IMG/VR virus record: IMGVR_UViG_3300048905_000034
Location: 1 to 63,250 of that record
Strand: one strand, 5' to 3'
Origin: a virus
DNA: 63,250 bases
Part shown: positions 1-63,250 of the stretch, in pieces
Position numbering within the stretch: the stretch's first letter is position 1
How the letters are laid out: each line of letters opens with the position of its first letter
Made by a program: the position numbers and the translations under genes
The notes under the pieces: generated by a model
What the model was told of the DNA's origin: nothing
Database searches by the model: none
What the model saw: only the letters and a program-made list of their open reading frames with translations

Positions 1-127
1 GCCTTCAGCGGCAGGGGCAGGTCGCGGTGGGTCAGGCCGTTCTTGTCGAACGACCGCCCGTCGCCCGAGGGGACACCTTCGGGGGCAAGGACGCCGTACC
101 AAGGAACAGGTTCCAGCACCTCTTCCT
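1..127. repeat. Terminal duplication; identical to 63124-63250 (circular-assembly style overlap)
   Basis: Read directly: gccttcagcggcagggg...ccagcacctcttcct at both window ends; implies a 63,123-bp circular or permuted unit. Confidence 0.95.
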
Positions 128-917
128 CGGGGATCGTCTGCGGCTCGTCGTCGACTTCCTCCTCGGGATCGGGGAGGGCCGGATCGGGAGTGGTGGGGTC
201 TTCCTTGGCTGCTGCCGTGACGGACACGGATGGGTCCGTTGGCACCTGCGAGGGAGTGTCGGACCCATCCGATGCGGACGACTCTACCTGCTCCTCAGCC
301 GGGGCGGCAGTAAATTCTTCGGTCTTCACCTTGAACTCCTCAAGCATGGTCGGGCGTGCAACGCACCGGCAGTTGATCCAGATTTCGGGCGGGCCGACCG
401 GCTGCCCCGGATAGAGCAATTCGTAGCCGCCGACATCGAACGGCAGGCCGGATGGCACCGTCTCACCGTTGGTTTCCACATGCACCGGGCGGACGTTACT
501 GTCCTTCATGGTGACCCATTCGAGTCCGACAGCGCCGTCGGGGTCGGATGTGGTCGCGGCCTCGGTCCCGGCGTTGACCGAGTAAGTGGACAGCCACTTG
601 GTCATGCGCTCAGTCTGCGCGTCCCGCTGCTCGGCGGACATCTGCTTGGTCTTGCCAAGGGCTTCCCGCAGTTCCCGCTCGAACTCGGCGCGCATGTCGT
701 CGATGATCGGGTTCCACTGGTCGATTTCCTCGCGGGCCGTTTCGTCGAAGATGTCCAGCGCCATCGCAACGATCTGATCCTCCCACCGGGGGATGCCGAC
801 GCGGGCTAGGGAGGTGCGAACCACTTCCATGAACCGCTCGTCCGAGCGTTCGAGGATGCGGCGGCGTTCAGCGGCGAAGGTATCGACGTCGATGGTGAAG
901 CGGTCTGCGCGGATCAT
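1..917 (-). CDS. N-terminal MuF/SPP1-gp7-like head morphogenesis part of a MuF-protease fusion gene; continues in frame across the junction into 61698..63250
   Basis: ATG 917-915 overlaps the portal stop (ATGA). My translation MIRADRFTIDVDTF...VRPVHVETNG...PPEIWINCRCV has the MuF-type H...NCRC motif. 917-119=798 is divisible by 3, so it is in frame with the ORF starting at 63242. Absent from the track because there is no in-window stop. Confidence 0.8.
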   Translation of the reverse strand, partial: MIRADRFTIDVDTFAAERRRILERSDERFMEVVRTSLARVGIPRWEDQIVAMALDIFDETAREEIDQWNPIIDDMRAEFERELREALGKTKQMSAEQRDAQTERMTKWLSTYSVNAGTEAATTSDPDGAVGLEWVTMKDSNVRPVHVETNGETVPSGLPFDVGGYELLYPGQPVGPPEIWINCRCVARPTMLEEFKVKTEEFTAAPAEEQVESSASDGSDTPSQVPTDPSVSVTAAAKEDPTTPDPALPDPEEEVDDEPQTIPEEEVLEPVPWYGVLAPEGVPSGDGRSFDKNGLTHRDLPLPLK

Positions 918-2767
918 GCGGGAACCCTCTCTCCGGCCACGGTCATCTGGGAGGACATGAAGAGGGTGAAGGTGCCGAAGGTGTGCGGGGTCTGCTCCAC
1001 CAGCAACTGCGTGCAGTAGCTCTCCAGCACACCCTCCAGCCATATCGCCGGGATGCGGTGGCGTTCAGCGATAGCCGCGACGTGTGTCCACGCATCGTCC
1101 AGTAGGAACTCGGTGTCCTCGCTCCTGACGAACTTGTAGATGTCCACCGCCGCGCACGTCGGCTTCACCTGCATCTTGTTCTTCAGCTTGTTCCCGGCGC
1201 GCTCCAGCGCCCGCACCACGACCTGCTCGCAGGCGGCGATCAGGGCGGCGGCGCGGTTCTCGGGGAAGGCGGACGGGACATTGCCCCGGTCCCGGGCATC
1301 CCGGCGACGGTCGGAGACTTCCGGGTCGGGGATGCCGGTCTGAGGGTGTTCCTCCAGTGACGGCGTGGGCCTGCCCTCCGTGCCTGACGGTTGGTCGACC
1401 AACTGCGGGGTCACGTCGAGCTTGACCCCGAGGGCCTTCAGCGCCGCCTCGACCAGTTCCGGGGTGGTGGACCCGGAGGCAACCTTGCGCAGGTAGAACG
1501 CGATCCGGTCGTCGTCCTTCTGAGCGTCGTCGTCGCTGAAGCCGGTTTCGCGGCGCAGCGATTCGCCGTTGAGTTCGCCCCGGTCGTACAGTTCCAGCGC
1601 TTCCTTGGAACGGTTCGGGCGCAGGCGCATCTCGGAGGTGTCAGCCCCGATGGAGAAGGAGCGCAGCGTCGGGCCGGGGACATCATCGGCGAGCAGTGGG
1701 CGCAGGTAGCCCTGTGCGAGCGCGGTGGTGATGAGCTTCAGCAGCGGCTCAGCATGGGCCTTGATCGTGGATTCGTCGGCAGCCCACGCGCTCCAGTGGT
1801 TGGACTCGGACAGGCCCTGCAGGACTTCGGGCGGGATGTCCAGACCGAGGGCCAACCGGCGGATGGCTTCGTTGCGCAGCGCGATGGCCTGCTCGTCCAG
1901 TTGGGTCCAGAACGTCAGGTGCTTGATCGAGGCAATGGCTTCGGCGGGTGCCTTGATGACGATGGGCACCAGCGCGGAAGCGTCCTCGCGGTTCTGGATG
2001 GAGGTCTGCATGGCCTCGGCCAGCACCCGCATGAGGTCTTCGGCGTCGTTCGCCACCCTCTGCTCCTGCCCCTCGACGGGGGGAGGGGCAGGGAACGTCA
2101 TCTCGGACGGGACCAGCAGGATGCCAGCACCGGCAAGGCGGGAGTCGATCTGCGCCGCGACGTGCTGGGTGAGGCCGTAGATTTCGCCGAGGATCGGCAG
2201 GACCGCCTGCGCCGGGGAGGTGGCCTTCCAAGGCTTCTCGGGGTCCGGTCGCCAGATGCGGATGACGAGGACATCCTCGGGGTCCACGTCGAGGTCCTTG
2301 TTGTTGACCCGCCACTTGCCGCCATCGACCTTGGTGATCTGCGCGGGAGTGGCAATCTCCCAAATGTCGTCCTCGTCCCCGAACTCGTCAGGGTTCGGGT
2401 AGGAGACGACGTAGAGTTCCCCGGCGACGGTCATATGGATGCCGATTTGCCGAAGCATCTCTGCGCGACCATCGTCGTCGGAGAACAGCGACTCCATAAT
2501 CTCGACGGCGGGGCCGGTCTTCACCTGCTTCCGCTTGCCCGCCTTCTTTACCGAGGCGAACAGAACGGCCTTGGACAGCATCGCGCCGACGAAATCGCAC
2601 GAGTATCGGAACTCGCCGATGATGTGATACATCCGCCATGCTTCGTTCTGCCAAGCGATGGACTCGGCTATCCGGTGGTAGCTCTTTTGTCCGCTCTTGC
2701 CGATGCGCGCCGCCGAGGCGACCAGTGAGTTAGCCTGCGGAGTCTCGTCCCTGCGGGTGCGTGCCAT
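914..2767 (-). CDS. portal protein
   Basis: 617-aa ORF in the canonical TerL - portal - MuF order; size typical of portals. Confidence 0.85.
   Translation of the reverse strand: MARTRRDETPQANSLVASAARIGKSGQKSYHRIAESIAWQNEAWRMYHIIGEFRYSCDFVGAMLSKAVLFASVKKAGKRKQVKTGPAVEIMESLFSDDDGRAEMLRQIGIHMTVAGELYVVSYPNPDEFGDEDDIWEIATPAQITKVDGGKWRVNNKDLDVDPEDVLVIRIWRPDPEKPWKATSPAQAVLPILGEIYGLTQHVAAQIDSRLAGAGILLVPSEMTFPAPPPVEGQEQRVANDAEDLMRVLAEAMQTSIQNREDASALVPIVIKAPAEAIASIKHLTFWTQLDEQAIALRNEAIRRLALGLDIPPEVLQGLSESNHWSAWAADESTIKAHAEPLLKLITTALAQGYLRPLLADDVPGPTLRSFSIGADTSEMRLRPNRSKEALELYDRGELNGESLRRETGFSDDDAQKDDDRIAFYLRKVASGSTTPELVEAALKALGVKLDVTPQLVDQPSGTEGRPTPSLEEHPQTGIPDPEVSDRRRDARDRGNVPSAFPENRAAALIAACEQVVVRALERAGNKLKNKMQVKPTCAAVDIYKFVRSEDTEFLLDDAWTHVAAIAERHRIPAIWLEGVLESYCTQLLVEQTPHTFGTFTLFMSSQMTVAGERVPA
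1387..1406. repeat. PAL20 palindrome copy (degenerate left arm)
   Basis: acggttggtcgaccaactgc; inside the portal CDS, read as QLVDQP in a low-complexity C-terminal segment. Confidence 0.7.
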
Positions 2768-2772
2768 GGTGT

Positions 2773-3081
2773 CTATTCCCCATCATTCATAACTACGATT
2801 GCCGCTAGGTAGGAGACTGCCATCCAGCCGTTGAACAGCCACCACGAAATGTGCAGGTTGGAGAGCCACCCCCACAGAATCACCGGAGCGGCGATCCAGA
2901 TGGCCATACAGAAGGGGCAGTGGAACAGCGTCGACCATGGCCCATCGTCCGTTAGCGCATCCCACTTGGAGCGCACCCAAGCCGACGGCGGAAAGCTGTC
3001 CTGCGTCAGAAGGCGGGTCATCCGCGCCGTCGAGACAGTACCGACGATGACAGCACATATCACGACAACAATCTCCACCAT
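2773..3081 (-). CDS. small integral membrane protein (DUF1360-like)
   Basis: 102 aa, three hydrophobic helices, CPFC motif; sits between TerL and portal. Confidence 0.6.
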   Translation of the reverse strand: MVEIVVVICAVIVGTVSTARMTRLLTQDSFPPSAWVRSKWDALTDDGPWSTLFHCPFCMAIWIAAPVILWGWLSNLHISWWLFNGWMAVSYLAAIVVMNDGE

Positions 3082-3083
3082 GA

Positions 3084-4556
3084 CTACGAGAGTACCGGCT
3101 GTGTCGGCGATTGCTCTGCTGAGCCGCGTGGCTTGTAACCGAAAATGCTCCCAAGGGTGCCCATGGCAGTTGGTCGCCCAACTGCCTTGAGGGTCCGCCC
3201 GGAGGGAACGGCGATCTGCGCGGGGCCGGTGCGGGTGTTCAGCGCGGTAATTCCGTGGACCAGCGCATCCACCCGGTCAGGGGAATCGTTCATGTCCGGC
3301 ACCCATTCGGTCATCTGCGTCTCCAGATCGACGAAGGCCCGGACGTGATGAACCCGCTCCTGCTCGTACAGGCCGACGATGGGTTCAGCGCGGAGCACCT
3401 TGCCGCGCCGTGAATGCACAAGGTCCACCTTCCCGTCCTTGCGCTTGGTCCGCAGGGTGGAGAGAACCATCTCGCCGCCGTAGTTCTTCTCGGCCACGAT
3501 CAGGTCCGCCTCATACAGGTCGTACGCCCGCCAAGCCTCGGAGGCCCAGCCGTCCGGGGTGTAATGCCCGGAGTGGTCCGCGAGGACGTAGAAGTGATCG
3601 CCCATGATGCCGATGACGACGATGCCGGTTTCGTCACGCTTCTTCGAGGACGTGCCAGCGGGGTCGATAGCGACCACGATCCGGTCCATGTCCTTGTGGG
3701 TGATTTCGGCGATGGGCCGGTTGTCCTCGATCATGTTCCACTTCCACAGCGCACCCACGATGTCGTCGAGGACTTCGCCGTAGAGTTCCTGCAGGCCGAG
3801 CCGGGTGCCCTCGTACTTGGACAGGACCACGTTGCGGAACGTCGGCGCGAGGTTGTCCATATTGGCGTAGGTGGAGACAGTGACGGCCCGGGTGGTCGGG
3901 GTGTCGATCAGTTCCTTCAGCCACTTGGTCGGCAGCGGCGTGGTGGTGCATAGGACCAATGGCCTCTTGCCGAAGCGCAGGCCCATCATCATCATGTCCC
4001 AGACGGATTCGATCATCGGGTAGTGAGCAGGCTCATCGAGCCAGACCGCACCGTGGTTAGGCCCACGGAGGCGGTCAGGTTCCTCGCCGGTAAAGGCTTG
4101 GATTCGGTGCTCGTTGTAGCGGCCCTTGCCCGGGACGGTGATCCTGCGCTTGGACGGCTCCCACAGCGCGTTGACCTTCGCCTTCTCGAACGCCGCAAGC
4201 AGGCCGGACTCGCCTTCAACCATGATGTCGCGGACGTGGGGGAGGGTCGGGCCGATGATCGAGGTGTAGGCGATGGACTCGGACATCTTGCGAATCCACT
4301 CCGAGCCGCAGCGGGTCTTGCCCGAACCACGCCCGCCCTTCTGCAGCCACACCAGCCAGTCCGGGTCCTCCGGGGGCCACTGGTCACCACGGGCATGGCG
4401 GTAGTCGTACTCGTCGTGGGGCTGGCCGTCGCAGGAGCGACCCTTCTTGCAGTACCAGACCTGCCGGTCCTTCTCCATGGTCGCAACCATGGAGAGCAGC
4501 TTCTCCTTGGACTTCGGGTCCCAGTTCTTCCACTCGTCCAGATTCAGTTCCGGCAT
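3084..4556 (-). CDS. terL: terminase large subunit
   Basis: Walker A GGRGSGKT, Walker B VWLDE, RNaseH-like nuclease half (AIDPAGT...). Start moved to ATG 4556 (RBS GGAAAGG, no overlap); the track start 4592 is the alternative. Confidence 0.9.
   Translation of the reverse strand: MPELNLDEWKNWDPKSKEKLLSMVATMEKDRQVWYCKKGRSCDGQPHDEYDYRHARGDQWPPEDPDWLVWLQKGGRGSGKTRCGSEWIRKMSESIAYTSIIGPTLPHVRDIMVEGESGLLAAFEKAKVNALWEPSKRRITVPGKGRYNEHRIQAFTGEEPDRLRGPNHGAVWLDEPAHYPMIESVWDMMMMGLRFGKRPLVLCTTTPLPTKWLKELIDTPTTRAVTVSTYANMDNLAPTFRNVVLSKYEGTRLGLQELYGEVLDDIVGALWKWNMIEDNRPIAEITHKDMDRIVVAIDPAGTSSKKRDETGIVVIGIMGDHFYVLADHSGHYTPDGWASEAWRAYDLYEADLIVAEKNYGGEMVLSTLRTKRKDGKVDLVHSRRGKVLRAEPIVGLYEQERVHHVRAFVDLETQMTEWVPDMNDSPDRVDALVHGITALNTRTGPAQIAVPSGRTLKAVGRPTAMGTLGSIFGYKPRGSAEQSPTQPVLS
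3166..3185. repeat. PAL20 copy; G-variant on the transcribed (-) strand
   Basis: gcagttggtcgcccaactgc on +, which is the reverse complement of gcagttgggcgaccaactgc; inside the TerL 3' end, read as AVGRPTA. Confidence 0.9.
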
Positions 4557-4561
4557 CGCAC

Positions 4562-4948
4562 TTACCTTTCCGAGAGTTCTTGGATCAGCCAAGCGCCGTA
4601 GCCTTGGCCGTTGTCAGGAGCGGGGGATTGGGGCACGCGCTCGTCGACACCCTTTGGCTTTGCAGTGTGACGGATGACCTCAGTGAAAGCCATGCCGAGG
4701 TCCTTGGCGATGAACGCAGCAGTGGCGCGGCGGACGTAGCCGGTCATCCCGATGCCCCGGCGCTTGGCCGCTTCATCGAGGAGCACCCGGAACGGAACGT
4801 CGTAGTAAATCCACGTCCCGCTCTTTCGGGACTTCGCTGGCTTCTTCCCCGACTGCCGTGCCCGCACCCGGGCGATGGCGTTCTCCATCCAGAGCGGGTC
4901 CTCGTCCCGGTCGGACCACCCCTGCAGATCAGGGTTGTAGTTGACCAT
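4562..4948 (-). CDS. hypothetical protein, 128 aa (possible ribbon-helix-helix fold)
   Basis: ATG 4948 overlaps the TerS stop by 1 nt (TGATG); beta-strand then helices pattern IYYDVPFRVLLDEAAKRRGI. Confidence 0.55.
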   Translation of the reverse strand: MVNYNPDLQGWSDRDEDPLWMENAIARVRARQSGKKPAKSRKSGTWIYYDVPFRVLLDEAAKRRGIGMTGYVRRATAAFIAKDLGMAFTEVIRHTAKPKGVDERVPQSPAPDNGQGYGAWLIQELSER

Positions 4949-5484
4949 CAGTCCACAACATCCGCGTCGATGATGTCCGCTTCCTCGGCCTCGGGTTCCT
5001 TCCGGGCCAGCGCCATCATGTGCGCGACGTACTGCTGAAGGTGCTCGTCGGTCGGGGTGATCGCAACCTGTGTCGGTGCGTCCACGCCCCACAGGCGCAT
5101 GATGCGGTCGGTGATCGCCAGCGCCCTCGCGTTGTAGGCGAGGTGGTCCGGGTCCTTGGTATCCACGGCCTTGCCCATGGTGGACTGAAGCAGGCGGTTG
5201 AGCCGTTTGTCGGCGAGCACCCTTTGCTGGTCCCGGTCCTCGGGGGAGTCGGCGGACGCGGCCAGCACCCGCTCGACTGCCAGCCGTGCCCGGGTGGCAG
5301 ATGCGTAGCCGAGGGCCTTGGCGATGTTGGTGTACGAGGTGCCCGCGATACGCAGGGCCAGCGCGGACTCGGCCTTGGTCGCCGTCTCGGACATCACGAG
5401 GTCCGCGTTCGGGTCTTCCCCGGCTTCGATGGCCTTGGCGAACGCCTTGGCCCCGGTCATGATCCGGGCTTCCTTGTCACCCAT
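4948..5484 (-). CDS. terS: terminase small subunit
   Basis: 178 aa, HTH LRIAGTSYTNIAKALGYASATRA; lies upstream of TerL with one 128-aa ORF (4562..4948) between them. Confidence 0.7.
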   Translation of the reverse strand: MGDKEARIMTGAKAFAKAIEAGEDPNADLVMSETATKAESALALRIAGTSYTNIAKALGYASATRARLAVERVLAASADSPEDRDQQRVLADKRLNRLLQSTMGKAVDTKDPDHLAYNARALAITDRIMRLWGVDAPTQVAITPTDEHLQQYVAHMMALARKEPEAEEADIIDADVVD

Positions 5485-5632
5485 TGAGGTCGCTCCATAC
5501 GACGCAGCCGCAGAGACGGTAGTCGACGATCTTCTCCACCATCGACTGGGTCCGTACGTCCCAGACGACTGCTATTTCGGTGCGGCTGAGGGGGCCATGC
5601 CAGTTCTCTTCGGTTTCATGCCAGCCGTTCAC
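5477..5632 (-). CDS. hypothetical protein, 51 aa
   Basis: GTG 5632 overlaps the ParB-like stop (GTGA); the stop overlaps the TerS start; below the track's 60-aa cutoff. Confidence 0.45.
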   Translation of the reverse strand: MNGWHETEENWHGPLSRTEIAVVWDVRTQSMVEKIVDYRLCGCVVWSDLNG

Positions 5633-6210
5633 AGGTCAGCCGTCCTTGCCTGCTCCGGGTAGCGCTCGATCAGTTCGGCGAACAGGGTGTCCCGGTCGTC
5701 GCCGTTCTCGAAGTCCACCACCACCTGATAGATGCCGGACGGGGCGGCGTCCCCGAAGCCGCCGCCGTTGGGAATGTCGGGGTCCGCCATCATGTCCAGC
5801 AGCAGCCGCTGGTATGAGGCATCGTCGTAGCCGGTACCTGCCAGCCCAAGGTCCGAATCGGAGAGGTCCGTCAGGAGTGCTGCCAGTGCGGAGTCGTCGA
5901 GGATGGCGAGCTTGCCGGTGCGGTTGTCCGCGATCATGTAGCGGACAGCGCCGGAGTCGTCCATGTGGTCGACCCAGATGACCGGGATTTCCGTGGCCCC
6001 CAAGGCGTGGAGCGCCTGATAGCGGTGGTTGCCCGCGATGATGTTGCCGGTACGGGCATCGGCGGTGATGGCGGTGACGAAGCCGTTGACCTGAATGGAC
6101 TCGATCAGCGCATCGAGGTCGCCGTTGTTGGGGTTCTGCGCGTGCTGCTGGACCCTGTCGATTGGTACCAGAAGCGGGCGGACCCCCTCCGCGAATCGAA
6201 CTGCTTTCAT
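5629..6210 (-). CDS. ParB N-terminal domain (ParB/Srx-like) nuclease-family protein
   Basis: Motifs NPNNGD...SIQVNGF...IIAGNHRYQAL...IPV; no C-terminal HTH seen. Confidence 0.8.
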   Translation of the reverse strand: MKAVRFAEGVRPLLVPIDRVQQHAQNPNNGDLDALIESIQVNGFVTAITADARTGNIIAGNHRYQALHALGATEIPVIWVDHMDDSGAVRYMIADNRTGKLAILDDSALAALLTDLSDSDLGLAGTGYDDASYQRLLLDMMADPDIPNGGGFGDAAPSGIYQVVVDFENGDDRDTLFAELIERYPEQARTADL

Positions 6211-6341
6211 CGGTACTCTCCTACGAACAGGCAGCGCTTACAGTGCCAGTATTTTGCCGGGGCGGACGGGTGGGGCGACTTCTCGTGGAAGCCGAGGGCG
6301 CACAGGATGGGCCGCTCGTACCACTTGGTCAGTTGCTTCAC
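6207..6341 (-). CDS. hypothetical small Cys/His protein, 44 aa
   Basis: GTG 6341 overlaps the upstream stop; the stop overlaps the ParB-like ATG; ...CALGFH...HCKRC. Confidence 0.45.
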   Translation of the reverse strand: MKQLTKWYERPILCALGFHEKSPHPSAPAKYWHCKRCLFVGEYR

Positions 6342-6511
6342 TTCCGCTCCCGGGGGTACGCGGTCGGCCTGCCCTTGAACGATGCAAGGAGAGCGCGCAG
6401 TCCCTTACCGGCAGAGCCGTAGGTGCGGGCGAGGGACTCGACCTCCTGCTTGGTCAGGCGAACGCTGACGATTTCGGACCGTGCGGCCTGTCCAACGGCT
6501 GGTCTAGGCAT
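6338..6511 (-). CDS. hypothetical protein, 57 aa (possible RHH-type DNA binder)
   Basis: ATG 6511 preceded by GAAGGAGAA and by PAL20; SEIVSVRLTKQEVESLAR pattern. Confidence 0.6.
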   Translation of the reverse strand: MPRPAVGQAARSEIVSVRLTKQEVESLARTYGSAGKGLRALLASFKGRPTAYPRERK

Positions 6512-6731
6512 TGTTCTCCTTCGGCAGTTGGTCGCCCAACTGCTGCTTTTCGTGCCTGCCCGGGACGCGCAGGGATTGCGCGTAGGTGCTGATTCTGGAG
6601 GACAACGCCCATGCCGCATTGGCCCCGGCGTAGTCCCCACGGTTGCTGCGGTTGTTGCCGACACGCTCGACCTTCCGCACCAGCCCCATCAGGCGGCGGT
6701 AGCGCGGCAGGTTCTCATCCGGTACGTGCAT
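6504..6731 (-). CDS. hypothetical protein, 75 aa
   Basis: ATG 6731 with RBS GAGGAA; its 3' end reads through PAL20 as QLGDQL. Confidence 0.5.
   Translation of the reverse strand: MHVPDENLPRYRRLMGLVRKVERVGNNRSNRGDYAGANAAWALSSRISTYAQSLRVPGRHEKQQLGDQLPKENNA
6524..6543. repeat. PAL20 copy; G-variant on the transcribed (-) strand
   Basis: gcagttggtcgcccaactgc on +; 13 nt upstream (sense) of ATG 6511. Confidence 0.9.
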
Positions 6732-6876
6732 GGGTCGGTTCCTCGCAATCGTTGGTATATAGCCCCGAAGTGCCGCTGAGGATATTCCTTATCCCGCCCA
6801 CGTCGATCCGCCCGCACCCCCATTCGTTTTCCAGTACGAACAGCGCCTGCTTGATACGAGCTTCGGCATCACACAT
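6715..6876 (-). CDS. hypothetical protein, 53 aa
   Basis: Internal ATG 6876 of the track ORF 6715..6993, with strong RBS GAAGGGGAG 6 nt upstream. Confidence 0.5.
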   Translation of the reverse strand: MCDAEARIKQALFVLENEWGCGRIDVGGIRNILSGTSGLYTNDCEEPTHARTG

Positions 6877-7028
6877 CTGTGCTCCCCTTCGGCAAAGTGT
6901 ATTACGAAACCAATCATGCACCGGGGGAGGAGGCTTTGGTAGGGTTGTGACGCCCCGGTCGGGTTGGTGCGTCTGAGAACACGTGCCGAGCACGCCCCAT
7001 ACGTGTGATTCTGACCGGGCACCCCCTT

Positions 7029-7072
7029 AGAAACACGAAGGCCCCCGGCGCATCCTGCAGCGCGTCGGGGGC
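7029..7072 (-). terminator. intrinsic terminator-like hairpin after the nuclease gene
   Basis: Sense GCCCCCGACGCG-loop-GCGCCGGGGGC (11-bp stem, one wobble) followed by CTTCGTGTTTCT. Confidence 0.6.
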
Positions 7073-7081
7073 TTTCTTGGT

Positions 7082-7453
7082 TTAGCGCGTACCGCCGAAG
7101 TAGGGCTTGGCCAGCCCCTCCTCGATCAGGACCTCATCGAGCCAGCGCCCGTCGGGGAGCAGGATGCGCACCAGCCACCGCTTGTACTTGTCCTCGGGCC
7201 GGGGCTTGTACGTCTGGACCCTCACCGGCTTGCCGACCGGGCAAAGTTCCGCAGAGCGGGCCTTGGCTTCGCTGTAGTTCGTGTCCCCCCGCTCGGGGGT
7301 GTCGCAGCCCCAGATGCGGAACTCCAGCAGGTGCCGGGCGGTGGTGAAGACCCGGAAGCCGTTGTCCATTTCCTTCTCGACCCACATCCAGTCGGTGTCC
7401 CCGTCCACCCAGCGCTGCGGGATGCCGAGGTAGTCCCATCCGGCCTCAGTCAT
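7082..7453 (-). CDS. staphylococcal (micrococcal) nuclease-like thermonuclease
   Basis: DGDT...FRIWGCDTPERGD...RW motifs of the SNase fold; RBS GAGGGGGAG. Confidence 0.75.
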   Translation of the reverse strand: MTEAGWDYLGIPQRWVDGDTDWMWVEKEMDNGFRVFTTARHLLEFRIWGCDTPERGDTNYSEAKARSAELCPVGKPVRVQTYKPRPEDKYKRWLVRILLPDGRWLDEVLIEEGLAKPYFGGTR

Positions 7454-7608
7454 GACTCCCCCTCGATGACCTTGGCGACGATGTCGATGATGGCCTCAGC
7501 CTCAGCCAGATTGGGGTCGCTGCACAGCGGGGAGCAGTCGCAGGGGTAGTTGAGTCGCAGGAACCCGGCTACGCGGGAGATGGCCTGCTCGCGCTGGCGC
7601 TCATTCAC
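7450..7608 (-). CDS. hypothetical protein, 52 aa
   Basis: GTG 7608; coding-like frame ...RQREQAISRVAGFLRLNYPCDCSPLC...; the stop overlaps ATG 7453. Confidence 0.4.
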   Translation of the reverse strand: MNERQREQAISRVAGFLRLNYPCDCSPLCSDPNLAEAEAIIDIVAKVIEGES

Positions 7609-7750
7609 CGGAGCCGACCCAGATGCGGTCTGAGGTGATGCGGTCTGTGGTGATGGTGCCGTCCCAGTCGCTCAGGAACCCGTCCACGAAGGCTTGGGCG
7701 GCGGCCTCGTGGAATCCCGGCTGGCCCCGGCGCGGGCTGTCCTCAGTCAT
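7601..7750 (-). CDS. hypothetical protein, 49 aa
   Basis: Internal ATG 7750 of the track ORF 7601..7819; ATGA overlap with the upstream micro-ORF. Confidence 0.45.
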   Translation of the reverse strand: MTEDSPRRGQPGFHEAAAQAFVDGFLSDWDGTITTDRITSDRIWVGSGE

Positions 7751-7848
7751 GCCGCCACCGCGACAACCCAGAGGGTGCTGGCGATGATGGCCCCGAAGAT
7801 CACGGCCCAGACAAGCCACTCCAAAAACTCACGCATATGCTCGGTCAT
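7747..7848 (-). CDS. small membrane protein, 33 aa
   Basis: MTEHMREFLEWLVWAVIFGAIIASTLWVVAVAA; ATG 7848 overlaps the upstream stop. Confidence 0.5.
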   Translation of the reverse strand: MTEHMREFLEWLVWAVIFGAIIASTLWVVAVAA

Positions 7849-8279
7849 TCCGCACCTGCCCTGCACTCAGCGGCCTCTGCCTTCATTGGCATGGTCAATT
7901 CCTTCAGTTTAGGGTTCACGGCGTCCAGATCGGCGTTGGCTTTCTGGATTGCGGCCACGTCGAAGGTGCTGGCGGCGATCATTGCGTCGGACATGTAGCC
8001 CATGGCCTCGGCGGCGAGTCCGAAGCCCTGCTCGGAGAGGTCGAGGGCTTCCAGACAGGCGGCGGGGGTGCGGGGGACCTCCTTGGTGACCACCCGCTCG
8101 GGGCCGGGGACGTTCTTGATGACCTCGACGGGCTTGGGCTTGGCTGAGGCCGCACCAGCCGCCCCCAGAATCATCCCGCCGATGAGCAGGGCCACCGGGA
8201 ACACCAGTTTTTGCCGGTACCAAGGTTTGGGCCGTTCAAGCTTGGGCGGGAGTGGTGCTGGAGGTAGGTACGTGCTCAT
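7845..8279 (-). CDS. membrane-anchored protein, 144 aa
   Basis: One TM helix (LVFPVALLIGGMILGAAGAASA) after a Pro/Lys-rich N-terminus. Confidence 0.7.
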   Translation of the reverse strand: MSTYLPPAPLPPKLERPKPWYRQKLVFPVALLIGGMILGAAGAASAKPKPVEVIKNVPGPERVVTKEVPRTPAACLEALDLSEQGFGLAAEAMGYMSDAMIAASTFDVAAIQKANADLDAVNPKLKELTMPMKAEAAECRAGAE

Positions 8280-8423
8280 TTTGTCCCCGGTTTTCTGTGG
8301 AGTTTTGTGTAATACGTTTATTATGGCCGGGCACCGGGGGTTCCCACCCTCCTACGCCCCTTGGGGCAAAGAAATTTTTCAGAATGCCCCCCGTATTACG
8401 GAAACCTCCCGGGAAATTCCGGG

Positions 8424-8630
8424 TTATTGGAGAAACAGGCCCCGTTTTGTCCCGTCCTTTTCGACGATGGTGAAGGTGGCCCCCCGTTCTTGGGCCTCAT
8501 AGAGGTGGAGAAACAGTCGGACCCCCCGCCTGACCAGTTCGGTGAGGGTCGCCCCGGTGGATTCGGAGTGCCCGTCCATGGCCACTTTGAGGTCGGTCGG
8601 GATGTTGATGGTCAATCGGTGAAGTGTCAT
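8424..8630 (-). CDS. ribbon-helix-helix (CopG/Arc/MetJ-type) DNA-binding protein; first gene of the leftward arm
   Basis: LTINIPTDLKVAMDGHSESTGATLTELVRRGV is a beta-strand followed by two helices, typical of RHH. Confidence 0.75.
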   Translation of the reverse strand: MTLHRLTINIPTDLKVAMDGHSESTGATLTELVRRGVRLFLHLYEAQERGATFTIVEKDGTKRGLFLQ

Positions 8631-8636
8631 TCATAC

Positions 8637-8665
8637 ATTATATGACCGTTCATATGGGGTATGAA
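8637..8665 (-). promoter_or_regulatory. SigA-type promoter giving a leaderless RHH mRNA
   Basis: Sense TTCATA - 17 nt - TATAAT - 6 nt (gtatga) - ATG 8630. Confidence 0.5.
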
Positions 8666-8672
8666 CCACGTG

Positions 8673-8695
8673 GCAGTTGGTCGGGCAGTTGGTCG
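8673..8695. repeat. two tandem (direct) PAL20 half-sites
   Basis: gcagttggtcg g gcagttggtcg, 12-bp register, 8 bp upstream of the -35 of the leftward promoter. Confidence 0.85.
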
Positions 8696-8809
8696 AGGGT
8701 TTCCGTCATACGGATTCGATCCCAAAAGGAACTTGGATAGCGGGACGGGCAGCGTTACAGGAAGCGAAAAAATCGGGCGTTGCGGGGGGGTGCGGGGCCT
8801 CACCGGAAA

Positions 8810-8826
8810 TCAACCGATTTAGGTTG
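8810..8826. repeat. 17-bp repeat, copy 1 (TCAACCGATTTAGGTTG)
   Basis: Internal dyad CAACC-N6-GGTTG; an identical copy lies at 8889-8905. Confidence 0.85.
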
Positions 8827-8888
8827 CGATTAACCCGCATAACCTACACACCCGATACCGTCCGTATCGCATACCCAGTATGTACCTG

Positions 8889-8905
8889 TCAACCGATTTA
8901 GGTTG
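8889..8905. repeat. 17-bp repeat, copy 2 (TCAACCGATTTAGGTTG)
   Basis: Identical to 8810-8826; followed by a further GATTTAGG. Confidence 0.85.
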
Positions 8906-9017
8906 ATTTAGGGCCACTTTTATAACGATATGGTAACGAAACCCTTCCTAACTCTTGACATTCCTACCCGCACACTGTGTTCTGACTCTGCGGGCAATTC
9001 CTGCCCAGCAACCGGCG

Positions 9018-9037
9018 GCAGTTGGGCGACCAACTGC
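9018..9037. repeat. PAL20 copy, G-variant
   Basis: gcagttgggcgaccaactgc; 19 nt upstream of GTG 9057. Confidence 0.9.
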
Positions 9038-9056
9038 CAGAGCACAGGAGAACAAA

Positions 9057-9839
9057 GTGGCTACCAACACCAGCACCAGCAACACCAGCACAACCGCCGT
9101 AGTCGTACCCGCAAGCGCGGAAGCGGCACTGATCGAATCGAACGCGCTGGAAGCGCTCAAGCAGGCATACAAGCACCAGCAGGCGGAATTGACCCAGCAC
9201 GAGGACATCCGCAAGCAGGCGGAAGCGGCGAAGCAGACAGCCGCCGTGTGGATGGCGCGTATCGCCCACAGGGTAGCGACTCACCCGGCAGTTGCCACCA
9301 GTCGTTACCCGTACAACATCACGGGCGCGGCGAAGGCTTTGGATGTGCCTATCTCCACGTTCCGCCCGTATGCCCTTGCGGGTGAGGTGTTGGGGCGGAA
9401 GGATCGCGCCGGACTCCTGTCTGTTCCCGCGCTGGAAGACATCACCATTGTTGAAAAGTCTTTCGACGCAACGACTCGTGCGGAGCAGAAGGCTAAGCGC
9501 GTGAAGGCGGCCGCAAAGCAGGCACAGTTGGAAGCGAAGGCGAAGGAACTGGAAGCGCTGAAGGCGAAGCAGGGCGGCACTCCTGCCGCTCCTGCGGGTA
9601 CTCCTGCCGCTCCTGCTGGCGCTCCTGCCACTGCGGGTACTCCTGCCACTGCTGGCGCTCCTGCTGGCGCTCCTGCCGCTCCTGCCGGACCGTCCGTAAC
9701 GGATGACATCCTGCGGACCGCGCGGGAACTGGTGAAGATGTCGAAAGCACAGCGCGCTAACGACAAGCAGGCATGGGCGAAGACGCACGGCGAACTGGTG
9801 AAGGTGCTTGTCGAACTGTTCCCCGGGCTGAAGGTCTAG
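9057..9839 (+). CDS. first rightward gene: HTH-containing protein with coiled-coil and Pro/Ala tandem repeats, 260 aa
   Basis: GTG 9057 after AGGAGAACAAA; N-terminus VATN encoded by ggctaccaac; YNITGAAKALDVPISTFRPY is HTH-like. Confidence 0.65.
   Translation: MATNTSTSNTSTTAVVVPASAEAALIESNALEALKQAYKHQQAELTQHEDIRKQAEAAKQTAAVWMARIAHRVATHPAVATSRYPYNITGAAKALDVPISTFRPYALAGEVLGRKDRAGLLSVPALEDITIVEKSFDATTRAEQKAKRVKAAAKQAQLEAKAKELEALKAKQGGTPAAPAGTPAAPAGAPATAGTPATAGAPAGAPAAPAGPSVTDDILRTARELVKMSKAQRANDKQAWAKTHGELVKVLVELFPGLKV
9577..9688 (+). repeat. in-frame tandem repeats encoding (GTPAAPA / GAPATA)n
   Basis: Reiterated actcctgccgctcctgc / gctcctgccactgc units read directly. Confidence 0.8.
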
Positions 9840-9849
9840 CACCTAGCGA

Positions 9850-9881
9850 CTAGGCCCCAGCCCGGAAGGGTTGGGGCCTAG
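9850..9881 (+). terminator. hairpin after gene 9057..9839 (no T-tract)
   Basis: ctaggcccca - 12-nt loop - tggggcctag. Confidence 0.45.
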
Positions 9882-9903
9882 TCCCATGCCTGCCGTCCGG
9901 TCC

Positions 9904-9923
9904 GCCGTTGGTCGACCAACTCC
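9904..9923. repeat. PAL20 copy (2 mismatches)
   Basis: gccgttggtcgaccaactcc in the 9840-10215 non-coding gap. Confidence 0.7.
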
Positions 9924-9989
9924 CCCCCTCCCCCCTCCCCCCTGTCCCCCGTGTCCCCTGCACCCGTGTCCGTACCCGTTGGCGCTGGT

Positions 9990-10009
9990 GCAGTTGGTCG
10001 ACCGTTCGC
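9990..10009. repeat. PAL20 copy with a degenerate right arm
   Basis: gcagttggtcgaccgttcgc. Confidence 0.6.
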
Positions 10010-10022
10010 CGATTCGGCGTTC

Positions 10023-10096
10023 GTCGTCACGGAATTTCCGTCATAAAAAATGCCCGTTCCGTCATTGAATATCCGTCACTGAAAGGTCCCCGTCAT
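10023..10096 (+). repeat. iteron-like direct repeats of (T)CCGTCA(T/C)
   Basis: gtcgtcac 10023, ttccgtcat 10036, ttccgtcat 10057, atccgtcac 10071, ccccgtcat 10088; A-tract at 10045-10050. Confidence 0.65.
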
Positions 10097-10215
10097 GGCA
10101 CGTACTCCCAAGCCCCTACTGTCCGCCACCTTCACCGCATGGGTTGCTTCCCTTCCCGTAGGCACACGTCCTACGCGCTGAATGTCCGCCACTGAATCCG
10201 TCCCGAAAGGTCGCC

Positions 10216-10398
10216 ATGTCCGATACCCAGCCCACCACCGCCCCTACCTGCATGTATTGCGGGCGTGCCATTGAACAGGTCCCCGACATCTGGGTACCGG
10301 ACCGCTTCAACTGGGTCCATTCCGTCACCGGATACGGCGACTGCGGCGACAAGGGCGAACATGCGGATACGTCCGCATGGCCCACGAAAGGGGAGTAG
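10216..10398 (+). CDS. hypothetical Cys-containing protein, 60 aa
   Basis: Track ORF; RBS GAAAGG; CMYCGR...DCGD. Confidence 0.55.
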   Translation: MSDTQPTTAPTCMYCGRAIEQVPDIWVPDRFNWVHSVTGYGDCGDKGEHADTSAWPTKGE

Positions 10399-10415
10399 TC
10401 CGTCTTGTCATGGAC

Positions 10416-10445
10416 TTGACACGTCTTGTCAAATCATGATACGCT
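10416..10445 (+). promoter_or_regulatory. SigA-type promoter
   Basis: TTGACA - 18 nt - TACGCT (TANNNT); ATGCCCT box 19 nt further, then PAL20. Confidence 0.55.
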
Positions 10446-10482
10446 TGTGTCTTGCCGGTTCACCATGCCCTGAACCGGATCG

Positions 10483-10502
10483 GCGGTTGGTCGACCAACC
10501 GC
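10483..10502. repeat. PAL20 copy with a compensatory arm change
   Basis: gcggttggtcgaccaaccgc: A>G at position 3 and T>C at position 18 keep a perfect palindrome. Confidence 0.85.
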
Positions 10503-10513
10503 CAGCATCACCC

Positions 10514-10524
10514 GGCTACCAACC
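10514..10524 (+). repeat. GGCTACCAACC leader motif
   Basis: ggctaccaaccgaaagaag then ATG 10539. Confidence 0.8.
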
Positions 10525-10538
10525 GAAAGAAGTCCGTC

Positions 10539-10994
10539 ATGAAATCCTTCAGCACGCCCACCGTCCCCACCGTCGCAACACTCACAGCGGCCACCATCGG
10601 CCTCGCTATCGGATGGGCCATCATCGGCCCCACCCCGGACCCACGTACGGACCCACGTACCCCTGCCCCCACGGCCACCAGCGACTCCGCACCGCAGGAG
10701 GATGACCCCGGCTGGGACTGTGCCACCATGGGGAACCGCATCTGCGCTGATCCCGCCCATGTCCACGCCGCCGACGCATGGAAGGCATGGGACACGGCAG
10801 GGGGATGGCGCTACCTGAAGGCCGACCCCAACGTGGAGAACCGCGTGGACTACATCGGCACGGCCATACTCCCACCCAACGTGGACGAATCCCGTGGGTA
10901 CGGCGCTATCCCGTCACGTGATGGGTGGTACGTGTTCCGCGCTGTACCTGTCGACCTTGCCTACGTCACAACGTCCGCCATCGCAGGGAAGTAG
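10539..10994 (+). CDS. secreted/membrane protein, 151 aa
   Basis: Internal ATG of the track ORF 10452; N-terminal hydrophobic segment TVATLTAATIGLAIGWAIIG. Confidence 0.65.
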   Translation: MKSFSTPTVPTVATLTAATIGLAIGWAIIGPTPDPRTDPRTPAPTATSDSAPQEDDPGWDCATMGNRICADPAHVHAADAWKAWDTAGGWRYLKADPNVENRVDYIGTAILPPNVDESRGYGAIPSRDGWYVFRAVPVDLAYVTTSAIAGK

Positions 10995-11002
10995 GGAACG
11001 TC

Positions 11003-11206
11003 ATGCAGTGGATCGAAGCTACCCCGGCATATGGCCGCGACTACACCAACCAGAAGGCGGTACTCGCCGACTGGATGGCGGACAAGGACTTCGTGGAAAC
11101 CACCACGCGGTCCTATGTGAACCGCTCGCAGGCGCAACGGATGGGCCTGTCGGTCATCATCCGATACGACAAGAACCGCAAGGTCATGGACGTCTCCAAG
11201 AAGTAA
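11003..11206 (+). CDS. hypothetical protein, 67 aa
   Basis: ATG 11003 after GGGAAGTAGGGAAC; MQWIEATPAYGRDY... Confidence 0.6.
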   Translation: MQWIEATPAYGRDYTNQKAVLADWMADKDFVETTTRSYVNRSQAQRMGLSVIIRYDKNRKVMDVSKK

Positions 11207-11208
11207 CC

Positions 11209-11219
11209 GGCTACCAACC
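11209..11219 (+). repeat. GGCTACCAACC motif
   Basis: 3 nt after stop 11206, 8 nt before PAL20. Confidence 0.8.
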
Positions 11220-11227
11220 CACGGCCA

Positions 11228-11247
11228 GCAGTTGGGCGACCAACTGC
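11228..11247. repeat. PAL20 copy, G-variant, helix extended to 26 bp
   Basis: ccagcagttgggcgaccaactgctgg (11225-11250). Confidence 0.9.
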
Positions 11248-11268
11248 TGGCCACCGAAAGGAACCATC

Positions 11269-11604
11269 ATGAAAGACCTGCCCACCTCCACCACCGACCA
11301 GCCCCGTATCTCGCTGGAAGAGAAGGAGCGGATACTCGAAGCGCTGTCCATTGCGGTGGAACTCACGCCGCTGAACGCACCCGTCCTGATCGCCACCGCC
11401 TACATGGAAGGCGTGCCCATCGCCGCGCTGGCGAAGTGGTTCCGGGTTCCCCGCACCTTCATGCTGGACTTCGTGAACGTCCAGCTGATCGGCCATGCGG
11501 AGGTCACGCGCCTCACTAGGGCGACACGTGCCAAGGCATCGGCGATGAAGCGCGAAGAGGCCATGCGACAGCACCCGTCCAACGGCACCCGTCCCACCGA
11601 ATAA
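11269..11604 (+). CDS. hypothetical HTH-like protein, 111 aa
   Basis: ATG after GAAAGGAAC; MEGVPIAALAKWFRVPRTFMLDFV resembles a sigma-region-4-type HTH. Confidence 0.55.
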   Translation: MKDLPTSTTDQPRISLEEKERILEALSIAVELTPLNAPVLIATAYMEGVPIAALAKWFRVPRTFMLDFVNVQLIGHAEVTRLTRATRAKASAMKREEAMRQHPSNGTRPTE

Positions 11605-11617
11605 CCCACCCCGGCTG

Positions 11618-11637
11618 GCAGTTGGGCGACCAACTGC
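11618..11637. repeat. PAL20 copy, G-variant, helix extended to 28 bp
   Basis: gctggcagttgggcgaccaactgccagc (11614-11641). Confidence 0.9.
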
Positions 11638-11662
11638 CAGCCACCACCCCGAAGGAATCATC

Positions 11663-11857
11663 ATGGCTACCAACCGAACCCCCAAGCCCGCCACCCCCAA
11701 GCCCGCCGACCTGCCCCTGCCCGTCGTACCCGGCGACGCATGGGTCACGGCCCTGACCCAGCCCGCACCGCCTGAGCGCTTCCTCTGGTGCGACGAGTGC
11801 CACTACTGGCACGCCGAGGTCAACGAGTGCGCCTACACCAGCCGGGTAGGTCTGTGA
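11663..11857 (+). CDS. hypothetical protein, 64 aa (MATN N-terminus)
   Basis: RBS GAAGGAA; the start overlaps ggctaccaacc (11665-11675). Confidence 0.65.
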   Translation: MATNRTPKPATPKPADLPLPVVPGDAWVTALTQPAPPERFLWCDECHYWHAEVNECAYTSRVGL

Positions 11858-12072
11858 TGCCGCGCATGAAGGATTGCCCCGAGTGCAAGGCCAACTACAT
11901 CGCCCCGGAGGACTGGGACTACGCCAACGACGGCGCGTATCCCACCTCCACCAAGCGCGAGGAGAAGCGCGAGCACACGTACTGCGGCATGCGCCTCATG
12001 TCAGGAGGCGACTGGAAGAACCTCATTCTCACCCGGCGCGGTGGCGCGCTCATTCACAACGGAGGCAAGTGA
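11857..12072 (+). CDS. small Cys protein ending in LIHNGGK, 71 aa
   Basis: ATG overlaps the upstream stop (GTGATG); CPEC motif; 3' junction cassette at 12049-12074. Confidence 0.6.
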   Translation: MPRMKDCPECKANYIAPEDWDYANDGAYPTSTKREEKREHTYCGMRLMSGGDWKNLILTRRGGALIHNGGK

Positions 12073-12332
12073 TGGCAACGTATCCGGCGGGCACCAGCAT
12101 CGGCGAAATCACCCACTTCGACCGGGGCACCAAGGTCTGGTTCGGGTGCAAGGAGCACCCGCAGTACGAGTACATGTCCAAGCAACCGAGCGCATCGCAG
12201 TGGTTCCCCGCCAATGAGGCTGCGAAGGCGCTGCAGTGGGGTGCGGTGGACGAGTGCGCCCACAAGTACCCGAGCAGTGACGTGTGGGTCACCACCCGTG
12301 AGTACGACGACGGGCGGGAGACAGCCAAGTGA
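12072..12332 (+). CDS. hypothetical protein, 86 aa
   Basis: ATG overlaps the stop (TGATG), using the GGAGG inside the cassette. Confidence 0.6.
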   Translation: MATYPAGTSIGEITHFDRGTKVWFGCKEHPQYEYMSKQPSASQWFPANEAAKALQWGAVDECAHKYPSSDVWVTTREYDDGRETAK

Positions 12333-12445
12333 TTCTCTTCCACGAGGGCCGTCACTGGAAAGTCACCGGCAGCACATGGGTGCTGCTCACCAACCAAACC
12401 ACCACCGACCAGTTGGTCGACCAACTGCGGGAAGCAGGGGAATGA
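12329..12445 (+). CDS. hypothetical protein, 38 aa
   Basis: GTG overlaps the stop (GTGA); reads PAL20 as QLVDQL. Confidence 0.4.
   Translation: MILFHEGRHWKVTGSTWVLLTNQTTTDQLVDQLREAGE
12409..12428. repeat. PAL20 copy (1 mismatch)
   Basis: ccagttggtcgaccaactgc; 19 nt before ATG 12447. Confidence 0.85.
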
Positions 12446-12446
12446 T

Positions 12447-12731
12447 ATGTCCGTCTCACTCATCAAGGCCAAGGCCATAGCCCGTACCCCGGAGGCATAC
12501 AGCACCGAGGAACTGGACGACGCGCTGACCCGCATCGTCGAGGATGACCGCCTCTCGGAGGCGCAGGTCACCCGCATGCAGGCGAGGATCGACCCGGTCC
12601 TGCGTGCCCGTATCGCCCAGCGCCAGTCACGCATAGCATCAGCCGTAGTGTGGCCGGACATTCCCCGGTCACCCGCAGTTGGGCGACCAACTGCCGAGTC
12701 ATGCGAACAGAGGATACCCAGTGACCATTGA
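12447..12731 (+). CDS. hypothetical protein, 94 aa
   Basis: Track ORF; RBS GGGGAA; its 3' end reads PAL20 as AVGRPTA. Confidence 0.6.
   Translation: MSVSLIKAKAIARTPEAYSTEELDDALTRIVEDDRLSEAQVTRMQARIDPVLRARIAQRQSRIASAVVWPDIPRSPAVGRPTAESCEQRIPSDH
12675..12694. repeat. PAL20 copy, G-variant
   Basis: gcagttgggcgaccaactgc; 27 nt before GTG 12721. Confidence 0.9.
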
Positions 12732-12903
12732 ATACGGCGCACGCCTTCCCCGTTCCGGCGTCGTCTACATGAAAAGCGCAGACCTCCCCGTCGTGCAGGT
12801 GTGGCTGGAGGAGTTCTCCAGCGTCACCCCACTAGAGCTAGTGGTGCGGGAATGTTCGGAACTGAGTAAGGGTCACTGGGTCGCCGTCGCCACGGCCCCA
12901 TAA
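12721..12903 (+). CDS. hypothetical protein, 60 aa
   Basis: GTG after AGAGGA; in frame with the track ORF 12679. Confidence 0.5.
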   Translation: MTIEYGARLPRSGVVYMKSADLPVVQVWLEEFSSVTPLELVVRECSELSKGHWVAVATAP

Positions 12904-12907
12904 AGCC

Positions 12908-12953
12908 GGGTGCAGGTGAGGTCTTTCGGTTGGTAGCCCCCTCGCCTGCACCC
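12908..12953 (+). terminator. terminator-like hairpin with the conserved loop TTTCGGTTGGTAGCC
   Basis: 14-bp stem gggtgcaggtgagg / cctcgcctgcaccc (one G-U), 18-nt loop, then cttcacgttt. Confidence 0.65.
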
Positions 12954-12963
12954 CTTCACGTTT

Positions 12964-12989
12964 GGCTACCAACCACCCGGCTACCAACC
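12964..12989 (+). repeat. two tandem GGCTACCAACC motifs
   Basis: 12964-12974 and 12979-12989; exact complement of the hairpin loop at 12928-12938; followed by GAAGGAG and ATG 13004. Confidence 0.85.
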
Positions 12990-13003
12990 CGAAGGAGCAC
13001 ATC

Positions 13004-13330
13004 ATGGAATGGAACGAACAACTGGCCAAGGCCAAGGCCAACGGCAGGGAGTACGCGGACAACGGCATTGCCGGTGGCGAGAAGTCACCCGCCGAGTCGC
13101 CGCTGTCAGGGGAATGGGCGGGTGCGCTCACCCCACGGGACGTGGTCAACATGGCCGCTGGCGATGGCGCGTACGACAACGCGCAGGAGTTCGAGGTCAC
13201 GGACCTGTGCGACGCATGGGAGGACGGCTACCTGTCCGCGTCATGGCCCGAGCCTGCGGGTGAGGTGTGCGAGCACGGCATGTCCGCTTCGCTGTGCGGC
13301 GGACCGATGCACTGGTACGACCATGGCTGA
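13004..13330 (+). CDS. hypothetical acidic protein, 108 aa
   Basis: ATG 13004, RBS GAAGGAG 7 nt upstream. Confidence 0.65.
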   Translation: MEWNEQLAKAKANGREYADNGIAGGEKSPAESPLSGEWAGALTPRDVVNMAAGDGAYDNAQEFEVTDLCDAWEDGYLSASWPEPAGEVCEHGMSASLCGGPMHWYDHG

Positions 13331-13553
13331 GCAGGATACCCCGGTGCCCATGATGTCTACGGGCGTGCCCAGCACCCTCGGCAACTGGCATGCGATGTGC
13401 TTGGCCACGTTCGGCGATGGCTCAGCGGCCACGGCATTCATCAAGGCGAAGCTCGACGAGCAGGGCGCGGACATGGCCGTGCTCTCGGACGAGGGGCAGT
13501 TGCTCTACGCCCTCATGGTCATGCACTTCAACGGTGCGGAAGGTGGTTGCTGA
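13323..13553 (+). CDS. hypothetical protein, 76 aa
   Basis: ATG 13323 overlaps the end of the previous gene; in frame with the track ORF 12930. Confidence 0.55.
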   Translation: MAEQDTPVPMMSTGVPSTLGNWHAMCLATFGDGSAATAFIKAKLDEQGADMAVLSDEGQLLYALMVMHFNGAEGGC

Positions 13554-13565
13554 CTTCCCATCGAC

Positions 13566-13595
13566 TTGACAAGAGTGGTCAAGTCGTGATAGAAT
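13566..13595 (+). promoter_or_regulatory. SigA-type promoter
   Basis: TTGACA - 18 nt - TAGAAT; ATGCCCT box at 13614, PAL20 at 13631. Confidence 0.7.
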
Positions 13596-13630
13596 TAGAG
13601 TAGCGGGGGAAGTATGCCCTCGTACGGCCA

Positions 13631-13650
13631 GCAGTTGGGCGACCAACTGC
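13631..13650. repeat. PAL20 copy, G-variant, helix extended to 28 bp
   Basis: gccagcagttgggcgaccaactgctggc (13627-13654). Confidence 0.9.
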
Positions 13651-13657
13651 TGGCACC

Positions 13658-13668
13658 GGCTACCAACC
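13658..13668 (+). repeat. GGCTACCAACC motif
   Basis: ggctaccaaccgaataggaaac then ATG 13686. Confidence 0.8.
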
Positions 13669-13685
13669 GAATAGGAAACATCATC

Positions 13686-13928
13686 ATGGCTACCACCACC
13701 GGCCCCCTCACCGACCGTGAAATCCAGATGGCCCTGACCATCGACGACATCGAAACCCGGCGTGCCAGCATGCACCGTATGCTCACCAGTAACCGGTGGC
13801 TGCTTGCCACTGCGCTGGACGCCATCCGCAACGGCGACAGCCACGTGGCGGACGAATACGTCGACCGTTTCCTCACGCATCTTGATGCGGAAATCACCCA
13901 CCAGACCACCACCAAACCGACGGCTTGA
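13686..13928 (+). CDS. hypothetical protein, 80 aa (alternative start 13614)
   Basis: ATG 13686 after AGGAAAC; the in-frame upstream ATG 13614 would translate PAL20. Confidence 0.6.
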   Translation: MATTTGPLTDREIQMALTIDDIETRRASMHRMLTSNRWLLATALDAIRNGDSHVADEYVDRFLTHLDAEITHQTTTKPTA

Positions 13929-13931
13929 ACC

Positions 13932-14090
13932 ATGCGTACGCAACCCACCAGCGATGAATGCCCCTCACCCACCACCCGCATTGACCCTCACTGGCCGATG
14001 GGACCGGAGGTTATCGACCTCTTTGCCATCATCAGGGCGGAGGTCGCGGCCACTCTCGCGGCCATGGGAGGGCGTGATGAACGACGATGA
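13932..14090 (+). CDS. hypothetical protein, 52 aa
   Basis: ATG 13932; overlaps the next gene by 14 nt. Confidence 0.4.
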   Translation: MRTQPTSDECPSPTTRIDPHWPMGPEVIDLFAIIRAEVAATLAAMGGRDERR

Positions 14091-14307
14091 ACTGTTCTCC
14101 TCGGCTCACCACCGCGAGAAGGTGCAATGCACCATCTGCGGGAGGGCCGGGTACCCGGGTGGCTCATGGCAGGTTGCCTGCCGACGGGGCCACCCATGGG
14201 CATGCTCCTGCGGGCGCAGGTTCAACGGTCTTGCGAGCCTAGCCGGGCATCTTCGGCATGCCGGGCAGGATCACTTCACAGCTTCACGGCCCACCACGGG
14301 CCGATGA
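14077..14307 (+). CDS. zinc-finger protein (C2H2-like), 76 aa
   Basis: RBS GGGAGGG; CTICG...CSCGRRFNGLASLAGHLRH. Confidence 0.55.
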   Translation: MNDDELFSSAHHREKVQCTICGRAGYPGGSWQVACRRGHPWACSCGRRFNGLASLAGHLRHAGQDHFTASRPTTGR

Positions 14308-14310
14308 TCG

Positions 14311-14330
14311 GCAGTTGGGCGACCAACTGC
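14311..14330. repeat. PAL20 copy, G-variant
   Basis: Starts 3 nt after stop 14307. Confidence 0.9.
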
Positions 14331-14363
14331 AACCACCACCAAATTGAATAGGAGTTATCCGTA

Positions 14364-14756
14364 ATGATTGCTGCGACTTTCCACGGAACTAATCACTACA
14401 TACCGAATTACGATGAATCAAGCATCGAGGTATTCGAGAATATCGGGCATGCAATTTCCGCATTGTTCGCCCGCTATGAATCCCACGGTGAGGGAAACCT
14501 TGAAGCCCGCTACCTGAACGGTGGCAAGTGGCGCAGGCCCTTCCATGTGGAACTGGGCGACAGCTTCGAGTGCTACGTGATCCCCGACGACTTCGCCGCA
14601 CTGCCCGGGGACGACGCCATCACCCTCGAAGCGATGACCGCCGTGCATGCAGGGCTGTGGTCATACAAGCTCAGGCTCATGCGCCCATGGAATTTCCCCG
14701 GGGACACCCCCGATTCCAGTGTCGCCGTCGCTGTGGAGAAGCGGGTGGCACTGTGA
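14364..14756 (+). CDS. hypothetical protein, 130 aa
   Basis: Track ORF; RBS TAGGAG. Confidence 0.65.
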   Translation: MIAATFHGTNHYIPNYDESSIEVFENIGHAISALFARYESHGEGNLEARYLNGGKWRRPFHVELGDSFECYVIPDDFAALPGDDAITLEAMTAVHAGLWSYKLRLMRPWNFPGDTPDSSVAVAVEKRVAL

Positions 14757-15112
14757 ACCCGGCACTCAACGTCGCCTGCCCCACCTGCCATGTACGTGCA
14801 GGGGAGCCATGCACCCGGCCAACGGACACCACCCGCGTCGGCGTGGGGTACGTCCACCTCTCCCGGGAATCCCTCGGCAAGTACGGGATGCAGGACTTCA
14901 TGCTCACCTTCGGCCTCCAGTATGCGGAGGAAGAGCACCCGCGCTGGCCGGAGTGCAACCCGAAGGGCTGGGTGCGGATCACGGCCACGGACTATGAGGC
15001 TGCGCGGGCCATGGCCGTTGAGCGGTTCGGTCTGGACTGGTCTGTCCTCACCCCGTATTGGCGTTTCCAGTCACGGTACTTCCCTGCCGGGGAACTCATG
15101 GTGCTGCCATGA
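14753..15112 (+). CDS. hypothetical protein with an N-terminal CxxC...C motif, 119 aa
   Basis: GTG overlaps the stop (GTGA). Confidence 0.55.
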   Translation: MNPALNVACPTCHVRAGEPCTRPTDTTRVGVGYVHLSRESLGKYGMQDFMLTFGLQYAEEEHPRWPECNPKGWVRITATDYEAARAMAVERFGLDWSVLTPYWRFQSRYFPAGELMVLP

Positions 15113-15195
15113 AGCTGCGGTTGCTGTTCGCCGTCGCTATGGTGGGGTCCTTCCTCATGGGCTGGGCACTGGCCGACCTCACCCGCATGCCATGA
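15109..15195 (+). CDS. small membrane protein, 28 aa
   Basis: MKLRLLFAVAMVGSFLMGWALADLTRMP; ATGA overlaps at both ends. Confidence 0.45.
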   Translation: MKLRLLFAVAMVGSFLMGWALADLTRMP

Positions 15196-15611
15196 CCGAG
15201 TGGTGGGACAGTGCGGACGCCAGCAGGTACGGCCCGCGCTACTACGACCCCAAGGGCAGGCCCATGAGCATGCGCCGATGGGCGCAGTCGATGGGCAATG
15301 AACGGCACGTAGGCGAGAGCATCCTCCGCATACGTGGCCGGTGGTACCGGGTGTCCACCGTCTGGCTGGGGCTGGACCACAGCTTCTTCGGTGGCCCGCC
15401 GCTGATCTTCGAGACGATGATCTTCGGCGGCGACCGCGACACGGACCTCATGATGTGGCGCTACTCCACCGCAGACGAGGCCATGCGTGGGCACGTGCGT
15501 GCCGTGCGTTTTCTAAAAAGGAACGTGCGCGAGGCACGGCATCCACAACTTATCCACAACGGTCGGAAACCGACAGCAGTTGGTCGACCAACCGCCAACA
15601 GAAAGAAGTAA
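15192..15611 (+). CDS. hypothetical protein, 139 aa, with a LIHNGRKP tail followed by translated PAL20
   Basis: Internal ATG of the track ORF 14790; STVWLGLDHSFFGGPPLIFETMIFGG core. Confidence 0.6.
   Translation: MTEWWDSADASRYGPRYYDPKGRPMSMRRWAQSMGNERHVGESILRIRGRWYRVSTVWLGLDHSFFGGPPLIFETMIFGGDRDTDLMMWRYSTADEAMRGHVRAVRFLKRNVREARHPQLIHNGRKPTAVGRPTANRKK
15576..15595. repeat. PAL20 copy (1 mismatch)
   Basis: gcagttggtcgaccaaccgc; 19 nt before ATG 15615. Confidence 0.85.
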
Positions 15612-15614
15612 CCC

Positions 15615-16244
15615 ATGGCTACCAACCCAACCGCCGCCTCCAACACGTGGCTCAGTGACATCGTCACCGCAATGCGCCACCTCGGAGGGCAGGCAACCCT
15701 CAGCGAACTGTACGACGAGTTGATCCAGATGCGGCTGAACCTTCCCGACTCATGGAAGGAGGTCATCAGCCGGGTCATCCAGAACCATTCGTCGGACGCC
15801 AGCGATTTCAACCCGAGCTTCACCGACCTGTTCTACTCAGTGAGTGGCCTCGGCGCTGGGCGCTGGGGATTGCGGGGGGTCACCCCGGACAACCCTGCTA
15901 TCCCCTTCGTCGTCCACTATGCGCTGGACCTAGAGTCACCGCCCCTCATTGCATGCGAGGCACCGGACCCGATCAAGTGGTCGGCCAAGGCCAGCGAGGT
16001 CACATGCCGGGACTGCATGACACATGAGCAGTTCCCCCAGTCGGCACGGAAGGTGGAGGACATCACCGAACCGCCCACCATCACGGCAAACGACGTGCTC
16101 AGGGTGGCGGCGGACCTGATCGTCGATGCCAACTACGACTACACCAAGGCCATCGTCGCCATGACCAGCGAACTGCTTGGCGCTGGTCACGGCGACACCA
16201 TCCTCATGACCCGCATCCTGCGGTCACTGGCACAGGGAGATTGA
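15615..16244 (+). CDS. winged-helix (HARE-HTH / Mrr-N-like) domain protein, 209 aa
   Basis: N-terminus ...AMRHLGGQATLSELYDELIQ...W..VISRVIQNHSSD...GRWGLR; the start overlaps ggctaccaacc (15617-15627). Confidence 0.5.
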   Translation: MATNPTAASNTWLSDIVTAMRHLGGQATLSELYDELIQMRLNLPDSWKEVISRVIQNHSSDASDFNPSFTDLFYSVSGLGAGRWGLRGVTPDNPAIPFVVHYALDLESPPLIACEAPDPIKWSAKASEVTCRDCMTHEQFPQSARKVEDITEPPTITANDVLRVAADLIVDANYDYTKAIVAMTSELLGAGHGDTILMTRILRSLAQGD

Positions 16245-16246
16245 CC

Positions 16247-16753
16247 ATGATCTGCGGCAACGAAACCACCATGTTCGGCGGCGTAAGCACCTGCACCCGG
16301 GATGTCCGGCACCGGGGTGACCACCAGACCATGCCCATCGACGGGCGCATTACCCAGTGGAGTGTGAGTGGCGGCAGTCAGTGGTGGGTCACGGACCCAC
16401 GGCACCTTGGCTGGCAGGTCATCACGTGTCCCGAGTGTGGCGTGCGTCACATACCGGAGTCCAACAGGGTCACGAAAGGTGGGACCTCCTGCTTCCACTG
16501 TTGCTTCTGGGCGCACCGGTTGGCGCAGTACCTGAACGGCGAAGTCATGGTCATCGAAGGGACGTGCTACTCATGGGGCGCTGGGCATGGATTCGGTGGA
16601 CGGGAGTTCACCATCACCATGGAGGACGGAACCACCACTACCCGGCACGGCCTTTGGTGTGGCGGGGTCATCCCATGGGAATACCGGGAGGCGATGCCCG
16701 ACAACGCTACGTTCGGGAGTTGGTCGACCAACTGCGAGGAGGTCATGCCATGA
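16247..16753 (+). CDS. Cys-rich (zinc-ribbon) protein, 168 aa
   Basis: CPECG...CFHCC; its 3' end reads PAL20 as SWSTNC. Confidence 0.55.
   Translation: MICGNETTMFGGVSTCTRDVRHRGDHQTMPIDGRITQWSVSGGSQWWVTDPRHLGWQVITCPECGVRHIPESNRVTKGGTSCFHCCFWAHRLAQYLNGEVMVIEGTCYSWGAGHGFGGREFTITMEDGTTTTRHGLWCGGVIPWEYREAMPDNATFGSWSTNCEEVMP
16716..16735. repeat. PAL20 copy (1 mismatch)
   Basis: ggagttggtcgaccaactgc; 14 nt before ATG 16750. Confidence 0.85.
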
Positions 16754-17133
16754 GCCTCGACCCGGAGCCCATCGACTGGGCCGAGCGTCATGAGGAAAGA
16801 ATGCGGAGGATGCGTGCGGCGCTGGATGCGTTGACCGAAATGGTCGAAGCCACGTCGTGGAACGGGAACCAGTTGGTCGTTCAGCGTGGCGGCATCCGGT
16901 ACGGCGAGCACCAGTTCCAGTTCCCCCAGCGGGACACCCGGCAGGGTGAGGAGGTCTACGTCTACGACATCCTGCCGGGTGCCCGGGTCTATGTGCTGGA
17001 GGACGTGTTCACGGTGGACCGGGTGGATATGGACGGCCCCCTGCCCACGGTCTGGCTGAAGGAACTGCCGACCTCCCCGCTGTACTTCACCGAAGACGAA
17101 TCCATATATCTCGCCAACGAAACCGAGGACTAG
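16750..17133 (+). CDS. hypothetical protein, 127 aa
   Basis: ATGA overlap with the upstream stop. Confidence 0.6.
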   Translation: MSLDPEPIDWAERHEERMRRMRAALDALTEMVEATSWNGNQLVVQRGGIRYGEHQFQFPQRDTRQGEEVYVYDILPGARVYVLEDVFTVDRVDMDGPLPTVWLKELPTSPLYFTEDESIYLANETED

Positions 17134-17135
17134 CC

Positions 17136-18155
17136 ATGGAAATGCGAACACCCACCGACGTGCTCGCTCTCATCCCGACAGCGATGGAGCGCAAGCCCGA
17201 GGAACTTCTGGTCCTCATCTGCATCAAGGACAACGGCCTGCAAGCGATCCTCGGCATGCAACATTGCACTGACATAGGCGAAGCGGGTACCTACGCGGAA
17301 GCCGTCATCGAACAGATGGTGCAAATGAAACCGGACGCGCTGGTCATGGTGTTCTACACCGAGGAGGAATCCGACTGTAGCCATGAGCCATACGAGCACG
17401 TGGCCATCGTCCTGAAGGTGGCGGTCGAAACGCTCACCCCCATGGAGTGCCACCCCCCCATCCTCGTGAAGGGCGGGCGCTTTCACACCTACGGCACGGA
17501 CGAATGGCATGACCTTGACGAGGTGAAGCAGTCAGCAATGGCTGCGGACTTGGTGCTGCATGGGTTCCAGTTGGAACCAACCGGCCCGGTAATCCCCGAC
17601 CCGACGGCGGTGACCGATGACCTCACCGCACGTATCGACGATGCAGTGTCGTCCATCCCCGAGTTCCCGAAGTACATGACGGATACGTGGGCGACCCCGT
17701 ATGTGGTGGAGCTTCGGCAGTTGTACGACCACCTGCTGAACCGTGGGTTCGGTGCCACTGAAGATGAGGCGGTGCAAGTCATTGCCGCATTCCAATCCCC
17801 GACCCTTCGGGACCGGCTCATGGTGGACACGATCAGCCACACCGACAACGTCATGCAGTTCGGCGAAACGATCACCGGGCTGAGTGATGCGCCGCTGGAC
17901 CATAGCCGTCTGGTCACGGGGCTGGCCCTCATGGACAACCTCATGCAGTACACCGCTGACCGGCACCGGCTCCCCGTCCTCGTCACCTGCGCATGGTTCC
18001 ACTGGATGCTTGGCCGGACGCTGGATGCGGTCACGTACTGCGAGGAGGCGCTGAAGGTGGACCCGGAGTACGGGCTTGCCAAGGCGTTCGAGCGGTACAT
18101 CACTGACCTGATGCGGATACCCGTCCACGTTCTGCACTCGGACGGTCAGGAATGA
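17136..18155 (+). CDS. DUF4192-like protein, 339 aa
   Basis: N-terminus RTPTDVLALIPTAMERKPEELLVLICI and the length resemble the actinobacterial DUF4192 family (from memory, not searched). Confidence 0.5.
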   Translation: MEMRTPTDVLALIPTAMERKPEELLVLICIKDNGLQAILGMQHCTDIGEAGTYAEAVIEQMVQMKPDALVMVFYTEEESDCSHEPYEHVAIVLKVAVETLTPMECHPPILVKGGRFHTYGTDEWHDLDEVKQSAMAADLVLHGFQLEPTGPVIPDPTAVTDDLTARIDDAVSSIPEFPKYMTDTWATPYVVELRQLYDHLLNRGFGATEDEAVQVIAAFQSPTLRDRLMVDTISHTDNVMQFGETITGLSDAPLDHSRLVTGLALMDNLMQYTADRHRLPVLVTCAWFHWMLGRTLDAVTYCEEALKVDPEYGLAKAFERYITDLMRIPVHVLHSDGQE

Positions 18156-18355
18156 GGAAGCCGTGGAAGGCGCGGTGGGGGGAGGCGTCAGGGAAGGGTC
18201 ACTACACCAGCGTCATGCCGTTCCTCTACGGGGCGCGGTACGTGGTGTGCAAGGAACCGGGGTGCGGTCACGTCATCCGCAACACCCTCGTCTGGCCACC
18301 AATGGAGCCGCTGATCCACAAGGGAGGTAAGCCATGGCGAAGAGGAAGACGGTGA
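18152..18355 (+). CDS. small Cys protein carrying a LIHKGGKP motif, 67 aa
   Basis: Track ORF; cassette at 18311-18336. Confidence 0.5.
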   Translation: MRKPWKARWGEASGKGHYTSVMPFLYGARYVVCKEPGCGHVIRNTLVWPPMEPLIHKGGKPWRRGRR

Positions 18356-18486
18356 ACATCCACCTGAAGAACTATGGCCTGATCCTGCACATGCCACTGC
18401 GGGACTACCGCAGGCTCATGGCGCGGTACCAGCGTGAGGTACTGCGCCGAAAACCACTACTACACAACGGAGGTAAGCCACGGTGA
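18334..18486 (+). CDS. hypothetical basic protein, 50 aa, ending LLHNGGKPR
   Basis: ATG 18334 sits in the cassette RBS context; carries its own cassette at 18460-18485. Confidence 0.45.
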   Translation: MAKRKTVNIHLKNYGLILHMPLRDYRRLMARYQREVLRRKPLLHNGGKPR

Positions 18487-18704
18487 CAGAAGTTGGTCGA
18501 CCAACTGCAAAGCCCAAACCGCCGAGGGTGGCGCTATGGGTCACGGAAAAAGAACTGCGCATCATCGCCGAGAAGTTCGAGGGGTTCCGTGGATCGCTGG
18601 CTGATGCGATCAGCGAAGCCCACATCGAGGCGAGGAAGGCTCGGACCCAGCACAACAGGGCGCTGCGGCAGTACCGGCACGCAAGAAGGGATATGGCGTC
18701 ATGA
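18483..18704 (+). CDS. hypothetical protein, 73 aa (alternative GTG 18528)
   Basis: GTG overlaps the stop (GTGA); its 5' end reads PAL20 as EVGRPTA. Confidence 0.5.
   Translation: MTEVGRPTAKPKPPRVALWVTEKELRIIAEKFEGFRGSLADAISEAHIEARKARTQHNRALRQYRHARRDMAS
18489..18508. repeat. PAL20 copy (1 mismatch)
   Basis: gaagttggtcgaccaactgc. Confidence 0.85.
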
Positions 18705-18907
18705 CATTTGAGCACGACATCGTGGGCAGGATGACGGCGTTCGAGAACGGGGAACTGGACGACGATCAGGCATTGGAACTGTTCGGCGAACTCATCAAGA
18801 GCGGCATGGCATGGCAGTTGCAGGGTGCCTATGGGAGGACAGCCGGGGACCTCATTGCACGCGGCATCATCACACCCGAGGGTGAAGTGGTGGTGCGCGA
18901 TGAGTAA
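18701..18907 (+). CDS. hypothetical protein, 68 aa
   Basis: Track ORF; ATGA overlap. Confidence 0.6.
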   Translation: MTFEHDIVGRMTAFENGELDDDQALELFGELIKSGMAWQLQGAYGRTAGDLIARGIITPEGEVVVRDE

Positions 18908-19076
18908 GCACCGGCTGTCTGTCCTATGGGCAGACGATTCGCTGACGATCTTGGACTTACCATCCAAGGCTGCGGCCATCGACTGGCTGGCCACGCATGA
19001 CACCGACCGGCCCATACTCACAGCCAGCATCATCCCCGTCGAGGATGACGATGTCATCGAACAGGAGGAACCATGA
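18900..19076 (+). CDS. hypothetical protein, 58 aa
   Basis: Internal ATG of the track ORF 18825. Confidence 0.5.
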   Translation: MSKHRLSVLWADDSLTILDLPSKAAAIDWLATHDTDRPILTASIIPVEDDDVIEQEEP

Positions 19077-19546
19077 ATGCCGCCAAGCCCCGGCCACGGC
19101 CCTGCGCGTCCTGCCCCTACAGGCAGGGCGTGCCTTCCGGCGTCTGGGATGCCAGCGAGTACGTGAAGTTGCCGGAGTACGACGGCGAGACGTTCGACCA
19201 GCCGGTGGGGGCGTTCATGTGCCACCACAAGGACGGCGCAGTGTGTGCTGGCTGGCTCGGGTACGGTGATCCGACCCGTCTGCTGGCCGCACGCATTGGG
19301 GTCATGACCGGGCAACTGGACCCGTCCGTCATGGACTACAAGACCGACGTGCCACTGTTCTCATCCGGCGCTGAAGCTGCGGCCCATGGCATGCGGGACA
19401 TCCGACATCCCAGCGAGGATGCGGAGGAAGCCATGCGCAAGATCGTCGTCACGAGGAGTGTTGTCGGCGATGGGTTCCCGGTCTACTGCAACACCTGCGG
19501 TGGCAAGGACGGGCGTCATTCGTACCACTGTCACAACGACCGATAG
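19073..19546 (+). CDS. Cys-rich hypothetical protein, 157 aa
   Basis: CASCPYR...FMCHH...VCAGW plus a C-terminal CNTCGG...HCH. Confidence 0.6.
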   Translation: MNAAKPRPRPCASCPYRQGVPSGVWDASEYVKLPEYDGETFDQPVGAFMCHHKDGAVCAGWLGYGDPTRLLAARIGVMTGQLDPSVMDYKTDVPLFSSGAEAAAHGMRDIRHPSEDAEEAMRKIVVTRSVVGDGFPVYCNTCGGKDGRHSYHCHNDR

Positions 19547-19557
19547 GGGGTGAGGAA

Positions 19558-19794
19558 ATGTTGCGGGTCATCGTGCCGGTGCTGGTGATCCTCCTGCCCC
19601 CGCTGTTGGGGGGCATATGGCTCGTCCATGAAGTGAGGCTCTACCGCAGGGAGGAGGCATGGCGGCGGCGCAGACAACAGGTTGATGCGCTCCGCGTTGC
19701 GCTCTACAGGAGGGCTGCGGAACGGGATCGAGAGGCTGCCGAACGGGAAGCCTTCGACCGCAAATTGAAGGAGGAAGAAGATGGTGATGCGTAG
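19558..19794 (+). CDS. membrane protein with a charged coiled tail, 78 aa
   Basis: N-terminal TM helix VIVPVLVILLPPLLGGIWLV. Confidence 0.65.
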   Translation: MLRVIVPVLVILLPPLLGGIWLVHEVRLYRREEAWRRRRQQVDALRVALYRRAAERDREAAEREAFDRKLKEEEDGDA

Positions 19795-20218
19795 TGCAGT
19801 TGGGCGACCAACTGCTGTGGGCTTCGTTGTCGCGCTGATACTGAGTGCTTCGTTGGTGATGGGGTCAGGCACGGTAGCGTCCGCCCGTCCCCCCACCCCC
19901 GAGCAAGCCATCGAGGCGCTGGCCCCCGGTCAGCACGTGGTCCTCGGGAATGTGGTGGTGGCGCGTACGGTGCATGGCTTGGTGGTCGACGTGTTGGACC
20001 AGAGTCCGACCACTGCCTCGTTCTGCGGGGTGGCGCTGGCCTCGGCCATCTTCGGGATCGGGGCCGGGATTCTGGGTGTGATCGCTGCATCCACCGGCGG
20101 CTCGGGCACCGTCATGATCGCCGGGTATTTGCTGACCGGCGCGCAGGTCGGCGTCCTAGCTGGACTATCCGGTAGCTACGCCGCATTGCTGGCGTGGATC
20201 AGCCGCTTCATCTGTTGA
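19781..20218 (+). CDS. secreted/membrane protein, 145 aa
   Basis: RBS AAGGAGGAAG; signal-like N-terminus whose n-region is PAL20 read as AVGRPTA; C-terminal TM helices. Confidence 0.6.
   Translation: MVMRSAVGRPTAVGFVVALILSASLVMGSGTVASARPPTPEQAIEALAPGQHVVLGNVVVARTVHGLVVDVLDQSPTTASFCGVALASAIFGIGAGILGVIAASTGGSGTVMIAGYLLTGAQVGVLAGLSGSYAALLAWISRFIC
19796..19815. repeat. PAL20 copy, G-variant
   Basis: Starts 2 nt after stop 19794. Confidence 0.9.
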
Positions 20219-20231
20219 GAGAAGGAATGAA

Positions 20232-20360
20232 ATGGACCCCGTCACAGCATGGGCAATCATCATCATCGTCGGCCTGTTTCTGGTCGCGCTGACTATAGCT
20301 CTGGTCCGCAGGTGGGACCGGGAAAACCGGGCAAAGTACCCGGATCGAGAGAGGAAGTAG
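20232..20360 (+). CDS. small membrane protein, 42 aa
   Basis: MDPVTAWAIIIIVGLFLVALTIALVRRW...; RBS GAGAAGGAA. Confidence 0.5.
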   Translation: MDPVTAWAIIIIVGLFLVALTIALVRRWDRENRAKYPDRERK

Positions 20361-20366
20361 GGATAG

Positions 20367-20489
20367 ATGGGACGCCACTACGACTATCGGAAGCTGGGGA
20401 CCGGTCATCGGCACAAGCAAAGCGTCTGGGAGCAGGTGCGGGGGCTGGCCCGCGCCTACTACAGGCGCTGGAAAAGGGGGCAGAAGTGA
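20367..20489 (+). CDS. small basic protein, 40 aa
   Basis: ATG after GGAAGTAGGGA. Confidence 0.4.
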   Translation: MGRHYDYRKLGTGHRHKQSVWEQVRGLARAYYRRWKRGQK

Positions 20490-20495
20490 CATGAC

Positions 20496-20524
20496 TTGCC
20501 AAACCTCCCATCTTTATATAGACT
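20496..20524 (+). promoter_or_regulatory. SigA-type promoter
   Basis: TTGCCA - 17 nt - TAGACT; PAL20 35 nt downstream. Confidence 0.55.
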
Positions 20525-20559
20525 TGGGAAGTTGTCTCCAAACGTCTCCAAAGATAACC

Positions 20560-20579
20560 GCAGTTGGGCGACCAACTGC
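20560..20579. repeat. PAL20 copy, G-variant
   Basis: 31 nt before ATG 20611. Confidence 0.9.
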
Positions 20580-20610
20580 AATCACCAACCCATAAGGAAA
20601 CCCACATCTA

Positions 20611-20943
20611 ATGAATGCAGCTAAACGAGCAAAGTCCGGCAACGCGAGGGCTGGGGCACGTACCTCCCAGCAGACTCATATCGTGCAGGAAAGCCGCTAC
20701 GTTGATCCGCTTTCGGGTCGACCACGCAAGCTCGCTTCAGGCGCAATGACCGCAATCCAGCGCGAGTTCCAGAGCGGCATCCCCACTAGGGAACTGGCCG
20801 AACGCTACGGCGTATCGACCTCGCTGATATTGCAGGTCTGCTACTTCACGCCGAAGGGCGTTGCCCCTAAGCGTCCGCGCCCACTGGATCAGCGTCCGGT
20901 GGTCATGCCAGTAAGGAACGATGAAGGAGGGAACGCATCATGA
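20611..20943 (+). CDS. HTH DNA-binding protein, 110 aa
   Basis: GIPTRELAERYGVSTSLILQV helix-turn-helix; first gene after a promoter. Confidence 0.6.
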   Translation: MNAAKRAKSGNARAGARTSQQTHIVQESRYVDPLSGRPRKLASGAMTAIQREFQSGIPTRELAERYGVSTSLILQVCYFTPKGVAPKRPRPLDQRPVVMPVRNDEGGNAS

Positions 20944-21752
20944 AACAGCACATCAAACTGCAGGACGTAGTCGAGGCCAACAATCTGCTCATGTCTATGG
21001 GCGCGCAGGACCAACTGTCGGTCATTGCCTCAGCGGCCATCGAGAGAAGCCTTGAACTCCAGCACCGTATCGACCGCGCTGTCCGGTACGCGGAGGAGAG
21101 CCACACCAGTTCACTGCACGCCCGTCAGATTCTCCGCATACTCGATGGGTCCATCACCATCGACGATGAGAACAACGAGGTCATCCCCGAGCCGGTCATC
21201 AATCAGGGCACGCTTGACGCCGCTGTTTTCGACGCCGCCTACCCCCGGCTTGTCCAGCGACCACCACTGGAAGCACCACCAGCCAAGAGGTCACACCATG
21301 CCAAGAAAGAGGGCGGGCTGGGTGACCGGAACACCGCAGAGCGCAAAGCGTTCCGCGACTGGGTGGCTCAGCAGGGCATCGAACTTCCGCTGAATCAGAC
21401 GGTGCCTCAGCAACTGATAAACGAGTTCGATGAAGCGACGGACGGCCTCTATAGGCCCAAGCCGCGCAAGCCGTACACCTACAGCGGCAAGGGTCCACGC
21501 GGGAAGCTGAAGCCGGGTCACGGGCTGTCGGGGCGTACCGCTGAGGAGCGGTTGCACATTCGGAACTGGCTCACCGAGCAGGGCTACGACGTGAACCCAA
21601 CGGGACGCATCCCGCAGAGGTACCTCACCCACTACGACCAAGCCATGGAAGCGCTGAAGCAGTTGCAGGCGGAGAACCGGCGGAAGCAACAGGAGGCACG
21701 GTCAGGGCAGGAGCAGGAGCCGGAGCAGGACGACCATGCCCAAGGTGCGTAG
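20940..21752 (+). CDS. protein with two Lsr2-like C-terminal DNA-binding domains, 270 aa
   Basis: Two copies of R..AER..(I/F)R.W...QG.......G.(I/V)P..... : RNTAERKAFRDWVAQQGIEL... and RTAEERLHIRNWLTEQGYDVNPTGRIPQRYL. Confidence 0.6.
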   Translation: MKQHIKLQDVVEANNLLMSMGAQDQLSVIASAAIERSLELQHRIDRAVRYAEESHTSSLHARQILRILDGSITIDDENNEVIPEPVINQGTLDAAVFDAAYPRLVQRPPLEAPPAKRSHHAKKEGGLGDRNTAERKAFRDWVAQQGIELPLNQTVPQQLINEFDEATDGLYRPKPRKPYTYSGKGPRGKLKPGHGLSGRTAEERLHIRNWLTEQGYDVNPTGRIPQRYLTHYDQAMEALKQLQAENRRKQQEARSGQEQEPEQDDHAQGA

Positions 21753-21891
21753 ACGCGACGGGTGGTGGCGCAGTCTTGAACCATTCGACAGGCTGGTCAT
21801 GGTCTGCGCCATCCTCGCTGTCCCAGCCGTCATCGCGTACTGCTTGCTCGGCGCGGTCATCTGCGTCCTGTTCTTTGTCAGCAGGCTGTGA
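21736..21891 (+). CDS. small membrane protein, 51 aa
   Basis: MPKVRRRDGWW... followed by a TM helix. Confidence 0.5.
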   Translation: MPKVRRRDGWWRSLEPFDRLVMVCAILAVPAVIAYCLLGAVICVLFFVSRL

Positions 21892-22157
21892 TGGACGACG
21901 ACGGGAAGCGGGTAGTGCTCAGGATGAGAGCAGCTTTGCGGCTGCTCTCCCCTGACGACATCACGCCGATGGGCAGACGGATTCTGGAAAACATTCTGGA
22001 CGACGAAGAGGACTGGCCGACATCCGGCACGGAGGTGTGCAAGCACTGCTCCGAGTTGATCTACCAGACCGGGATGGGGCGCTGGCGTCACGCCAATGGC
22101 ATGTATACCTGCACCATCCAGATGCCACGGCCACTGCCCAAGGCCGAACCCAACTAA
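21891..22157 (+). CDS. hypothetical protein, 88 aa
   Basis: ATG overlaps the stop; CKHC...C motif. Confidence 0.55.
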   Translation: MDDDGKRVVLRMRAALRLLSPDDITPMGRRILENILDDEEDWPTSGTEVCKHCSELIYQTGMGRWRHANGMYTCTIQMPRPLPKAEPN

Positions 22158-22165
22158 GGAACACC

Positions 22166-22381
22166 ATGAAATTCAAGAAGGACACTAGGCAGGACCGCGC
22201 CGTGGTCACCATCACCCGGGAGGAGTACGTCTTCGAGGACGGTGAAATCTGGTGGCGGTACGGCAGTGAGTTCAAGGACCCGTACATCAGAGAGGTGAAG
22301 CGGGACAGCTGGGTGGTCAACAGCAAGACAGGTCAGTCTCGCCAGAGCGAACTAGACCGCAAGATCATGGGTGAGCGGTGA
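22166..22381 (+). CDS. hypothetical protein, 71 aa
   Basis: RBS TAAGGAAC. Confidence 0.55.
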   Translation: MKFKKDTRQDRAVVTITREEYVFEDGEIWWRYGSEFKDPYIREVKRDSWVVNSKTGQSRQSELDRKIMGER

Positions 22382-22530
22382 TGCGTGAGGTACTGGAACG
22401 GATTTTCATTGGCCTGAGTGAGGTCTTGGAGAGGGTCTACTACACCGGCTGGGGCTGTAAGCACGGCAAGCACCGCATGAAGTTCAGCGGGTGCATGTAC
22501 TGCGGGCAGACCACTGACCACCGGCTGTGA
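22381..22530 (+). CDS. small Cys protein, 49 aa
   Basis: TGATG overlap; GCKHGKH...CMYCG. Confidence 0.45.
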   Translation: MREVLERIFIGLSEVLERVYYTGWGCKHGKHRMKFSGCMYCGQTTDHRL

Positions 22531-22563
22531 CCGGATGACATGCCCGGTCACGCCTACCCAAAC

Positions 22564-22592
22564 TTGACAAACTACCTAATTCTTGATATAAT
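22564..22592 (+). promoter_or_regulatory. consensus SigA/sigma70 promoter
   Basis: TTGACA - 17 nt - TATAAT; ATGCCCT box at 22613, PAL20 at 22632. Confidence 0.8.
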
Positions 22593-22631
22593 GGTAGTAA
22601 GAGGGGAAAACTATGCCCTCAGTCTGGCCTA

Positions 22632-22651
22632 ACAGTTGGTCGACCAACTGC
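22632..22651. repeat. PAL20 copy (1 mismatch)
   Basis: acagttggtcgaccaactgc. Confidence 0.85.
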
Positions 22652-22660
22652 GGCACAAGA

Positions 22661-22954
22661 ATGGAGCACGGCATGACTCAGCACGTCGCCTACCGATGGA
22701 ACGGCAACGTCTACTGCGAAGACGACATCGTGGCAGAACTCACCCACCACTTCCCATGGCTTGCATGGGTGGAGGTCGGCAACCAGCCCGCGATGGATGA
22801 CGCCGAAGCGGAACTCAATGACATCGCTCATCTGTTCCACATCGACCGCACGGCACCACGTCAGGTGGCAGCCGTCGGCTTCCCCGAGTACGTGGGCGAA
22901 CACCCGGGCTTCTGCTCGTGGTGCAAGCGCTGGTTCAACAGCGACGACCACTAG
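22661..22954 (+). CDS. hypothetical protein, 97 aa (alternative start 22673)
   Basis: ATG 22673 has GGAG 7 nt upstream; C-terminal CSWC. Confidence 0.6.
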   Translation: MEHGMTQHVAYRWNGNVYCEDDIVAELTHHFPWLAWVEVGNQPAMDDAEAELNDIAHLFHIDRTAPRQVAAVGFPEYVGEHPGFCSWCKRWFNSDDH

Positions 22955-22976
22955 CTACCAACCGAAGGAAACAATC

Positions 22977-23174
22977 GTGACCGAAGATATACCCAACAAA
23001 CCCACCAACCCTGCCGTCACGCAGGCATACAAGGATGGTGGGTACACCGACAAGAATGGCCAAGTGTGGAGCCGTGGGATGGACGGGTGGTTCTGCGAAA
23101 TATCGAAGGACACCTCGATGCTCATTAGGCACCATGACTTCGTATCCATCATCGAGAAGGAGAACCCGGAATGA
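22977..23174 (+). CDS. hypothetical protein, 65 aa
   Basis: GTG after agctaccaaccGAAGGAAAC. Confidence 0.55.
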   Translation: MTEDIPNKPTNPAVTQAYKDGGYTDKNGQVWSRGMDGWFCEISKDTSMLIRHHDFVSIIEKENPE

Positions 23175-23503
23175 GCGACGGACCGGACGAGAAGGGCAAC
23201 TGGGCCATGCTGGCACCGCAGGTTCCCGACCGTGCCCCGAGTGTGGAGTCAGTAGAGGATGGGACCGAGGGCGGGTACACCGCCTCTCCTGCGGGCGATC
23301 ATCCGGTGTTCTCCCAGTGGACGCACTACAACCCGACGCTCGTGGAGGCGCTGGCCGCGCACGGTGCGGTACCTGAGCAGGAGGTGGTCGACCATCTGAG
23401 CGCACTGTTCAGTGAGGCGACGACCGACTCTCGTGTACCCCCGCTTGAGCGGCAGGCTGAGGCCGTGCGTCGGTACGTCGAAGAGTACGTGGCGGTGGGC
23501 TAA
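23171..23503 (+). CDS. hypothetical acidic protein, 110 aa
   Basis: Track ORF; ATGA overlap. Confidence 0.6.
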   Translation: MSDGPDEKGNWAMLAPQVPDRAPSVESVEDGTEGGYTASPAGDHPVFSQWTHYNPTLVEALAAHGAVPEQEVVDHLSALFSEATTDSRVPPLERQAEAVRRYVEEYVAVG

Positions 23504-23737
23504 ATGCCCTCGCTGCCACCGCTGCGCTGGAGGTTCGGGGCCAAGCGCTTCGGCACCTCCAGCGTGGCGCTCTCGGTGGACGGTCACGACATCGTCCACA
23601 TTTCAGAGATTGACGGTAACGGCAACGCCTTCGTCATCGTCTACAAGTCATCGCACCCTGATTCTCCGGTGCTGTTCAGCGGACGCATCAACATCAACGC
23701 CCACAAGGAGGGCCATGACGCGCTACAAAATCACTGA
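23504..23737 (+). CDS. hypothetical protein, 77 aa
   Basis: Track ORF, abuts the previous stop. Confidence 0.55.
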   Translation: MPSLPPLRWRFGAKRFGTSSVALSVDGHDIVHISEIDGNGNAFVIVYKSSHPDSPVLFSGRININAHKEGHDALQNH

Positions 23738-24023
23738 GTACAAGGACGGCGATCCCACGACTGAACGGGTCATCGAGGGCGCACCGAAGGACGTGCTGGA
23801 AGTCTTCTCTGCACTGATAACGGGCCTCGCCACGACTACCACCCGGGCGGCGACGTGCATCGCAGACGCGGAGAAGTCCCTGCCCCAACTCCCCATCGGT
23901 GCTGGCATCACTGCCATACCGAACGGCACACACTGCATCACCATCCACCGGCTGGTCGAGGGCATCAAGAACAGCCCGGTGCCTGCGCAGTGGCGTAACT
24001 CCGCAATGGGCACGCGCCCGTAG
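23715..24023 (+). CDS. hypothetical protein, 102 aa
   Basis: ATG after AGGAGGGCC. Confidence 0.6.
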   Translation: MTRYKITEYKDGDPTTERVIEGAPKDVLEVFSALITGLATTTTRAATCIADAEKSLPQLPIGAGITAIPNGTHCITIHRLVEGIKNSPVPAQWRNSAMGTRP

Positions 24024-24067
24024 CGCATCAAGCTCCGGCGAGACAGGTCTGTCTCGCTGGGATAGAG

Positions 24068-24118
24068 GTCCGTGCAGGGGAGATTTCGGTTGGTAGCCGT
24101 CCCTGCACGGACTTTTTT
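24068..24118 (+). terminator. canonical intrinsic terminator with the conserved loop TTTCGGTTGGTAGCC
   Basis: 12-bp stem gtccgtgcaggg / ccctgcacggac, then TTTTTT. Confidence 0.85.
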
Positions 24119-24139
24119 ATGTCATGTCATGAAGAATGG

Positions 24140-24168
24140 TCTACACATGGGAAGCCATAAGGTAGACT
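24140..24168 (+). promoter_or_regulatory. possible SigA-type promoter
   Basis: TCTACA - 17 nt - TAGACT. Confidence 0.4.
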
Positions 24169-24244
24169 TATACAGAGTGATCCGGTGGTGGTCATGCGCA
24201 AGGCATGGCAACCACCCCACACCATTAGAGGAGCAACACACACC

Positions 24245-24535
24245 ATGACTAGGAAGCTGGTCGGCAAACTTCCGCCGCGCGCATCCCGTGGCGAGGACTA
24301 TGACTGGGACGGCGCTGCGAGGCTTGCGGCCAACCACCCCACTGAGGCAGTCCTCGCCGCAGAACACGTACCCGAATCGCGTGTGAAATCCGTTCGCGGT
24401 TACACACGCTCCCCGTTCCACACCGCAACGGGACACATCGCCGTCGCCGTCAGAAACTCTACGGTCGAAGCAGACGGTATCCGCTACGGCGACGTATACT
24501 TTACATGGCAAACCAACGAGGAAGAGGGCATCTAA
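24245..24535 (+). CDS. hypothetical protein, 96 aa
   Basis: ATG after AGAGGAGCAAC. Confidence 0.6.
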   Translation: MTRKLVGKLPPRASRGEDYDWDGAARLAANHPTEAVLAAEHVPESRVKSVRGYTRSPFHTATGHIAVAVRNSTVEADGIRYGDVYFTWQTNEEEGI

Positions 24536-24538
24536 CCT

Positions 24539-25069
24539 ATGGCTTTACCTACCACCTTCGGAGAGTTCCGAGTAGTCGGTGATCCGAAGTTGAACTACAC
24601 AAAGGACGGCGGCATCCCCGTCGCCAACGTTCGGCTTGTGTGTAACGCACGCAGGAAGGACGCTCAGGGCGGATGGGAGGATGACCCCGACAAAGTTCTG
24701 TGGGCCAATGCCACCCTTTGGCGCAAGCCTGCGGAGAACTTGGTGAACTCCGTCCGCGATAAGGACCTCGTCCATGTCGTCGGCACCTTCTATGAGCGCC
24801 ACTTCGAGCACCAAGGCGTGAAGCGTACGTCCATTGAGATTGATGCGGTCAGCATCAGCCCCTCCCTGACGTTCCGCGCCACTCCCCACAGTGACCAACA
24901 GCAGGGCGCACAGCCCGCGCAGGGCGCACCGCAGGGACCGGCGGGGGGCTGGCCGAACAGCCAGCCGCAGGCTCCGTACGGACAGCCACAGAGCCAGCCA
25001 GCCTACGCCCAGCAGGGCGGACAGCAGGGTGGATGGCCTGAGCAGCCGTACCAGCAACCCCCGTTCTAA
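24539..25069 (+). CDS. ssb: single-stranded DNA-binding protein
   Basis: OB-fold N-terminal pattern, Gln/Gly/Pro-rich linker, C-terminal ...QQPPF tail. Confidence 0.85.
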   Translation: MALPTTFGEFRVVGDPKLNYTKDGGIPVANVRLVCNARRKDAQGGWEDDPDKVLWANATLWRKPAENLVNSVRDKDLVHVVGTFYERHFEHQGVKRTSIEIDAVSISPSLTFRATPHSDQQQGAQPAQGAPQGPAGGWPNSQPQAPYGQPQSQPAYAQQGGQQGGWPEQPYQQPPF

Positions 25070-25089
25070 CCAGTTGGTCGACCAACTCC
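25070..25089. repeat. PAL20 copy (2 mismatches)
   Basis: ccagttggtcgaccaactcc immediately after the ssb stop. Confidence 0.8.
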
Positions 25090-25129
25090 AAACCACATAA
25101 CCCACACACAAGTAGGAGACGCACTACCA

Positions 25130-25405
25130 ATGACGACTGAGACGCTTGAAGCAACCGCCGCTACGACCGGGGAAGGCGTAGAGGAAAACCTTCAGCAGAG
25201 GAAGAACCGCCTGCGCAATGAGGCCGAGCGCGAAGTCCTCAACAAGCACCGCGACGAACTGAACCAGATCACGGAGGCGAAGTTCGTGGAGCAGGGCCTG
25301 CCCTACACCCGCCGCCTGACGGAGCGTGAGAAGGCGCAGAAGAAGATCGAGGAAGTGCTCAACGAGCATCCCGAACTGCGCGAGGTGTACTCTGCCCAGC
25401 AGTAG
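25130..25405 (+). CDS. hypothetical coiled-coil protein, 91 aa
   Basis: RBS GTAGGAGAC. Confidence 0.65.
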   Translation: MTTETLEATAATTGEGVEENLQQRKNRLRNEAEREVLNKHRDELNQITEAKFVEQGLPYTRRLTEREKAQKKIEEVLNEHPELREVYSAQQ

Positions 25406-25414
25406 CCGGACATG

Positions 25415-25447
25415 ACGAAGGCCCCGTGTTTTAGACGGGGCCTTCGT
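25415..25447 (+). terminator. terminator-like hairpin
   Basis: acgaaggccccgt - gttttag - acggggccttcgt (13-bp stem); no 3' T-tract. Confidence 0.6.
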
Positions 25448-25461
25448 GCTCGGAACAACTT

Positions 25462-25472
25462 GGCTACCAACC
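25462..25472 (+). repeat. GGCTACCAACC motif
   Basis: 15 nt after the hairpin, in the 210-bp non-coding gap. Confidence 0.8.
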
Positions 25473-25660
25473 CTGAATGAACCGAATTTACCAGCAGTTC
25501 GTAGGAGCAAGGCTCACTAGAGGATCTTTCCGGTACTCCTAATTGTACCGGTTTTGCACAGCATTAGTACAACAGGAGGACACTTTGCAAGACACCACAG
25601 ATGCCCTATGGGGGGCACATCTGATGGCCAGCTACTACATGCACATGGGTGCGTGACTAG

Positions 25661-26413
25661 GTGTCATGGTTCAAGGTAGACGACCGGCTTCATTCGTCCC
25701 GCAAGCTCCTGAAAATCCCCCGCCGGTACCGGCTGGCATGCCTCGGCCTGTGGACAATGGCCGGGTCATGGAGTGCCGATCAGGAGACGGACGGGCACAT
25801 CCCCGACCACATGATCGAGGAGTGGGGAGCCTCCAAAACCCAAGTCGAATGGCTACTGAAGTCAGGTTTGTGGGAGTCCATCCCCGACGAAGATCAAAGT
25901 TACCCGGGGGTAACCGAGGCCGAAGTCCGATTTAGAAATTGGGCCGAGTACCAGCCCACGAAGGCAAAGAATGAACATACCCGAGAGAAAAACCGCGAGA
26001 AGCTGCGGCATTGGAGGGAACGTAACCGGGTTACAGATGAAGATGTAACCGGGTTACAGGATGGTTCGGACCCGGTTAGTAACCCCGCCCCCGTCCCGTC
26101 CCGTCCCGACCCGTCCCGTCCCGTCCATAAAGACTCGTCCAAAACGGACGAGGAGTTCGACCAGTGGTACTCCGGCTACCCCAAGAAGGAAGCCAAGGCT
26201 GCTGCGAAGAAAGCTTTCGCCACAGCGCGGAAGAATGTGGACTTTGATACACTTATGGCTGGGCTTGAGAGGTATGTGAAGTCAGTGAAGGGCAAAGACC
26301 GGCAGTACATCGCACTCCCTGCGTCATGGCTGAATGCCGGACGTTGGGAAGATGAGTTGGTCGCCCAACTGCCGGGGCCAAAGAATGACCCGTACTGGTG
26401 GGCTAACCAGTGA
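25661..26413 (+). CDS. replication initiator / replisome-organizer-like protein (DnaD-like C-terminus)
   Basis: GTG start; 250 aa; directly upstream of and overlapping the helicase gene; C-terminal KKAF..A...........PASWLNAGRWED pattern. Confidence 0.6.
   Translation: MSWFKVDDRLHSSRKLLKIPRRYRLACLGLWTMAGSWSADQETDGHIPDHMIEEWGASKTQVEWLLKSGLWESIPDEDQSYPGVTEAEVRFRNWAEYQPTKAKNEHTREKNREKLRHWRERNRVTDEDVTGLQDGSDPVSNPAPVPSRPDPSRPVHKDSSKTDEEFDQWYSGYPKKEAKAAAKKAFATARKNVDFDTLMAGLERYVKSVKGKDRQYIALPASWLNAGRWEDELVAQLPGPKNDPYWWANQ
25899..26084. repeat. cluster of GTAAC/GTTAC dyads inside the initiator gene (candidate origin)
   Basis: gttacccgggggtaac 25899-25914; gtaaccgggttac 26022-26034 and 26045-26057; ggttagtaacc 26074-26084; then (GTCCC)n 26092-26126. 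Confidence 0.55.
26353..26372. repeat. PAL20 copy, opposite-polarity (C) variant, degenerate
   Basis: tgagttggtcgcccaactgc; in the CDS, read as ELVAQL; 38 nt before GTG 26410. Confidence 0.75.
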
Positions 26414-27663
26414 GCACACTGACGCCTGACGAGTACGTGCTGGGCGCGTGCATGCTGGATCAGGGTGCGGTGCGTACGGCGGCGAACATCATTGGCCCCG
26501 AGGACTTCTGGTCACACGTCCACGGCGGGATGTTCCGGGCCATGATGAAGCTGGCATCCGATGGTGAGGTCATCGAACCCATCACGGTCCTGACACGGGC
26601 GCAGGAGGACGGCGTCCGGGGCGTGGAAATCACGAACCTGTTCAGGATGCTGGAGGGTACGGGGTCGGCGGCATCGGTGGAGTTCTACGCCGAGCAGGTC
26701 AAGGCAAACGCTGACCGGCACCGGTTGAAGTCCATCGCCACGAAGCTGATGCGCGAGGCCAGCGACCCGGCGTGGAAGCCAGCGATGGCGGCACAGTCAG
26801 CATCGGAGGGTCTGAAGAATCTTCAGGCCGGTGGCCCCCAGCGCATGCGGACCAAGACGCTGGAAGAGATTCTGGCTGACCCCGAGGACCACGACTGGCT
26901 GATCCCCGATCTGCTGGAACGGGGCGACCGGCTCATCATCACCGGCTACGAGGGCGGCGGCAAGACGACGTGGATCAGGCAGTTGGTCCTGTGCATGGCG
27001 GCTGGCATCCACCCCACCACGCTCAACCGGCTCGACAAGCCGCTGACCGTGCTGGTGGTGGACGCGGAGAACACCGAGTCCCAGTGGCGGGCGCAGACCC
27101 GGGGCATGGTGACCAACATGCGCCGGATGTCCGGGGTCAACCCGGCGGTATCCATTCATGTCCACGCGAGGGGAAGGATCGACATAACCAAGGACGCAAC
27201 ACTCGGAGAGATTCACCGGCTCGTGGACGAGCACGAGCCTCATGTGCTGGCCATCGGACCCATCTACAAGCTGGTGTCCACCGGCATCAACAACGACACG
27301 GAAGCTGCGCCGGTCATCACGGCGCTGGACTCCCTGCGTGACCGTGGGCTGGCCCTCATCATGGAGGGCCACTCGGTCAAGCCGAACGGACAGACGGGCC
27401 ACCGGGACCTTTCCCCGCGTGGTTCCGCAGCCCTGATGGGATGGCCCGAGTTCGGGTTCGGCATCACCCTCCCCGACCCGGAGGGTGACCCGAGCCTCCA
27501 CCGGATTGTGCGCTGGCGTGGCGACCGCGACACGGGGCGACAGTGGCCGCGTGACCTACGGCGGGGCGGACTGCTCCCTTGGACAGGGGACACCGTCAGC
27601 CGTGGGGCACAGAACCACATCAACAACGTGCAGGCGCAGGACCACTACGCCGCCTACAACTAA
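26410..27663 (+). CDS. dnaB: DnaB-like replicative helicase
   Basis: DnaB N-terminal domain pattern (EYVLGACMLDQGAV...PEDFWSHVHGGMFRAM), Walker A GYEGGGKTT. Confidence 0.8.
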   Translation: MSTLTPDEYVLGACMLDQGAVRTAANIIGPEDFWSHVHGGMFRAMMKLASDGEVIEPITVLTRAQEDGVRGVEITNLFRMLEGTGSAASVEFYAEQVKANADRHRLKSIATKLMREASDPAWKPAMAAQSASEGLKNLQAGGPQRMRTKTLEEILADPEDHDWLIPDLLERGDRLIITGYEGGGKTTWIRQLVLCMAAGIHPTTLNRLDKPLTVLVVDAENTESQWRAQTRGMVTNMRRMSGVNPAVSIHVHARGRIDITKDATLGEIHRLVDEHEPHVLAIGPIYKLVSTGINNDTEAAPVITALDSLRDRGLALIMEGHSVKPNGQTGHRDLSPRGSAALMGWPEFGFGITLPDPEGDPSLHRIVRWRGDRDTGRQWPRDLRRGGLLPWTGDTVSRGAQNHINNVQAQDHYAAYN

Positions 27664-27677
27664 GTGCTACCAGCCCA

Positions 27678-27697
27678 GCAGTTGGGCGACCAACTGC
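27678..27697. repeat. PAL20 copy, G-variant
   Basis: 14 nt after stop 27663, 17 nt before ATG 27715. Confidence 0.9.
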
Positions 27698-27714
27698 CGA
27701 ACGAAGGAACTGAA

Positions 27715-28173
27715 ATGACACGTGCAATCGTGATCCCAAACGACGGAAGCAAGCCCCTCCAGTGGGCCGACCACCCGGAGGGGGACTACAAGAACATGAC
27801 CGCCCTCGTCTTTGACGGCGACCGCGACGGCGGCACCTACTCCCTGTCCACCATCGGCCAAGGCGACCGGCAAGTCTCCATGTGGTACGACGACGAAGGA
27901 CTGTTCCGGCTGGATCAGGGGGAGAAGCTACCTGACATCATCAACCTGCGGGCGATGGAGCTATGGGCTTCCGTCTTCAACGAGGGCGAGGACAGGGACA
28001 TGGGCATCTTCGACTTCGTGGTCCCCCTCGTCGGCACCTACGTCATCACCGGGCCGGAGGATGGCGAGGGCAATTCCCTCGACGCCCCGGATTGGGTGAT
28101 GAACTTTCCATTCACTTGGCATGAGAAGTACGTCGTCGTCGACAAGGACGAAGAGGAACAGGAGAACCCATGA
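27715..28173 (+). CDS. hypothetical protein, 152 aa (DUF3846-like)
   Basis: RBS GAAGGAAC; pattern IVIPNDGSKPLQ...MWYDDEGLF. Confidence 0.5.
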   Translation: MTRAIVIPNDGSKPLQWADHPEGDYKNMTALVFDGDRDGGTYSLSTIGQGDRQVSMWYDDEGLFRLDQGEKLPDIINLRAMELWASVFNEGEDRDMGIFDFVVPLVGTYVITGPEDGEGNSLDAPDWVMNFPFTWHEKYVVVDKDEEEQENP

Positions 28174-28421
28174 ACGGCAACCCCCACGCAGCGAATGTCC
28201 TCGAAGGCATCCAGCGCATCGAGGGCATGATCGGCAGGCGCGAGCTTTACCAGCGCGACGGGCAGGGGATCATCCTCGAAGCACAGAGCAGGATGGCTAT
28301 GGCGCACGAACTCCGCACCCAGAACCTGCTGAGCTTCATCGCCACTGTGCCGATGACCGATGACAGCTACGCGCTCATCGTGGAGGACCTGAAGGGGCGG
28401 CTTGGTCATGGCGATCATTGA
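28170..28421 (+). CDS. hypothetical protein, 83 aa
   Basis: Track ORF; ATGA overlap. Confidence 0.6.
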   Translation: MNGNPHAANVLEGIQRIEGMIGRRELYQRDGQGIILEAQSRMAMAHELRTQNLLSFIATVPMTDDSYALIVEDLKGRLGHGDH

Positions 28422-28620
28422 GATAACCGGCGACATGATCGCCCGCTCCAAGCACATCGGGCTGGGCGATCCATGCGTCATCTGCGGCGGGAAGTTCGGG
28501 GTGGAGTTCGGCACCAAGGACGCCTGCCCCCACACACAGGACGAAGTTGCCGGTGTCCTAGCGAGGATCAAGGCCATGTCCCCGAAGCGGCGCGAAGCCT
28601 TACGGAAGGGGTTGGGGTGA
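28408..28620 (+). CDS. hypothetical Cys protein, 70 aa
   Basis: ATG 28408; CVICGG...C.H. Confidence 0.5.
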   Translation: MAIIEITGDMIARSKHIGLGDPCVICGGKFGVEFGTKDACPHTQDEVAGVLARIKAMSPKRREALRKGLG

Positions 28621-28991
28621 CGGAAGGTATCGTCGCCAGCAAGCGAGAGGCTGAGGTTTACGCTCTGCTTGCCACGCACACCACGAAGGGCCTCACCGTG
28701 CGTGAGGTGGAGGACTGGCTGGGCATCGGGCACGGCCCGGCGTCCTCCGCTCTCTCGATGCTCCACCGGTCTGGTCGTGTGGCCAGACTGATGGAGCGCC
28801 GCAGGGGTCAGCGGGTGTACGTGCTGAGGGGCTACGTCGCGGGCCGGGAGGAAACCTCCTCCCGGCCCCGGCGGTCCCAGCCCCACCCCAAGCACATGAC
28901 CAAGGATCAGGTGATGGCCGTGATGATGGACGTGGGCGTGCCGGAGGAGTCGTACCCGGACATCCGCAAAGTCCTGAACGCGCTGCCATGA
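28617..28991 (+). CDS. winged-helix (MarR-like) DNA-binding protein, 124 aa
   Basis: GTGA overlap; EAEVYALLATHTTKGLTVREVEDWLGIGHGPASSALSMLHRSGRV. Confidence 0.5.
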   Translation: MTEGIVASKREAEVYALLATHTTKGLTVREVEDWLGIGHGPASSALSMLHRSGRVARLMERRRGQRVYVLRGYVAGREETSSRPRRSQPHPKHMTKDQVMAVMMDVGVPEESYPDIRKVLNALP

Positions 28992-29194
28992 GCCACAACC
29001 CACGCGGCTGGTGCTCGAACAGGGAGTGCATTTGCTGGACGAAGCCGAACACCACGCCCTGCCATGAGTGGCAAGGGCACCGGGGAACGTATCGAAAGAA
29101 CGACATGGAAACGTGGCACGCAAAGTTCTGCGCGTACTGCGGGTTCGAGCGGAAGGATCACCGCCCGCTGATCCACAACGGGGGTAAGCCATGA
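28988..29194 (+). CDS. Cys/His-rich protein ending LIHNGGKP, 68 aa
   Basis: Track ORF; cassette at 29168-29194. Confidence 0.6.
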   Translation: MSHNPRGWCSNRECICWTKPNTTPCHEWQGHRGTYRKNDMETWHAKFCAYCGFERKDHRPLIHNGGKP

Positions 29195-29415
29195 TGGCGG
29201 GTTCTTACTCAGTCCGGTCAGCCAACGATGTGTTGGAACTGATCCGCGACGTGATGGTGGAGGACAACCGGTTCTTCATCCTGCTGGCCAAGCACCTACA
29301 GATCAGCCAGAAGCACCTGAGCCAGATCATGACGGGGAACGCGAAGCTGTCGGCGCAGCGCATGTTCGACATCCTCGAATACCTCGAACTGAATGTGTGG
29401 GTGGAGCGTCGGTGA
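29191..29415 (+). CDS. XRE-family HTH protein, 74 aa
   Basis: LAKHLQISQKHLSQIMTGNAKLS helix-turn-helix. Confidence 0.65.
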   Translation: MMAGSYSVRSANDVLELIRDVMVEDNRFFILLAKHLQISQKHLSQIMTGNAKLSAQRMFDILEYLELNVWVERR

Positions 29416-29852
29416 AGGTGCCGAGCCGGGGACCCAACAGCCCGTTCTCCAGTGGAGGCCGGACGCTGTTGGCCCGGACGTGCATCGCCTGCGGGAAGCT
29501 CGCGGACGGTGAGAGCTTCCCAACCCTGAACCGGGGCACCCCCAACGAGGCCCGCCGTAAGGTGTGCCACGACTGCTTCAACGCACGAAAGAAGCGGGAC
29601 CGGGAGGAGCGGGGAATTGGTCGCCCAACTGCCCGCCCGCCGGAGAACCTGCAGACCAGCGCGTACCGGCAGTGGTCGGTGGAGGATGACCAACGGATGC
29701 GCGACCTCATAGCTTCGGGCACTCCCTACGAGGACATCGCGGTGGCGCTGGGCCGGTCCCTGCGTGCCGTCTACAAGCGCCGCAGCATCCTTGGCATCAG
29801 CCGGGTCCGCCCGAGCCATAGGGTCCGCCAGCCGTGGAGGATCGAGCAATGA
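29412..29852 (+). CDS. zinc-ribbon plus Myb/SANT-like DNA-binding protein, 146 aa
   Basis: CIACG...CHDC N-terminal; WSVEDDQRMRDLIASGTPYEDIAVALGRSLRAVYKR C-terminal; PAL20 lies in the linker. Confidence 0.5.
   Translation: MKVPSRGPNSPFSSGGRTLLARTCIACGKLADGESFPTLNRGTPNEARRKVCHDCFNARKKRDREERGIGRPTARPPENLQTSAYRQWSVEDDQRMRDLIASGTPYEDIAVALGRSLRAVYKRRSILGISRVRPSHRVRQPWRIEQ
29613..29632. repeat. PAL20 copy, opposite-polarity (C) variant, degenerate
   Basis: ggaattggtcgcccaactgc read as IGRPTA. Confidence 0.7.
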
Positions 29853-30154
29853 GCGCGATCCCTACCGCTGCCCGGGACAAGGTGTGGGAGCGGCAGAACC
29901 GGCAATGCGCCCGGTGCGGGGGACGCGGCTACCAGATACACCACCGTCAGCGCAGGCGTGAGGGCGGGCATGCTGTGGGCAACCTCGTGGGGCTGTGCAG
30001 ATCGGATCACGAATGGGTCCACAAACACCCTGACAGGGCGAAGATGGACGGCTACATTGTCCCCATCAGTGTGGATGATCCGTCAGCAATTCCGATTCTC
30101 ACGTTCATGGGGTCGGTGCTATTCGACGACGACGGGGGCATCCACTTCGTGTGA
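29849..30154 (+). CDS. HNH endonuclease
   Basis: CARCGG...IHHR...GH..GNLVGLCRSDHEWVH. Confidence 0.8.
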   Translation: MSAIPTAARDKVWERQNRQCARCGGRGYQIHHRQRRREGGHAVGNLVGLCRSDHEWVHKHPDRAKMDGYIVPISVDDPSAIPILTFMGSVLFDDDGGIHFV

Positions 30155-30235
30155 AATGGGAGTGGTGCCCCCAATGTGAATTACATGGGCGCTGTGCCAG
30201 ACCGGCACCGTCCTTATCGAGAAGGGATCAACCGT

Positions 30236-30337
30236 ATGAATGAACTGCTGTTGCACAAGGACTGGTGCTGCTACATGACCGGCGGCTTCCACGGCAAGGA
30301 CTCGGGAGCTAACTGCTGCTGCGGGGCGGGCCACTGA
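30236..30337 (+). CDS. Cys-rich micro-protein, 33 aa
   Basis: MNELLLHKDWCCYMTGGFHGKDSGANCCCGAGH; RBS GAGAAGGGA; the stop overlaps the next ATG. Confidence 0.45.
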   Translation: MNELLLHKDWCCYMTGGFHGKDSGANCCCGAGH

Positions 30338-30561
30338 TGACAATGCCGCGCAGGTTCTTCACCAGCCTTGCCGCTAAGTACGACAAGCTGCGGCCACCGG
30401 CCAACACCCCGGAGTATGACCTCTGGATAGCCATGGTGGCAGGAACAGTGACCACCATTCAGGGTGAGTGGCAGTCCTTCAACCGTGACAGGTTCTTCGA
30501 CGAGGCGACGGGGAACAAGAAGAAAACGACCGGCGTACCGCTGGGTACTTCGGCACGGTAA
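30337..30561 (+). CDS. hypothetical protein, 74 aa
   Basis: Track ORF. Confidence 0.55.
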   Translation: MTMPRRFFTSLAAKYDKLRPPANTPEYDLWIAMVAGTVTTIQGEWQSFNRDRFFDEATGNKKKTTGVPLGTSAR

Positions 30562-30570
30562 GGAATGTCA

Positions 30571-30603
30571 GGGGTCGGGTAGATGATGTTTCTACCCGGC
30601 CCC
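30571..30603 (+). terminator. terminator-like hairpin
   Basis: ggggtcgggtag - loop - ctacccggcccc (one G-U); no T-tract. Confidence 0.45.
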
Positions 30604-30653
30604 GGGCGTTGTCCGCCATTTGGACGGATGTAACGAATTGGCAAGATATGGGA

Positions 30654-30659
30654 TATAAT
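30654..30659 (+). promoter_or_regulatory. -10 hexamer TATAAT placed 6 nt before ATG 30666 (leaderless geometry)
   Basis: tataat agatat ATG; same spacing as at the RHH gene; the -35 is poor. Confidence 0.4.
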
Positions 30660-30665
30660 AGATAT

Positions 30666-31319
30666 ATGACTACCACCCCCCAGAACCTCACATGGCACCA
30701 GCAACTAGCGCTGATGTCCCCCCTCAACCCCGCCCGCGTATCCAAGCGCGACAACATGTCCTACCTCGAAGCGTGGGACGTGAAGGCAAGCCTCATCAAG
30801 GTGTTCGGCTTCGGCGGGTTCTCCTCCGAACTGATCGAGTCAGAGATTCTCGATGTCCGCGAGGTCCCCAACCGGAGCAACCCCAACAAGATGAACCAGA
30901 AGGTCACGGCCAAGGCCGTCGTCCGCCTGACCATCCACCAGACCGGTGCCGTCTACACCGAAGCCGCAATCGCAGGCTCCATGCAACCGGACCTCACCGA
31001 GTCGATGGACATGGCCATCAAGTCCGCCGAGTCCGACGCCCTGAAGCGTGCGTCCATCTTCCTCGGTACGCAGTTCGGCCTGTCCCTCTACAACGCCGGG
31101 CGCACCACCGACATCGTCCAGCGCGTGTTCGCCCCGGATCAGCTGTGGCCCCGCCCCGACCCCAACGCCTTGCAGGACGAGGGCGAGAAGGCCGACCCGG
31201 CGGCAGAGGAAGCCGTCGTCGTCGACGAGAGCGAGTACAACACAACCCCCGAGCAGCGGGACGCGAACCAAGCCCTGCTGAACCGGGCGCTCCAAATGAA
31301 AGCCGCACAGACGGCCTAG
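30666..31319 (+). CDS. Rad52/22-family single-strand annealing protein
   Basis: ...KSAESDALKRASIFLGTQFGLSLYN... motif; paired with the exonuclease gene downstream. Confidence 0.6.
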   Translation: MTTTPQNLTWHQQLALMSPLNPARVSKRDNMSYLEAWDVKASLIKVFGFGGFSSELIESEILDVREVPNRSNPNKMNQKVTAKAVVRLTIHQTGAVYTEAAIAGSMQPDLTESMDMAIKSAESDALKRASIFLGTQFGLSLYNAGRTTDIVQRVFAPDQLWPRPDPNALQDEGEKADPAAEEAVVVDESEYNTTPEQRDANQALLNRALQMKAAQTA

Positions 31320-31338
31320 CAGTTGGTCGACCAACTGC
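31319..31338. repeat. PAL20 copy, perfect
   Basis: gcagttggtcgaccaactgc overlapping stop TAG 31317-31319. Confidence 0.95.
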
Positions 31339-31412
31339 TCCAATAGACCCCACAGGGGGCAGGTACCCCCCCAAGACGCCTGTCCCCTGTGGCCTTCCCC
31401 CGAGAGGACACC

Positions 31413-32465
31413 ATGTTTGATGACGAGGCAGAGGGTGACCTCCCAGCGGGACTCGTAGCGCTGATGGACACCGTGGACAGCGCGCCGGACATCGACCTTG
31501 TGAAGGTCGGCGAAGCCGCAGCCAACGCCTTCTACGAAGCTATCCAGAACGCCAGCAACAACACCGCCCGCTCGATGCAACAGCACGACTTCATGCTCGG
31601 CGTCAGCAACCTCGGGCACTGCAAGAACTACGCGGCGCTGATGATGAAGCAGATTCCGTTCTCCGATGTGCGGGACAAGACAGCCGCGTTCTTCGGGACA
31701 GTGGCCGGGGCAGCCATCGAAGCGCAGTTGAAGATCGACCACCCCGGCTGGGTGTTCCAAGAGAGTCTGTTCTTCCCGCTCCCCTCGGGCGGTGGTGTGG
31801 ATGCACACCCGGACCTCGTCATCCCGTTCGATGCACAGCAGCCAGAGCTTGGCTTCTACCAAGGCGTCTGGGACGGGAAGTCCAAGGCTGAACTGGAAAC
31901 CATCAAGAAGATTGGGCCATCCCAACAGCAGATTTACCAAGTCCACGCCTACGCCAAGGCAGCCATCGAGGCCGGACTTCTCAACCCCGCCTTCCCCATC
32001 GTGGTCGGGGATGTCTACTTCGACAGGTCCGGCAAGGACGTGATCCCCCATGCGGTGATGCACCTCTACACCGAGGATGTCATCACGTTCATCGACGAGT
32101 GGGTGAACGATGTGAAGTACGCCGTCATCCACCACGAGGATGCCAGCCGGGACATGCCGCGCGAGTGGTGCTGGTCCTACTGCGAGTACGCCACCGCCTG
32201 CCGGGGTAACGACACCGACGTGGAAGGGTTGCTGGAGGACCCCGACATCATCGCCGCCGTCGAGATGTGGGAGGAAGCCAAGGAACTGAAGGCGCAGGCC
32301 AAGAAGAAAGAGTTGGCCTTCAAGCGCACCCTCGACAACGTCACCGGATCAACAGGCACCTACAACATCCGGTGGACGGAGGTTGGCCCGGTGGAAACCA
32401 AGGCCAGCTTCCGCAGCGGATACAAGAAGCTCAGCATCACTAAGGTGCCGGGCGCGAAGAAGTAG
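31413..32465 (+). CDS. PD-(D/E)XK RecB-family / Cas4-like exonuclease
   Basis: GHC...D...DGKSK...QIYQVHAY (QxxxY) and C-terminal CWSYCEYATAC cysteine cluster. Confidence 0.7.
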   Translation: MFDDEAEGDLPAGLVALMDTVDSAPDIDLVKVGEAAANAFYEAIQNASNNTARSMQQHDFMLGVSNLGHCKNYAALMMKQIPFSDVRDKTAAFFGTVAGAAIEAQLKIDHPGWVFQESLFFPLPSGGGVDAHPDLVIPFDAQQPELGFYQGVWDGKSKAELETIKKIGPSQQQIYQVHAYAKAAIEAGLLNPAFPIVVGDVYFDRSGKDVIPHAVMHLYTEDVITFIDEWVNDVKYAVIHHEDASRDMPREWCWSYCEYATACRGNDTDVEGLLEDPDIIAAVEMWEEAKELKAQAKKKELAFKRTLDNVTGSTGTYNIRWTEVGPVETKASFRSGYKKLSITKVPGAKK

Positions 32466-32474
32466 GAGAGAACA

Positions 32475-32693
32475 ATGAACAACGGTCCACCGCTGAACCT
32501 GTTCGACTGGAACGTAATCGCGCAGATCGCAGTCATGATCGTCCTGTTCACCGTCGTCCTCATGATGCTCTTCCTGATGAAGGAAGCCTCAGCGCAGGCC
32601 GCGCACCGCCGCAATCTGGAGCGCATCGACAAGGAACGCTACGGGCGGCACCTCGGGGACGACGACGACGCGGCTCTCAAGGAGCATGGCTAA
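32475..32693 (+). CDS. small membrane protein, 72 aa
   Basis: TM helix IAQIAVMIVLFTVVLMMLFLM. Confidence 0.6.
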   Translation: MNNGPPLNLFDWNVIAQIAVMIVLFTVVLMMLFLMKEASAQAAHRRNLERIDKERYGRHLGDDDDAALKEHG

Positions 32694-33021
32694 GCAGAGG
32701 GGCGGCAACCCCGCCAAGGCCAATCAGGACCCGGCCATCACCAAGCTCGAAAAGACCGCCACCGCTTCCGTCGAACTCGTCAAGGACCTGCGGTTCCACC
32801 TGACGGAGGATGTCTACCTGCACCTGCGCGCAGGCTCCCTCGGCCTCCTGTGGGTGATGGCAGCCCTGACCGGCAAGCCCAGCCCAGCCGATGTCGTCGA
32901 CGCCGACGTACGGAGCATTGACCAGATCAAGGCTGACGTTTGGGAGGAAGCTGCGGTGGCATACCGCAAGCTCCACCCCGGGCCTTGGCCCACCAACCCA
33001 TACAAGCGGAGGAAGAGATGA
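32686..33021 (+). CDS. hypothetical protein, 111 aa
   Basis: Track ORF. Confidence 0.6.
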   Translation: MAKQRGGNPAKANQDPAITKLEKTATASVELVKDLRFHLTEDVYLHLRAGSLGLLWVMAALTGKPSPADVVDADVRSIDQIKADVWEEAAVAYRKLHPGPWPTNPYKRRKR

Positions 33022-33101
33022 CGATTGGCCGCTGTAACGGCTGTGGCGAGTACATCGACATGGTCAGCGACCACGGACCCGGATGCAAGAGGAGCCAATG
33101 A
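33018..33101 (+). CDS. zinc-ribbon micro-protein, 27 aa
   Basis: MTIGRCNGCGEYIDMVSDHGPGCKRSQ; ATGA overlaps at both ends. Confidence 0.4.
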   Translation: MTIGRCNGCGEYIDMVSDHGPGCKRSQ

Positions 33102-33382
33102 CCGAGTGGCAGGACACGCCCCTCCCCGGGATGGAGGACCTTCCGACCAAGCAGGTTAGGGAGCGGTCCAAGAAGGACGACGACGATGCCGAACACAAGA
33201 TCAAGTACCGCCGGTACGCGGGTGCCCGCACAATCGTCTGCCACGACTGCGGCTATGAGGGTGCCAAGGTTGTCCAGCCAGCGACCCACATCCGCATCTA
33301 CCAAGGCTTCGAGCGATACCTGTGCAGCGCCCACGCCACCCACCGACGGGACTTCACCGACAACAAGGAAAGGACACAATGA
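33098..33382 (+). CDS. hypothetical Cys/His protein, 94 aa
   Basis: CHDCG...CSAH. Confidence 0.55.
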   Translation: MTEWQDTPLPGMEDLPTKQVRERSKKDDDDAEHKIKYRRYAGARTIVCHDCGYEGAKVVQPATHIRIYQGFERYLCSAHATHRRDFTDNKERTQ

Positions 33383-33624
33383 CCGCGCACAACCACCCCC
33401 AGTTCGCGCTGATCCAAACCCCCAATGGGGATGCCGTGCTCAACGTAGACGACATCAGCCACGCCATCCCATTCTCGGCGGCGGACATGCACCCTGCGTT
33501 CGGTGAGAACACCAACACCGGAGGCGTGCGCGTCCACTTCAAGGCCAAGGGCAGCACGCATCTGGACCTGCCCGGGATCACCCCGATGGCGCTGGCCTCG
33601 GCCCTGAACGGAAGCCCGTTTTGA
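33379..33624 (+). CDS. hypothetical protein, 81 aa
   Basis: ATGA overlap. Confidence 0.55.
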   Translation: MTAHNHPQFALIQTPNGDAVLNVDDISHAIPFSAADMHPAFGENTNTGGVRVHFKAKGSTHLDLPGITPMALASALNGSPF

Positions 33625-33628
33625 CCCC

Positions 33629-33648
33629 GCAGACGGTCGACCAACTGC
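33629..33648. repeat. PAL20 copy (2 mismatches)
   Basis: gcagacggtcgaccaactgc, 5 nt after stop 33624. Confidence 0.75.
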
Positions 33649-33661
33649 CGGACGAAATCGA

Positions 33662-33814
33662 ATGAGGCGCGGGTCCTCGAAGACAGATGACCCGATAGTC
33701 CCGTGCGACCGGTGCGGGCAATCGGCCTACATTTCCGACAAGTGCTACTGGGGATGCGTGCATCCCACCTGCGCCAAGTGCATCCCGTTCTTCCGCCGCT
33801 GGCAGCACGCCTAA
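33662..33814 (+). CDS. Cys-rich micro-protein, 50 aa
   Basis: CDRCG...CYWGCVHPTCAKC. Confidence 0.45.
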   Translation: MRRGSSKTDDPIVPCDRCGQSAYISDKCYWGCVHPTCAKCIPFFRRWQHA

Positions 33815-33832
33815 CCGATAGGAACCAGAACC

Positions 33833-33958
33833 ATGGCTATGTCCATCACCATCGAAATCAAGCTTGACGAGTCCGGCACGTACACCACCGCTGAAGCCGC
33901 CGTCATTGGCGCGCTGTTCAACGACGTGTCCAGCCCCGCCGACGACCAGACCGCGTAA
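33833..33958 (+). CDS. hypothetical micro-protein, 41 aa
   Basis: RBS TAGGAACC. Confidence 0.4.
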   Translation: MAMSITIEIKLDESGTYTTAEAAVIGALFNDVSSPADDQTA

Positions 33959-33971
33959 CCGAAAGAGAAGT

Positions 33972-34211
33972 ATGCAGACCCGATTGAAGTTCACCCGCCT
34001 CGGTATCCCCGGGATGGGCAAGCCCAATGACGTAATCCTGAAGGGCAACGCCGACGACGACACAATCATCGCGGCGATCAAGGAGGTAGGCCGTCCCCGG
34101 CATGCCACGTCCAACATCCGCCTCGTCAAGAATGCAGGGCATATGACCCTTGCGTTCTACGTCGATGGCGGGAAGCTTGGCGAAGGAACAATACAGAGAG
34201 AATGGCCATGA
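33972..34211 (+). CDS. hypothetical protein, 79 aa
   Basis: RBS GAAAGAGAAG. Confidence 0.55.
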   Translation: MQTRLKFTRLGIPGMGKPNDVILKGNADDDTIIAAIKEVGRPRHATSNIRLVKNAGHMTLAFYVDGGKLGEGTIQREWP

Positions 34212-34477
34212 CAGAGCTACCAACCCCCGAGCACATCACATACGAATGGATCGAGCGCGAGTCGCAGCTGTTGTCCTGCCGCGCCACCATTGACCGGACA
34301 CGACTGCAGGCATGGATCGACAGGCAGCCTGCTTTCACCATCAAGCCCGAGGAACTCGACGCCGATGACATCGCGGATTACCTCGATACCCACCCCGAGG
34401 ACTCCCTCAGTATTCGGCGGTTGCCCGGGGACGAGGTCTTGATCGAACCCTTCAACGCCAAAGTAGTCCAGCCGTGA
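34202..34477 (+). CDS. hypothetical acidic protein, 91 aa
   Basis: Track ORF. Confidence 0.55.
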   Translation: MAMTELPTPEHITYEWIERESQLLSCRATIDRTRLQAWIDRQPAFTIKPEELDADDIADYLDTHPEDSLSIRRLPGDEVLIEPFNAKVVQP

Positions 34478-34605
34478 AGCTCCTCCTGCGGTGCATCCTC
34501 TTCGGGCACCGCTGGGAGGAGCGCCCGCCCCACAGAATGTTCGACCTCAATGATTTCGACTGCTCCAGATGTGGGGCATACAAGCGGCAAGGAATCTACC
34601 AATGA
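34474..34605 (+). CDS. hypothetical micro-protein, 43 aa
   Basis: GTGA overlap; H..C..C motif. Confidence 0.4.
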   Translation: MKLLLRCILFGHRWEERPPHRMFDLNDFDCSRCGAYKRQGIYQ

Positions 34606-35162
34606 ACTACCTCACCAGCCCGGTGGTCCCCATCTACATCGCTGTGGTCGCCACGGCGGGCACCGTCATCATCGTCGCCGTGATGGCGAGGCGCAGCAGG
34701 AAGCGCGAGGCTGAGGCGGAACGGAAGCGCATGGAGGAGCGCGTGCGCCTGCGCCTCGCCGCAGAGCGCGAGCGATACCCGTCAGGACGGCTCCGTGCCC
34801 CCAAGGACCCCATCCGACGGGTCGACGTGGTGCCCCGCAGTGCCCGGACGGGAATGTACCGGCCCCAAGGCAAGCGGCCCAGCACGCCAGCCCGCATTAG
34901 CGCCCCGGCTGCTCCCTCACAGCGCAGGACCGATGAGGGTATGGACCTGACGGGCATGCTGACCGCTGGCTGGCTGCTCAGCGGCTTGGTCAACAATGAC
35001 ACCAGCCGGAACGACAGCCCGAGCTACGATCCCAGTCCCAGCTACGACCCGTCCCCCAGCCCCAGCTATGACAGCGGCTCGTCGTCCAGCTACGACAGCG
35101 GGTCGAGTTCGTCCAGCGACAGCGGCGGCGGCTTCGGCGGCGGCGACAGCGGGAGCTTCTGA
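34602..35162 (+). CDS. membrane protein with a Ser/Pro/Tyr/Asp repeat tail, 186 aa
   Basis: N-terminal TM helix; repeats SPSYDPSPSYDPSPSPSYDSGSSSSYDSGSSSSSD. Confidence 0.6.
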   Translation: MNYLTSPVVPIYIAVVATAGTVIIVAVMARRSRKREAEAERKRMEERVRLRLAAERERYPSGRLRAPKDPIRRVDVVPRSARTGMYRPQGKRPSTPARISAPAAPSQRRTDEGMDLTGMLTAGWLLSGLVNNDTSRNDSPSYDPSPSYDPSPSPSYDSGSSSSYDSGSSSSSDSGGGFGGGDSGSF

Positions 35163-35329
35163 TGGAACGTGAGGACCTGTACGAGGCAGCGGTGCGCGCC
35201 GTCCTCGATCTGTGCGATGAGGCCGAGGACGACGCATCAGATGAGCGTCCAGTTCCTGCAGTGGTTACCACCATGGACCTGCGCAAGGTCATCAAGGACG
35301 CCCTGCTAATGGATCAGGAGGAGGCATGA
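35162..35329 (+). CDS. hypothetical acidic protein, 55 aa
   Basis: TGATG overlap. Confidence 0.45.
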   Translation: MEREDLYEAAVRAVLDLCDEAEDDASDERPVPAVVTTMDLRKVIKDALLMDQEEA

Positions 35330-35424
35330 AGCGCCTGATACTTACCTGCGCCTGCATCATCGGCGCAGGACTCCTGCTGGGCTTCCTCGCCTTCCTCCTG
35401 TCCCTGTGGATGATTAGGCCATGA
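35326..35424 (+). CDS. small membrane protein, 32 aa
   Basis: MKRLILTCACIIGAGLLLGFLAFLLSLWMIRP. Confidence 0.45.
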   Translation: MKRLILTCACIIGAGLLLGFLAFLLSLWMIRP

Positions 35425-35546
35425 CCAAGCCACCCCGCCACACGCACCTCACCCGGGACATCAAGCCCCGTGGTGAGTGCCCAGCCTGTGATGCCGCTTG
35501 GAAGGTCATGGACGAATCGGAGTGGATCAGGAAATCCGATGGATGA
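35421..35546 (+). CDS. hypothetical micro-protein, 41 aa
   Basis: ATGA overlap; CPAC. Confidence 0.4.
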   Translation: MTKPPRHTHLTRDIKPRGECPACDAAWKVMDESEWIRKSDG

Positions 35547-35646
35547 CGACTACTACGATGACTACTGGGATGACCGGGTCTGCTCATACCCGTGCCACGT
35601 CTGCGGTGAGACTGACCCAGATGAGGAAGATAGTAAGGATGCTTAG
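35539..35646 (+). CDS. acidic zinc-ribbon micro-protein, 35 aa
   Basis: MDDDYYDDYWDDRVCSYPCHVCGETDPDEEDSKDA. Confidence 0.4.
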   Translation: MDDDYYDDYWDDRVCSYPCHVCGETDPDEEDSKDA

Positions 35647-35652
35647 CACTTG

Positions 35653-36018
35653 ATGGAGTGGAAGCTCTACCTGCATGAGGCGAACCACCTCAATGCCAAC
35701 ATGCGTCTGCACTGGAGGCCGGAGAACGACCGCAAACAGGTCCTCCGTGCCCTCGGGCGGGCGCATGGCCGGAAGCTCGGCAAGCATGAGAAGGTTCGGA
35801 TCGAGGTGGCAGTTTCCTACCCCCGCAACAAGTCGCGCGACGTGAACAACCTGCAACCGACGATGAAGTATTACATCGACGGGCTGGTGGACGGAGGCAA
35901 GGGCATCCTGCCGGACGACTCCGACGAGTACGTGGTCGGCCCGTTCATGACCCACTCCGGCCAGCGCAGCGACCGCGTCGGGCACTACCTGTTCGACATC
36001 ACCATGACGGACATCTAG
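35653..36018 (+). CDS. rusA: RusA-like Holliday junction resolvase
   Basis: RDVNNLQPTMKYYIDGLVDGG..ILPDDSDEYV matches the D.DN..K...D.L...DD signature. Confidence 0.75.
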   Translation: MEWKLYLHEANHLNANMRLHWRPENDRKQVLRALGRAHGRKLGKHEKVRIEVAVSYPRNKSRDVNNLQPTMKYYIDGLVDGGKGILPDDSDEYVVGPFMTHSGQRSDRVGHYLFDITMTDI

Positions 36019-36037
36019 CAGTTGGTCGACCAACTGC
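36018..36037. repeat. PAL20 copy, perfect
   Basis: Overlaps the rusA stop. Confidence 0.95.
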
Positions 36038-36041
36038 CAGC

Positions 36042-36083
36042 GAACCCCCCACTTCCTAGAGGGCACTCGGAAGTGGGGGGTTC
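36042..36083. terminator. bidirectional terminator at the convergence of the two arms
   Basis: 15-bp stem gaaccccccacttcc / ggaagtggggggttc, 12-nt loop, tcttgt after. Confidence 0.75.
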
Positions 36084-36132
36084 TCTTGTACCCGGCACAG
36101 GAGACGCGCCCACGCCGGGAGCCTTCATCTTC

Positions 36133-36429
36133 TCAGGGTTTTACCGGGGAACCGGGACGGGTCGGCCTGTAACCCACCGCAAGACCCATGGACACGAGGT
36201 TGATCGCGGTGATGATGACGTTCATTGCCTGCGCCGACTTACCCGCGTCCAGCCATCCAAAGATCGGGAGCAACCCGAAGATCATCAGGCACAGGGCGTT
36301 GAAGGCAAGGCAGCCCACGTACACGACAGTCCGGGTTCTGGCCGAAACGTATGGCGGGGTGCCGGTGGCCTCGTCAGCTTCAACAGCCTCCCCGTTTGCC
36401 GCCACGTGTCGTCCTTCTGCATCAGCCAT
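36133..36429 (-). CDS. holin-like two-TM membrane protein, 98 aa
   Basis: ATG 36429 after GCAGAGGGAGAAAAAG; last gene of the late arm. Confidence 0.5.
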   Translation of the reverse strand: MADAEGRHVAANGEAVEADEATGTPPYVSARTRTVVYVGCLAFNALCLMIFGLLPIFGWLDAGKSAQAMNVIITAINLVSMGLAVGYRPTRPGSPVKP

Positions 36430-36728
36430 TACTTTTTCTCCCTCTGCTCTACCTTGTCGGGCCATGGAGGTATGCGGTGCATCGTGACCCCTGCCTGCAC
36501 CAGTCGCAGGCGCAGGACGCCCGCGTACTCTTCAAGCTTGCGGCGCAATTCCGCTTCAGTTTCCGAACGGCGCTCGGACTCAGCCAGCCGGTCAAGGATC
36601 GACTGGTTGTGTACCTTCTCAGTCTGCGCGCGCCCGGTACGCCATGCGATGAGGCCATCGACAAGCTTCGGGATGATGACTGAGAAGCCTCCCACCCCGA
36701 TGATGGCGGTCCACATCTCAGGCGTCAT
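36429..36728 (-). CDS. membrane-anchored coiled-coil protein, 99 aa (lysis-associated?)
   Basis: N-terminal TM helix WTAIIGVGGFSVIIPKLV followed by charged helices. Confidence 0.5.
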   Translation of the reverse strand: MTPEMWTAIIGVGGFSVIIPKLVDGLIAWRTGRAQTEKVHNQSILDRLAESERRSETEAELRRKLEEYAGVLRLRLVQAGVTMHRIPPWPDKVEQREKK

Positions 36729-36734
36729 GGCGGC

Positions 36735-37175
36735 TCACATCCGGGGGTCTAGGTAGGCCCATTGGATACGGAGGTACCTCTTGAAGATGTCCCCGAGGGC
36801 AGCAAACAGAAGGGCGACAATTAGCCAGATCGTATAGGAGGTGGCCTTGCCAGAGAATGCGAAGGATATGCAGGCGGGCAACAACAGCACCCACCCCAGA
36901 CCCACAACAAGTAGGGCTACCCGCTCAAGCCACCAGTTGCCGAACAGGACCGCAAAGCCCCCCATAATCCCGCCGACGACAAGGATGGTGCCGACAACCA
37001 CCGACAGCACTGGCCCGATTTGTCCCGTCAGGATATTCGGAATGCCCCCGAACGCAGCGAGGAAACCTGCGGCTGCAGCCATGAAGTTCGTGATGACCTG
37101 TGCGGCGTTGATTGCCTTCGGTTCTCGGAACATCATTAGCGTTTTTGGCTTGCCGCCACGCCCCAGCTTGCTCAC
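36735..37175 (-). CDS. four-TM membrane protein, holin-like, 146 aa
   Basis: GTG start after AGGGGG; multiple hydrophobic helices. Confidence 0.5.
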   Translation of the reverse strand: MSKLGRGGKPKTLMMFREPKAINAAQVITNFMAAAAGFLAAFGGIPNILTGQIGPVLSVVVGTILVVGGIMGGFAVLFGNWWLERVALLVVGLGWVLLLPACISFAFSGKATSYTIWLIVALLFAALGDIFKRYLRIQWAYLDPRM

Positions 37176-37255
37176 ATCTGCCCCCTATTCAGACACTGTA
37201 AAACACCACGGCCCAGCGCGGTGGTACATTGCGAGATTTTGACTGCCCTCATTTG

Positions 37256-37275
37256 GCAGTTGGTCGACCAACTGC
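37256..37275. repeat. PAL20 copy, perfect
   Basis: Intergenic between 37287 and 37175. Confidence 0.95.
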
Positions 37276-37286
37276 GGGTTGGAAGG

Positions 37287-37547
37287 CTACTCCGCATGGC
37301 CTTCGCCTTGGCCCGATGCCGCTAGGCGGCGCTCCAGTTCGGAGACGGTGGCTTCAAGCTTCATGATCCTGCGGCGCAGTTGGATGTTGGTGAACTGTTC
37401 GTCGGCAGCCCTCTGCTGGTACTCCTGTATGTACCCCACAAGATCGGCATTCTGCTCGGCGATGGCCCGGACCGTGTCCTCGTTGTTCTGCGGTTCCGAA
37501 GGTGTTTCAGACATTGGCGTCTCCTGTGCTGTGGGTGGGGCTGACAT
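37287..37547 (-). CDS. coiled-coil protein, 86 aa
   Basis: Track ORF after the fibre gene. Confidence 0.55.
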   Translation of the reverse strand: MSAPPTAQETPMSETPSEPQNNEDTVRAIAEQNADLVGYIQEYQQRAADEQFTNIQLRRRIMKLEATVSELERRLAASGQGEGHAE

Positions 37548-37571
37548 TGGCGATTTTACTGGCGATCCCGT

Positions 37572-40500
37572 TTACGACTCCAGCACATCGAGGCGTTCCA
37601 GCACCTCCGCCAGCGTTTCGGCCAGCACCTCGCCCCTCTGCTGCAGGAGCTTGATCTGCGCCAGCGCCAGCCGGTCGTACATCAGGCCCTCGACCTCGCC
37701 GTCCTCCCCGTAGACCACGAAGGCGTCGCCGCCTGCGGCCAGCACGTCCTCGGCGATGGCACCCGGGATGCGCTTGAGTGAGATCGCGTCGAAGCGCTGC
37801 TGGTCCGTCTCGCTGAGGGGGGCGGGCTTGTCGTAGAAGCTGCTGTACTCCTCCGCTGCAGCGAGGTCGATCCAGTTCTTCACATCGACGTCGAGCAGTG
37901 TCTCGGGCAGTTCCATGACCTCGGGCAGAATCTTGTACTTCGACGCCGAGGTCGAGCGGAACATGCCGCCGTCCGTGGTGATCCAGACGTTGGCGCTGTT
38001 ACCGGTGGTCTTGCTGTAGATGCCGGGAGCCTGCGTGTAGAAGCTGCCGGACTCAAACCTGACGTTGCCGCCCGCCGCCGTCAGGGTGATCTGGTCGCCC
38101 TTCAACTGCATCGAGTGGTAGCCATCCACCGGGGACCATGCGCCCATGATGAAGGGCTGCTCGATGCGCATGTTCTGGACGGAGTTCGCGCCGAGGGAGA
38201 GCACGAGGTCGCCTTCAACGCGGACGAAGCCGGGGTTGCTGGCCTGCCCCACGATGGAGCGGTCAGGTGCCCTGTGAACAAGCTCCGGGTCCCCCGCTAT
38301 CGAGTAGCGCATGAACGTCGACGCCTCGTTGACGCTGGTGCCGCCGCCGTAGGAGTACACGATGGCAGGCAGGCCCCAGATGGACGAGTTGACGAGTTGG
38401 ATGCCTCTGGTGCCGGGCCGGGAGGTCATCAGGTCGCCGACCATCATGTTCGCCCCGGCGGCACCGCCAATGTCCACGATGATGTTGCCGCTGCCGTCGT
38501 ACTGGCGGAAGCCGTTGGCGGTGTTGATCTTGATGCCACGGCTCGCAGTGGTGACGGTCTGGAACGTGGCACCCGTGATGGTGTGCTTGGACGTGATCGC
38601 ACTGGCCTTCAACTGGCCGGTGTCCACCGCGTCGTTGATGAGGATGCCGCCGCGCAGCGTGCCGATCCACGCGGTATCCGCCGTCAGGTCGTTGACATCA
38701 ATCTCGTCGCCGCCGAGCTTCTTGAAGTGGAGGATGTCCGTCCACATCTCGTCGGTGACGGTCAGGTGCTTGGCGAGGATGCCGCCATCCACGATGAGAT
38801 TGGCATCCACCTTCTTGCGGAAGTACATGCCGTCGTTGTAGAGCGACACCCAGCCCGTTGTGCCACGGTGCTCGATGCGCGCACCCATCTTGATGACGTT
38901 GGCCGGGATGGTGAACTCCCACACCGGGATGCGCTCAGTTGCCGGGGTGGTCAGGTTCGGGGTGATGGTCGCGGAGGACCAGCCAGACGTAGTGCCGTCG
39001 TCCTTCACGAAGGTGACGTACATCTTCGTGGTGATCCCCGCGTCGTTGGCGTAGAACCGACCGGAGAACTCGTACTTCTCGCCCGCGATCACCGGAAGCC
39101 AGTTCGTCTTGTCCGCCACGCCGGGGGTGGAGTCGTAGTCGAGCAGGTTCAGGTAGCCCACGCTCGGCCACGACGGGGTGGCGTTGCCGTAGCGGAGCGC
39201 CTGCATCCCGACGCCGGAGACGTAGGTGTCCCAGCCGGTCGCGTTGCCGAACTTCTTCGCCCGGGACTCCGGCGCTTGGAACAGCGGGTCGGGGACCATG
39301 TTCGTCCCGGCAGTGACCACCAGCATGTCCGTGGTGATCTTGCGGGAGTTGACCACGTCGGTCCACAGCTTGTCGATCACTGCGGAGTTGATGGATGCCG
39401 CGCTGGCGACCAGCTTCTCGACCCCGAGGTTCTGGATCAGCGAAGCCTCGGCCACCCGGCGGAACTGGATGTCGTCGATGTACGCGAAACCGGCGGTGTG
39501 GTCCGACTGAATTTGGATGTAGAACGACGTGTCCCCGGCGAGCGCCGTGACTGTCATCTCAACGGGCGTCCACACGCTGCGGGTGATCGCGTTGAACGGG
39601 GCGGACAAGATGTGCGTGGTGCCCTGATCGCCGAAGCGAATCTTTGAGCCGCCGGAGGTGCCGTTGAACGAGGCGTCGATGTACGCCCAGAACTTCACGT
39701 TCCACTGCTCCCCCTCCTTCACCCGGGTGTCGTTGGTGAACAGCGAGGACTGCGTGCCGGTGCCCGGACCCAGCCGCAGGGAGGACGTGCCGAACTTCTT
39801 CTGCGTGGTGGTGATCGTGTGCAGGGCGTTGAGAGTCCACGGGACCGCGCTCGCGTCCTCGAAGTCCGAGCCGATGGCGATGTTGGCAAAGTCGCCGACG
39901 AGAAGCTGCTTCGCCGTCACCGCATTCGTCGCCAGCGCCAGCGAAGTGATGGAGCCGTTGACGATCATCGACGCTTCGGTCATCCGGTACATGGCCATCG
40001 ACCCGGGTGTGATGGACGCGGTTCCGACATACCCGCCGAACCGGATTTCCGGGAGCACCCAGTACGCGGTGTCTGGGACAACCGTGTCGTAGCTGTAGGT
40101 TCCCGAAGTGGTGAACGGGGTGTTCGTCGGGGACGCGGCGGCGACTGTCGCGGAGCCGTCCTTGGTGCGGAACGTGAACCGGAGGTCGCCGTTGAAGCCG
40201 CTGCCCCCGGCCACGATCCCCGCGTCGATCCGCCACCGCTCGCCGGGCCGCACCGGAATCCAGCTAGCGAACGTCGTCGAGGTCTGGGTGACGCCAGTGG
40301 GGCGGAAGTAGTAGTTGCCGGTCGTCGGCATGGCGGCGTCGAAGTTGCCGGTTGTCGCGTTCACCGACCAGACGGATGACGTGCTGGTGGAGTTCGCTAT
40401 CCGCAACGCCGTCATGGCGGGCTGGACGAACACCGGGTCGGGGATAACGTTCAGCCCGAACCCGGCCATCAGCCGGTCCACGGACAGGGTGCCGATGGTG

Positions 40501-42434
40501 ACGTACTTGCCGTCGAGCGTACCCACGGTCGCCTTGCCAAGGTCCAGCGACGCGAGGACCTGATTGCCGAGGGTCTGGGACCCCCACGACCCGGTGGAGG
40601 GGCCGGTCTTGGTCCACCTGTACTGCGCGGTGATCGGCGCGGTCGGGGACGCCTGAATGAACACGGTGTCGCCGTCGGCCCAGCCGGTGCCCGAAGGCAG
40701 AGCCGCCATATACATCATGTTGTTCTTGCCGCTCGCGCTGGTCTGCGCGAGTCCGGCGGCAGTGTTCGCGTCCCCGGCGAGGTTGAACGCCGTGTCAGCC
40801 TTGGACTGCGCCAGCGCGGCATTGTCCAGCGCGGTCTTCGCGGTGGTGACATCGCGCATTGACACGTCACTCCACTGCACCAACGTCCCGGAGGTGGTCA
40901 GTGCGTCGAGCCGCATACGGTACGCAATCTTGGCGATCCCGGCGGGCACCGTGTAGTAGCCGACCATCCGCTGCCACGTCGTGGTCAGCGCGGTCGCCGC
41001 AAGGGTGACCTGCGCGGGGAACGTCGCAACACCGCTGGTGTCAGTGACGATGCACGCAAGCCGCACGTCCCCTGCGGTCGGCAGGGTGCCGGAAACCCGG
41101 ACCCACCCGGCGATTTCCCAGATTTGGCCCTGAGTGACGGGCTGCTGGTAGTCGGAGGCGACCTGCACCAGTGTCCCGTTGGCGGTCATCTGGAGCACGT
41201 TTGCGCCGCGATGCGCGTCGGCAACCGCAGGGAAGGTGGTGGACGCGGGGAACGACTGCGAGTCCCAGCGTTCCGAGCCGAGGGCGAACGTGGAGTCGGG
41301 CACCGTGTTCTGTGCCTGCGCGGTCGCGGCATCAGCCACAGCCTTCGCCTTGTCCGCCGCCGTCTGCGCGGTCCCAGCCTTCCCGTCGGCAGTCGCCGCG
41401 TTAGCCAGCGCCGTCGAGGCGTTCGAGTACGCCGTCGTCACGGTGGTGCTCAGCGAGGTGTCCAGCTTCGCCAACGAGACAGCTTGGTTCGCCAGCTTGT
41501 TCTGGTCCACGGCGTTGTTCTGAAGCTTCGCCGTATTGACGGCCTGATCCGCCAGCGCTGCCGTAGCGACCGTGCCGATGGTGAGCTTGGCACCGTCGAG
41601 GACGGACTGGATGATGTCCACGTCCACCAGCGGCACCGGGATCAGCGAAATCTGCGTGGACCACGGGCCGATATTGCCAGAGGTGTCCACGGCGCGGAGC
41701 CGGAAGTAGTGCGGGACGTTGTAGGCGCTCTTGGGCACCATCGTGAACGTCGGATCAGCCGAGTAGTAGGTGTCGATGATCGTCGTGGGGGAGGAGGACA
41801 GCCCGAACGCCAGTTCTACCCGCTCCAGATCGGCAGGCATCAGCCCGCCACCAGCGGCCAAGCCGTCCCACGCGACCTTCATCGTCGCCAGCACCACCGT
41901 CCCGACCGGGGTCGAGGTCTGCGGCGGCGGGGTGGTGTCCGAGACGATGGTGACCTGAAGTTCAGCCGACCACTGCCCGGGGCGGGTGAAGTTTCCGGCT
42001 GAGGCGCGGGCCTTGAACTTCCACTTCGAGCCGGGGGTGAAATCCATCGCCATCAGCGACGGGCCATCGGAGGTGGCGACGATGTTGAAGGTAGGTTCCG
42101 TCGGTACCCAACTTGCGTCGTGGGCCTGCGCGGCAAGCTGGTAGTTCGTGACGGTCAGCGGCTCGGCGGTGGTGGAGAGCGTGACCGCCGGGAATCCGAT
42201 GATGACCCGGCCCCGGTGGTAGCCCCTCACGTCGATGTAGGTCGAGGTCTGGGCGACTAGCTCAACCGGGGCAGTTGGCTGGAGGTTCTTGTAGCTGTCC
42301 ACCTCGTCGCGGACGACCTGCGCCTCATCGGTGGCGTGCGAGATGGCGACCTGCACGCCGCTCTTGTTGGCCTTGAGGGCGCGCTCGACGGCCTTCTGCC
42401 ATTCGGCCAAGTTACGTGGGTGCTGCATGGACAC
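37572..42434 (-). CDS. giant tail fibre / minor tail protein with a C-terminal S74-type intramolecular chaperone, 1620 aa
   Basis: The C-terminus ...STSASKYKILPEV...IPGAIAEDV...GLMYDRLALAQIKLLQQ resembles the peptidase S74 autoprocessing domain. Confidence 0.7.
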   Translation of the reverse strand: MSMQHPRNLAEWQKAVERALKANKSGVQVAISHATDEAQVVRDEVDSYKNLQPTAPVELVAQTSTYIDVRGYHRGRVIIGFPAVTLSTTAEPLTVTNYQLAAQAHDASWVPTEPTFNIVATSDGPSLMAMDFTPGSKWKFKARASAGNFTRPGQWSAELQVTIVSDTTPPPQTSTPVGTVVLATMKVAWDGLAAGGGLMPADLERVELAFGLSSSPTTIIDTYYSADPTFTMVPKSAYNVPHYFRLRAVDTSGNIGPWSTQISLIPVPLVDVDIIQSVLDGAKLTIGTVATAALADQAVNTAKLQNNAVDQNKLANQAVSLAKLDTSLSTTVTTAYSNASTALANAATADGKAGTAQTAADKAKAVADAATAQAQNTVPDSTFALGSERWDSQSFPASTTFPAVADAHRGANVLQMTANGTLVQVASDYQQPVTQGQIWEIAGWVRVSGTLPTAGDVRLACIVTDTSGVATFPAQVTLAATALTTTWQRMVGYYTVPAGIAKIAYRMRLDALTTSGTLVQWSDVSMRDVTTAKTALDNAALAQSKADTAFNLAGDANTAAGLAQTSASGKNNMMYMAALPSGTGWADGDTVFIQASPTAPITAQYRWTKTGPSTGSWGSQTLGNQVLASLDLGKATVGTLDGKYVTIGTLSVDRLMAGFGLNVIPDPVFVQPAMTALRIANSTSTSSVWSVNATTGNFDAAMPTTGNYYFRPTGVTQTSTTFASWIPVRPGERWRIDAGIVAGGSGFNGDLRFTFRTKDGSATVAAASPTNTPFTTSGTYSYDTVVPDTAYWVLPEIRFGGYVGTASITPGSMAMYRMTEASMIVNGSITSLALATNAVTAKQLLVGDFANIAIGSDFEDASAVPWTLNALHTITTTQKKFGTSSLRLGPGTGTQSSLFTNDTRVKEGEQWNVKFWAYIDASFNGTSGGSKIRFGDQGTTHILSAPFNAITRSVWTPVEMTVTALAGDTSFYIQIQSDHTAGFAYIDDIQFRRVAEASLIQNLGVEKLVASAASINSAVIDKLWTDVVNSRKITTDMLVVTAGTNMVPDPLFQAPESRAKKFGNATGWDTYVSGVGMQALRYGNATPSWPSVGYLNLLDYDSTPGVADKTNWLPVIAGEKYEFSGRFYANDAGITTKMYVTFVKDDGTTSGWSSATITPNLTTPATERIPVWEFTIPANVIKMGARIEHRGTTGWVSLYNDGMYFRKKVDANLIVDGGILAKHLTVTDEMWTDILHFKKLGGDEIDVNDLTADTAWIGTLRGGILINDAVDTGQLKASAITSKHTITGATFQTVTTASRGIKINTANGFRQYDGSGNIIVDIGGAAGANMMVGDLMTSRPGTRGIQLVNSSIWGLPAIVYSYGGGTSVNEASTFMRYSIAGDPELVHRAPDRSIVGQASNPGFVRVEGDLVLSLGANSVQNMRIEQPFIMGAWSPVDGYHSMQLKGDQITLTAAGGNVRFESGSFYTQAPGIYSKTTGNSANVWITTDGGMFRSTSASKYKILPEVMELPETLLDVDVKNWIDLAAAEEYSSFYDKPAPLSETDQQRFDAISLKRIPGAIAEDVLAAGGDAFVVYGEDGEVEGLMYDRLALAQIKLLQQRGEVLAETLAEVLERLDVLES

Positions 42435-42458
42435 TTAGAGTCCCCTTTCCATCGTGGT

Positions 42459-43580
42459 CTAACTGCCGATTGGAGCCGGGGACAGCGTCACCTGAATGAC
42501 TTCGTCAGATTCGGCGGTCTCTTCAACGGTCATGCTATCCAGCTTCTGCATCTGGGAAACCGAACGACCCGGCAGCATAGCGGCCAAGGGCACCCACACG
42601 CCCGGGACAAGGTCCTCAATACTCAGGACCCCCGCCGGGTTCAGGGAGGTGTTGTCGGGGATGCGGACGACAATCGGGGGCCGCTTCGACTGCGACCAGA
42701 TGCGCGAAGCCTGCGAGTTCATCTCCGTCACAGTCGGGCCGCTGTCGGGGTTGTTCGGATCGTTGACGGGGTCGTCGGGTCCACCAGTGGTTTCGTCGTA
42801 GGCGTCCTGCACCATCTCCCATTCCCCGTAGTACGGGTCCACCAGACCGTAACTGCCGTGATGGCCCTTACCGTCGGTGATGTAGACCTGCGTGGCCAAC
42901 TCCATCCCGTACTGGGTGATGATCGGGTCGCCGAGGAAGTCGTCAGCGGTCACTTGCGCGGTCCGCCCGATGGGCTGGTGGACATCCCAAAACAGGATGC
43001 GCCGCCCCACCACGGTGTAGTCCATGCCACCCCGGGCCGCGTAGGCGTCAAGGTGGTCGAACACCGACATTTCATAGGGAAGCGTCCGGGCGGTGGTGCG
43101 GGCGTCCGTGCGCGGGGTGATGTAGAGGTACTGGATGTGCTGCAGGACGTTGATCGGCGGGTCCAGCGCCTCCTTCCGTGCCAGTTCAGCATCCAGAATG
43201 CGCTTGACGCGGTCCAGCACGTAGGTGGTGTTCGGGTACCGGTTGTCGTACTCCGCACGCATCGCCGTGCGGTTGACGTAGTGCATCACATCGTGGGCCG
43301 TGATCTGCACGCTATCGCCCCGATACGCAACCCTTGTCACCGGCCCTTCCCAGACCCGCACCGTGCCCCGGAAGATCACCAGTTCCACGCGCCCGGCCTC
43401 GATCATGCCCAACTGCTCGGCGCACTTCCGTCCCGGGGTCGCCACAAAGACATCTGCGGTGGAGATGTCATCGCGGGTCCTGCCCCACCTGACTCTGGTC
43501 AGCGGGGTGATTGCAATTAGTTCCCGGAGTCCACCCCGGTCGTAGATGTAAGCGGTGTGCTGCTGGCAGCTAAGCGCCAT
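42459..43580 (-). CDS. minor tail protein (Tal-position)
   Basis: 373 aa, second gene after the tape measure. Confidence 0.6.
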   Translation of the reverse strand: MALSCQQHTAYIYDRGGLRELIAITPLTRVRWGRTRDDISTADVFVATPGRKCAEQLGMIEAGRVELVIFRGTVRVWEGPVTRVAYRGDSVQITAHDVMHYVNRTAMRAEYDNRYPNTTYVLDRVKRILDAELARKEALDPPINVLQHIQYLYITPRTDARTTARTLPYEMSVFDHLDAYAARGGMDYTVVGRRILFWDVHQPIGRTAQVTADDFLGDPIITQYGMELATQVYITDGKGHHGSYGLVDPYYGEWEMVQDAYDETTGGPDDPVNDPNNPDSGPTVTEMNSQASRIWSQSKRPPIVVRIPDNTSLNPAGVLSIEDLVPGVWVPLAAMLPGRSVSQMQKLDSMTVEETAESDEVIQVTLSPAPIGS

Positions 43581-44791
43581 TACTCCCTCACCGCCGTCTC
43601 CAGCATTACCGTGATCCCGGTTTGGCCCGGGAGCATGTCAGCGGTCATGGTGTAGGAGCCAGCGCAGCCCAGCGAGGGCCACGTCACCGGCATCCCGTCC
43701 GAGCCGTACACCAACTGACCGCCAACGACGGTCTTGCCGTTGGACTTCAGCACTTTGATTTCCCGACGGATGCTGTCGATGGTCATTGTCGCGTTCGGTG
43801 GAATGTACGAAATCAGGAACTCCCCCTCGTGGCCGCAGCCGCTGAGGGTGCCCCCGCCGTAGAAGCGCAGCCGCACCTGCGACGCCCCGCCTGCCCCGGT
43901 CGTAATGGTCAGGATCGGCGCAACCCTGCCCCACCGGGTCACATCCGCTGAGAGAACCGCCATGGTGGAGCGCCGCCAACTGGTCACCTTGATTACGTTC
44001 GGCGGGGTGATTCGCGGTGGCGACGGCGGCTGGGTGATAGCGGTGTAGAAGGGGTCAGCGATGAACTCGGTGTAGGGGTTGGTTGATACCCAGCAGTCTT
44101 CCCCCGCAGGGTCCGTGAAGGAAGAACCGCTCGCCAGCGTCAACGAGCCATTCGTTGTCTTTGGTGTCCATGCCCACGGCACCCCGGCAGAGAACAGGAA
44201 CTCAACCTCCCGCATCGCGCAGTAGTGGGACGGCATCGTCTTGACCACCTTGGCGTTATCCAGCACCTCCACCCGGACGAAAGTGCGCATCAGGTTGGCG
44301 TCCGAAGCCCCCAGCAGGGGAGCCGCCGCATACAGCCGCAGGTCGTTGTCGGTGCAGGCCCCCAACGCCTGCCCGCAGTCCCCGGAGGACAGGACATCCT
44401 TGAGCCACGCAAGCCCCTCGTTCATGGCCTTGTCGTCCTTGGCGAATGCGGTCAGCCGCACCTTGATTTCCCGGGAACTGTAGCGGGGCTTGGAGTGGAC
44501 CGCACCGTTCCCCCCAAGCTGCTGCGCGGACACAGTGCGGGACGAGTCGTCCGCACCAGCCAGCACCGTTGGCATGAACCCGTAGAAATCCCCGGAGACG
44601 GCCCGGGACGCCACATACCAAGGAGCCGCGTCCGCTGCCGGGGACACGTAGGTCCCATGCCCGCGTGCGGTGCGCAGGCCCGGGTACGTGAGCTTCACAT
44701 CCAACTGGGGCACGAATGCCTTCAGGTACGTCGCGGTGCGGGCGGCGTTGAGGATTTCCGTGCCTGCATATTCGAGCCATCCGTCGTACAT
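43580..44791 (-). CDS. minor tail protein (distal-tail position)
   Basis: 403 aa, immediately after the tape measure. Confidence 0.6.
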   Translation of the reverse strand: MYDGWLEYAGTEILNAARTATYLKAFVPQLDVKLTYPGLRTARGHGTYVSPAADAAPWYVASRAVSGDFYGFMPTVLAGADDSSRTVSAQQLGGNGAVHSKPRYSSREIKVRLTAFAKDDKAMNEGLAWLKDVLSSGDCGQALGACTDNDLRLYAAAPLLGASDANLMRTFVRVEVLDNAKVVKTMPSHYCAMREVEFLFSAGVPWAWTPKTTNGSLTLASGSSFTDPAGEDCWVSTNPYTEFIADPFYTAITQPPSPPRITPPNVIKVTSWRRSTMAVLSADVTRWGRVAPILTITTGAGGASQVRLRFYGGGTLSGCGHEGEFLISYIPPNATMTIDSIRREIKVLKSNGKTVVGGQLVYGSDGMPVTWPSLGCAGSYTMTADMLPGQTGITVMLETAVRE

Positions 44792-44800
44792 GGTGCCGTC

Positions 44801-47800
44801 CTACATCCGTGAGTTGGTCGAGAAAGCATCGGACAGCGCATCGGTAACGGTCCCGGCGATGATCCAAGGGTCGGTGGCCTGAGTGTGGACCTGCACTGCA
44901 CCTTCGGCGATGTTGAACGCGCGGGAGGTGGAATCGGCAGTTGGTCGACCAACTGCCGAGAATGCTCCGCCAACCGTAACCTCAGAAGTGGGCACGGTGA
45001 ACGCCCCGAGGGTGCCCAGCGCGTTGTGTACGCTGTCGCGGTTCGCCTTCAGCCCATCTGCCAGCCCCTGCGCCGCATCCGCGCCAGCCACGTACATGAC
45101 CGACTTGGACAGGTCGGCTGTGACGCTGTCCGTGACCAGCGCCGTGATGGTCTGCAGGGTGTTCAGCAGCGGGTCCATCTTGGATTCCAGTCCCCGCTGG
45201 AGGCCACCCATGATGGCTTCACCGGCAGGCACCAGCAGCTTCGCGTCGTAGTCCAGCGGACCCTTGTTCGCCCTGATCCAAGCCGCGATGCCGCCGACGA
45301 AGTCCGTCACCGCGCCCCACGAGGACCGCAGACCGCTCAGGAAGCCGCCCATGATGCTTGAACCCGCACCCCAGAGCAGGTACGACAGTCCGCCAAGCGC
45401 ACCAGCGATCCGGCCCGGGAGTCCAGAGATGTAGCCCATGATGTCGTTGGCCTTGTTCATCACCAAGCTGACGAAGTTCATGAACGCACCGGACAGGGAG
45501 TTCCACATCTGCGCCATGGCGCTCTGGACATTCCCGATCATGGACGTGCCCATGCCTTGAACGTCGCCCTTCATATTGCCGGACTTGTCCCGAACCGTAC
45601 CGGTGAACTGGTTCCACTTGTCGCTGAGGGTGCCACCAACGGTGCCCCAGAAGCCGCTCCAGTTCCGGGACACATCGCTTCCGAAGTTGCTGATGTTGTT
45701 GCGGATTTCCCCGGCCTTCGTGGAGGTGGTGTTCGTGAACTCCCCCCACTTCTGGCCCAGCGTGTTGCCCACGTCGCCCCAGAATCCGTTCCAGCCGTTC
45801 GTTACGTCCCCTGCCCAGCCCTCGATGCCGGACTTGATTTCCCCGGCCTTGCCGCTGACGGTTGTCTTGAACTCTTCCCACTTCGTGGACAGCGTCGTAC
45901 CGGTGTCGGTCCAGAACTGGGACCAGCCGGTCTGGAATCCCTCCCACGCCGAAGTCACGCCCGTCTTCAGTTCCTCGAACTTGGTGCTGACCGTGGTCTT
46001 GAACTCTTCCCACTTGGTCCCAAGGGTCGTGCCAACGTCCGTCCAGAAGGTAGACCAGCCGGTCTTGAACTCCTCCCACTTACCAGCAAGGCCGTCCACC
46101 ACTTCTTGGAACTTGGTGGTGACGGTGGTCTTGATTTCCTCCCACTTCGCCCCGACCGAGGCAGCGAAGTCGCCGAAGCCGTTGAGGAAGCCCGCGACAA
46201 TATCGCCAGCTATGCCGAACATCAGGGTGGACGGCGACTGGATGCCGAAGAACCTCTTCATGTCCTCGACCCAGCCGGTGAAGCCCTGCCCGATCTTCTC
46301 CCATGCGTTGACATCCTTGCCGGTCAGGCCCTGAATGAAGCCGTTCCACAGGTCAGCGCCGATCTGCGCCCAGTCAAGGTTTGCCACCCAGTCCTTGATG
46401 GGCTTCCAGACGTTGGTTTCCAGCCAGTTGTTGACCGTCGCGTTGATGCCTTCAGCCCACTGGTTGACATCGCCCATCATGCCGCCGAAGCCGCCCCAGA
46501 AGCTCTGCCAGAACGCCTGTCCGTTGGTGTCGCTGCGGTTGCTGCTCTCCCCGCCGCCGCCGCTGGTGAGCCAGTCGGACACAGCCTTCCACGCGGTATC
46601 CCACGCCTCGCGGATGGGCCTGAAGATGGTGTTCTCGAACCAGTCGTTGACGGTCTGGTTGATGTCGCCGATGTTGCCCTCAGACCAGAAGCTGTTCCAG
46701 AGGGCCGGGAAATTGACCTGACCATTGCCATCGCCACGGTTGCTGCTCTCATGGTCACCGCCGCTCTTGAACCAGTCGGTCACGGAGGTCATCGCCGTGT
46801 TCCACGCATCACGTACGGGCTTGAACACGTTGTTCTCAAACCAGTCATTGACGGTCTTGTTGATGGACTCAACGTTCGCGTCACCAAGGTGCAGGACATC
46901 GTTGGTGATCCAGTTCATGATGGCAGGGCCGAGGCCGTAGTCCTTCGTATCGCTCTTGAAGGACTCGGGGATGGTGGTCTGCCACCACTCGTTGATGCGG
47001 CGCATGTCGTTTTCCCAGCCGGTGCGGATGGGCTTGAAGATGCTGTCCTCGAACCACTTGTTCACGACGGCGTCGAGGTTGTCGATCTTCCTGCCCTGAT
47101 CGTCGAAGAACTCCTTGATGCCGTTGGACAGGTCGATGTTGGCCGACTGGAGGCTGGGCAGGATGTTGTCGAACAGGTTGCGGAAAGCCTCCACGACCCA
47201 GTGGTCAACCTTGTCGGAGAGGTCGTTCATCTCCGGGTTGCTGCCGGTGAACAGTTCGACGGTCTTCCGAATCTGGTCCTTGATGTTCTTGTCCAGCGCC
47301 TTGAACATCGCCTGCGATGTCGGATCGTCGTAGTTGATCGAACCCATGCCCTGCGTCAGGGCGGCTCCGAGGCCGGGCGCGAGCGTGTCGACGAGCTTCT
47401 TCGCTGCGATGCCCAAGCCGTAGCTGAGGTCGCCGACCAGAATCTCCTTCATCACCTCGCCCCACTTGATCTTGTTCGTCTTGCCGAAGGAGTCCAGCTT
47501 CCTCTGCTGCTCGTCGAGGTTCGCCTTCGCCTGCTCCATGCTGAAGGAACCAAAGAGGATTCCCCAGTCCTCCGGGCGGGCCTCCAACTTGGCGATCCGC
47601 ATGGCGGCGGCGAGGGAGTCGAAGCCCTTGCCGACCTTCTCCACGAGGGACTGAAGCGTCGGGGTGAACAGGGCGAACAGGCTCCCCAGCGGGGCCAGCA
47701 ATTCGGTGGCGAACTGCACCGCCTTCGGCAGGGTCTCCGTGGCGAGGGTCTTGATGGTCGGGCCGAGGTCCTCGACCATCTTGGCGATCACCGGCCCGGC

Positions 47801-50524
47801 CTTGTCGACGAAGCCGTTGAACGCCGGGATCAGGTTGCCCTTCATTCCGGCGACAATCGGGGCAACGATGAACTTGTCGAACGCCTCCAAGATCGGCTTG
47901 AACTTCTCGACGACGTTGGTGGCCGCGTCCGAAAGCGGGTCCAGCAGGGTCTGGACCTTGGTCGACATCGTGTCCAGCACCGGGGCCAAGTTCACCGTGA
48001 AGGCGGTGGCGATCTTGGCGACGGACACAACGATCTTGCCGAGCAGGGTCAGCATGTTGCCGATGGAATCCGCGAACGGCTTGATCGCCGGTTCCAACGT
48101 GGCGATTGCGTCCGCGATCCCGCCAGTGAAATCCGTGATGCCCTTCTGGACGGTGGGGTTTGTGAGAATCTGCCCGATGTAGCCGATGATGTCGGCGACG
48201 GCGTCGCCAAGATCGCTCAGCGCGATCTTCACCGACGGCATGACGGACTGAATGGCCGGGCCAAGGTCGTAGAGCGCGTCGCCGATCTTCTCCGCTTCAA
48301 TCCGCATACCGGAGAACAGCATGACCATGGTGTCTTGGAAGCCCTTCTCCTGCATCGTCTTTGCGATGTCTTGGAGGGCGGTGGCGAACGCATCCAGCCC
48401 GCCGGACCCGGCCCTGCGGGCGGCGTCGACGATGGCGTTGAAGATTCCCATGGTGCCGTCGATGGCGCGGCCCATGTCCTTGAAGCCCTTGATGCCGCGC
48501 TCGATCCACTTGTCGATATGCCCGTCCTTCTCAGCCTTCTTGATGAAGTCGTCGAAGTTGGTGCCGAGCTTGTTGATCCAGTCGGCGAAGCGGCCGAAAT
48601 ACTTGGAGCCGACGAGGCCGAGCCGCGCCCAAGCGTCGATGAATGCCTTGACGCCCACGTGGGACTTGTCCATCGCATCGTTCATGCGCTGGAACATCAG
48701 GTTCATCTTGTCCGGGCCGGTGCTGCTGGTGATCCCGTCGAGGATTGCACCGAACAGGCGGCCCTCAGCGGCGGCGACCTTCTTCAGGTTCTTCTGAAGC
48801 GTGGGGAGCATGACGTTGGAGAAGCGGTCCATGGCAGGCTTGAGACCCTTGTCCAACTCGTTGAACATGTCCTCCTTCCACTGCTTCAGTTCCTTCTTGT
48901 ACTTCAGCGCCATGCCCTGCAGCGCGGTCATTCCGACGTAGGCCATGATGCCGAAGCCGGTGGCGAAGGCGGGGATGAGTGCGCTCAGCCCACTGATGCT
49001 CTGGCCGAGGTCGTCGACGATGACGAACAGCGACTGCAGCGCGGAGCCACCGATGGAGGCGACGGCGGAAAGCTTCATCGTCAGGTTGGACGCGGACACG
49101 GCAATGCGGTCGAGGTTGTGGATGAAGTCGAAGCCCTGCCGGATCATGTCGCCGAAGACGTTCAGCCCGGCGAAGCCCTGAAGGTGCTCGCGCACGCCCT
49201 GCAACTTGGAACTGACGCCCGAAACGAAGCCGCCGAAGCGTGAGGCGGCGTTGCGCAGGCTGGCGAACGCGCGGGTGCCTTCGCCCCTCATCTGCTGGAA
49301 CCGGCCATTGACCAGACCGATCTTGCCCATGATGCGGCTCAGTTCACCATCGGTCATCCGACCGAGGTTGTGCATCTGGAAGGCAGTCTCGCTGATCCTG
49401 TCCCGCATCTCCCTGACGTTCCGGGCACCGCGCTCGAAGTGCGAAAAGTCGTTGGTGTCCATCGCTCGCGCGAGATTGCGGAAGTTGTTCTCCAGTTCCT
49501 GAAAGTGGAAGTTCCGGGCCATGCCGGAGAGCGAGGCGTTGTAGTCGTCCTGCGCCTTCCGCAGCCGGTTCGTCTCATCCAGCGCGTCCTTCATGGCCTT
49601 GGACTTGGCGTTCTGGTCGTCGATGAACTGGTTGATCTGGGCGTGCAGGACATCGGCCATGTCCTGCGACATCCGCTTCTGGTCCTGCATGGCGGCGGTG
49701 ACATCATAGATGCGGGCGCGGGCCTGATGCAGGTTGTCGAAGCTCTTGGCGAAGCCCTCCATGTCCACCGAGGTCATCACCTCGGCGAGCTTCTTGAAGT
49801 CCGCCTCCATATCCTTGATGGCGTTGTTCTTGCGCATGCCCTCGAACGTGCGCGCCCACGCCTTGTTCATGTCGATGGCTTCCTGCATCGTCTTGGCGCG
49901 ACGCTGCATCCACTCTTCGTTCATGCGGTGGGCGTCTTCTTGAAGCTTCGCCAGATTCTCCTCCGCCTTGGCGAAGGCTTCCTGTATCCGGCCTTCCTCC
50001 TGCTGCTTGAGGAACTCCTTATCCTGCATGCCGGAGAGTGTCTGCTGGAGTTCAATCAGCCTGCGCTGGTGATCCTCCTGCTTCTGCATCCCCGCCACAA
50101 CCTCATGGAGGCGACCGACCATGCGGTCGAACTCGTCGTTGGCGAGCTTCGTGCCATCAGCGATTTGTTCGCCGGTCTTCTTGCCGTCTTCACCGATCTC
50201 GTCAATGAGGTGGTCCGTGTCCCGCATCTCGCGCAGGAACTCGGTGATCTTCTGGCGGGCATCGTCGAGGCTCCGGGGATTGAACTCCCCGATCAGGCGG
50301 TCCCAGTCGACCTGCTTCTCGGAGTACATCGCGTTGACGATGTCGCCCCACTTGCCGTTCACGTCCTGCTGGACGCGCTTTCCCCATGCGTCCGCGAACT
50401 GGTCGGCTTGCTCACGCGCGGCCTTCTGGACATCCCCCCGGGCACCCTCAAGGTCCCGACGGAAATTTTTGAGGTCACCGTGGACATCAATGTATGCGTC
50501 CGCTACTTCGCGCCCGATGCCCAC
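44801..50524 (-). CDS. tape measure protein
   Basis: 1907 aa, helical/Gly-rich, Trp-rich internal repeats, follows the chaperone pair. Confidence 0.9.
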   Translation of the reverse strand: MGIGREVADAYIDVHGDLKNFRRDLEGARGDVQKAAREQADQFADAWGKRVQQDVNGKWGDIVNAMYSEKQVDWDRLIGEFNPRSLDDARQKITEFLREMRDTDHLIDEIGEDGKKTGEQIADGTKLANDEFDRMVGRLHEVVAGMQKQEDHQRRLIELQQTLSGMQDKEFLKQQEEGRIQEAFAKAEENLAKLQEDAHRMNEEWMQRRAKTMQEAIDMNKAWARTFEGMRKNNAIKDMEADFKKLAEVMTSVDMEGFAKSFDNLHQARARIYDVTAAMQDQKRMSQDMADVLHAQINQFIDDQNAKSKAMKDALDETNRLRKAQDDYNASLSGMARNFHFQELENNFRNLARAMDTNDFSHFERGARNVREMRDRISETAFQMHNLGRMTDGELSRIMGKIGLVNGRFQQMRGEGTRAFASLRNAASRFGGFVSGVSSKLQGVREHLQGFAGLNVFGDMIRQGFDFIHNLDRIAVSASNLTMKLSAVASIGGSALQSLFVIVDDLGQSISGLSALIPAFATGFGIMAYVGMTALQGMALKYKKELKQWKEDMFNELDKGLKPAMDRFSNVMLPTLQKNLKKVAAAEGRLFGAILDGITSSTGPDKMNLMFQRMNDAMDKSHVGVKAFIDAWARLGLVGSKYFGRFADWINKLGTNFDDFIKKAEKDGHIDKWIERGIKGFKDMGRAIDGTMGIFNAIVDAARRAGSGGLDAFATALQDIAKTMQEKGFQDTMVMLFSGMRIEAEKIGDALYDLGPAIQSVMPSVKIALSDLGDAVADIIGYIGQILTNPTVQKGITDFTGGIADAIATLEPAIKPFADSIGNMLTLLGKIVVSVAKIATAFTVNLAPVLDTMSTKVQTLLDPLSDAATNVVEKFKPILEAFDKFIVAPIVAGMKGNLIPAFNGFVDKAGPVIAKMVEDLGPTIKTLATETLPKAVQFATELLAPLGSLFALFTPTLQSLVEKVGKGFDSLAAAMRIAKLEARPEDWGILFGSFSMEQAKANLDEQQRKLDSFGKTNKIKWGEVMKEILVGDLSYGLGIAAKKLVDTLAPGLGAALTQGMGSINYDDPTSQAMFKALDKNIKDQIRKTVELFTGSNPEMNDLSDKVDHWVVEAFRNLFDNILPSLQSANIDLSNGIKEFFDDQGRKIDNLDAVVNKWFEDSIFKPIRTGWENDMRRINEWWQTTIPESFKSDTKDYGLGPAIMNWITNDVLHLGDANVESINKTVNDWFENNVFKPVRDAWNTAMTSVTDWFKSGGDHESSNRGDGNGQVNFPALWNSFWSEGNIGDINQTVNDWFENTIFRPIREAWDTAWKAVSDWLTSGGGGESSNRSDTNGQAFWQSFWGGFGGMMGDVNQWAEGINATVNNWLETNVWKPIKDWVANLDWAQIGADLWNGFIQGLTGKDVNAWEKIGQGFTGWVEDMKRFFGIQSPSTLMFGIAGDIVAGFLNGFGDFAASVGAKWEEIKTTVTTKFQEVVDGLAGKWEEFKTGWSTFWTDVGTTLGTKWEEFKTTVSTKFEELKTGVTSAWEGFQTGWSQFWTDTGTTLSTKWEEFKTTVSGKAGEIKSGIEGWAGDVTNGWNGFWGDVGNTLGQKWGEFTNTTSTKAGEIRNNISNFGSDVSRNWSGFWGTVGGTLSDKWNQFTGTVRDKSGNMKGDVQGMGTSMIGNVQSAMAQMWNSLSGAFMNFVSLVMNKANDIMGYISGLPGRIAGALGGLSYLLWGAGSSIMGGFLSGLRSSWGAVTDFVGGIAAWIRANKGPLDYDAKLLVPAGEAIMGGLQRGLESKMDPLLNTLQTITALVTDSVTADLSKSVMYVAGADAAQGLADGLKANRDSVHNALGTLGAFTVPTSEVTVGGAFSAVGRPTADSTSRAFNIAEGAVQVHTQATDPWIIAGTVTDALSDAFSTNSRM
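44937..44956. repeat. PAL20 copy, perfect (24-bp helix 44935-44958)
   Basis: Inside the tape measure 3' end, read as AVGRPTA. Confidence 0.95.
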
Positions 50525-50536
50525 GGTGACCTCTTT

Positions 50537-50812
50537 CTACAGGTACTTCAGTTGATCCATCTCATCTTCCCCGTCGTCCCAGCTATTGTCTGGGTGTCCG
50601 GGGAGTGGCCGGTCCAGTTCCTCCAGCCACCGTTCTGCATCCTCTTGGCTAAGGCGCTCCAGCGCCCAGTGCTCTACGACGCTGAGGAAGCGCGAGAACG
50701 GGAGGCTGAGGATGTCGATGCCTTGGCCCGAGAACTGGCCGTCGATGCGCGTCCAGTTGACCGTGGCCGTGCTGGTGAGTCGGACAGTTCTCGGGTAGGG
50801 CGGGCCGACCAC
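50537..50812 (-). CDS. -1 frame extension of the tail assembly chaperone (GT-like, programmed frameshift expected)
   Basis: The ORF in the -1 frame overlaps the last 138 nt of the G-like ORF; slippery site not located. Confidence 0.5.
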   Translation of the reverse strand: MVGPPYPRTVRLTSTATVNWTRIDGQFSGQGIDILSLPFSRFLSVVEHWALERLSQEDAERWLEELDRPLPGHPDNSWDDGEDEMDQLKYL

Positions 50813-51123
50813 TCCTCAGTGACGGCCTCGAACAGTTCCATGATGCCGCCCTCGCCGCCAACGTCGAACGAATCATTGCGGTCGAGCAGACGGCCCTGCA
50901 GGTACCTCGCAGTTTCGTCGTCGGCCATCTCGAAGAACAGCTGGATGAAGGTGCCCATGGTCCGTACGTCCATGTTGCGGCCACCCATGCTGAGCATGAT
51001 GGCCTGCTGGCCGGTGGACGGCTCGAAGAAGGTGATGTCCCTTCCGTCGTGCTTGAAGGTGATCTTGGATTCCTCGTCGACCTCGCCGAGGGAATCCTTG
51101 GCTGCTGTTACAAACTCTTTCAC
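50674..51123 (-). CDS. tail assembly chaperone (G-like)
   Basis: GTG 51123 after AGGAAGAGGG; sits directly upstream of the tape measure. Confidence 0.6.
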   Translation of the reverse strand: MKEFVTAAKDSLGEVDEESKITFKHDGRDITFFEPSTGQQAIMLSMGGRNMDVRTMGTFIQLFFEMADDETARYLQGRLLDRNDSFDVGGEGGIMELFEAVTEEWSARPTRELSDSPARPRSTGRASTASSRAKASTSSASRSRASSAS

Positions 51124-51152
51124 GTGCCCTCTTCCTACTTTGCGTCTGATTG

Positions 51153-51172
51153 GCAGTTGGTCGACCAACTGC
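51153..51172. repeat. PAL20 copy, perfect
   Basis: Intergenic; 16 nt before the RBS of the chaperone gene. Confidence 0.95.
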
Positions 51173-51189
51173 CGTCCAACAGCCTCAGA

Positions 51190-51732
51190 CTACCGGGGTG
51201 GGAATCCGTTCGCCCTCATCGCCGTGCGAAGGGCAGCCCTCATAAAGGGCTTCGGCTTCTGCCCGGCGACTGACTGGGCTTGGAAGAACCCCTTGACGCC
51301 CTTCTTTTCGCGCCCCTTCCACGCCGCGTACAGTTCCGAACCGGCACCCTTGGAGCGGCTGGAAAACTGCCCCCTTGGATGGCGTGGAACCAGCAGGTAA
51401 CCCCACGGCCCAGTGGCGGTGATGGGTCCGGTCGTGCCCTCCATGAAGTACCAGACGTGCTTGGTGTTGTTGTAGAACTCCGCTGTCGCGGTCAGCGGGC
51501 CGGTGTCCTTGGCGCGGTTCCACTTGTTGCCACGGGTTAGGCGACCGGAGCGGTTGTGGCTACCGTTCCGACTGCCGTATGTGCCACGGGCGAGGATCAG
51601 CGAAGCCTCTATGCTGGCATCCCGCGCAACGTCGTTGATGTGACCACGGACAGGGCCACCGATGCGGATGAATGACTGCACAGCCGGTTCGTGGATGAAA
51701 AGGCGGCTGCTGCCCCTAGCCATCGTCGTCAT
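51190..51732 (-). CDS. head-tail connector protein (HK97 gp10-like position)
   Basis: 180 aa; position only. Confidence 0.4.
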   Translation of the reverse strand: MTTMARGSSRLFIHEPAVQSFIRIGGPVRGHINDVARDASIEASLILARGTYGSRNGSHNRSGRLTRGNKWNRAKDTGPLTATAEFYNNTKHVWYFMEGTTGPITATGPWGYLLVPRHPRGQFSSRSKGAGSELYAAWKGREKKGVKGFFQAQSVAGQKPKPFMRAALRTAMRANGFPPR

Positions 51733-52216
51733 CTCCCACTGTCAGTGACCACGTACCGCCGACAGCCCCACCCTCCGGCCCGTTGGGGACGTAGCCTCCG
51801 AGGATGACGAAGTCGATGGACTTGGCGGCGCGCTGAATGGCGTCCTTCATCAGCATCATGTCGTCCGCGAGGTCCAGCGCGGAGTTCATGTGGGTCAGCG
51901 CATCCGGCAGTTCCACATTCATCCCGTCCGACTCGGGGATCGGCGCAGGACGAATGATGCCGACCTCAATGCTGTGCGCCAGCGTTGATGCGCAGTTGTC
52001 CACAGATACGTCCGCGCTGGGGAACGCCACGCTGGGGTTGGAACCAGTGTGCCGCACCCATGCCATCCCCATGCACCCATCGCCGCCGACGTAGTCCACC
52101 GGGACGGCAGTGCCCGGGTACACGGTGACGGCACACATCGAGTCAAGCTGGTCTGCATCACGCAGCACCGCGATCAGTTCCTGCAGCAGTACCGCGAGCA
52201 TTTCGCGCAGTTGCAT
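51716..52216 (-). CDS. head-tail connector / tail terminator-like protein, 166 aa
   Basis: ATG 52216 (TAATG overlap); position only. Confidence 0.4.
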   Translation of the reverse strand: MQLREMLAVLLQELIAVLRDADQLDSMCAVTVYPGTAVPVDYVGGDGCMGMAWVRHTGSNPSVAFPSADVSVDNCASTLAHSIEVGIIRPAPIPESDGMNVELPDALTHMNSALDLADDMMLMKDAIQRAAKSIDFVILGGYVPNGPEGGAVGGTWSLTVGDDDDG

Positions 52217-52959
52217 TACGGTGCCTTCCACGTGACGGCGTGCTGGCGGGGCAGGTCTGGCGAGTACACCTCGGGCCGCGTTCGCATGCCGTACGGGTTC
52301 CACTGCATCAGGTAGGCATCCACTTCCCTGATGCCGGTGGTGCCGTCGGGGAACATGCCGGTGGACAGTTCCATGCTGATGCCCTGCCGGGACACGGTGG
52401 TGACGTTCGCAGGCAGACGGCACTTCTTGTCCGCAGTGATCGCCTTCAGGAACTCGTCCGCCAGCAGGCCGCCGACGTACTGACCCATCGCGTCGACCTC
52501 GTGGCCGTTCAGGTAGGTGACGGTGAAGTTCCGGCCCGAGCAGGGGGGCCAGCCGTTCCCGTCGATACGGACAAGTCGGTTTCCGTCCTCCACTTGGTAG
52601 GTGCTGGGATCAAGAACCACGCCATTGATCTTGACCTCGTCGATGCGGCCAACCGGTGCTTTGAGGCGGACAGCCGGAGCACTGCTGCAGCCGCAGCCAA
52701 CAGCGCAGTAGCAGTTCGCGTACGCCCCGGAGTCCAGCAGGACCGGGTGGAACGGCAGCAGGGAGTGGCCCGCCATGTACGGGGCCGGGGAAGCGCAGGT
52801 GCTGGAGCACGGCATGACGGTGATGGGCAGCCCTCCCACCCGGTTCAGGGTAAGGAACCGGAGGGTGTTCGCGGCGTACGTCTCTGCGAGCGCAACAATG
52901 TCGGCATCGTAGGTGGTGATGTCGATGCTGGCGGGCCAGTCAATCGGCCAAGCGTCCAT
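52216..52959 (-). CDS. head-to-tail adaptor-like protein, 247 aa
   Basis: Cys-rich centre (CYCAVGCGC); position upstream of the connector genes. Confidence 0.4.
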   Translation of the reverse strand: MDAWPIDWPASIDITTYDADIVALAETYAANTLRFLTLNRVGGLPITVMPCSSTCASPAPYMAGHSLLPFHPVLLDSGAYANCYCAVGCGCSSAPAVRLKAPVGRIDEVKINGVVLDPSTYQVEDGNRLVRIDGNGWPPCSGRNFTVTYLNGHEVDAMGQYVGGLLADEFLKAITADKKCRLPANVTTVSRQGISMELSTGMFPDGTTGIREVDAYLMQWNPYGMRTRPEVYSPDLPRQHAVTWKAP

Positions 52960-52970
52960 GATGGACTCTC

Positions 52971-53612
52971 CTAGAGTGTGGGGACCGTTGTGGTCAGTAT
53001 GTCGTTGGCAAGAAAGGAAGCCCGGTAGGCAGTGCCGTCAGCGGCAAAGACGTTTTCGACATTAGTGGGATCAACGTCGGTGATGGTGACATCGGCATAG
53101 TAGGAGGCGCTGTTGAACGTGCCATCGGTGTTGTCTGAGGTGTACGGCGTGTACTTGAACGTGCCCTGCATGTTCCCCGGCAGGCTCGGGGAGACGGGAA
53201 CCACGACGGGGCCGTAGACGAAGTCACCATTGCCGTCACCGTTGTCGAAGTAGCGCGTGGTTGCCGGGTAGCCGCCGTTCGGGTACTGGATGGCGACCTT
53301 GTAGAACTGGCCCACCGTCGGGACGAACGGCTGGGCAAGGGTGACGGCAGTCCACTGGTCCGGGCCGGACGGGGCGGGGATGGTGACATCGGCCACCACC
53401 TTGCCAAGGTTGTTGCCCGCCGCGCTCAACCACCAGATGGACCCGATGCGCGGAGTGGTGTCGTAGTCAGCACCATGCCCGGAGAGGTAGCGCAACTGGG
53501 TGATCCACACCGGGGCTGTGACCTTGAACGTGGTGGCGACAATGACCGGTCCGCCCTTGTCGTATGCCTGCACCAGCGGCGTGGTGCCGGGAAACAGATG
53601 GTAGATCGTCAC
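52971..53612 (-). CDS. minor tail protein (DUF4082-like)
   Basis: N-terminal FKVTAPVWITQLRYL pattern. Confidence 0.45.
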   Translation of the reverse strand: MTIYHLFPGTTPLVQAYDKGGPVIVATTFKVTAPVWITQLRYLSGHGADYDTTPRIGSIWWLSAAGNNLGKVVADVTIPAPSGPDQWTAVTLAQPFVPTVGQFYKVAIQYPNGGYPATTRYFDNGDGNGDFVYGPVVVPVSPSLPGNMQGTFKYTPYTSDNTDGTFNSASYYADVTITDVDPTNVENVFAADGTAYRASFLANDILTTTVPTL

Positions 53613-54532
53613 GGGACTGCCTTGAACCAGACATCACCGTTGACCATGTTCGTCGGCTTCGTGGTGCCGCCGATCCATGACACCGATCCGGTGGTGGTGG
53701 GGCGGACCTCGGAGCCGGTGATGACCTTGATGGAGGCGGGGAGGGTGGCGACCTTGGCGGCGACTTCCGCTGTGACCGCAGCGGGCAGGGCGGCGCTGAC
53801 TGCCGCCGTGGCCGCGCCCGGGACCTGTGCCGTGACCGCCGTGGAGACAGCACCCGGTACTGCCGCGTTCACTGCCGTAGAGACGGCACCGGGAACTGCC
53901 GCGTTCACTGCGGAGGGGACGGCGGCGGCAACCTCAGTGGACACCGCGCTCGGGACGGCTGCCGACACCGCGCTGGAAACTGCGGACGGGAGCGCCGCGT
54001 TCACCGCAGTGGTGACAGCACCGGGGACCTGAGCGGAGACAGCGGCAGGGACAGCGGCATTCACAGCGGCGGTGACCTGCGGCCCCACATCAATGCCATT
54101 CGCAAACTCGGCGGCCACAGCGGCGGCCACAGCGGGCGCGATCTGACCGGCCAGCGCGGAGGAGACAGCCGCCGCCAGCGCCACCGACCAGTTCTCCGGC
54201 AGAGGACCGGCGGACTGGCCGGTCAACGGGGCCACCTGCGTGAGGGTGTTGATGTCCAGCGGGGTGCCGGAGTTCGGCACCGAGTAGTAACGCTTCTCGT
54301 GCGGCAGGCCGAACAGTTCGTAGGTGACCTCCCACGCCCAGTCCACCGTGGTCGGATCGACCGTGACGGAAGTGGCACCGGCAACGAGCTTCACCCGGAA
54401 CGGCATCGGCAAAACCAGCGCGGCACCGTTGGTGGACCAGCCCCTGACCGGCGTCCAGCGCAGATACCCACGGGCAGGCTTGAGCGTGCCGGTGGAATCC
54501 GGCCTCATGATCTGTGCTTGGACGACGGTCAC
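53609..54532 (-). CDS. minor tail protein with Ala/Val-rich tandem repeats, 307 aa
   Basis: GTG 54532 after TAAGG; repeats (AAVPGAVSTAVN)n. Confidence 0.55.
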   Translation of the reverse strand: MTVVQAQIMRPDSTGTLKPARGYLRWTPVRGWSTNGAALVLPMPFRVKLVAGATSVTVDPTTVDWAWEVTYELFGLPHEKRYYSVPNSGTPLDINTLTQVAPLTGQSAGPLPENWSVALAAAVSSALAGQIAPAVAAAVAAEFANGIDVGPQVTAAVNAAVPAAVSAQVPGAVTTAVNAALPSAVSSAVSAAVPSAVSTEVAAAVPSAVNAAVPGAVSTAVNAAVPGAVSTAVTAQVPGAATAAVSAALPAAVTAEVAAKVATLPASIKVITGSEVRPTTTGSVSWIGGTTKPTNMVNGDVWFKAVP

Positions 54533-54542
54533 GGCGATGGCC

Positions 54543-55280
54543 TTACTTGAAGCTGACGGTGGTGGGCAGGGCACCCTTGACGGCGCTGGCGATTGATTCG
54601 AGGAGCTTGGCCTGATCGAACGGCTGCCCCGTGGAGACGGCGGCGAGCGCACCGACCAGCTTCTCGATCTGGATGTTCTGCGCGGCGACAGTCTCACGCA
54701 GCGGCTTGATCTGCTGGCGAACGATGCGGTCGGTCATTGCACCCAGCAGGGTTCCAGCCCATTCACCGCGACCGAGTTCGATGTTCTGGATGAGAGGGAT
54801 GCCGGGACCGCCCCAGACTGCCTCGTTGATGTCCTTCTTGGTTTGTGCGTCGAGAGCCATTTCGTACCATTCCTTCTGGGTGATGATGACCGGGGTGATG
54901 ACCGGGGTGCCCTGAATGTCCTCGGTCCAGCCTCGGTACGTCAGGGTCATTCCGTATTTGGCGTAGTACCGCTCCAAGTCCGCGAGGTCCGGGTGGTGGT
55001 GCGGGACGGTGCCGAGGTCGGACGTGGAGTACACGCTCCCGTCGGGCAGGCGCAGGACAACGTGCCCGGCAGGCTCGTTGGCCAGCGCGTACCAGACCGG
55101 CACGGCGACACCAGCCGGGAAGTTGCGGTCCCGGTGCTGGGTCTTGGAGTTGTTCCACCCGGCGGTAGCGGTGCCGTAGCCGGGAACAGCGGGCTGGCCG
55201 AAGGTGCGGCGCACGTATTCGAGGCACCACCCCGGCTTGCAGGAGATGTTCGGATTGGGGGTGATCCTCTGGGTAAACAC
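54543..55280 (-). CDS. cysteine-peptidase type (CHAP / NlpC-P60-like) cell-wall hydrolase; putative endolysin or tail lysin
   Basis: GTG after GAGGAGGG; N-terminal Cys (CKPGWCLEYV) and GHVVL His motif. Confidence 0.55.
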   Translation of the reverse strand: MFTQRITPNPNISCKPGWCLEYVRRTFGQPAVPGYGTATAGWNNSKTQHRDRNFPAGVAVPVWYALANEPAGHVVLRLPDGSVYSTSDLGTVPHHHPDLADLERYYAKYGMTLTYRGWTEDIQGTPVITPVIITQKEWYEMALDAQTKKDINEAVWGGPGIPLIQNIELGRGEWAGTLLGAMTDRIVRQQIKPLRETVAAQNIQIEKLVGALAAVSTGQPFDQAKLLESIASAVKGALPTTVSFK

Positions 55281-55300
55281 TCAGTCCCTCCTCGGGGCCA

Positions 55301-55320
55301 GCAGTTGGTCGACCAACTGC
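55301..55320. repeat. PAL20 copy, perfect
   Basis: Intergenic; 8 nt before the lysin RBS. Confidence 0.95.
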
Positions 55321-55343
55321 CGAAATTTTATCCTGCGGTCCCG

Positions 55344-56861
55344 TTAGGTGAACTTGGGCAGGACGACACGGATGTTCGAGGTCATAAAGCCCCGTACGCC
55401 GAGCGCCGCGAGCCGGTCCCGGTCAGCGATGGTCGAAACAGCCCACGTGATGACGGGCTTGTTGTTCGCAACCCCGGCGGCAACGATGCGCTGTTGCCAT
55501 GCGGTCGGTGCGCCGACCTCAACGCCGAGCATGTCGATGTCCGTCCGTGCCGCCAGTCCTTCGACATCGTCGTACAGCGGATCGCCGTAGATGTAGTAGC
55601 CCCACGTGCTCATCCCAAGCGCCTTCGCGTTCGTGAAGCCGGTGGCGTTGATCGAAGCCTTCCAGACGATCCGGGCCGGGTTGTCGGTGTTCGCCATAAT
55701 CAGGTCGCGGAGGTTCTGCTGCCACACCCCGCCAATCTTTGGCTCGATGAACAGCACCTGATTCTTGGCGAACTTCGCCAGCACAGCGTCGAGCCTCGTG
55801 AACGGCTGGACCGGCTGGGACGGGTTGTCCGTGTCCGTGGTCCGGTGCGTCAGCGCTTGCAGTTGCGCCCACGTCGCGGAGCCGACGGTGAGGGCCGTGC
55901 CGGTCGTGCGGGTGGTGGTGGTGTCGTGGTTGCACACCAGCACCCCGTCCGAGGTGGGCACCACAGAAATCTCCAGCGCCTTCATTCCCCAGTTCGCCGC
56001 ACCCGTGTAGGAGCGCATCGTATGCTCGGGCCAGTTGCCGCCGGAGCCACGGTGCGCGATGTAGAACTGCGGGGTGGAGAGCAGGTCGGTGATCGTGTAC
56101 TTGCCGTACACCGGGTCCGCAGGCAGGGTGACAGGAACCTCGGCGGTGCCGTTCCAGAGCTTCGCGGTCAGCGGAGCCAGTACGGTGCCGTCCCAGCGCT
56201 GAAGCGGCGTCTCAGGCACCCCGGGGGGAGTGACCGGAGGCAGGCCAAGCTGGATCGAGTAGCCGTTTGCGGTCTGCGTGTTCGGGTAAGTGACCGTGAC
56301 GTTGCCGGAGTTGCCGGTGGTCGGCATGTCCTTGTAGCCGACCCACAGCGTTTCGAGGTAGGTCGATACCGGCTGTGCCTTGAAGACCCACTCGGTCGCC
56401 CCAGTGACGGAGGCAATACCCGTCTCCTGCACCGAGGTCCGCTCGGTGGAGATGACCAGCACCTCAGTGCCGGGCACGGTGGTGGTGATGGAGTAGGCGA
56501 TGTTCTGCGTGGTGTTGCCGGAACCGTCAGCGCGGGCGTGCGGTGCCCCGGTGATCCAGCCGGTGTCCGCCACACCACGGAGCCACACCAGCACGTACTG
56601 CACAGCGGAGGGGTGGGTGAAGGTGTAGCTGGTTTCCCCGACGAGACGCTTCTTGGCGAAGATGTGCGTCGTCATCGTGCCGGTGACGTAGCCGGGGCTG
56701 ACGATGTTGACCCAGCCGGAGGGCGGGGTGATCGTCTGGGAGGTCGCACCAGCGAACACCACCACCATCCAGTCATCGGTGGCGATGCTGACATCCGGGG
56801 TGAGGACGGTGTTGGAGGTAGTGGTAGTGCCGCTGTTGTAGCCGACCCGGCTGACGGCCAT
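55344..56861 (-). CDS. structural protein with a C-terminal glycerophosphodiester phosphodiesterase (GDPD) domain
   Basis: AHRGSGGNWPEHTMRSY...ALEISVVPTSDGVLVCNHD. Confidence 0.75.
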   Translation of the reverse strand: MAVSRVGYNSGTTTTSNTVLTPDVSIATDDWMVVVFAGATSQTITPPSGWVNIVSPGYVTGTMTTHIFAKKRLVGETSYTFTHPSAVQYVLVWLRGVADTGWITGAPHARADGSGNTTQNIAYSITTTVPGTEVLVISTERTSVQETGIASVTGATEWVFKAQPVSTYLETLWVGYKDMPTTGNSGNVTVTYPNTQTANGYSIQLGLPPVTPPGVPETPLQRWDGTVLAPLTAKLWNGTAEVPVTLPADPVYGKYTITDLLSTPQFYIAHRGSGGNWPEHTMRSYTGAANWGMKALEISVVPTSDGVLVCNHDTTTTRTTGTALTVGSATWAQLQALTHRTTDTDNPSQPVQPFTRLDAVLAKFAKNQVLFIEPKIGGVWQQNLRDLIMANTDNPARIVWKASINATGFTNAKALGMSTWGYYIYGDPLYDDVEGLAARTDIDMLGVEVGAPTAWQQRIVAAGVANNKPVITWAVSTIADRDRLAALGVRGFMTSNIRVVLPKFT

Positions 56862-56862
56862 G

Positions 56863-57114
56863 TTAGGCGGTCCTGAGAATGACCGTACCTGCCGGGGTGC
56901 CCGGCGGGACGGGATCGGACGGGCCGAGGATCAGCGTGTATGCGCCGACCTTGCCATCCACGTAGGTCTTGGCGCTGTTCAGCGCCGTGGTCGCCTTCGT
57001 CTGCGCGTCAGTCGCGGCGGTGGCGAGGGTGTCGACGTGCTTGGAAGTGATGTGGTCGAGCAGTGTCTGGCCCCATACATCACCGGGCTGGACTGCGGGT
57101 GCTGGTGTAGCCAT
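56863..57114 (-). CDS. hypothetical structural protein, 83 aa
   Basis: Track ORF, tightly packed. Confidence 0.5.
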   Translation of the reverse strand: MATPAPAVQPGDVWGQTLLDHITSKHVDTLATAATDAQTKATTALNSAKTYVDGKVGAYTLILGPSDPVPPGTPAGTVILRTA

Positions 57115-57149
57115 GACGCTCTCCTGCTGTTCAAGAATGGGGGGTAATA

Positions 57150-57189
57150 GGCTGGCGGGAAACGGTTGCTACCCCGTTCCCCGCCAGCC
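57150..57189 (-). terminator. terminator-like hairpin after the major tail gene
   Basis: 16-bp stem (one mismatch); sense-strand loop GGTAGCAA. Confidence 0.55.
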
Positions 57190-57261
57190 CCAGTGACTCA
57201 GGCGCTATTGGCCAAATGTTCCGGTCCCGAAGTCACCTTGGCCGAAGTCCGCGCCCGGAAT

Positions 57262-58155
57262 CTACGTGGTCGTGACGTTGACGGTCTTGGTCGAGGTGCC
57301 ACGCCGACCGGTGATCGTGTAGGTGCCCGGAGCCGCGTAGACCTTGGTGAACGAGCCGGTGGCGGCGTAGTCGTACGTGCCGTCGCCGAAGTCGTAGAAC
57401 ACCGGATCGGCACCCGTAGGTACCGGTGCGATGGCCACAGACATGCCCGTCGGGGTTGCGGTGAGGCTGGTGAGAGCAGCACCTGACGGGTTGAGGGCCG
57501 GGATGCTGCCTTCGTAGGCCGTCGGAGGAGCGACGGTCGTGGTGAGCCAGCGGCGGTGCTCGGTAGCCGCGACGGCGTCCTTCAGAACAGCAGGGGCACC
57601 GGCAACCGACTGGACGGCGTACGGACCCTTGCCCCATGCAGAACCGCCACGAGTGGTCAGTCCGGTCACGGTGAAGGTGATGGCCGCGTTCTCGATGGTC
57701 ACATCGCCAACAATGCCGCCACGCAGGAACGGGGTGAGGACGTAGCCGTACTCGCCCGGGTTCTTGGAACCCAGCCACAGTTCCAGCGCGAAGTTCACCG
57801 TTGCGAGGTCCACGCTGGTGGTTTCGGTGAAGCCAATGGCTACGCCGTTGTCATCCGTGAGCACGTGGTTGCCGGTGAGCATCTCGAACAGCCGGTAGTC
57901 CACCTCGCAGAAGGTGGCCTCAACGGTGAATCCGCTGATCGTGGGGACCGCAGACTCAGCCACGCATGCCTCGCCAGCGGCGTTGGTGACAGTGATTGCC
58001 TCGCCGTCCTGCGTGACCGTGGTGTAGGCGACGGTAATGAAGCCCTTGGTGACGATTGCGGAGTTCTGTCCGTATACGACGTTACCTGCGGCGTCGAGTA
58101 CGGTTGCCCGCATCCGCCGACCGCGAAGGTACGAAGTGTTCTTCGACTTTGCCAT
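57262..58155 (-). CDS. major tail protein with a C-terminal PKD/Ig-like domain
   Basis: N-terminal ...LRGRRMRATVLDAAGNVV pattern; C-terminal FYDFGDGTYDY...GTYTITG PKD motif. Confidence 0.55.
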   Translation of the reverse strand: MAKSKNTSYLRGRRMRATVLDAAGNVVYGQNSAIVTKGFITVAYTTVTQDGEAITVTNAAGEACVAESAVPTISGFTVEATFCEVDYRLFEMLTGNHVLTDDNGVAIGFTETTSVDLATVNFALELWLGSKNPGEYGYVLTPFLRGGIVGDVTIENAAITFTVTGLTTRGGSAWGKGPYAVQSVAGAPAVLKDAVAATEHRRWLTTTVAPPTAYEGSIPALNPSGAALTSLTATPTGMSVAIAPVPTGADPVFYDFGDGTYDYAATGSFTKVYAAPGTYTITGRRGTSTKTVNVTTT

Positions 58156-58533
58156 TTACTTGCCTTCCTCGGTGTCGGCCTTGCGGGCCTTGGTCTTCCG
58201 CTCGGGCTTAGCCTCTTCGGCGTCAGCCTGAGCAGCATCCTCAGCATTGGCCTTGGCCGCCGCCTCAGTCTCTTCATCCGCAGCCTTGGCTTCGGGGGAC
58301 TTCTCAGCCTCGTGCGGTGCAGCGTCGGGGAGGACGTTGGCCTGCTCCGTGGAGTCGGCCTCCCCTTCTTCGAGGATGGACGCGGGGACGATGTAGCCGA
58401 ACGAGGTGGTGATGACCTCGTTGGCTTCCAGCCCCGCTGCTTCGGCGCGCTCGATGAGGTTGCGGGCCTTTTCCTCAGACCGTCCTGAGACGTATGCCTG
58501 ATCTTCGTTTAGGTGCTCGCCTGCTTTAGTCAT
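58156..58533 (-). CDS. acidic hypothetical head-associated protein, 125 aa
   Basis: Track ORF between the capsid-like and tail genes. Confidence 0.45.
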   Translation of the reverse strand: MTKAGEHLNEDQAYVSGRSEEKARNLIERAEAAGLEANEVITTSFGYIVPASILEEGEADSTEQANVLPDAAPHEAEKSPEAKAADEETEAAAKANAEDAAQADAEEAKPERKTKARKADTEEGK

Positions 58534-58545
58534 TTCAAACTCCTG

Positions 58546-59643
58546 TTAGATTCCGACGAGGATCGCCGCTGCAAAACATTCCACGGTTGCCACGTAGGTG
58601 GCTTCCGCGAGGGCGTAGGTCCGGTTGGCTTTGATGTCCTTGGCGCTGTATTCCTCGATAGGTCCCCGCCAGATGTTGACCTGTCCGGTGATATACAGCC
58701 ACCCCGCAGTGGCACCAGCGGTCCTTGAGTTAGGACCGGCAGTGCCGTACCCGCCGCCATTGGCGACAGGCGTTCCGTGGATCGTCTGCAGGACCCCGCC
58801 GTCCCCGACCACAAGGTCAGGGAGGATCAGCGTGGTGGCCAGACGGTTCCCGTGGATCAGCGGAAGCCCCGAGTAGTTGTTCGCAGCGTGCTGCTCCAGC
58901 AGTCCGAGGGCGTAGCGCAGGTTGGTGACCGGCGTTCCCGGTGTGGGCGTGAGGTCGGTTGCAACGGGGTTCAGGAGAAGCTCCTGAATCTTGGCTTCCA
59001 CCCCGTAGCTCTCGTTGGCCTTGTACGCCCGGATCGCCTCCGCTGCCGAGTTGTCATTGACGAGCAGGTCGTCCTCAACACCCCGGTAGAGCGAAAACGG
59101 GCTGGCCGTAACCACGGTCTGCTTGTCAAAGACCTTGTCAGCCGCAGGCGTGTTGCCCGCTGTGCTGGTGGCAGGCACCGTCGCAGCGGTACCGGCACTG
59201 CCGGTATCCGTGTACGTCAGGACCTGTCCCAGTGTGGCGACGAGGACGTTCTGCGCATTCGAGGCGGTTCCCCGGTAGACCTTGTACCGCTCTGCTCCGG
59301 CGACCGCCGTCCAGTTCAGTACCTGCGTGCCATTGGCAGCAATGGCTACGTTGACTTGGTTGGAGCCGACCGTTTCGCCATAGCCGGTAACAGCCGTGAC
59401 CTTCCAGTAGTACGTCGCAGCAGCGAACGTACCCCCGGAGGTTGCGGTTGTGCCGGTAGAAAGAGTCGGCGGGGCAAGTGCTCCGCCGACAGCAGGAACA
59501 ACGCGGTTCTTTCCGCACAGGTACGTCTCATACGCCAGTCCGTTGTAGAGAACGCCGCCTGCGCCGTCAGTTTCCGTGAGGGACACGACCGACAGCAAAC
59601 CACCCTTTGCTGGTGCAAGCGGTGGTGCTTCGATAATTCTCAT
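58546..59643 (-). CDS. second capsid-like structural protein with an inserted FN3-like domain, 365 aa
   Basis: YYWKVTAVTGYGETV...LNWTAVAGAERYKVYRG is FN3-like; the flanks look HK97-fold-like to me (weak). Confidence 0.4.
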   Translation of the reverse strand: MRIIEAPPLAPAKGGLLSVVSLTETDGAGGVLYNGLAYETYLCGKNRVVPAVGGALAPPTLSTGTTATSGGTFAAATYYWKVTAVTGYGETVGSNQVNVAIAANGTQVLNWTAVAGAERYKVYRGTASNAQNVLVATLGQVLTYTDTGSAGTAATVPATSTAGNTPAADKVFDKQTVVTASPFSLYRGVEDDLLVNDNSAAEAIRAYKANESYGVEAKIQELLLNPVATDLTPTPGTPVTNLRYALGLLEQHAANNYSGLPLIHGNRLATTLILPDLVVGDGGVLQTIHGTPVANGGGYGTAGPNSRTAGATAGWLYITGQVNIWRGPIEEYSAKDIKANRTYALAEATYVATVECFAAAILVGI

Positions 59644-59674
59644 GGCCTACCCCCTTTCCGAAGGTTGCTTGGCG

Positions 59675-59709
59675 TTGAGGGGGTCGGTGGGCCGCACCGA
59701 CCCCCTCAA
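59675..59709 (-). terminator. hairpin after the major capsid gene
   Basis: Perfect 15-bp stem ttgagggggtcggtg / caccgaccccctcaa. Confidence 0.55.
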
Positions 59710-59723
59710 AATCAAGGTGGTCC

Positions 59724-61400
59724 TTACGGGAAGAGGTTGGTGGCGATGCTGGCAGCAGCGGTCTTACCGTTGGCAACCAGCGGGATGCGGATGGCGCGAC
59801 CGGTGTTGCAGGGGTTGGTCACGACGATGCCCTGCTCAGTGAACAGGTGGACGTAGTCGTTCTTCTTCAGGTTCACGGAGTCGTACACGGTGTCCAGCGT
59901 GAGGACATCGGTAACGCCACGCACGAAGGTGCCAGCCGGGTACATGTAGGCATCGACCGTGGTCGGGTACTTGGTGGCGATACCGGCAGTGGTGACATCC
60001 ACGTTCTGCCAGTAGGCGAGCCACTGCACGCGCAGGTTGCGGGCAGTGAACCATGCGGTGATCTGCTCGTCGGAGACGTTGAGCAGGTCGACGCCGGTAC
60101 GGTTGGCGAGGTCAGCCTTGATGACACCCTTGACCCAGCGGGGCAGGACGACTTCGAGGGTCTGCTTCTCACCGAGGGCGTTGCGCTGGCGCTCGCCGTA
60201 GGCCACAACGTCGAGGATGTGGAGCACGTCGAGGGCGTTGCCGAAGCCGCCCGGGACGCTGACGGGAGCGCCGGTGTAGGCGGCGATGCCAGCGAGGGTC
60301 TTGGCGTGCAGCTTGTACTGGTGTGCGACGAGGGCCAGTTCGGTGTAACGCTCGATGACCTCGGGCCAGCCAGCGCGGAGCAGAAGACCGGCTTCGATCA
60401 TCACACCGACAGCGTCAAGGCGCTTCTCAACGAAGGCGGGGACGGTGGGCCGCAGGGAGGTCTTCTGGACAACTCCGGCCTCAGCGACAGCTTCGGTCAT
60501 GTCCCAGAAGCCGGTGGACGAAGCCAGCACAGAGGCGAAGTCCGGTCCCTTGGTGTACTGGACGCCACCACGGGTGATGGTCACCTCGGGGAGGTTGATA
60601 AGACCATCCGTGGTTTCACCGCCACAGAAGTCCATGATCTGCTCGGACGGAGCGCCCCAGCCACCGGCAGCAACGAGGGAGCCACCTTCAAGGCGGGACT
60701 CCTTCGCGGCATCGAGCAGCATTTCAAGGTCGCGGCCCCGGTACTCGTTCTGGTTGAACGTGTTCTCCGGCAGGTTGATGACCACAGCGCCGTTGCGGGC
60801 GTGGGTTCCCTGCGGGGCACCCTTCGGGAGGTTGTTCAGGGACACACCGATGGCCTTGGCGGCTTCGGACAGGTTGGCGAACTTCTGGCCAGCCGGGAAG
60901 GACGGAACGTCCGCTGCGGCGGTGAGAGAAGCGCGAGGTGCTTCGGGCATCGGAGCCTTCTTCTGGGAGTCGGGGGTGTTGCGGGCTGCGCGGGAAGCGA
61001 AGGAACGCCGTGCGCTGGCGGTGTCCACTGCGGGGGAGGCGGGGGGAGCGGTTTCGACTTCCTCCGTGACTTCCTCCTCCTCTTCCTTCTTGGGTTCTTC
61101 CTCTACTACTTCTTCTTCCTTCTCGGCTTCCTCCTCGGCGGGGGCGGTCGTGAAGGCGGAACGGGAAGCTTCAAGAGCGTGGGCGCGGGCTTCGGCAGCC
61201 GTCTTGCGCTCGCTGAGTACGCGGGAAGCGTTGGAGTGGAACTCGTAGAGCGCGCCGAGGTCGGCGACCTGCTCATCGGTGATCTTGGAATCGTCGATGG
61301 CGGCGAGGGCCTGACCGGCGGCGAATGCGCCTTCTACGGCTTCGGTGAGGGCGGGGGTATCGAGCGAGTCGATGTCCGCAGGAATTACGAATGCACCCAT
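59724..61400 (-). CDS. major capsid protein with an N-terminal scaffold/delta-like acidic domain
   Basis: 558 aa; ~170-aa coiled, Glu-rich N-terminus, then a capsid-like body; follows the protease. Confidence 0.75.
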   Translation of the reverse strand: MGAFVIPADIDSLDTPALTEAVEGAFAAGQALAAIDDSKITDEQVADLGALYEFHSNASRVLSERKTAAEARAHALEASRSAFTTAPAEEEAEKEEEVVEEEPKKEEEEEVTEEVETAPPASPAVDTASARRSFASRAARNTPDSQKKAPMPEAPRASLTAAADVPSFPAGQKFANLSEAAKAIGVSLNNLPKGAPQGTHARNGAVVINLPENTFNQNEYRGRDLEMLLDAAKESRLEGGSLVAAGGWGAPSEQIMDFCGGETTDGLINLPEVTITRGGVQYTKGPDFASVLASSTGFWDMTEAVAEAGVVQKTSLRPTVPAFVEKRLDAVGVMIEAGLLLRAGWPEVIERYTELALVAHQYKLHAKTLAGIAAYTGAPVSVPGGFGNALDVLHILDVVAYGERQRNALGEKQTLEVVLPRWVKGVIKADLANRTGVDLLNVSDEQITAWFTARNLRVQWLAYWQNVDVTTAGIATKYPTTVDAYMYPAGTFVRGVTDVLTLDTVYDSVNLKKNDYVHLFTEQGIVVTNPCNTGRAIRIPLVANGKTAAASIATNLFP

Positions 61401-61504
61401 GGCAATTACTCCTTATGGGGGACGCAGGAACGTGTGGATAATTCAGATCTGATCGACACACGGCCTACGGCCAAGGAGAGTGCCCTGCTGGGACAAATCC
61501 TAGA

Positions 61505-61546
61505 GGTAAAACAGACACGCCGTCCATGTGGAGGACGGCGTGTCTG
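61505..61546 (-). terminator. canonical intrinsic terminator upstream of the capsid gene
   Basis: Sense CAGACACGCCGTCC-TCCACAT-GGACGGCGTGTCTG then TTTTA. Confidence 0.8.
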
Positions 61547-61551
61547 GGTTA

Positions 61552-61695
61552 CTACTGCTTCTGGTAGCTGCCGCCGCGTCGGGCGACCGCCGCTTTGGCT
61601 TCAATTTCGGAACTGAACACCTTCACGGTGCCGTCCCCAAGGGTCGCCTTGTAGGTGACCTTCGCGGCCTGCTTGGTTCCGCAGTTACATGGCAT
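61552..61695 (-). CDS. hypothetical protein, 47 aa
   Basis: MPCNCGTKQAAKVTYKATLGDGTVKVF...; RBS GAAGGGAAG. Confidence 0.5.
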   Translation of the reverse strand: MPCNCGTKQAAKVTYKATLGDGTVKVFSSEIEAKAAVARRGGSYQKQ

Positions 61696-61697
61696 GG

Positions 61698-63250
61698 TTA
61701 CTTCCCTTCGATGGTGGCGAATGCGCTCTTGGCCCGAGTGACCTGAAGCTGCCGGAACTTGGCCCTGACCTCGTTGAACCGATCCAGCGAACTCGTGGGA
61801 ATCTCCACGGTGTCCCCGGAATCCTGCCCATCGTGCAACGGAATCGCAGCGGCAACCAGCGAAAGCTGCTCCCCGCCGGAGGCCACCAGCATCGAGGGGC
61901 GGGGGATCGGGAATCCCGGGACGTTGACCGCGAGGGCGGCGATCAGTTCCATTTCATCCTGACCGGGGCGGACCTGCCTCCAGTCCCCGGAGATTGCAGC
62001 CGCCCGCAGTGCGTGGACCTGCTCATCGCTGATGTTGGGGCGCAGGACCCCGGCTACCCAAATGCCGTGCTCATCCTCACCTGCGGTCACGTCAGCGACG
62101 GCGGTGGAGGTCGAGTCGTAGTGGGAGACTGCGGCGCGGAGGCGTGCCCGACCGTCAGCGTGTCCGCCTCCGAGGGTGATCTGGCCGACCGCAACGGGTC
62201 CGAGGTCCGTCTGCACTTCGCCGGTCAGGAAGAAGGCGTAGTTCGTGGACGAGTGCGGCGCGGTGGTGCATTCGCCTTCCTCCTCCCCGATGGGCAGGCC
62301 GATGTGGCAGGTGTCCCATGTGGCTACGTGGCCGTACACCCGCCCGTCCTCCGCGACCGTGAACGGCGTCGGGCCGGTCAGTTCCGGGTTCTTGAAGTAG
62401 CCCCCGGGAAGCAATGCGGGTTCTACTGCTGCTGTCAGTGCCATTTCAACCGTTCCTCCTGAGTGGTGTCGTCCGCCGCCTTCACGCCCCGGCCATACGC
62501 CGAGCGCCCGGTAGTGCAGGTTGGCACACAGGCCCGCCAGCCACTGGGGATTCTGGACGTACTTGGCAAGCTGCAGGCGGCAGCGGTTGAAGTCGCCCGG
62601 GACGCCCCAAGCGATCTTCAACGCGCCCCGGCCATCCACCCAGTAGGACGTGATCCTGTGCGTGGGCTTGGGTTCGGTGATCCACCCGGGGCCGTCCATC
62701 GTCTTGATGGGCGGGATGTCGTAAACGTCCGTCTCAGAGGCGGCTGTTCCACGTGAAACATCGTCAGGTGAATTTGGTGAATCTTGTGAATCTCCCGGCA
62801 GTTGGTCGACCAACTGCTGATCCGCCCAGCGGCCCAGCCCGACGAAGGCTTCCGCGAAGGCGGGGATGGCGCAGATTGTGGCTGCGCAGATTCGCCCGGT
62901 GGCCGACATCGAGGAACCGTCCTCGGACATCGTCGCCTGCATGTCGTCGATGTCGACGGACACCCCGCTCCACATGCCTTCGGCCAGCATGCGGACAGTC
63001 TCGTAGGCTGCCTCCGACTGATCGAACACGCCCTCGCCCTTGACGAGGCCATCCTCGCGGAAGATGTTGTCGATGCGGCCAACGATGACCGAACCCTTGT
63101 GGCCCTCGTCATCCACGAACATCGCCTTCAGCGGCAGGGGCAGGTCGCGGTGGGTCAGGCCGTTCTTGTCGAACGACCGCCCGTCGCCCGAGGGGACACC
63201 TTCGGGGGCAAGGACGCCGTACCAAGGAACAGGTTCCAGCACCTCTTCCT
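61698..63250 (-). CDS. C-terminal part of the MuF-protease fusion: HK97-type (S78-like) prohead protease domain plus a further ~330-aa domain
   Basis: ...GHKGSVIVGRIDNI...GVSVDID...ICAIPAFAEA; open at the window end and in frame with 1..917; total 780 aa on the circular map. Confidence 0.75.
   Translation of the reverse strand, partial: EEVLEPVPWYGVLAPEGVPSGDGRSFDKNGLTHRDLPLPLKAMFVDDEGHKGSVIVGRIDNIFREDGLVKGEGVFDQSEAAYETVRMLAEGMWSGVSVDIDDMQATMSEDGSSMSATGRICAATICAIPAFAEAFVGLGRWADQQLVDQLPGDSQDSPNSPDDVSRGTAASETDVYDIPPIKTMDGPGWITEPKPTHRITSYWVDGRGALKIAWGVPGDFNRCRLQLAKYVQNPQWLAGLCANLHYRALGVWPGREGGGRHHSGGTVEMALTAAVEPALLPGGYFKNPELTGPTPFTVAEDGRVYGHVATWDTCHIGLPIGEEEGECTTAPHSSTNYAFFLTGEVQTDLGPVAVGQITLGGGHADGRARLRAAVSHYDSTSTAVADVTAGEDEHGIWVAGVLRPNISDEQVHALRAAAISGDWRQVRPGQDEMELIAALAVNVPGFPIPRPSMLVASGGEQLSLVAAAIPLHDGQDSGDTVEIPTSSLDRFNEVRAKFRQLQVTRAKSAFATIEGK
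62798..62817. repeat. PAL20 copy, perfect
   Basis: Inside the polyprotein, read as QLVDQL, in the linker after the S78-like domain. Confidence 0.95.
63124..63250. repeat. Terminal duplication (copy of 1-127)
   Basis: Identical by direct comparison. Confidence 0.95.

Follow-up and report, generated by a model that had tools for sequence, protein, structure and literature searches.

A palindrome repeated at the gene boundaries of an Arthrobacter-type phage probably acts as a hairpin in messenger RNA

Short hairpins and inverted repeats are found between genes in several systems. REP elements are mRNA stabiliser hairpins, host elements tied to RAYT transposases, and the intercistronic regions of phage T4 reportedly carry extra-stable tetraloop hairpins. 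In phiC31, conserved inverted repeats are said to be bound by the c repressor and to have been demonstrated as DNA operators of this lysogeny repressor. The temperate Cluster A mycobacteriophages contain stoperators, asymmetric sites of 13-14 bp recognized by a monomeric immunity repressor (PMC9283540, PMC6550527). Cluster O mycobacteriophages carry >30 copies per genome of a 17-bp repeat, TGTTCGGNNNCCGAACA, with 7-bp arms and a 3-nt centre; the orientation of its asymmetric centre (14 vs 6) was given little meaning by the authors, who favoured a site for a dimeric protein, and insertions and deletions end at repeat copies (PMC4351075). In Microbacterium Cluster EG phages, an 18-bp repeat with a 2-nt centre, GATCAACCNNGGTTGATC, occurs in 8-10 copies at one genome end only, 14-22 bp upstream of start codons (PMC7302621).

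We analysed a stretch of 63,250 nucleotides (the window) from a soil phage of Arthrobacter type. It contains about 31 copies of a 20-base palindrome, made of two 8-base arms and a 4-base centre, chiefly at gene boundaries (Table 1). The gene map, anchored by Pfam, has minus-strand genes in two blocks (1-8615 and 36133-63250) on either side of a plus-strand block (9057-36018). The majority of the palindromes lie 11-45 nt 5' of start codons, including copies that overlap the end of the upstream ORF, and one copy follows the last plus-arm gene. Most sites sit in 40-60-nt gaps without promoters, and promoter-like -10 hexamers are present 34-39 nt upstream of five early sites. Since no U-tract was seen 3' of the palindrome hairpins, they are not terminators. 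Each site of the early region shows exactly one deviation from the perfect palindrome, either a G centre or one mismatched arm, the two being exclusive (9/9 and 8/8, Fisher p=4e-5), and the perfect palindromes (n=7) are confined to the middle and late regions. Among the phage's genes are those for a Rad52-like annealing protein, a PD-(D/E)XK nuclease, an SSB and a DnaB-like helicase; neither a repressor nor an integrase was found.

Table 1. Copies and variants of the palindrome in the window. L numbers denote metagenomic relatives.
Coordinates	Strand	Copy	Context
1387..1406	-	degenerate TCGA	within portal gene; ortholog L004:614 exact sense GCGA
3166..3185	-	exact GCGA (sense)	
6524..6543	-	exact GCGA (sense)	12 nt 5' of next minus-strand gene start; ortholog L117:1801 also GCGA
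8673..8695	+	two tandem direct half-sites (GCAGTTGGTCG x2, 12-bp period)	hairpin impossible; just upstream of -35 of leftward promoter-like site 8665-8637, which precedes ribbon-helix-helix-like gene 8424-8615 (minus strand)
9018..9037	+	exact GCGA	first early gene 19 nt downstream; promoter-like TTGACA-17-TGTTCT upstream, -10 hexamer end at 34 nt
9904..9923	+	degenerate TCGA, 2 arm mismatches	intergenic
10483..10502	+	TCGA, symmetric A>G / T>C change	pairing kept; promoter-like -10 ends 37 nt upstream
11228..11247	+	exact GCGA	62-nt intergenic gap; GGCCA/TGGCC adds 5 bp; z=-4.95
11618..11637	+	exact GCGA	GGCTG/CAGCC adds 5 bp to helix; GGCCC/GGGCC at orthologous sites in L164 and L112 (two compensatory double changes)
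12409..12428	+	TCGA, 1 arm mismatch	start 18 nt downstream
12675..12694	+	exact GCGA	overlaps ORF 3' end; next start 26 nt downstream
13631..13650	+	exact GCGA	4-bp helix extension; flanks common to 11228; 35 nt 3' of -10 of TTGACA-18-TAGAAT promoter-like site
14311..14330	+	exact GCGA	start 33 nt downstream; ortholog L090:1201 also GCGA
15576..15595	+	TCGA, T18>C (A·C in sense)	start 19 nt downstream
16716..16735	+	TCGA, 1 arm mismatch	start 14 nt downstream
17717..17736	+	degenerate GTACGACC-centre variant	intragenic
18489..18508	+	TCGA, 1 arm mismatch	stop 2 nt before, start 19 nt after
19796..19815	+	exact GCGA	intergenic; start 43 nt downstream
20560..20579	+	exact GCGA	ortholog GCGA in L124, TCGC in L126
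22632..22651	+	TCGA, 1 arm mismatch	orthologs GCGA (L124), TCGC (L173); 39 nt 3' of -10 of perfect TTGACA-17-TATAAT site
25070..25089	+	TCGA, 2 arm mismatches	abuts SSB gene stop; L124 ortholog TCGC
26353..26372	+	degenerate TCGC (sense), opposite polarity	within replication-initiator gene 3' end
27678..27697	+	exact GCGA	between DnaB-like helicase gene and next gene; GCGA in 5 relatives
29613..29632	+	degenerate TCGC (sense)	intragenic; orthologs L113:971 and L173:8044 GCGA
31319..31338	+	exact symmetric TCGA	abuts Rad52-like gene stop; orthologs GCGA (L108), TCGC (L075, L173)
33629..33648	+	hybrid GCAGACGG-TCGA-CCAACTGC	A·A and C·A disrupt pairing; 5' arm is the type used throughout the genome of L172
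36018..36037	+	exact TCGA	directly 3' of stop of last plus-arm gene; followed by separate long terminator-like hairpin, ~36042-36083
37256..37275	-	exact TCGA	11 nt from upstream gene's stop; next start 37136, 119 nt away; orthologous site L099:539 sense GCGA
44937..44956	-	exact TCGA	3' part of 1907-aa tape-measure-like gene; flanks add 3 bp
51153..51172	-	exact TCGA	intergenic; upstream minus-strand gene stop 17 nt off; next start 29 nt downstream
55301..55320	-	exact TCGA	intergenic; start 20 nt downstream
62798..62817	-	exact TCGA	mid-gene; relatives retain motif-type variants (GCGA centre, hybrid arm) that alter encoded amino acids

A preliminary description of this DNA reported that the asymmetric GCGA-centred variant has a fixed polarity relative to transcription. 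GCAGTTGGGCGACCAACTGC has exactly 11 matches in the window, compared with 0 expected in shuffles. Nine of these GCAGTTGG-GCGA-CCAACTGC copies are on the plus strand and two on the minus strand, and the motif scan and gene map confirmed both the positions given for them and the reading of GCGA by the sense strand in 11/11. As was also reported, only the copies at 26353 and 29613 are reversed; each has two arm mismatches and both are inside ORFs, so that 11 of the 13 asymmetric copies read sense GCGA. The binomial test that had been proposed gave p=0.001 for 11/11 and p=0.022 for 11/13, the window-only evidence being weaker than these values suggest because the copies are possibly not independent. 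The bias is not a matter of base composition, since with the motif masked the intergenic sense strands contain GCGA 14 times and TCGC 21 times. The polarity tracks transcription through the divergent and the convergent arm junctions, and the five copies of the GTACGACC-centre variant seen across loci agree in their sense polarity.

About 45 metagenomic relatives of the same lineage were compared. Among their distinct asymmetric copies, 20 read GCGA in sense and 7 read TCGC (5 of the 7 with exact arms), and the 6 distinct asymmetric sites of their minus arm all have sense GCGA. GCGA is kept at 6524, 9018, 11618, 13631, 14311 and 27678 despite 20-30% flank divergence. At orthologous sites, the centre alternates among TCGA, GCGA and TCGC. 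The preference for GCGA was thus recovered in related genomes, but the word "fixed" proved too strong, given the flipping centres. Within a genome the arms are near-invariant, and from one related genome to the next they change together (GCAGTTGG, GCAGACGG, GCTGTTGG/GATGTTGG, GGTGTTGG). The centre in the window lineage is palindromic (TCGA; ACGT in L177) with a conserved CG, which a loop does not need and which counts against a role in RNA. The same is true of the arm mismatches, which are mostly uncompensated in this lineage (A·C vs G·U in sense, about 9 vs 4), with about 10 uncompensated ones in the window besides the compensated change of 10483, and of the hybrid arms, which disrupt pairing. 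The half-sites at 8673/8685 and an extra half-site of L175, of that genome's own arm type, are unable to fold, indicating sequence recognition, and also count against it.

The flanks of the palindrome had been said to covary. The helices quoted are present, with the same length or slightly longer, as is the compensatory A>G / T>C pair at 10483; two of the examples, 44937 and 10483, belong to the symmetric TCGA type and not to the asymmetric variant. The flanks of 11228 and 13631 are identical (acggcca...tggc), so these two represent a single event, and helix extension is absent at 21 of the 31 window sites. When flanks were permuted, sites with an extension of at least 3 bp numbered 5 vs 1.5 expected (p=0.009, or about 0.03 without 13631). 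Flank pairing across the window lineage was 40.0% vs 35.2% after shuffling, one slid control being higher, and the -1/+21 pair showed no more covariation over the 31 window sites than base frequencies give. Flank covariation in the window lineage is marginal, and this weakness counts against a hairpin in RNA.

The cultured Arthrobacter phages Rizwana, SilentRX and AWGoat share the genome architecture of the window phage and have unrelated stem sequences. Their sense loops are G..A vs U..C in ratios of 25:2, 18:2 and 15:2, respectively. The 28 sites of Rizwana, located 6-18 nt past stops and 16-31 nt ahead of starts, have the sense loops GCAA (16), GUAA (8) and GCGA (1). SilentRX and AWGoat display hypervariable loops, and their stem deviations are sense G·U in 18 cases vs A·C in 3, with no transversion mismatches. 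In both Rizwana (p=0.010) and SilentRX (p=0.011), the flanks extend the helix more than permutation predicts. At orthologous sites of SilentRX and AWGoat, entire loops differ within identical flanks, which supports copy-to-copy conversion. The G..A loops and G·U deviations of the cultured phages provide independent support for RNA hairpins. In the Beagle lineage, all loops are U..A and flank extension is lacking, which counts against them.

We propose that the repeats probably act as hairpins in messenger RNA. The transcribed 20-mers would fold in sense mRNA as an 8-bp stem with a 4-nt loop, placed right after the upstream stop, with about 5-25 nt left before the next ribosome-binding site. 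Replacing T by G at loop position 1 would convert UCGA into the GNRA loop GCGA on the transcript, with a gain of about 1.4 kcal/mol, and the mirror change to UCGC would bring no stability gain and be rarer and shorter-lived; the predicted RNA energies are -13.0 kcal/mol for GCGA, -11.5 for UCGC and -11.6 for UCGA. Because GCGA would stabilise the hairpin and UCGC would not, the polarity can be read as the mark left by selection acting on the sense-strand hairpin. Folding predicts this hairpin in all contexts tested, with the ribosome-binding site left unpaired (z -1.3 to -5.0). The folding comparison suggested in the preliminary description did not favour the sense strand, sense RNA with 12-nt flanks not being predicted more stable than antisense. 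Its GNRA-capped RNA hairpin is partly borne out in that the polarity follows transcription and the cultured phages agree, but the GNRA loop is not required, since the loop is UCGA in 17 of the 31 window copies. The hairpins would serve as intercistronic punctuation, being exonuclease barriers or processing landmarks that may stabilise and insulate single cistrons of long polycistronic transcripts. To this whole reading, combining sense-mRNA hairpins, selected GNRA polarity and a punctuation role, we assign a probability of about 0.5. The identity of stems within a genome is most simply explained by concerted evolution, with swapping of loops and arms between copies; a genome-specific binding factor is possible.

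It seems rather unlikely that a phage regulator, binding as a dimer or in tandem, instead recognizes the palindromes in double-stranded DNA, where they would work as operators or elongation roadblocks genome-wide. The centre polarity would then be secondary, reflecting either half-site tuning against oncoming RNA polymerase or selection on an unavoidable transcript hairpin. Such a regulator would suit the near-invariant arms and their concerted switches, the continuation of the palindrome across the centre, the hybrid half-sites, the uncompensated mismatches, and the tandem direct half-sites, which keep the 12-bp spacing of the inverted arms and lie just upstream of the -35 of a promoter followed by a ribbon-helix-helix-like gene. 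The one deviation per early site, set beside seven perfect palindromes in the middle and late regions, resembles affinity grading, and five early sites stand 34-39 nt 3' of promoter-like -10 hexamers. The preliminary description had argued that polarity and flank covariation would not be needed by a symmetric dimeric DNA binder alone, thereby overlooking the signs of sequence-specific recognition in the concerted arm switches, the hybrid half-sites and the tandem half-sites by a promoter. However, a symmetric dimer predicts neither the sense G..A loop bias of four lineages nor the G·U-only stem deviations and GNRA-restricted variation (GCAA/GUAA), and most sites are in the 40-60-nt promoterless gaps. 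Moreover, the ribbon-helix-helix-like gene is nearly without homologues whereas the motif is widespread, the conserved first early protein, with a helix-turn-helix-like segment, fails to track stem type, a repressor or integrase was not detected, and none of the cultured relatives is a known lysogen.

Orientation could also be selected by a reader of linear sequence, a factor or an RNA, and not by the tetraloop, since the G turns the 3' half into GGCGACCAAC, which differs by a single mismatch from a second, sense-oriented repeat, GGCTACCAAC(C), located at start codons and in early 5' UTRs. Exact copies of GGCTACCAAC number 11, 9 of them sense, all at 9-26 kb, the region of the GCGA copies; the recurrent arm variant T18>C shifts the 3' arm toward ACCAACCG, and a conserved terminator-like hairpin in the window and 4 relatives has the motif's exact complement within its loop. 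We regard this as quite improbable: GCTACCAACC is unaltered in L172 despite palindrome arms of type CCGTCTGC, so the two motifs are independent, the late arm of the relatives has GCGA copies where the 10-mer is absent, and the G..A bias of Rizwana and SilentRX, both without the 10-mer, is left unexplained. Very improbable, in our view, is that the repeats work as DNA, either by folding into a hairpin or cruciform (on the lagging-strand template or the displaced non-template strand) or by offering recombination a short homology "linker", with a part in priming replication or in modular gene exchange and with gene conversion maintaining them. G..A-closed loops are stable in DNA too (predicted -8.3, -7.9 and -7.3 kcal/mol), the recombination and replication proteins listed above are encoded, hybrid arms and loop swapping point to recombination at the sites, and the Cluster O repeats bound insertions and deletions (PMC4351075). 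Yet the polarity flips at the divergent and convergent arm junctions and not at the likely origin (about 26 kb, by the replication-initiator and helicase genes), so that it fits transcription and not the replication fork, and the tight spacing to stops and ribosome-binding sites would be unnecessary for DNA roles.

Repeats of this kind are known descriptively from the Cluster O and EG phages, with no function assigned, and the sense-strand loop polarity appears to be undescribed. Like the Cluster O repeat, the window palindrome has invariant inverted arms and a variable short centre, has many copies near the 5' ends of genes or in short intergenic gaps, and is conserved across related genomes while recombining between copies; the differences are that its centre has a polarity with respect to transcription and that the two sequences are unrelated. 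Like the Cluster EG repeat, for which loop polarity is not reported (PMC7302621), it is an inverted repeat of short intergenic regions that stays conserved while the DNA around it diverges. Stoperators are likewise tens of short sites in intergenic gaps of transcribed regions, with an orientation tied to transcription and a genome-specific sequence evolving with the phage, whereas the window sites are palindromic and come without a detected repressor or integrase. The phiC31 repeats resemble them in being short, inverted and highly conserved and in occupying many intergenic regions in the early region of an actinophage, but the equivalent of their repressor was not identified in the window phage. 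The T4 and REP hairpins similarly combine short G+C-rich stems with special tetraloop caps between cistrons of phage or operon transcripts, with a presumed role in stabilising mRNA or punctuating expression; unlike T4, whose hairpins have no common stem sequence, the window phage reuses one stem about 30 times per genome.

The asymmetric variant of the motif, a 20-base inverted repeat with two 8-base arms around a 4-nt centre, is real, and its polarity exceeds chance. All 11 exact copies of GCAGTTGGGCGACCAACTGC located in the preliminary description were recovered at the same positions and on the same strands, none being expected by chance, and 11/11 read GCGA on the sense (transcribed) strand. 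The two opposite-polarity copies (26353 and 29613) are also present, degenerate and within genes. A binomial test of polarity gave p=0.001 for 11/11 copies, or p=0.022 when the two opposite ones are counted as well (11/13). Base composition was rejected as the cause since motif-masked intergenic sequence contains 14 GCGA and 21 TCGC, i.e. does not favour GCGA. Coding-strand hexamers are asymmetric (GGGCGA 38 vs TCGCCC 15), an imbalance that is inapplicable to the mostly non-coding motif sites. With up to three arm mismatches allowed, the family comprises 31 sites in the window (0 expected by chance), with 11 GCGA, 17 TCGA (7 of them perfect palindromes), 2 TCGC and 1 ACGA centres. In sense, the 11 exact copies read as a GNRA loop closed by a Watson-Crick stem (GG-GCGA-CC), and the sense loop is UCGA, not GNRA, in 17 of the 31 members. 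At most sites, including those overlapping the end of the upstream ORF, the 3' end of the motif lies 11-45 nt from the next start codon. The motif is present in 15/40 same-strand junctions longer than 30 nt and in 4/60 shorter ones, and copy 36018 lies immediately 3' of the last plus-arm gene.

The 63,250-base window is one whole JGI metagenome contig, from a siphovirus-like actinophage. A near-identity DNA search among GenBank phages gave no close match. The capsid protein is 52-60% identical, and the terminase about 65% identical, to those of the cultured Arthrobacter phages Beagle, SilentRX, AWGoat, Rizwana and Tank. In the cultured relatives both arms begin at the physical genome ends, so the divergent region of the window (8615-9057) corresponds to joined termini. 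Exact-pattern scans yielded about 45 metagenomic and IMG/VR fragments aligning to the window at 65-98% identity, and longer loci were added through look-ups with helicase and terminase homologues. Single-protein IMG/VR scans with the helicase or the first early protein recovered nothing, and an IMG/VR scan for the Rizwana-type hairpin recovered Tank only. Bacterial genomes contained isolated, unrelated matches to the motif at scattered places, indicating that the motif has no host counterpart.

Orthologous motif sites are kept in these relatives despite flank divergence. The polarity, first described as fixed, is not, since the centre changes among TCGA, GCGA and TCGC at orthologous sites. At site 20560 the window and L124 have GCGA and L126 has TCGC (L-numbers designate loci of relatives). 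At site 31319 the window has TCGA, L108 has GCGA and both L075 and L173 have TCGC, and at site 29613 the window has TCGC where L113 and L173 have GCGA. Among distinct sequences from relatives, sense GCGA outnumbers TCGC by 20 to 7, or by 14 to 5 with exact arms only. Polarity in the window lineage is a bias of about 3:1 and no rule. Six early sites retain GCGA through 20-30% flank divergence, and the minus arm of relatives has sense GCGA at 6/6 distinct asymmetric sites, both arguing in favour of selection tied to transcription.

Some relatives carry their own arm type, GCAGACGG-TCGA-CCGTCTGC in L172, GCTGTTGG or GATGTTGG with variable centres in L175 and GGTGTTGG-ACGT-CCAACACC in L177, indicating that the arms within a genome switch in concert. 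Hybrid sites, with a GCAGACGG 5' arm and a CCAACTGC 3' arm whose pairing is broken, occur once in the window and at three other places, with identical sense polarity in every case. Recombination between phages that carry different motif types may have left them. The SalI recognition sequence GTCGAC is part of the symmetric TCGA copies (e.g. window 31325-31332), and either single-base change of the centre removes it; the L177 motif contains GACGTC.

Other stems are found in the cultured phages. Rizwana has 28 copies of GGGTCGG-N4-CCGACCC, located 6-18 nt 3' of stops and 16-31 nt 5' of starts, with one copy immediately 3' of the last early gene. Its sense loops include GCAA (16), GUAA (8) and GCGA (1), giving 25 G..A vs 2 U..C, and loop variation is limited to position N (GCAA/GUAA). 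Tank resembles Rizwana in its hairpins. SilentRX and AWGoat have 37 and 42 copies with the stem of Rizwana and hypervariable loops; G..A vs U..C counts are 18:2 and 15:2, respectively, the R position not always being kept. One case of loop inversion (TTCC vs GCAA-type) was seen between these two phages. Their stem deviations are all transitions, producing 18 G·U and 3 A·C pairs in sense, the G·U cases falling at one position and overlapping between the phages. At orthologous sites stem and flanks are kept and whole loops differ (e.g. GGAA vs UACG). These differences indicate loop swapping, conversion or template switching between copies, and conversion would explain the uniformity of the stem without a binding factor. 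Beagle has 23 copies of ACTGCCGG-UNNA-CCGGCAGT, in which every loop is U..A and flank extension is absent. These repeats go unmentioned in the 2017 survey of Arthrobacter phages.

The hairpin had also been proposed to be extended by covarying flanks. Every flank helix quoted in support was confirmed, but copies 11228 and 13631 have their flanks in common and two examples belong to TCGA copies. No helix extension by the flanks is seen at 21/31 window sites; the excess of extended sites over permutation is modest (p=0.009; about 0.03 without 13631). Rizwana (p=0.010) and SilentRX (p=0.011) likewise have more flank extension than permutation predicts. At site 11618, GGCTG/CAGCC becomes GGCCC/GGGCC in relatives, i.e. 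two compensatory double changes. Covariation along the 12-bp helix is 0.155 vs 0.070 shuffled (0/500; 100 sense-oriented sites), mostly from lineage-wide arm switches, so a DNA palindrome would show it too. When the four flank pairs were considered alone, the proposed covariation was weak (40.0% paired vs 35.2% shuffled, with 43.8% in one slid control). Whether the first flank mismatch is G·U or A·C was tried as a discriminator and rejected as uninformative, and in the window this measure is unfavourable. Predicted core hairpin energies are -13.0 (GCGA), -11.5 (UCGC) and -11.6 (UCGA) kcal/mol, and folding in sequence context predicts this hairpin as the main structure, with the ribosome-binding site unpaired (z from -1.3 to -5.0). 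With 12-nt flanks, predicted folding energy does not separate the strands, sense being no more stable than antisense. An Rfam search returned no match.

We propose that the polarity is best explained by selection on a hairpin of the sense strand, the simplest case being one in the mRNA, and give this sequence-based reading a probability of about 0.5. The GCGA form would be the GNRA-capped, more stable version of a hairpin acting as intercistronic punctuation, that is, as exonuclease barrier, processing landmark or translation insulator. Selection on a transcript hairpin is also argued for by a reproducible sense-strand loop signature shared by four lineages whose stems differ; it comprises G..A or GNRA caps, stem deviations limited to G·U and a switch of orientation with gene direction. 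That the palindromes are dispersed DNA operators for a phage regulator is possible, although we consider it rather unlikely. In favour of recognition at the DNA level, the centre in the window lineage is a palindrome too, its CG being conserved, and arm mismatches are mostly uncompensated, sense A·C exceeding G·U. Two tandem direct half-sites, with the 12-bp spacing of the inverted arms, lie just upstream of the -35 hexamer in a leftward promoter-like site, and beside its first-gene palindrome L175 carries one more direct half-site, of the L175 arm type. In the early region, perfect-arm sites are GCGA (9/9) and TCGA sites are arm-mismatched (8/8; Fisher p=4e-5), the perfect palindromes lying in the middle and late regions (7/7); early single-departure sites and later perfect palindromes could represent graded affinity. 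Promoter-like -10 hexamers precede five early sites by 34-39 nt. Against an operator role, no candidate binder is confirmed. The ribbon-helix-helix-like protein encoded 3' of the leftward site has almost no homologues among 5.8 billion proteins. The first early protein (250-290 aa, 23-32% identity across the window, L175, L177, L178, L179 and L180) combines a helix-turn-helix-like segment (NNxxAAxxL..T.RPY..AG.AL) with a linker rich in Pro and Ala, but does not track the stem type despite its conservation in all these phages; it has no Pfam or PHROGs match, and its profile no informative solved-structure match.

Selection of the polarity through overlap with a sense-only GGC[G/T]ACCAAC motif appears improbable, and a role as DNA hairpin or recombination linker slightly more so. 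A link to replication is disfavoured, as polarity flips at both arm junctions and not at the probable origin by the initiator and helicase genes. Extending the transcript-hairpin reading, we tentatively suggest, with considerable doubt, that throughout the Arthrobacter-type clade (window, Tank/Rizwana, SilentRX/AWGoat, Beagle) one genome-specific stem-loop, repeated 25-40 times per genome, punctuates the polycistronic transcripts, a dedicated phage factor reading or cutting it and conversion keeping it uniform. If so, loop classes (GNRA vs UCGA) would mark temporal or stability gene classes, and the "protein-binding palindromes" of other actinophage clusters would belong to this system as RNA elements. 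The question can be tested directly in Rizwana, SilentRX and AWGoat, which are cultured and freely available, and compact stabilisers or insulators for use between cistrons in high-G+C hosts could come of it. Stems and loops turn over quickly and in concert, which also offers a clean system for following the concerted evolution of short viral repeats.

Several other elements accompany the palindromes. The repeat GGCTACCAAC(C) has 11 exact copies, 9 of them in sense, and with one mismatch allowed 28 copies vs 3 expected by chance. It lies in early 5' leaders or across start codons, so that several genes start M-A-T-N, and is conserved in L172, L173, L175, L124 and L126 despite other palindrome arms. 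The loop of a strong, conserved hairpin, GTCCGTGCAGGG...CCCTGCACGGAC, contains the exact complement of GGCTACCAACCGAAA. The sequence suggests that terminator-derived RNA from this hairpin could pair with the GGCUACCAACCG leaders of several early genes. The two near-perfect early-arm promoters each lie 35-39 nt 5' of a palindrome copy, and with such internal promoters the early arm probably comprises several transcription units. A C-rich low-complexity tract, CCCCCCCTCCCCCCTCCCCCCTGTCCCCC (9924-9960, plus strand), lies 3' of degenerate copy 9904 within a 376-nt intergenic region. The G+C-rich hairpin at the convergent arm junction is likely a bidirectional terminator, separate from palindrome 36018 just upstream.

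Coordinates of features in the window and in loci of relatives (L-numbers; L180, SilentRX; L181, AWGoat)
Feature	Position	Strand	Remarks
Structural genes	1-8615 and 36133-63250	minus	gene calling and Pfam anchors
Early and replication genes	9057-36018	plus	gene calling and Pfam anchors
First early-arm gene	window 9057-9839; L175:4977-5846; L177:3602-4462; L178:44823-45575; L179:48691-49563; L180:48330-49073	plus (window)	
Hybrid sites	window 33629; L008:7576; L176:2763, 13484; L172:10145		arms of two motif types
Loop swap example	L180:31024 / L181:30214		all four loop bases differ
GGCTACCAAC(C), exact copies	9059, 10514, 11209, 11665, 12964, 12979, 13658, 15617, 25462	plus	second repeat
GGCTACCAAC(C), exact copies	12929, 24089	minus	second repeat
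GTCCGTGCAGGG...CCCTGCACGGAC hairpin	24064-24115; also 12905-12960	plus	strong; followed by T-run
Same hairpin in relatives	L173:2348; L126:7231; L172:49; L124:4592		
Leftward promoter-like site	8665-8637	minus	TTCATA-17-TATAAT; two tandem half-sites upstream (8673, 8685)
Ribbon-helix-helix-like gene	8424-8615	minus	63 aa; 3' of the leftward promoter-like site
Near-perfect sigma-70-type promoters	13566-13595 (11/12); 22564-22592 (12/12)	plus	extended -10; early arm
CCCCCCACTTCC...GGAAGTGGGGGG hairpin	36042-36083		15 bp, G+C-rich; convergent arm junction

To our knowledge, dispersed conserved inverted repeats have been known in several actinobacteriophage clusters for a decade without an assigned function; they are usually taken as sites of dimeric DNA-binding proteins. 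Several known classes were rejected for the window motif. An intrinsic terminator does not fit, as no U-tract follows any copy, the downstream bases being C/A-rich, and 0 motif copies were among the terminator-like hits. A sigma-70 promoter inside the motif lacks a -10 at the needed spacing, promoter-like sites lying instead upstream of five copies. Stoperators, or dispersed repressor operators, are asymmetric, repressor-bound and found in temperate phages, whereas the window site is palindromic; Pfam/PHROGs scans of about 40 proteins found no repressor or integrase. REP elements are accompanied by a RAYT (Y1) transposase; no transposase-like domain was found here, and the copies are single units, not paired as in REP/BIME. 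A lambda-type nut boxB occurs at one or two sites per operon together with boxA and an N-like arginine-rich protein, unlike the window motif with its about 31 copies and no boxA-like conservation in the flanks, which argues against this class. The closest architecture, with many copies, near-invariant arms and a short centre, is that of the repeats of Cluster O mycobacteriophages (PMC4351075) and Cluster EG Microbacterium phages (PMC7302621), and the window motif likewise occupies short intergenic regions before starts at positions conserved in relatives. No meaningful orientation was reported for either cluster. The dispersed-repeat architecture is already known, and what appears new is a strand-polar, tetraloop-like centre in several Arthrobacter phage lineages.

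What the first reader, a model, noticed from the sequence alone, without database searches (positions are those of the whole stretch)
9059..25472. An 11-nt motif, GGCTACCAACC, recurs next to ribosome-binding sites and even overlaps start codons (MATN proteins)
Eight perfect plus-strand copies lie at 10514, 11209, 11665, 12964, 12979, 13658, 15617 and 25462. Near-copies lie at 9059, 22953 and 34215. Several run straight into the RBS: ggctaccaaccGAAAGAAG, ggctaccaacccGAAGGAG, ggctaccaaccGAATAGGAAAC and agctaccaaccGAAGGAAAC. In four genes it overlaps the start, (A/G)TGGCTACCAAC, so proteins 9057, 11663, 13686 and 15615 begin M/V-A-T-N/T. The motif shares the ACCAAC core with the PAL20 right arm (GCGACCAACTGC), so it may be a half-site for the same factor. 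Alternatively it may be a start-associated sequence like the SAS of Cluster K mycobacteriophages.
Basis: partly seen in the sequence, partly recalled or inferred. Interest (0 to 1): 0.7.

Follow-up and report, generated by a model that had tools for sequence, protein, structure and literature searches.

The report
Start-associated early-gene motif with complementary hairpins
A 10-11 base sequence sits next to, or on top of, the start codons of about nine early genes of an uncultured Arthrobacter-type phage. It is conserved across related phages, and its exact complement sits at the tip of two conserved RNA hairpins, which makes it a new, testable variant of the unexplained "start-associated sequences" of actinobacteriophages.

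Summary
GGCTACCAACC occurs 10 times exactly where 0 are expected. All eight plus-strand sites are confirmed.

The window is a complete, circularly permuted phage genome. All copies lie in the rightward early arm.

Sense copies sit in two fixed registers: abutting the Shine-Dalgarno sequence, with the core starting 23-28 nt before the start codon, or directly after the start codon (ATG|GCTACCAAC). I recovered syntenic metagenomic relatives at 47-95% protein identity. They keep the core GCTACCAAC(C) at orthologous sites even where flanks, N-terminal protein sequence or register change.

The PAL20 palindrome changes sequence between lineages while the motif does not, so the half-site idea is not supported.

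Both antisense copies form the invariant tip of two hairpins whose stems co-vary. One of these is a terminator.

Best reading: an SAS-like element on early mRNAs, lying inside the ribosome footprint, that a trans factor binds. The hairpin tips are the best candidate partner in this subclade. More distant relatives keep sense copies without the H2 hairpin, so that step is inference. A DNA operator remains a serious rival.

The parts
9059..9069 (+). Sense copy GGCTACCAACA overlapping the GTG start of the first early gene (9057-9839); register +3.
   Evidence: The orthologous starts ATG/TTG-GCTACCAAC are kept in L142, L143 and L144.
10514..10524 (+). Sense copy abutting the SD (GGCTACCAACC-GAAAGAAG-tccgtc-ATG) of gene 10539-10994. 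It lies 15 nt after a PAL.
   Evidence: The orthologue in L144 (49% identity, E 3e-34) carries the motif at +3 instead.
11209..11219 (+). Sense copy directly after the TAA stop of gene 11003-11206 and 8 nt before a PAL; the start of gene 11269 is 50 nt downstream.
   Evidence: The same arrangement is found in L142 (3218), L143 (2261) and L146 (4241).
11665..11675 (+). Sense copy overlapping the start codon of gene 11663-11857 (ATG|GCTACCAACC, MATN).
   Evidence: It is kept in L133, where the downstream protein sequence differs.
12908..12953 (+). Hairpin H1. It has a 14-bp GC-rich stem and starts 4 nt after a stop codon.
   Evidence: The apex 9-mer is invariant in 6 of 6 lineages while stem positions change, with 2 compensatory pairs.
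12964..12974 (+). Sense copy, the first of a tandem pair, 36 nt downstream of the H1 apex.
   Evidence: A sense copy 33-45 nt after the H1 apex is kept in L133, L143 and L144; it is degenerate in L146 and in the first copy of L142.
12979..12989 (+). Sense copy abutting the SD (GGCTACCAACC-cGAAGGAG-cacatc-ATG) of gene 13004-13330.
13658..13668 (+). Sense copy in a 5' leader: sigma-70-like promoter (13566-13595), then PAL (13635-13646), then the motif, the SD, and ATG 13686.
   Evidence: It is kept in L134, L142, L143 and L144.
13688..13698 (+). Degenerate copy at the start of gene 13686 (ATG|GCTACCACC, MATT).
   Evidence: Its orthologue is perfect in L134 and L146.
15617..15627 (+). Sense copy overlapping the start of gene 15615-16244 (MATN).
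   Evidence: It is kept in L135, L138, L142, L143 and L146. The N-terminal about 98 aa is replaced in L142 while MATNPT is retained.
22953..22963 (+). Near-copy AGCTACCAACC. It overlaps the TAG stop of gene 22673-22954 and abuts the SD of gene 22977 (GTG).
   Evidence: It is kept in L135, L142, L143, L144 and L146.
24068..24118 (+). Hairpin H2 followed by TTTTTT, an intrinsic-terminator-like end of the operon that starts at the consensus promoter 22564-22592. Its apex (24088-24098) is GGTTGGTAGCC and is the second minus-strand copy.
   Evidence: The apex GTTGGTAGCC is invariant in 7 of 7 lineages, with 6 compensatory stem pairs.
25447..25490 (+). Conserved non-coding block of about 45 nt, TTCGGWACAACYTTGGCTACCAACCCTGAATGAAACCGAA, containing sense copy 25462-25472. 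It lies just after a terminator hairpin and about 200 nt upstream of the replication genes.
   Evidence: It is the most widely conserved copy and is also present in L149, L159 and L160.
27666..27675 (+). Decayed copy GCTACCAGCC after a TAA stop and before a PAL.
   Evidence: The orthologous sites are perfect in L142 (19778) and L144 (20618).
34215..34225 (+). Near-copy AGCTACCAACC, 13 nt into ORF 34202-34477 and in a different reading frame from the MATN starts.
   Evidence: It was not checked in relatives, because the fetched loci do not reach this region.
9022..15591 (.). Six PAL20 copies lie within 31 nt of a motif copy, with cores at 9022, 10487, 11232, 11622, 13635 and 15580. They are an associated but separately evolving element.

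Best explanation
GCTACCAAC(C) is a start-associated cis-element of the early mRNAs, of the same kind as the SAS motifs of actinobacteriophages.

Shown:
- It is strongly over-represented and strand-specific.
- It is confined to the early arm.
- It sits immediately 5' of the SD, between the SD and the start codon, or immediately 3' of the start codon. All of these positions lie inside the footprint of an initiating 30S subunit while leaving the SD and start codon free.
- Selection holds it at the nucleotide level across diverged relatives.

Inferred mechanism: a sequence-specific trans-acting factor binds the motif on the mRNA and blocks or modulates ribosome loading, so that a set of about nine early genes is controlled together.

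Best candidate partner in this phage: the two conserved hairpins H1 and H2, whose apical sequence GGUUGGUAGCC is the perfect complement. As the stable 3' end of the 22564-24118 transcript, H2 could act in trans. H1 could pair in cis with the copies 36 and 51 nt downstream, just before gene 13004. This would work like the loop-to-SD pairing of Staphylococcus aureus RNAIII.
For: Enrichment: 10 copies against 0 expected.

Distribution: all copies are in the early arm and none in the late genes.

Register: offsets are +3 or -23 to -28 from start codons in six genomes.

Conservation where other things change:
- The same orthologous gene carries the motif before the SD in the window but after the ATG in L144 and L146.
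- MATN is retained while the N-terminal domain is swapped.
- All start-overlapping copies use GCT, which makes up 12.8% of Ala codons genome-wide.
- The motif is constant while PAL diverges.

Antisense copies: all 11 antisense copies seen in seven genomes lie at the apex of H1 or H2. The apex is invariant while the stems show compensatory changes.

Pairing energies: apex-to-initiation-region duplexes score -19.6 to -30.3 kcal/mol for motif genes, against a median of -15.6 for 42 other early genes. The pairing reaches 17 nt, including GAAAGA of the SD, at 10514.

Accessibility: sense sites are predicted to be more accessible than background (P = 8e-4).

Co-occurrence: numbers of sense copies and hairpins fall together across lineages: 11/2, 10/2, 10/2, 9/2, 7/2, 4/1, 3/0.
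Against: - Distant relatives L159 and L160 keep 3 sense copies each but lack H2 at its orthologous place, and L151 has no antisense copy across the H1 region. The hairpins therefore cannot be the universal partner.
- The best-conserved copy (25462) and the stop-proximal copies (11209, 27666) are 50-200 nt from a start.
- H1 and H2 are only two loci and may be paralogues.
- The apex is predicted to be partly closed by a weak 4-5 bp mini-stem.
- Identity of sense and antisense sequence is equally expected for one DNA site read in two orientations.
- No expression data exist.
- The generalisation failed in two of three other SAS systems tested. An antisense SAS in a hairpin loop exists in Adephagia but not in Pixie or AnnaSerena.
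Confidence: 0.4

Rival explanations
1. The motif is an asymmetric double-stranded DNA site for a monomeric phage regulator or replication initiator, comparable to the stoperators of Cluster A mycobacteriophages or to DnaA boxes. The two reversed copies would simply be the same site in the other orientation.
For: - The site is short, asymmetric and orientation-biased, and lies in short intergenic gaps, as described for stoperators (PMC3203893).
- The most conserved copy sits in a non-coding block directly upstream of the replication-initiator-like gene and the DnaB gene, far from a start codon.
- Sense copies persist without the hairpins in L159, L160 and L151.
- The phage encodes several candidate DNA binders: an RHH-like ORF at 8424-8630(-), weak HTH hits in 28617-28991 and 29469-29852, and an Lsr2-like protein at 20940-21752.
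Against: - It gives no reason for the two fixed registers flanking the SD/start unit, or for placing the site inside the first four codons of 3-4 genes per genome.
- It gives no reason why every reversed copy sits at a hairpin apex.
- There are no sites in the late arm.
- No integrase or repressor was found among the proteins scanned. Not all proteins were scanned.
Confidence: 0.25
2. The motif is an RNA element read by a protein or by the ribosome itself, for example a translational repressor of early mRNAs in the manner of T4 RegA, a site-specific endoribonuclease in the manner of T4 RegB, or a standby or enhancer site. The antisense hairpin tips would play no part, or only a secondary competitive part.
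For: - It shares the positional and strand evidence of the main explanation.
- The motif is constant across lineages and persists where the hairpins are absent. That fits a conserved protein or host partner.
- SAS systems in Pixie and AnnaSerena have no antisense copy.
Against: - No candidate RNA-binding protein was identified.
- A ribosomal contact cannot be the same at -25 and at +3.
- It leaves the invariant complementary apexes of H1 and H2 unexplained.
Confidence: 0.2
3. The motif is a half-site of the factor that binds the PAL20 palindrome.
For: - In the window, CTACCAACCGA matches the PAL right arm CGACCAACYGC at 8-9 of 11 positions (sequence).
- Six copies lie within 31 nt of a PAL.
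- Tandem PAL half-sites at 8672-8700 suggest that PAL can be read as half-sites.
Against: PAL arms differ between lineages, and L144 lacks ACCAAC altogether, while the motif is unchanged at 9 sense and 2 antisense copies there. Motif copies also occur without any PAL nearby (12964, 12979, 22953, 25462).
Confidence: 0.05
4. The motif is mainly a gene-boundary sequence that promotes recombination and mosaicism. Conserved linkers would be exchanged by the phage Rad52-like recombinase.
For: - Genes downstream of conserved PAL-SD-ATGGCTACCAACC junctions are swapped between close relatives.
- The phage encodes a Rad52/22 protein and a PD-(D/E)XK nuclease.
- Boundary repeats have been proposed for Arthrobacter cluster AU phages (bioRxiv 10.1101/2020.01.10.891226).
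Against: - Ten to thirteen bases is too short to drive homologous exchange alone.
- Copies within one genome share only the motif, not their flanks.
- It explains neither the strand bias, nor the start register, nor the hairpin apexes.
Confidence: 0.05

Closest known systems
[quoted passage not shown]
   Same: - A short asymmetric repeat in about 10-19 copies.
- Confined to non-structural genes.
- Next to start codons, in one orientation with rare reversed copies.
- About half the copies are linked to an upstream inverted repeat whose sequence differs between sub-lineages while the short motif stays constant.
- Function still unknown in 2024-2025.
Sources: PMC3203893, PMC11373665, PMC12699233, PMC7302621.
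   Different: - The sequence is unrelated.
- SAS contains the SD core AGGAG and lies 3-9 nt from the start. This motif contains no SD and flanks the SD/start unit at -28 to -15 or from +3, sometimes as the first codons of the protein.
- Here the reversed copies are two conserved hairpin apexes per genome.
18-bp asymmetric intergenic motif of Microbacterium Cluster EC phages (TAGaCTATaGGTgTaAgC)
   Same: About 12 copies, all in one orientation, in small intergenic gaps, 21-30 bp upstream of start codons and upstream of the RBS. Function unknown (PMC7302621). This is the same register as the SD-abutting copies here.
   Different: The sequence is unrelated and longer. It is also found among structural genes. 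No start-codon-overlapping or reversed hairpin copies are reported.
Stoperators of Cluster A mycobacteriophages (L5 repressor gp71)
   Same: Asymmetric sites of about 13 bp, in many copies, with orientation tied to the direction of transcription, in short intergenic spaces (as cited in PMC3203893, and from established knowledge of L5).
   Different: Stoperators are spread over both genome arms of a temperate phage and are bound by the immunity repressor to block elongation. Here there are no late-arm sites, no repressor or integrase was found, and the sites have a fixed register to start codons.
Hairpin-loop to SD pairing by regulatory RNAs such as S. aureus RNAIII, whose C-rich loops, including that of its terminator hairpin, pair with the SD of several mRNAs (established knowledge, not tested here)
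   Same: One or two structured RNAs present a short complementary sequence in hairpin loops to the initiation regions of several mRNAs. A terminator hairpin can be the active loop.
   Different: Here the pairing is only predicted. The target is a dedicated motif beside the SD rather than the SD itself. The hairpins are parts of mRNAs or 3' ends, not a known separate sRNA gene.
T4 RegA (translational repressor) and RegB (endoribonuclease) acting on initiation regions of early mRNAs (established knowledge)
   Same: Co-ordinated post-transcriptional control of many early genes of a lytic phage through a short sequence at the initiation region.
   Different: Those are protein effectors with loose or very short targets (GGAG for RegB). 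No homologue was detected here.

Membership tests
Cluster K-type SAS/ESAS | Short asymmetric repeat in roughly 10-19 copies, far above chance | tested here: met
   10 exact copies against 0 expected, and 13 with up to 1 mismatch against 1.04 expected.
Cluster K-type SAS/ESAS | Restricted to the non-structural half of the genome, in one orientation with rare reversed copies | tested here: met
   All copies lie in 9059-34225. The window has 11 sense and 2 antisense copies, and relatives show similar ratios.
Cluster K-type SAS/ESAS | Occupies the RBS position 3-9 nt upstream of the start and contains the SD core (consensus GGGATAGGAGCCC) | tested here: not met
   The motif has no SD core. It ends 13-17 nt before the start, abutting the SD, or begins at +3. 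The sequence is unrelated.
Cluster K-type SAS/ESAS | A subset is linked to an upstream inverted repeat that differs between sub-lineages while the SAS is constant | tested here: met
   Six of 11 sense copies lie within 31 nt of a PAL. The PAL sequence differs in at least six lineages while the motif is constant.
Stoperator-type DNA operator | Sites distributed over both arms of the genome with orientation following transcription | tested here: not met
   No copy with up to 1 mismatch occurs in the roughly 35 kb of leftward late genes.
Stoperator-type DNA operator | Bound by a phage repressor of a temperate phage | not testable with these tools
   No integrase or repressor domain appeared among 40 proteins scanned. 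Binding cannot be tested in silico.
PAL20 operator half-site | Sequence co-varies with the palindrome arms across relatives | tested here: not met
   The L144 PAL arms are CAGAYGGTCG with no ACCAAC, and L159 has ATCGGGCGACCGAT. The motif is unchanged.
Antisense loop-to-initiation-region RNA regulation (RNAIII-like) | The complementary sequence is exposed in a conserved hairpin loop on a transcribed strand | tested here: met
   H1 and H2 lie on the coding strand. The apex is invariant and the stems show compensatory changes. The apex is partly closed by a weak predicted mini-stem.
Antisense loop-to-initiation-region RNA regulation (RNAIII-like) | The partner hairpin is present wherever the target motif is present | tested here: not met
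   L159 and L160 keep sense copies but lack H2, and L151 has no antisense copy. Their genomes were only partly sampled.
Antisense loop-to-initiation-region RNA regulation (RNAIII-like) | Pairing occurs and changes translation | not testable with these tools
   Only duplex energies could be computed, at -19.6 to -30.3 kcal/mol.
Known RNA families (Rfam 15) | Match to a curated covariance model | tested here: not met
   No hit at gathering score in the whole window, and only chance-level hits (E >= 0.49) in 8800-26500.

The most novel reading that the evidence does not exclude
The tips of two conserved hairpins, one of them the terminator of an early operon, act as built-in antisense regulators (an "anti-SAS"). 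They would base-pair with the start-associated motif of about nine early mRNAs and switch their translation together. This would be the first mechanism for any SAS-type motif. It may also apply to subcluster K1 mycobacteriophages, where the single reversed SAS of Adephagia likewise sits in the loop of a long hairpin.
Probability: 0.3. Interest if true: 0.8.

Novelty: new variant of a known kind. Interest (0 to 1): 0.58.

Why it matters
Conserved start-associated motifs have been catalogued in several actinobacteriophage clusters since 2011, and none has a demonstrated function. This case adds three things:
- a clade of uncultured relatives at graded divergence, which shows nucleotide-level selection;
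- evidence that the motif may sit on either side of the SD/start unit, which argues for occlusion of the ribosome rather than a fixed ribosomal contact;
- a concrete candidate partner, the complementary hairpin tips, which makes the question testable with compensatory mutations.

If the partner is confirmed, phage mRNA 3' ends would join the known classes of translational regulators.

Tried and rejected
- **DNA similarity to known phages.** Near and distant searches gave nothing useful. A 49-nt query of the conserved block also found nothing.
- **IMG/VR scans.** Scans with PAL, with GGCTACCAACCGAA and with two early proteins gave only chance or unrelated hits.
- **Other loci from the pattern scans.** L136, L137, L140 and L141 have GC 0.48-0.50 and single sites, so I judged them chance matches.
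- **Ranunculus second repeat.** GAGGTGTTGTCCAC is a coding repeat in tail genes, not start-associated.
- **Pairing with 16S rRNA.** GGCUACC is complementary to GGUAGCC near helix 45. I rejected this from memory of the 30S structure, because that segment is base-paired, and I had no host genome to check it.
- **Resemblance to tRNA loops.** The apex loop UUGGUAG resembles a tRNA-Thr(GGU) anticodon loop or a tRNA D-loop. This is a recollection only and is weak after allowing for the number of comparisons.
- **Promoter function.** The registers put the transcription start inside the SD or the ORF, so I rejected it.
- **nut-like boxA/boxB antitermination.** There are too many copies per operon.
- **Wobble-compatible substitutions as an RNA-versus-DNA test.** There were 4 transitions against 2 transversions, which is not informative.
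- **Generalising the antisense hairpin to other SAS systems.** It is present in Adephagia and absent in Pixie and AnnaSerena.
- **Arthrobacter sp. QXT-31.** The chromosomal homologue of gene 24245-24535 has no motif around it.
- **Covariance model of H1/H2.** I considered building one and did not.

Full report
**1. The observation**

GGCTACCAACC occurs 10 times exactly in the 63,250-base window, against none in 100 dinucleotide-preserving shuffles. With up to one mismatch there are 13 copies against 1.04 expected.

**2. Genomic setting**

- A codon-usage gene call and Pfam scans show one leftward block carrying MuF, portal and terminase (3-4556) and, across the ends of the window, capsid and tail genes (36133-63242).
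- A rightward block of small genes (9057-36018) carries DUF4192, Lsr2-like, SSB, DnaB, Rad52-like and nuclease genes.
- The window is therefore a complete, circularly permuted genome. A contig of exactly 63,250 bp carries an identical protein.
- The capsid protein is 52-60% identical to those of Arthrobacter phages such as Ranunculus, Beagle and Tank. There is no DNA-level match to any deposited phage.
- All 13 motif copies lie in the rightward early arm.

**3. Anatomy of the sense copies**

The sense copies fall into a few registers.

- Five copies abut the 5' edge of the SD, at 10514, 12979, 13658 and 22953, plus the tandem copy at 12964.
- Three copies, with a fourth degenerate one, begin with the G of the start codon, at 9059, 11665, 15617 and (degenerate) 13688.
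- Two follow a stop codon and precede a PAL, at 11209 and the decayed copy at 27666.
- One lies in a conserved non-coding block (25462).
- One lies 13 nt into an ORF (34215).

Measured from putative starts, the 9-nt core begins at +3 or at -23 to -28 in the window and in five relatives. The per-genome binomial P is 1e-4 to 1e-2, even against an over-inclusive list of starts.

**4. Relatives**

A combined PAL-plus-motif pattern recovered syntenic soil-metagenome fragments at 67-82% nucleotide identity: L133, L134, L135 and L138. Homologues of two early proteins gave longer contigs at 95% down to 47% protein identity: L142-L152 and L158-L160.

The core GCTACCAAC(C) is kept at orthologous positions. 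Three comparisons show that selection acts on the nucleotides.

- The orthologue of gene 10539 (49% identity, E 3e-34) has the motif before the SD in the window, L142 and L143, but after the ATG in L144 and L146.
- The gene at 15615 has a different N-terminal domain in L142, yet both proteins begin MATNPT.
- All start-overlapping copies use GCT for alanine, which accounts for only 12.8% of Ala codons genome-wide.

Copies have also been gained or lost. L138 has a motif after the PAL orthologous to 14315, where the window has none.

**5. The motif is not a PAL half-site**

In L144 its arms have no ACCAAC, yet that genome has 9 sense and 2 antisense motif copies. The more distant Ranunculus has yet another palindrome (24 copies) and no motif. 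A constant short motif with a variable inverted repeat is the pattern reported for SAS and ESAS in Cluster K.

**6. The antisense copies**

Both lie at the apex of GC-rich hairpins on the coding strand.

- H1 (12908-12953) starts 4 nt after a stop codon. It is followed 36 and 51 nt later by the two sense copies before gene 13004.
- H2 (24068-24112) is followed by TTTTTT. It ends the operon that starts at a perfect TTGACA-17-TATAAT promoter at 22564.
- Across seven lineages the H2 apex GTTGGTAGCC is invariant while six stem pairs show compensatory changes.
- The H1 apex is invariant in six lineages.
- All 11 antisense copies seen in relatives belong to H1 or H2.

The apex is complementary to the initiation regions of the motif genes, with duplex energies of -19.6 to -30.3 kcal/mol against a median of -15.6 for 42 other early genes. 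At 10514 the complementarity runs for 17 nt into the SD. These energies follow largely from the sequence identity itself, so they are not independent evidence.

**7. What limits the antisense model**

- In L159 and L160 the place orthologous to H2 has no hairpin, and L151 has no antisense copy over the H1 region. These genomes still carry three to four sense copies, including start-associated ones. Their genomes were only partly sampled.
- The most conserved copy of all is the block at 25447-25490. It lies after a terminator and about 200 nt before the replication genes, and it is present in every lineage that has the motif. That location would also suit a DNA site.
- I tested whether reversed copies in hairpin loops are general for SAS systems. 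In Adephagia (K1) the single reversed SAS (58682-58694) does lie in the loop of a long hairpin on the coding strand. Pixie (K3) and AnnaSerena (EF) have no reversed copy.

**8. Weighing the models**

An RNA-level role at the initiation region best explains three things. The strand specificity is strict. The two registers flank the SD/start unit and leave it free, with the register shifting for one and the same gene. And the motif is placed inside the first codons.

A ribosomal contact cannot be the same at -25 and at +3. Occlusion by a bound factor can. The complementary hairpin tips are the only candidate partner visible in the sequence. I put the full statement (RNA-level element with the hairpins as partner in this subclade) at 0.4. 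The rivals are:
- a DNA operator, at 0.25;
- an RNA element read by an unidentified protein, at 0.2;
- the PAL half-site and recombination-linker readings, at about 0.05 each.

**9. Comparison with known systems**

The closest described things are the SAS/ESAS of Cluster K and Cluster EF phages and the 18-bp asymmetric motif of Cluster EC phages. All are of unknown function. This is a new variant, for four reasons:
- the sequence is unrelated;
- it has no SD core;
- it uses two registers, including the first codons of proteins;
- it has conserved complementary hairpin tips.

No Rfam family matches and there are no tRNA genes.

Noticed in passing
window, 29 sites from 1391 to 62802 (for example 9022, 11232, 13635, 22636, 55305): PAL20 (GCAGTTGGKCGACCAACTGC) occurs about 29 times over both arms, mostly 15-40 nt before start codons, but also inside long genes (portal, terminase, tape measure and 61698-63242). 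Where the centre is asymmetric (G or T), 11 of 13 sites read GGGCGACC on the sense strand, which would give a GCGA tetraloop in RNA. The same bias holds in L142 (8:0) and L143 (8:1).
   Followed up: partly
window 8424-8700: A 68-aa ORF on the minus strand (8424-8630) looks like a ribbon-helix-helix protein (RLTINIPTDLKVAMD...). This is my own reading of the sequence and it was not scanned. It has a TTCATA-17-TATAAT promoter (8665-8637), and next to it are two tandem PAL left half-sites, GCAGTTGGTCG GGCAGTTGGTCG (8672-8700). This hints that PAL is read as DNA half-sites by this protein.
   Followed up: no
window 25447-25490; also L142, L143, L144, L146, L149, L159, L160: A block of about 45 nt, TTCGGWACAACYTTGGCTACCAACCCTGAATGAAACCGAA, is the best-conserved non-coding sequence of the clade. 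It lies after a terminator and upstream of the replication genes. A 5-bp stem UUCGG/CCGAR could close it, with an A-to-G change kept as a U-G pair. It might be an origin or a leader element.
   Followed up: partly
L153 (Mycobacterium phage Adephagia JF704105) 58642-58734: The single reverse-oriented SAS of this K1 phage (GGCCTCCTATCCC) lies in the apical loop of a long GC-rich hairpin on the coding strand, in the gap between gp92 and gp93. The loop contains CCUCC, an anti-SD-like sequence. This is not mentioned in the passages of the Cluster K papers that I read.
   Followed up: partly
L013 (Arthrobacter phage Ranunculus PQ362686, 25000-69550): A different palindrome, TTACTGCCGGACGTCCGGCGGTT, occurs about 24 times with asymmetric flanks in one orientation. 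Lineage-specific intergenic palindromes therefore appear to be a shared trait of this phage group.
   Followed up: no
window 13566-13630 and 22564-22592: Two near-consensus sigma-70-type promoters (TTGACA-18-TAGAAT and TTGACA-17-TATAAT) are each followed about 35-40 nt later by a PAL in the leader. The leader sequence GTAGCGGGGGAAGTATGCCC after the first promoter is conserved in L134, L142, L143 and L144.
   Followed up: no
window 9920-9960 and 26086-26125: There is a C-rich low-complexity tract (CCCCCCTCCCCCCTCCCCCCTGTCCCCCGTGTCCCC) in the 9839-10539 gap, and a CCCGT-type repeat inside gene 25661-26413.
   Followed up: no
window 24040-24056: A perfect palindrome, GAGACAGGTCTGTCTC, lies immediately upstream of hairpin H2 and is conserved in L142 and L143. 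The operon therefore ends in a double hairpin.
   Followed up: no
L156 (Arthrobacter sp. QXT-31 chromosome CP019304, 1124559-1124834): A lone chromosomal homologue (69% identity) of phage gene 24245-24535 lies among defence-like genes (GmrSD, helicases), with no motif nearby. This is weak support for Arthrobacter as the host genus.
   Followed up: partly
L149 6169-6213 and L151 7925-7957: In the distant lineages a sense-like variant, GCTGCCAACC, sits in or beside a hairpin. In L151 it is paired with GGGGGTTGTCA. This may be a remnant of the arrangement of H1 plus its downstream motif copy.
   Followed up: no
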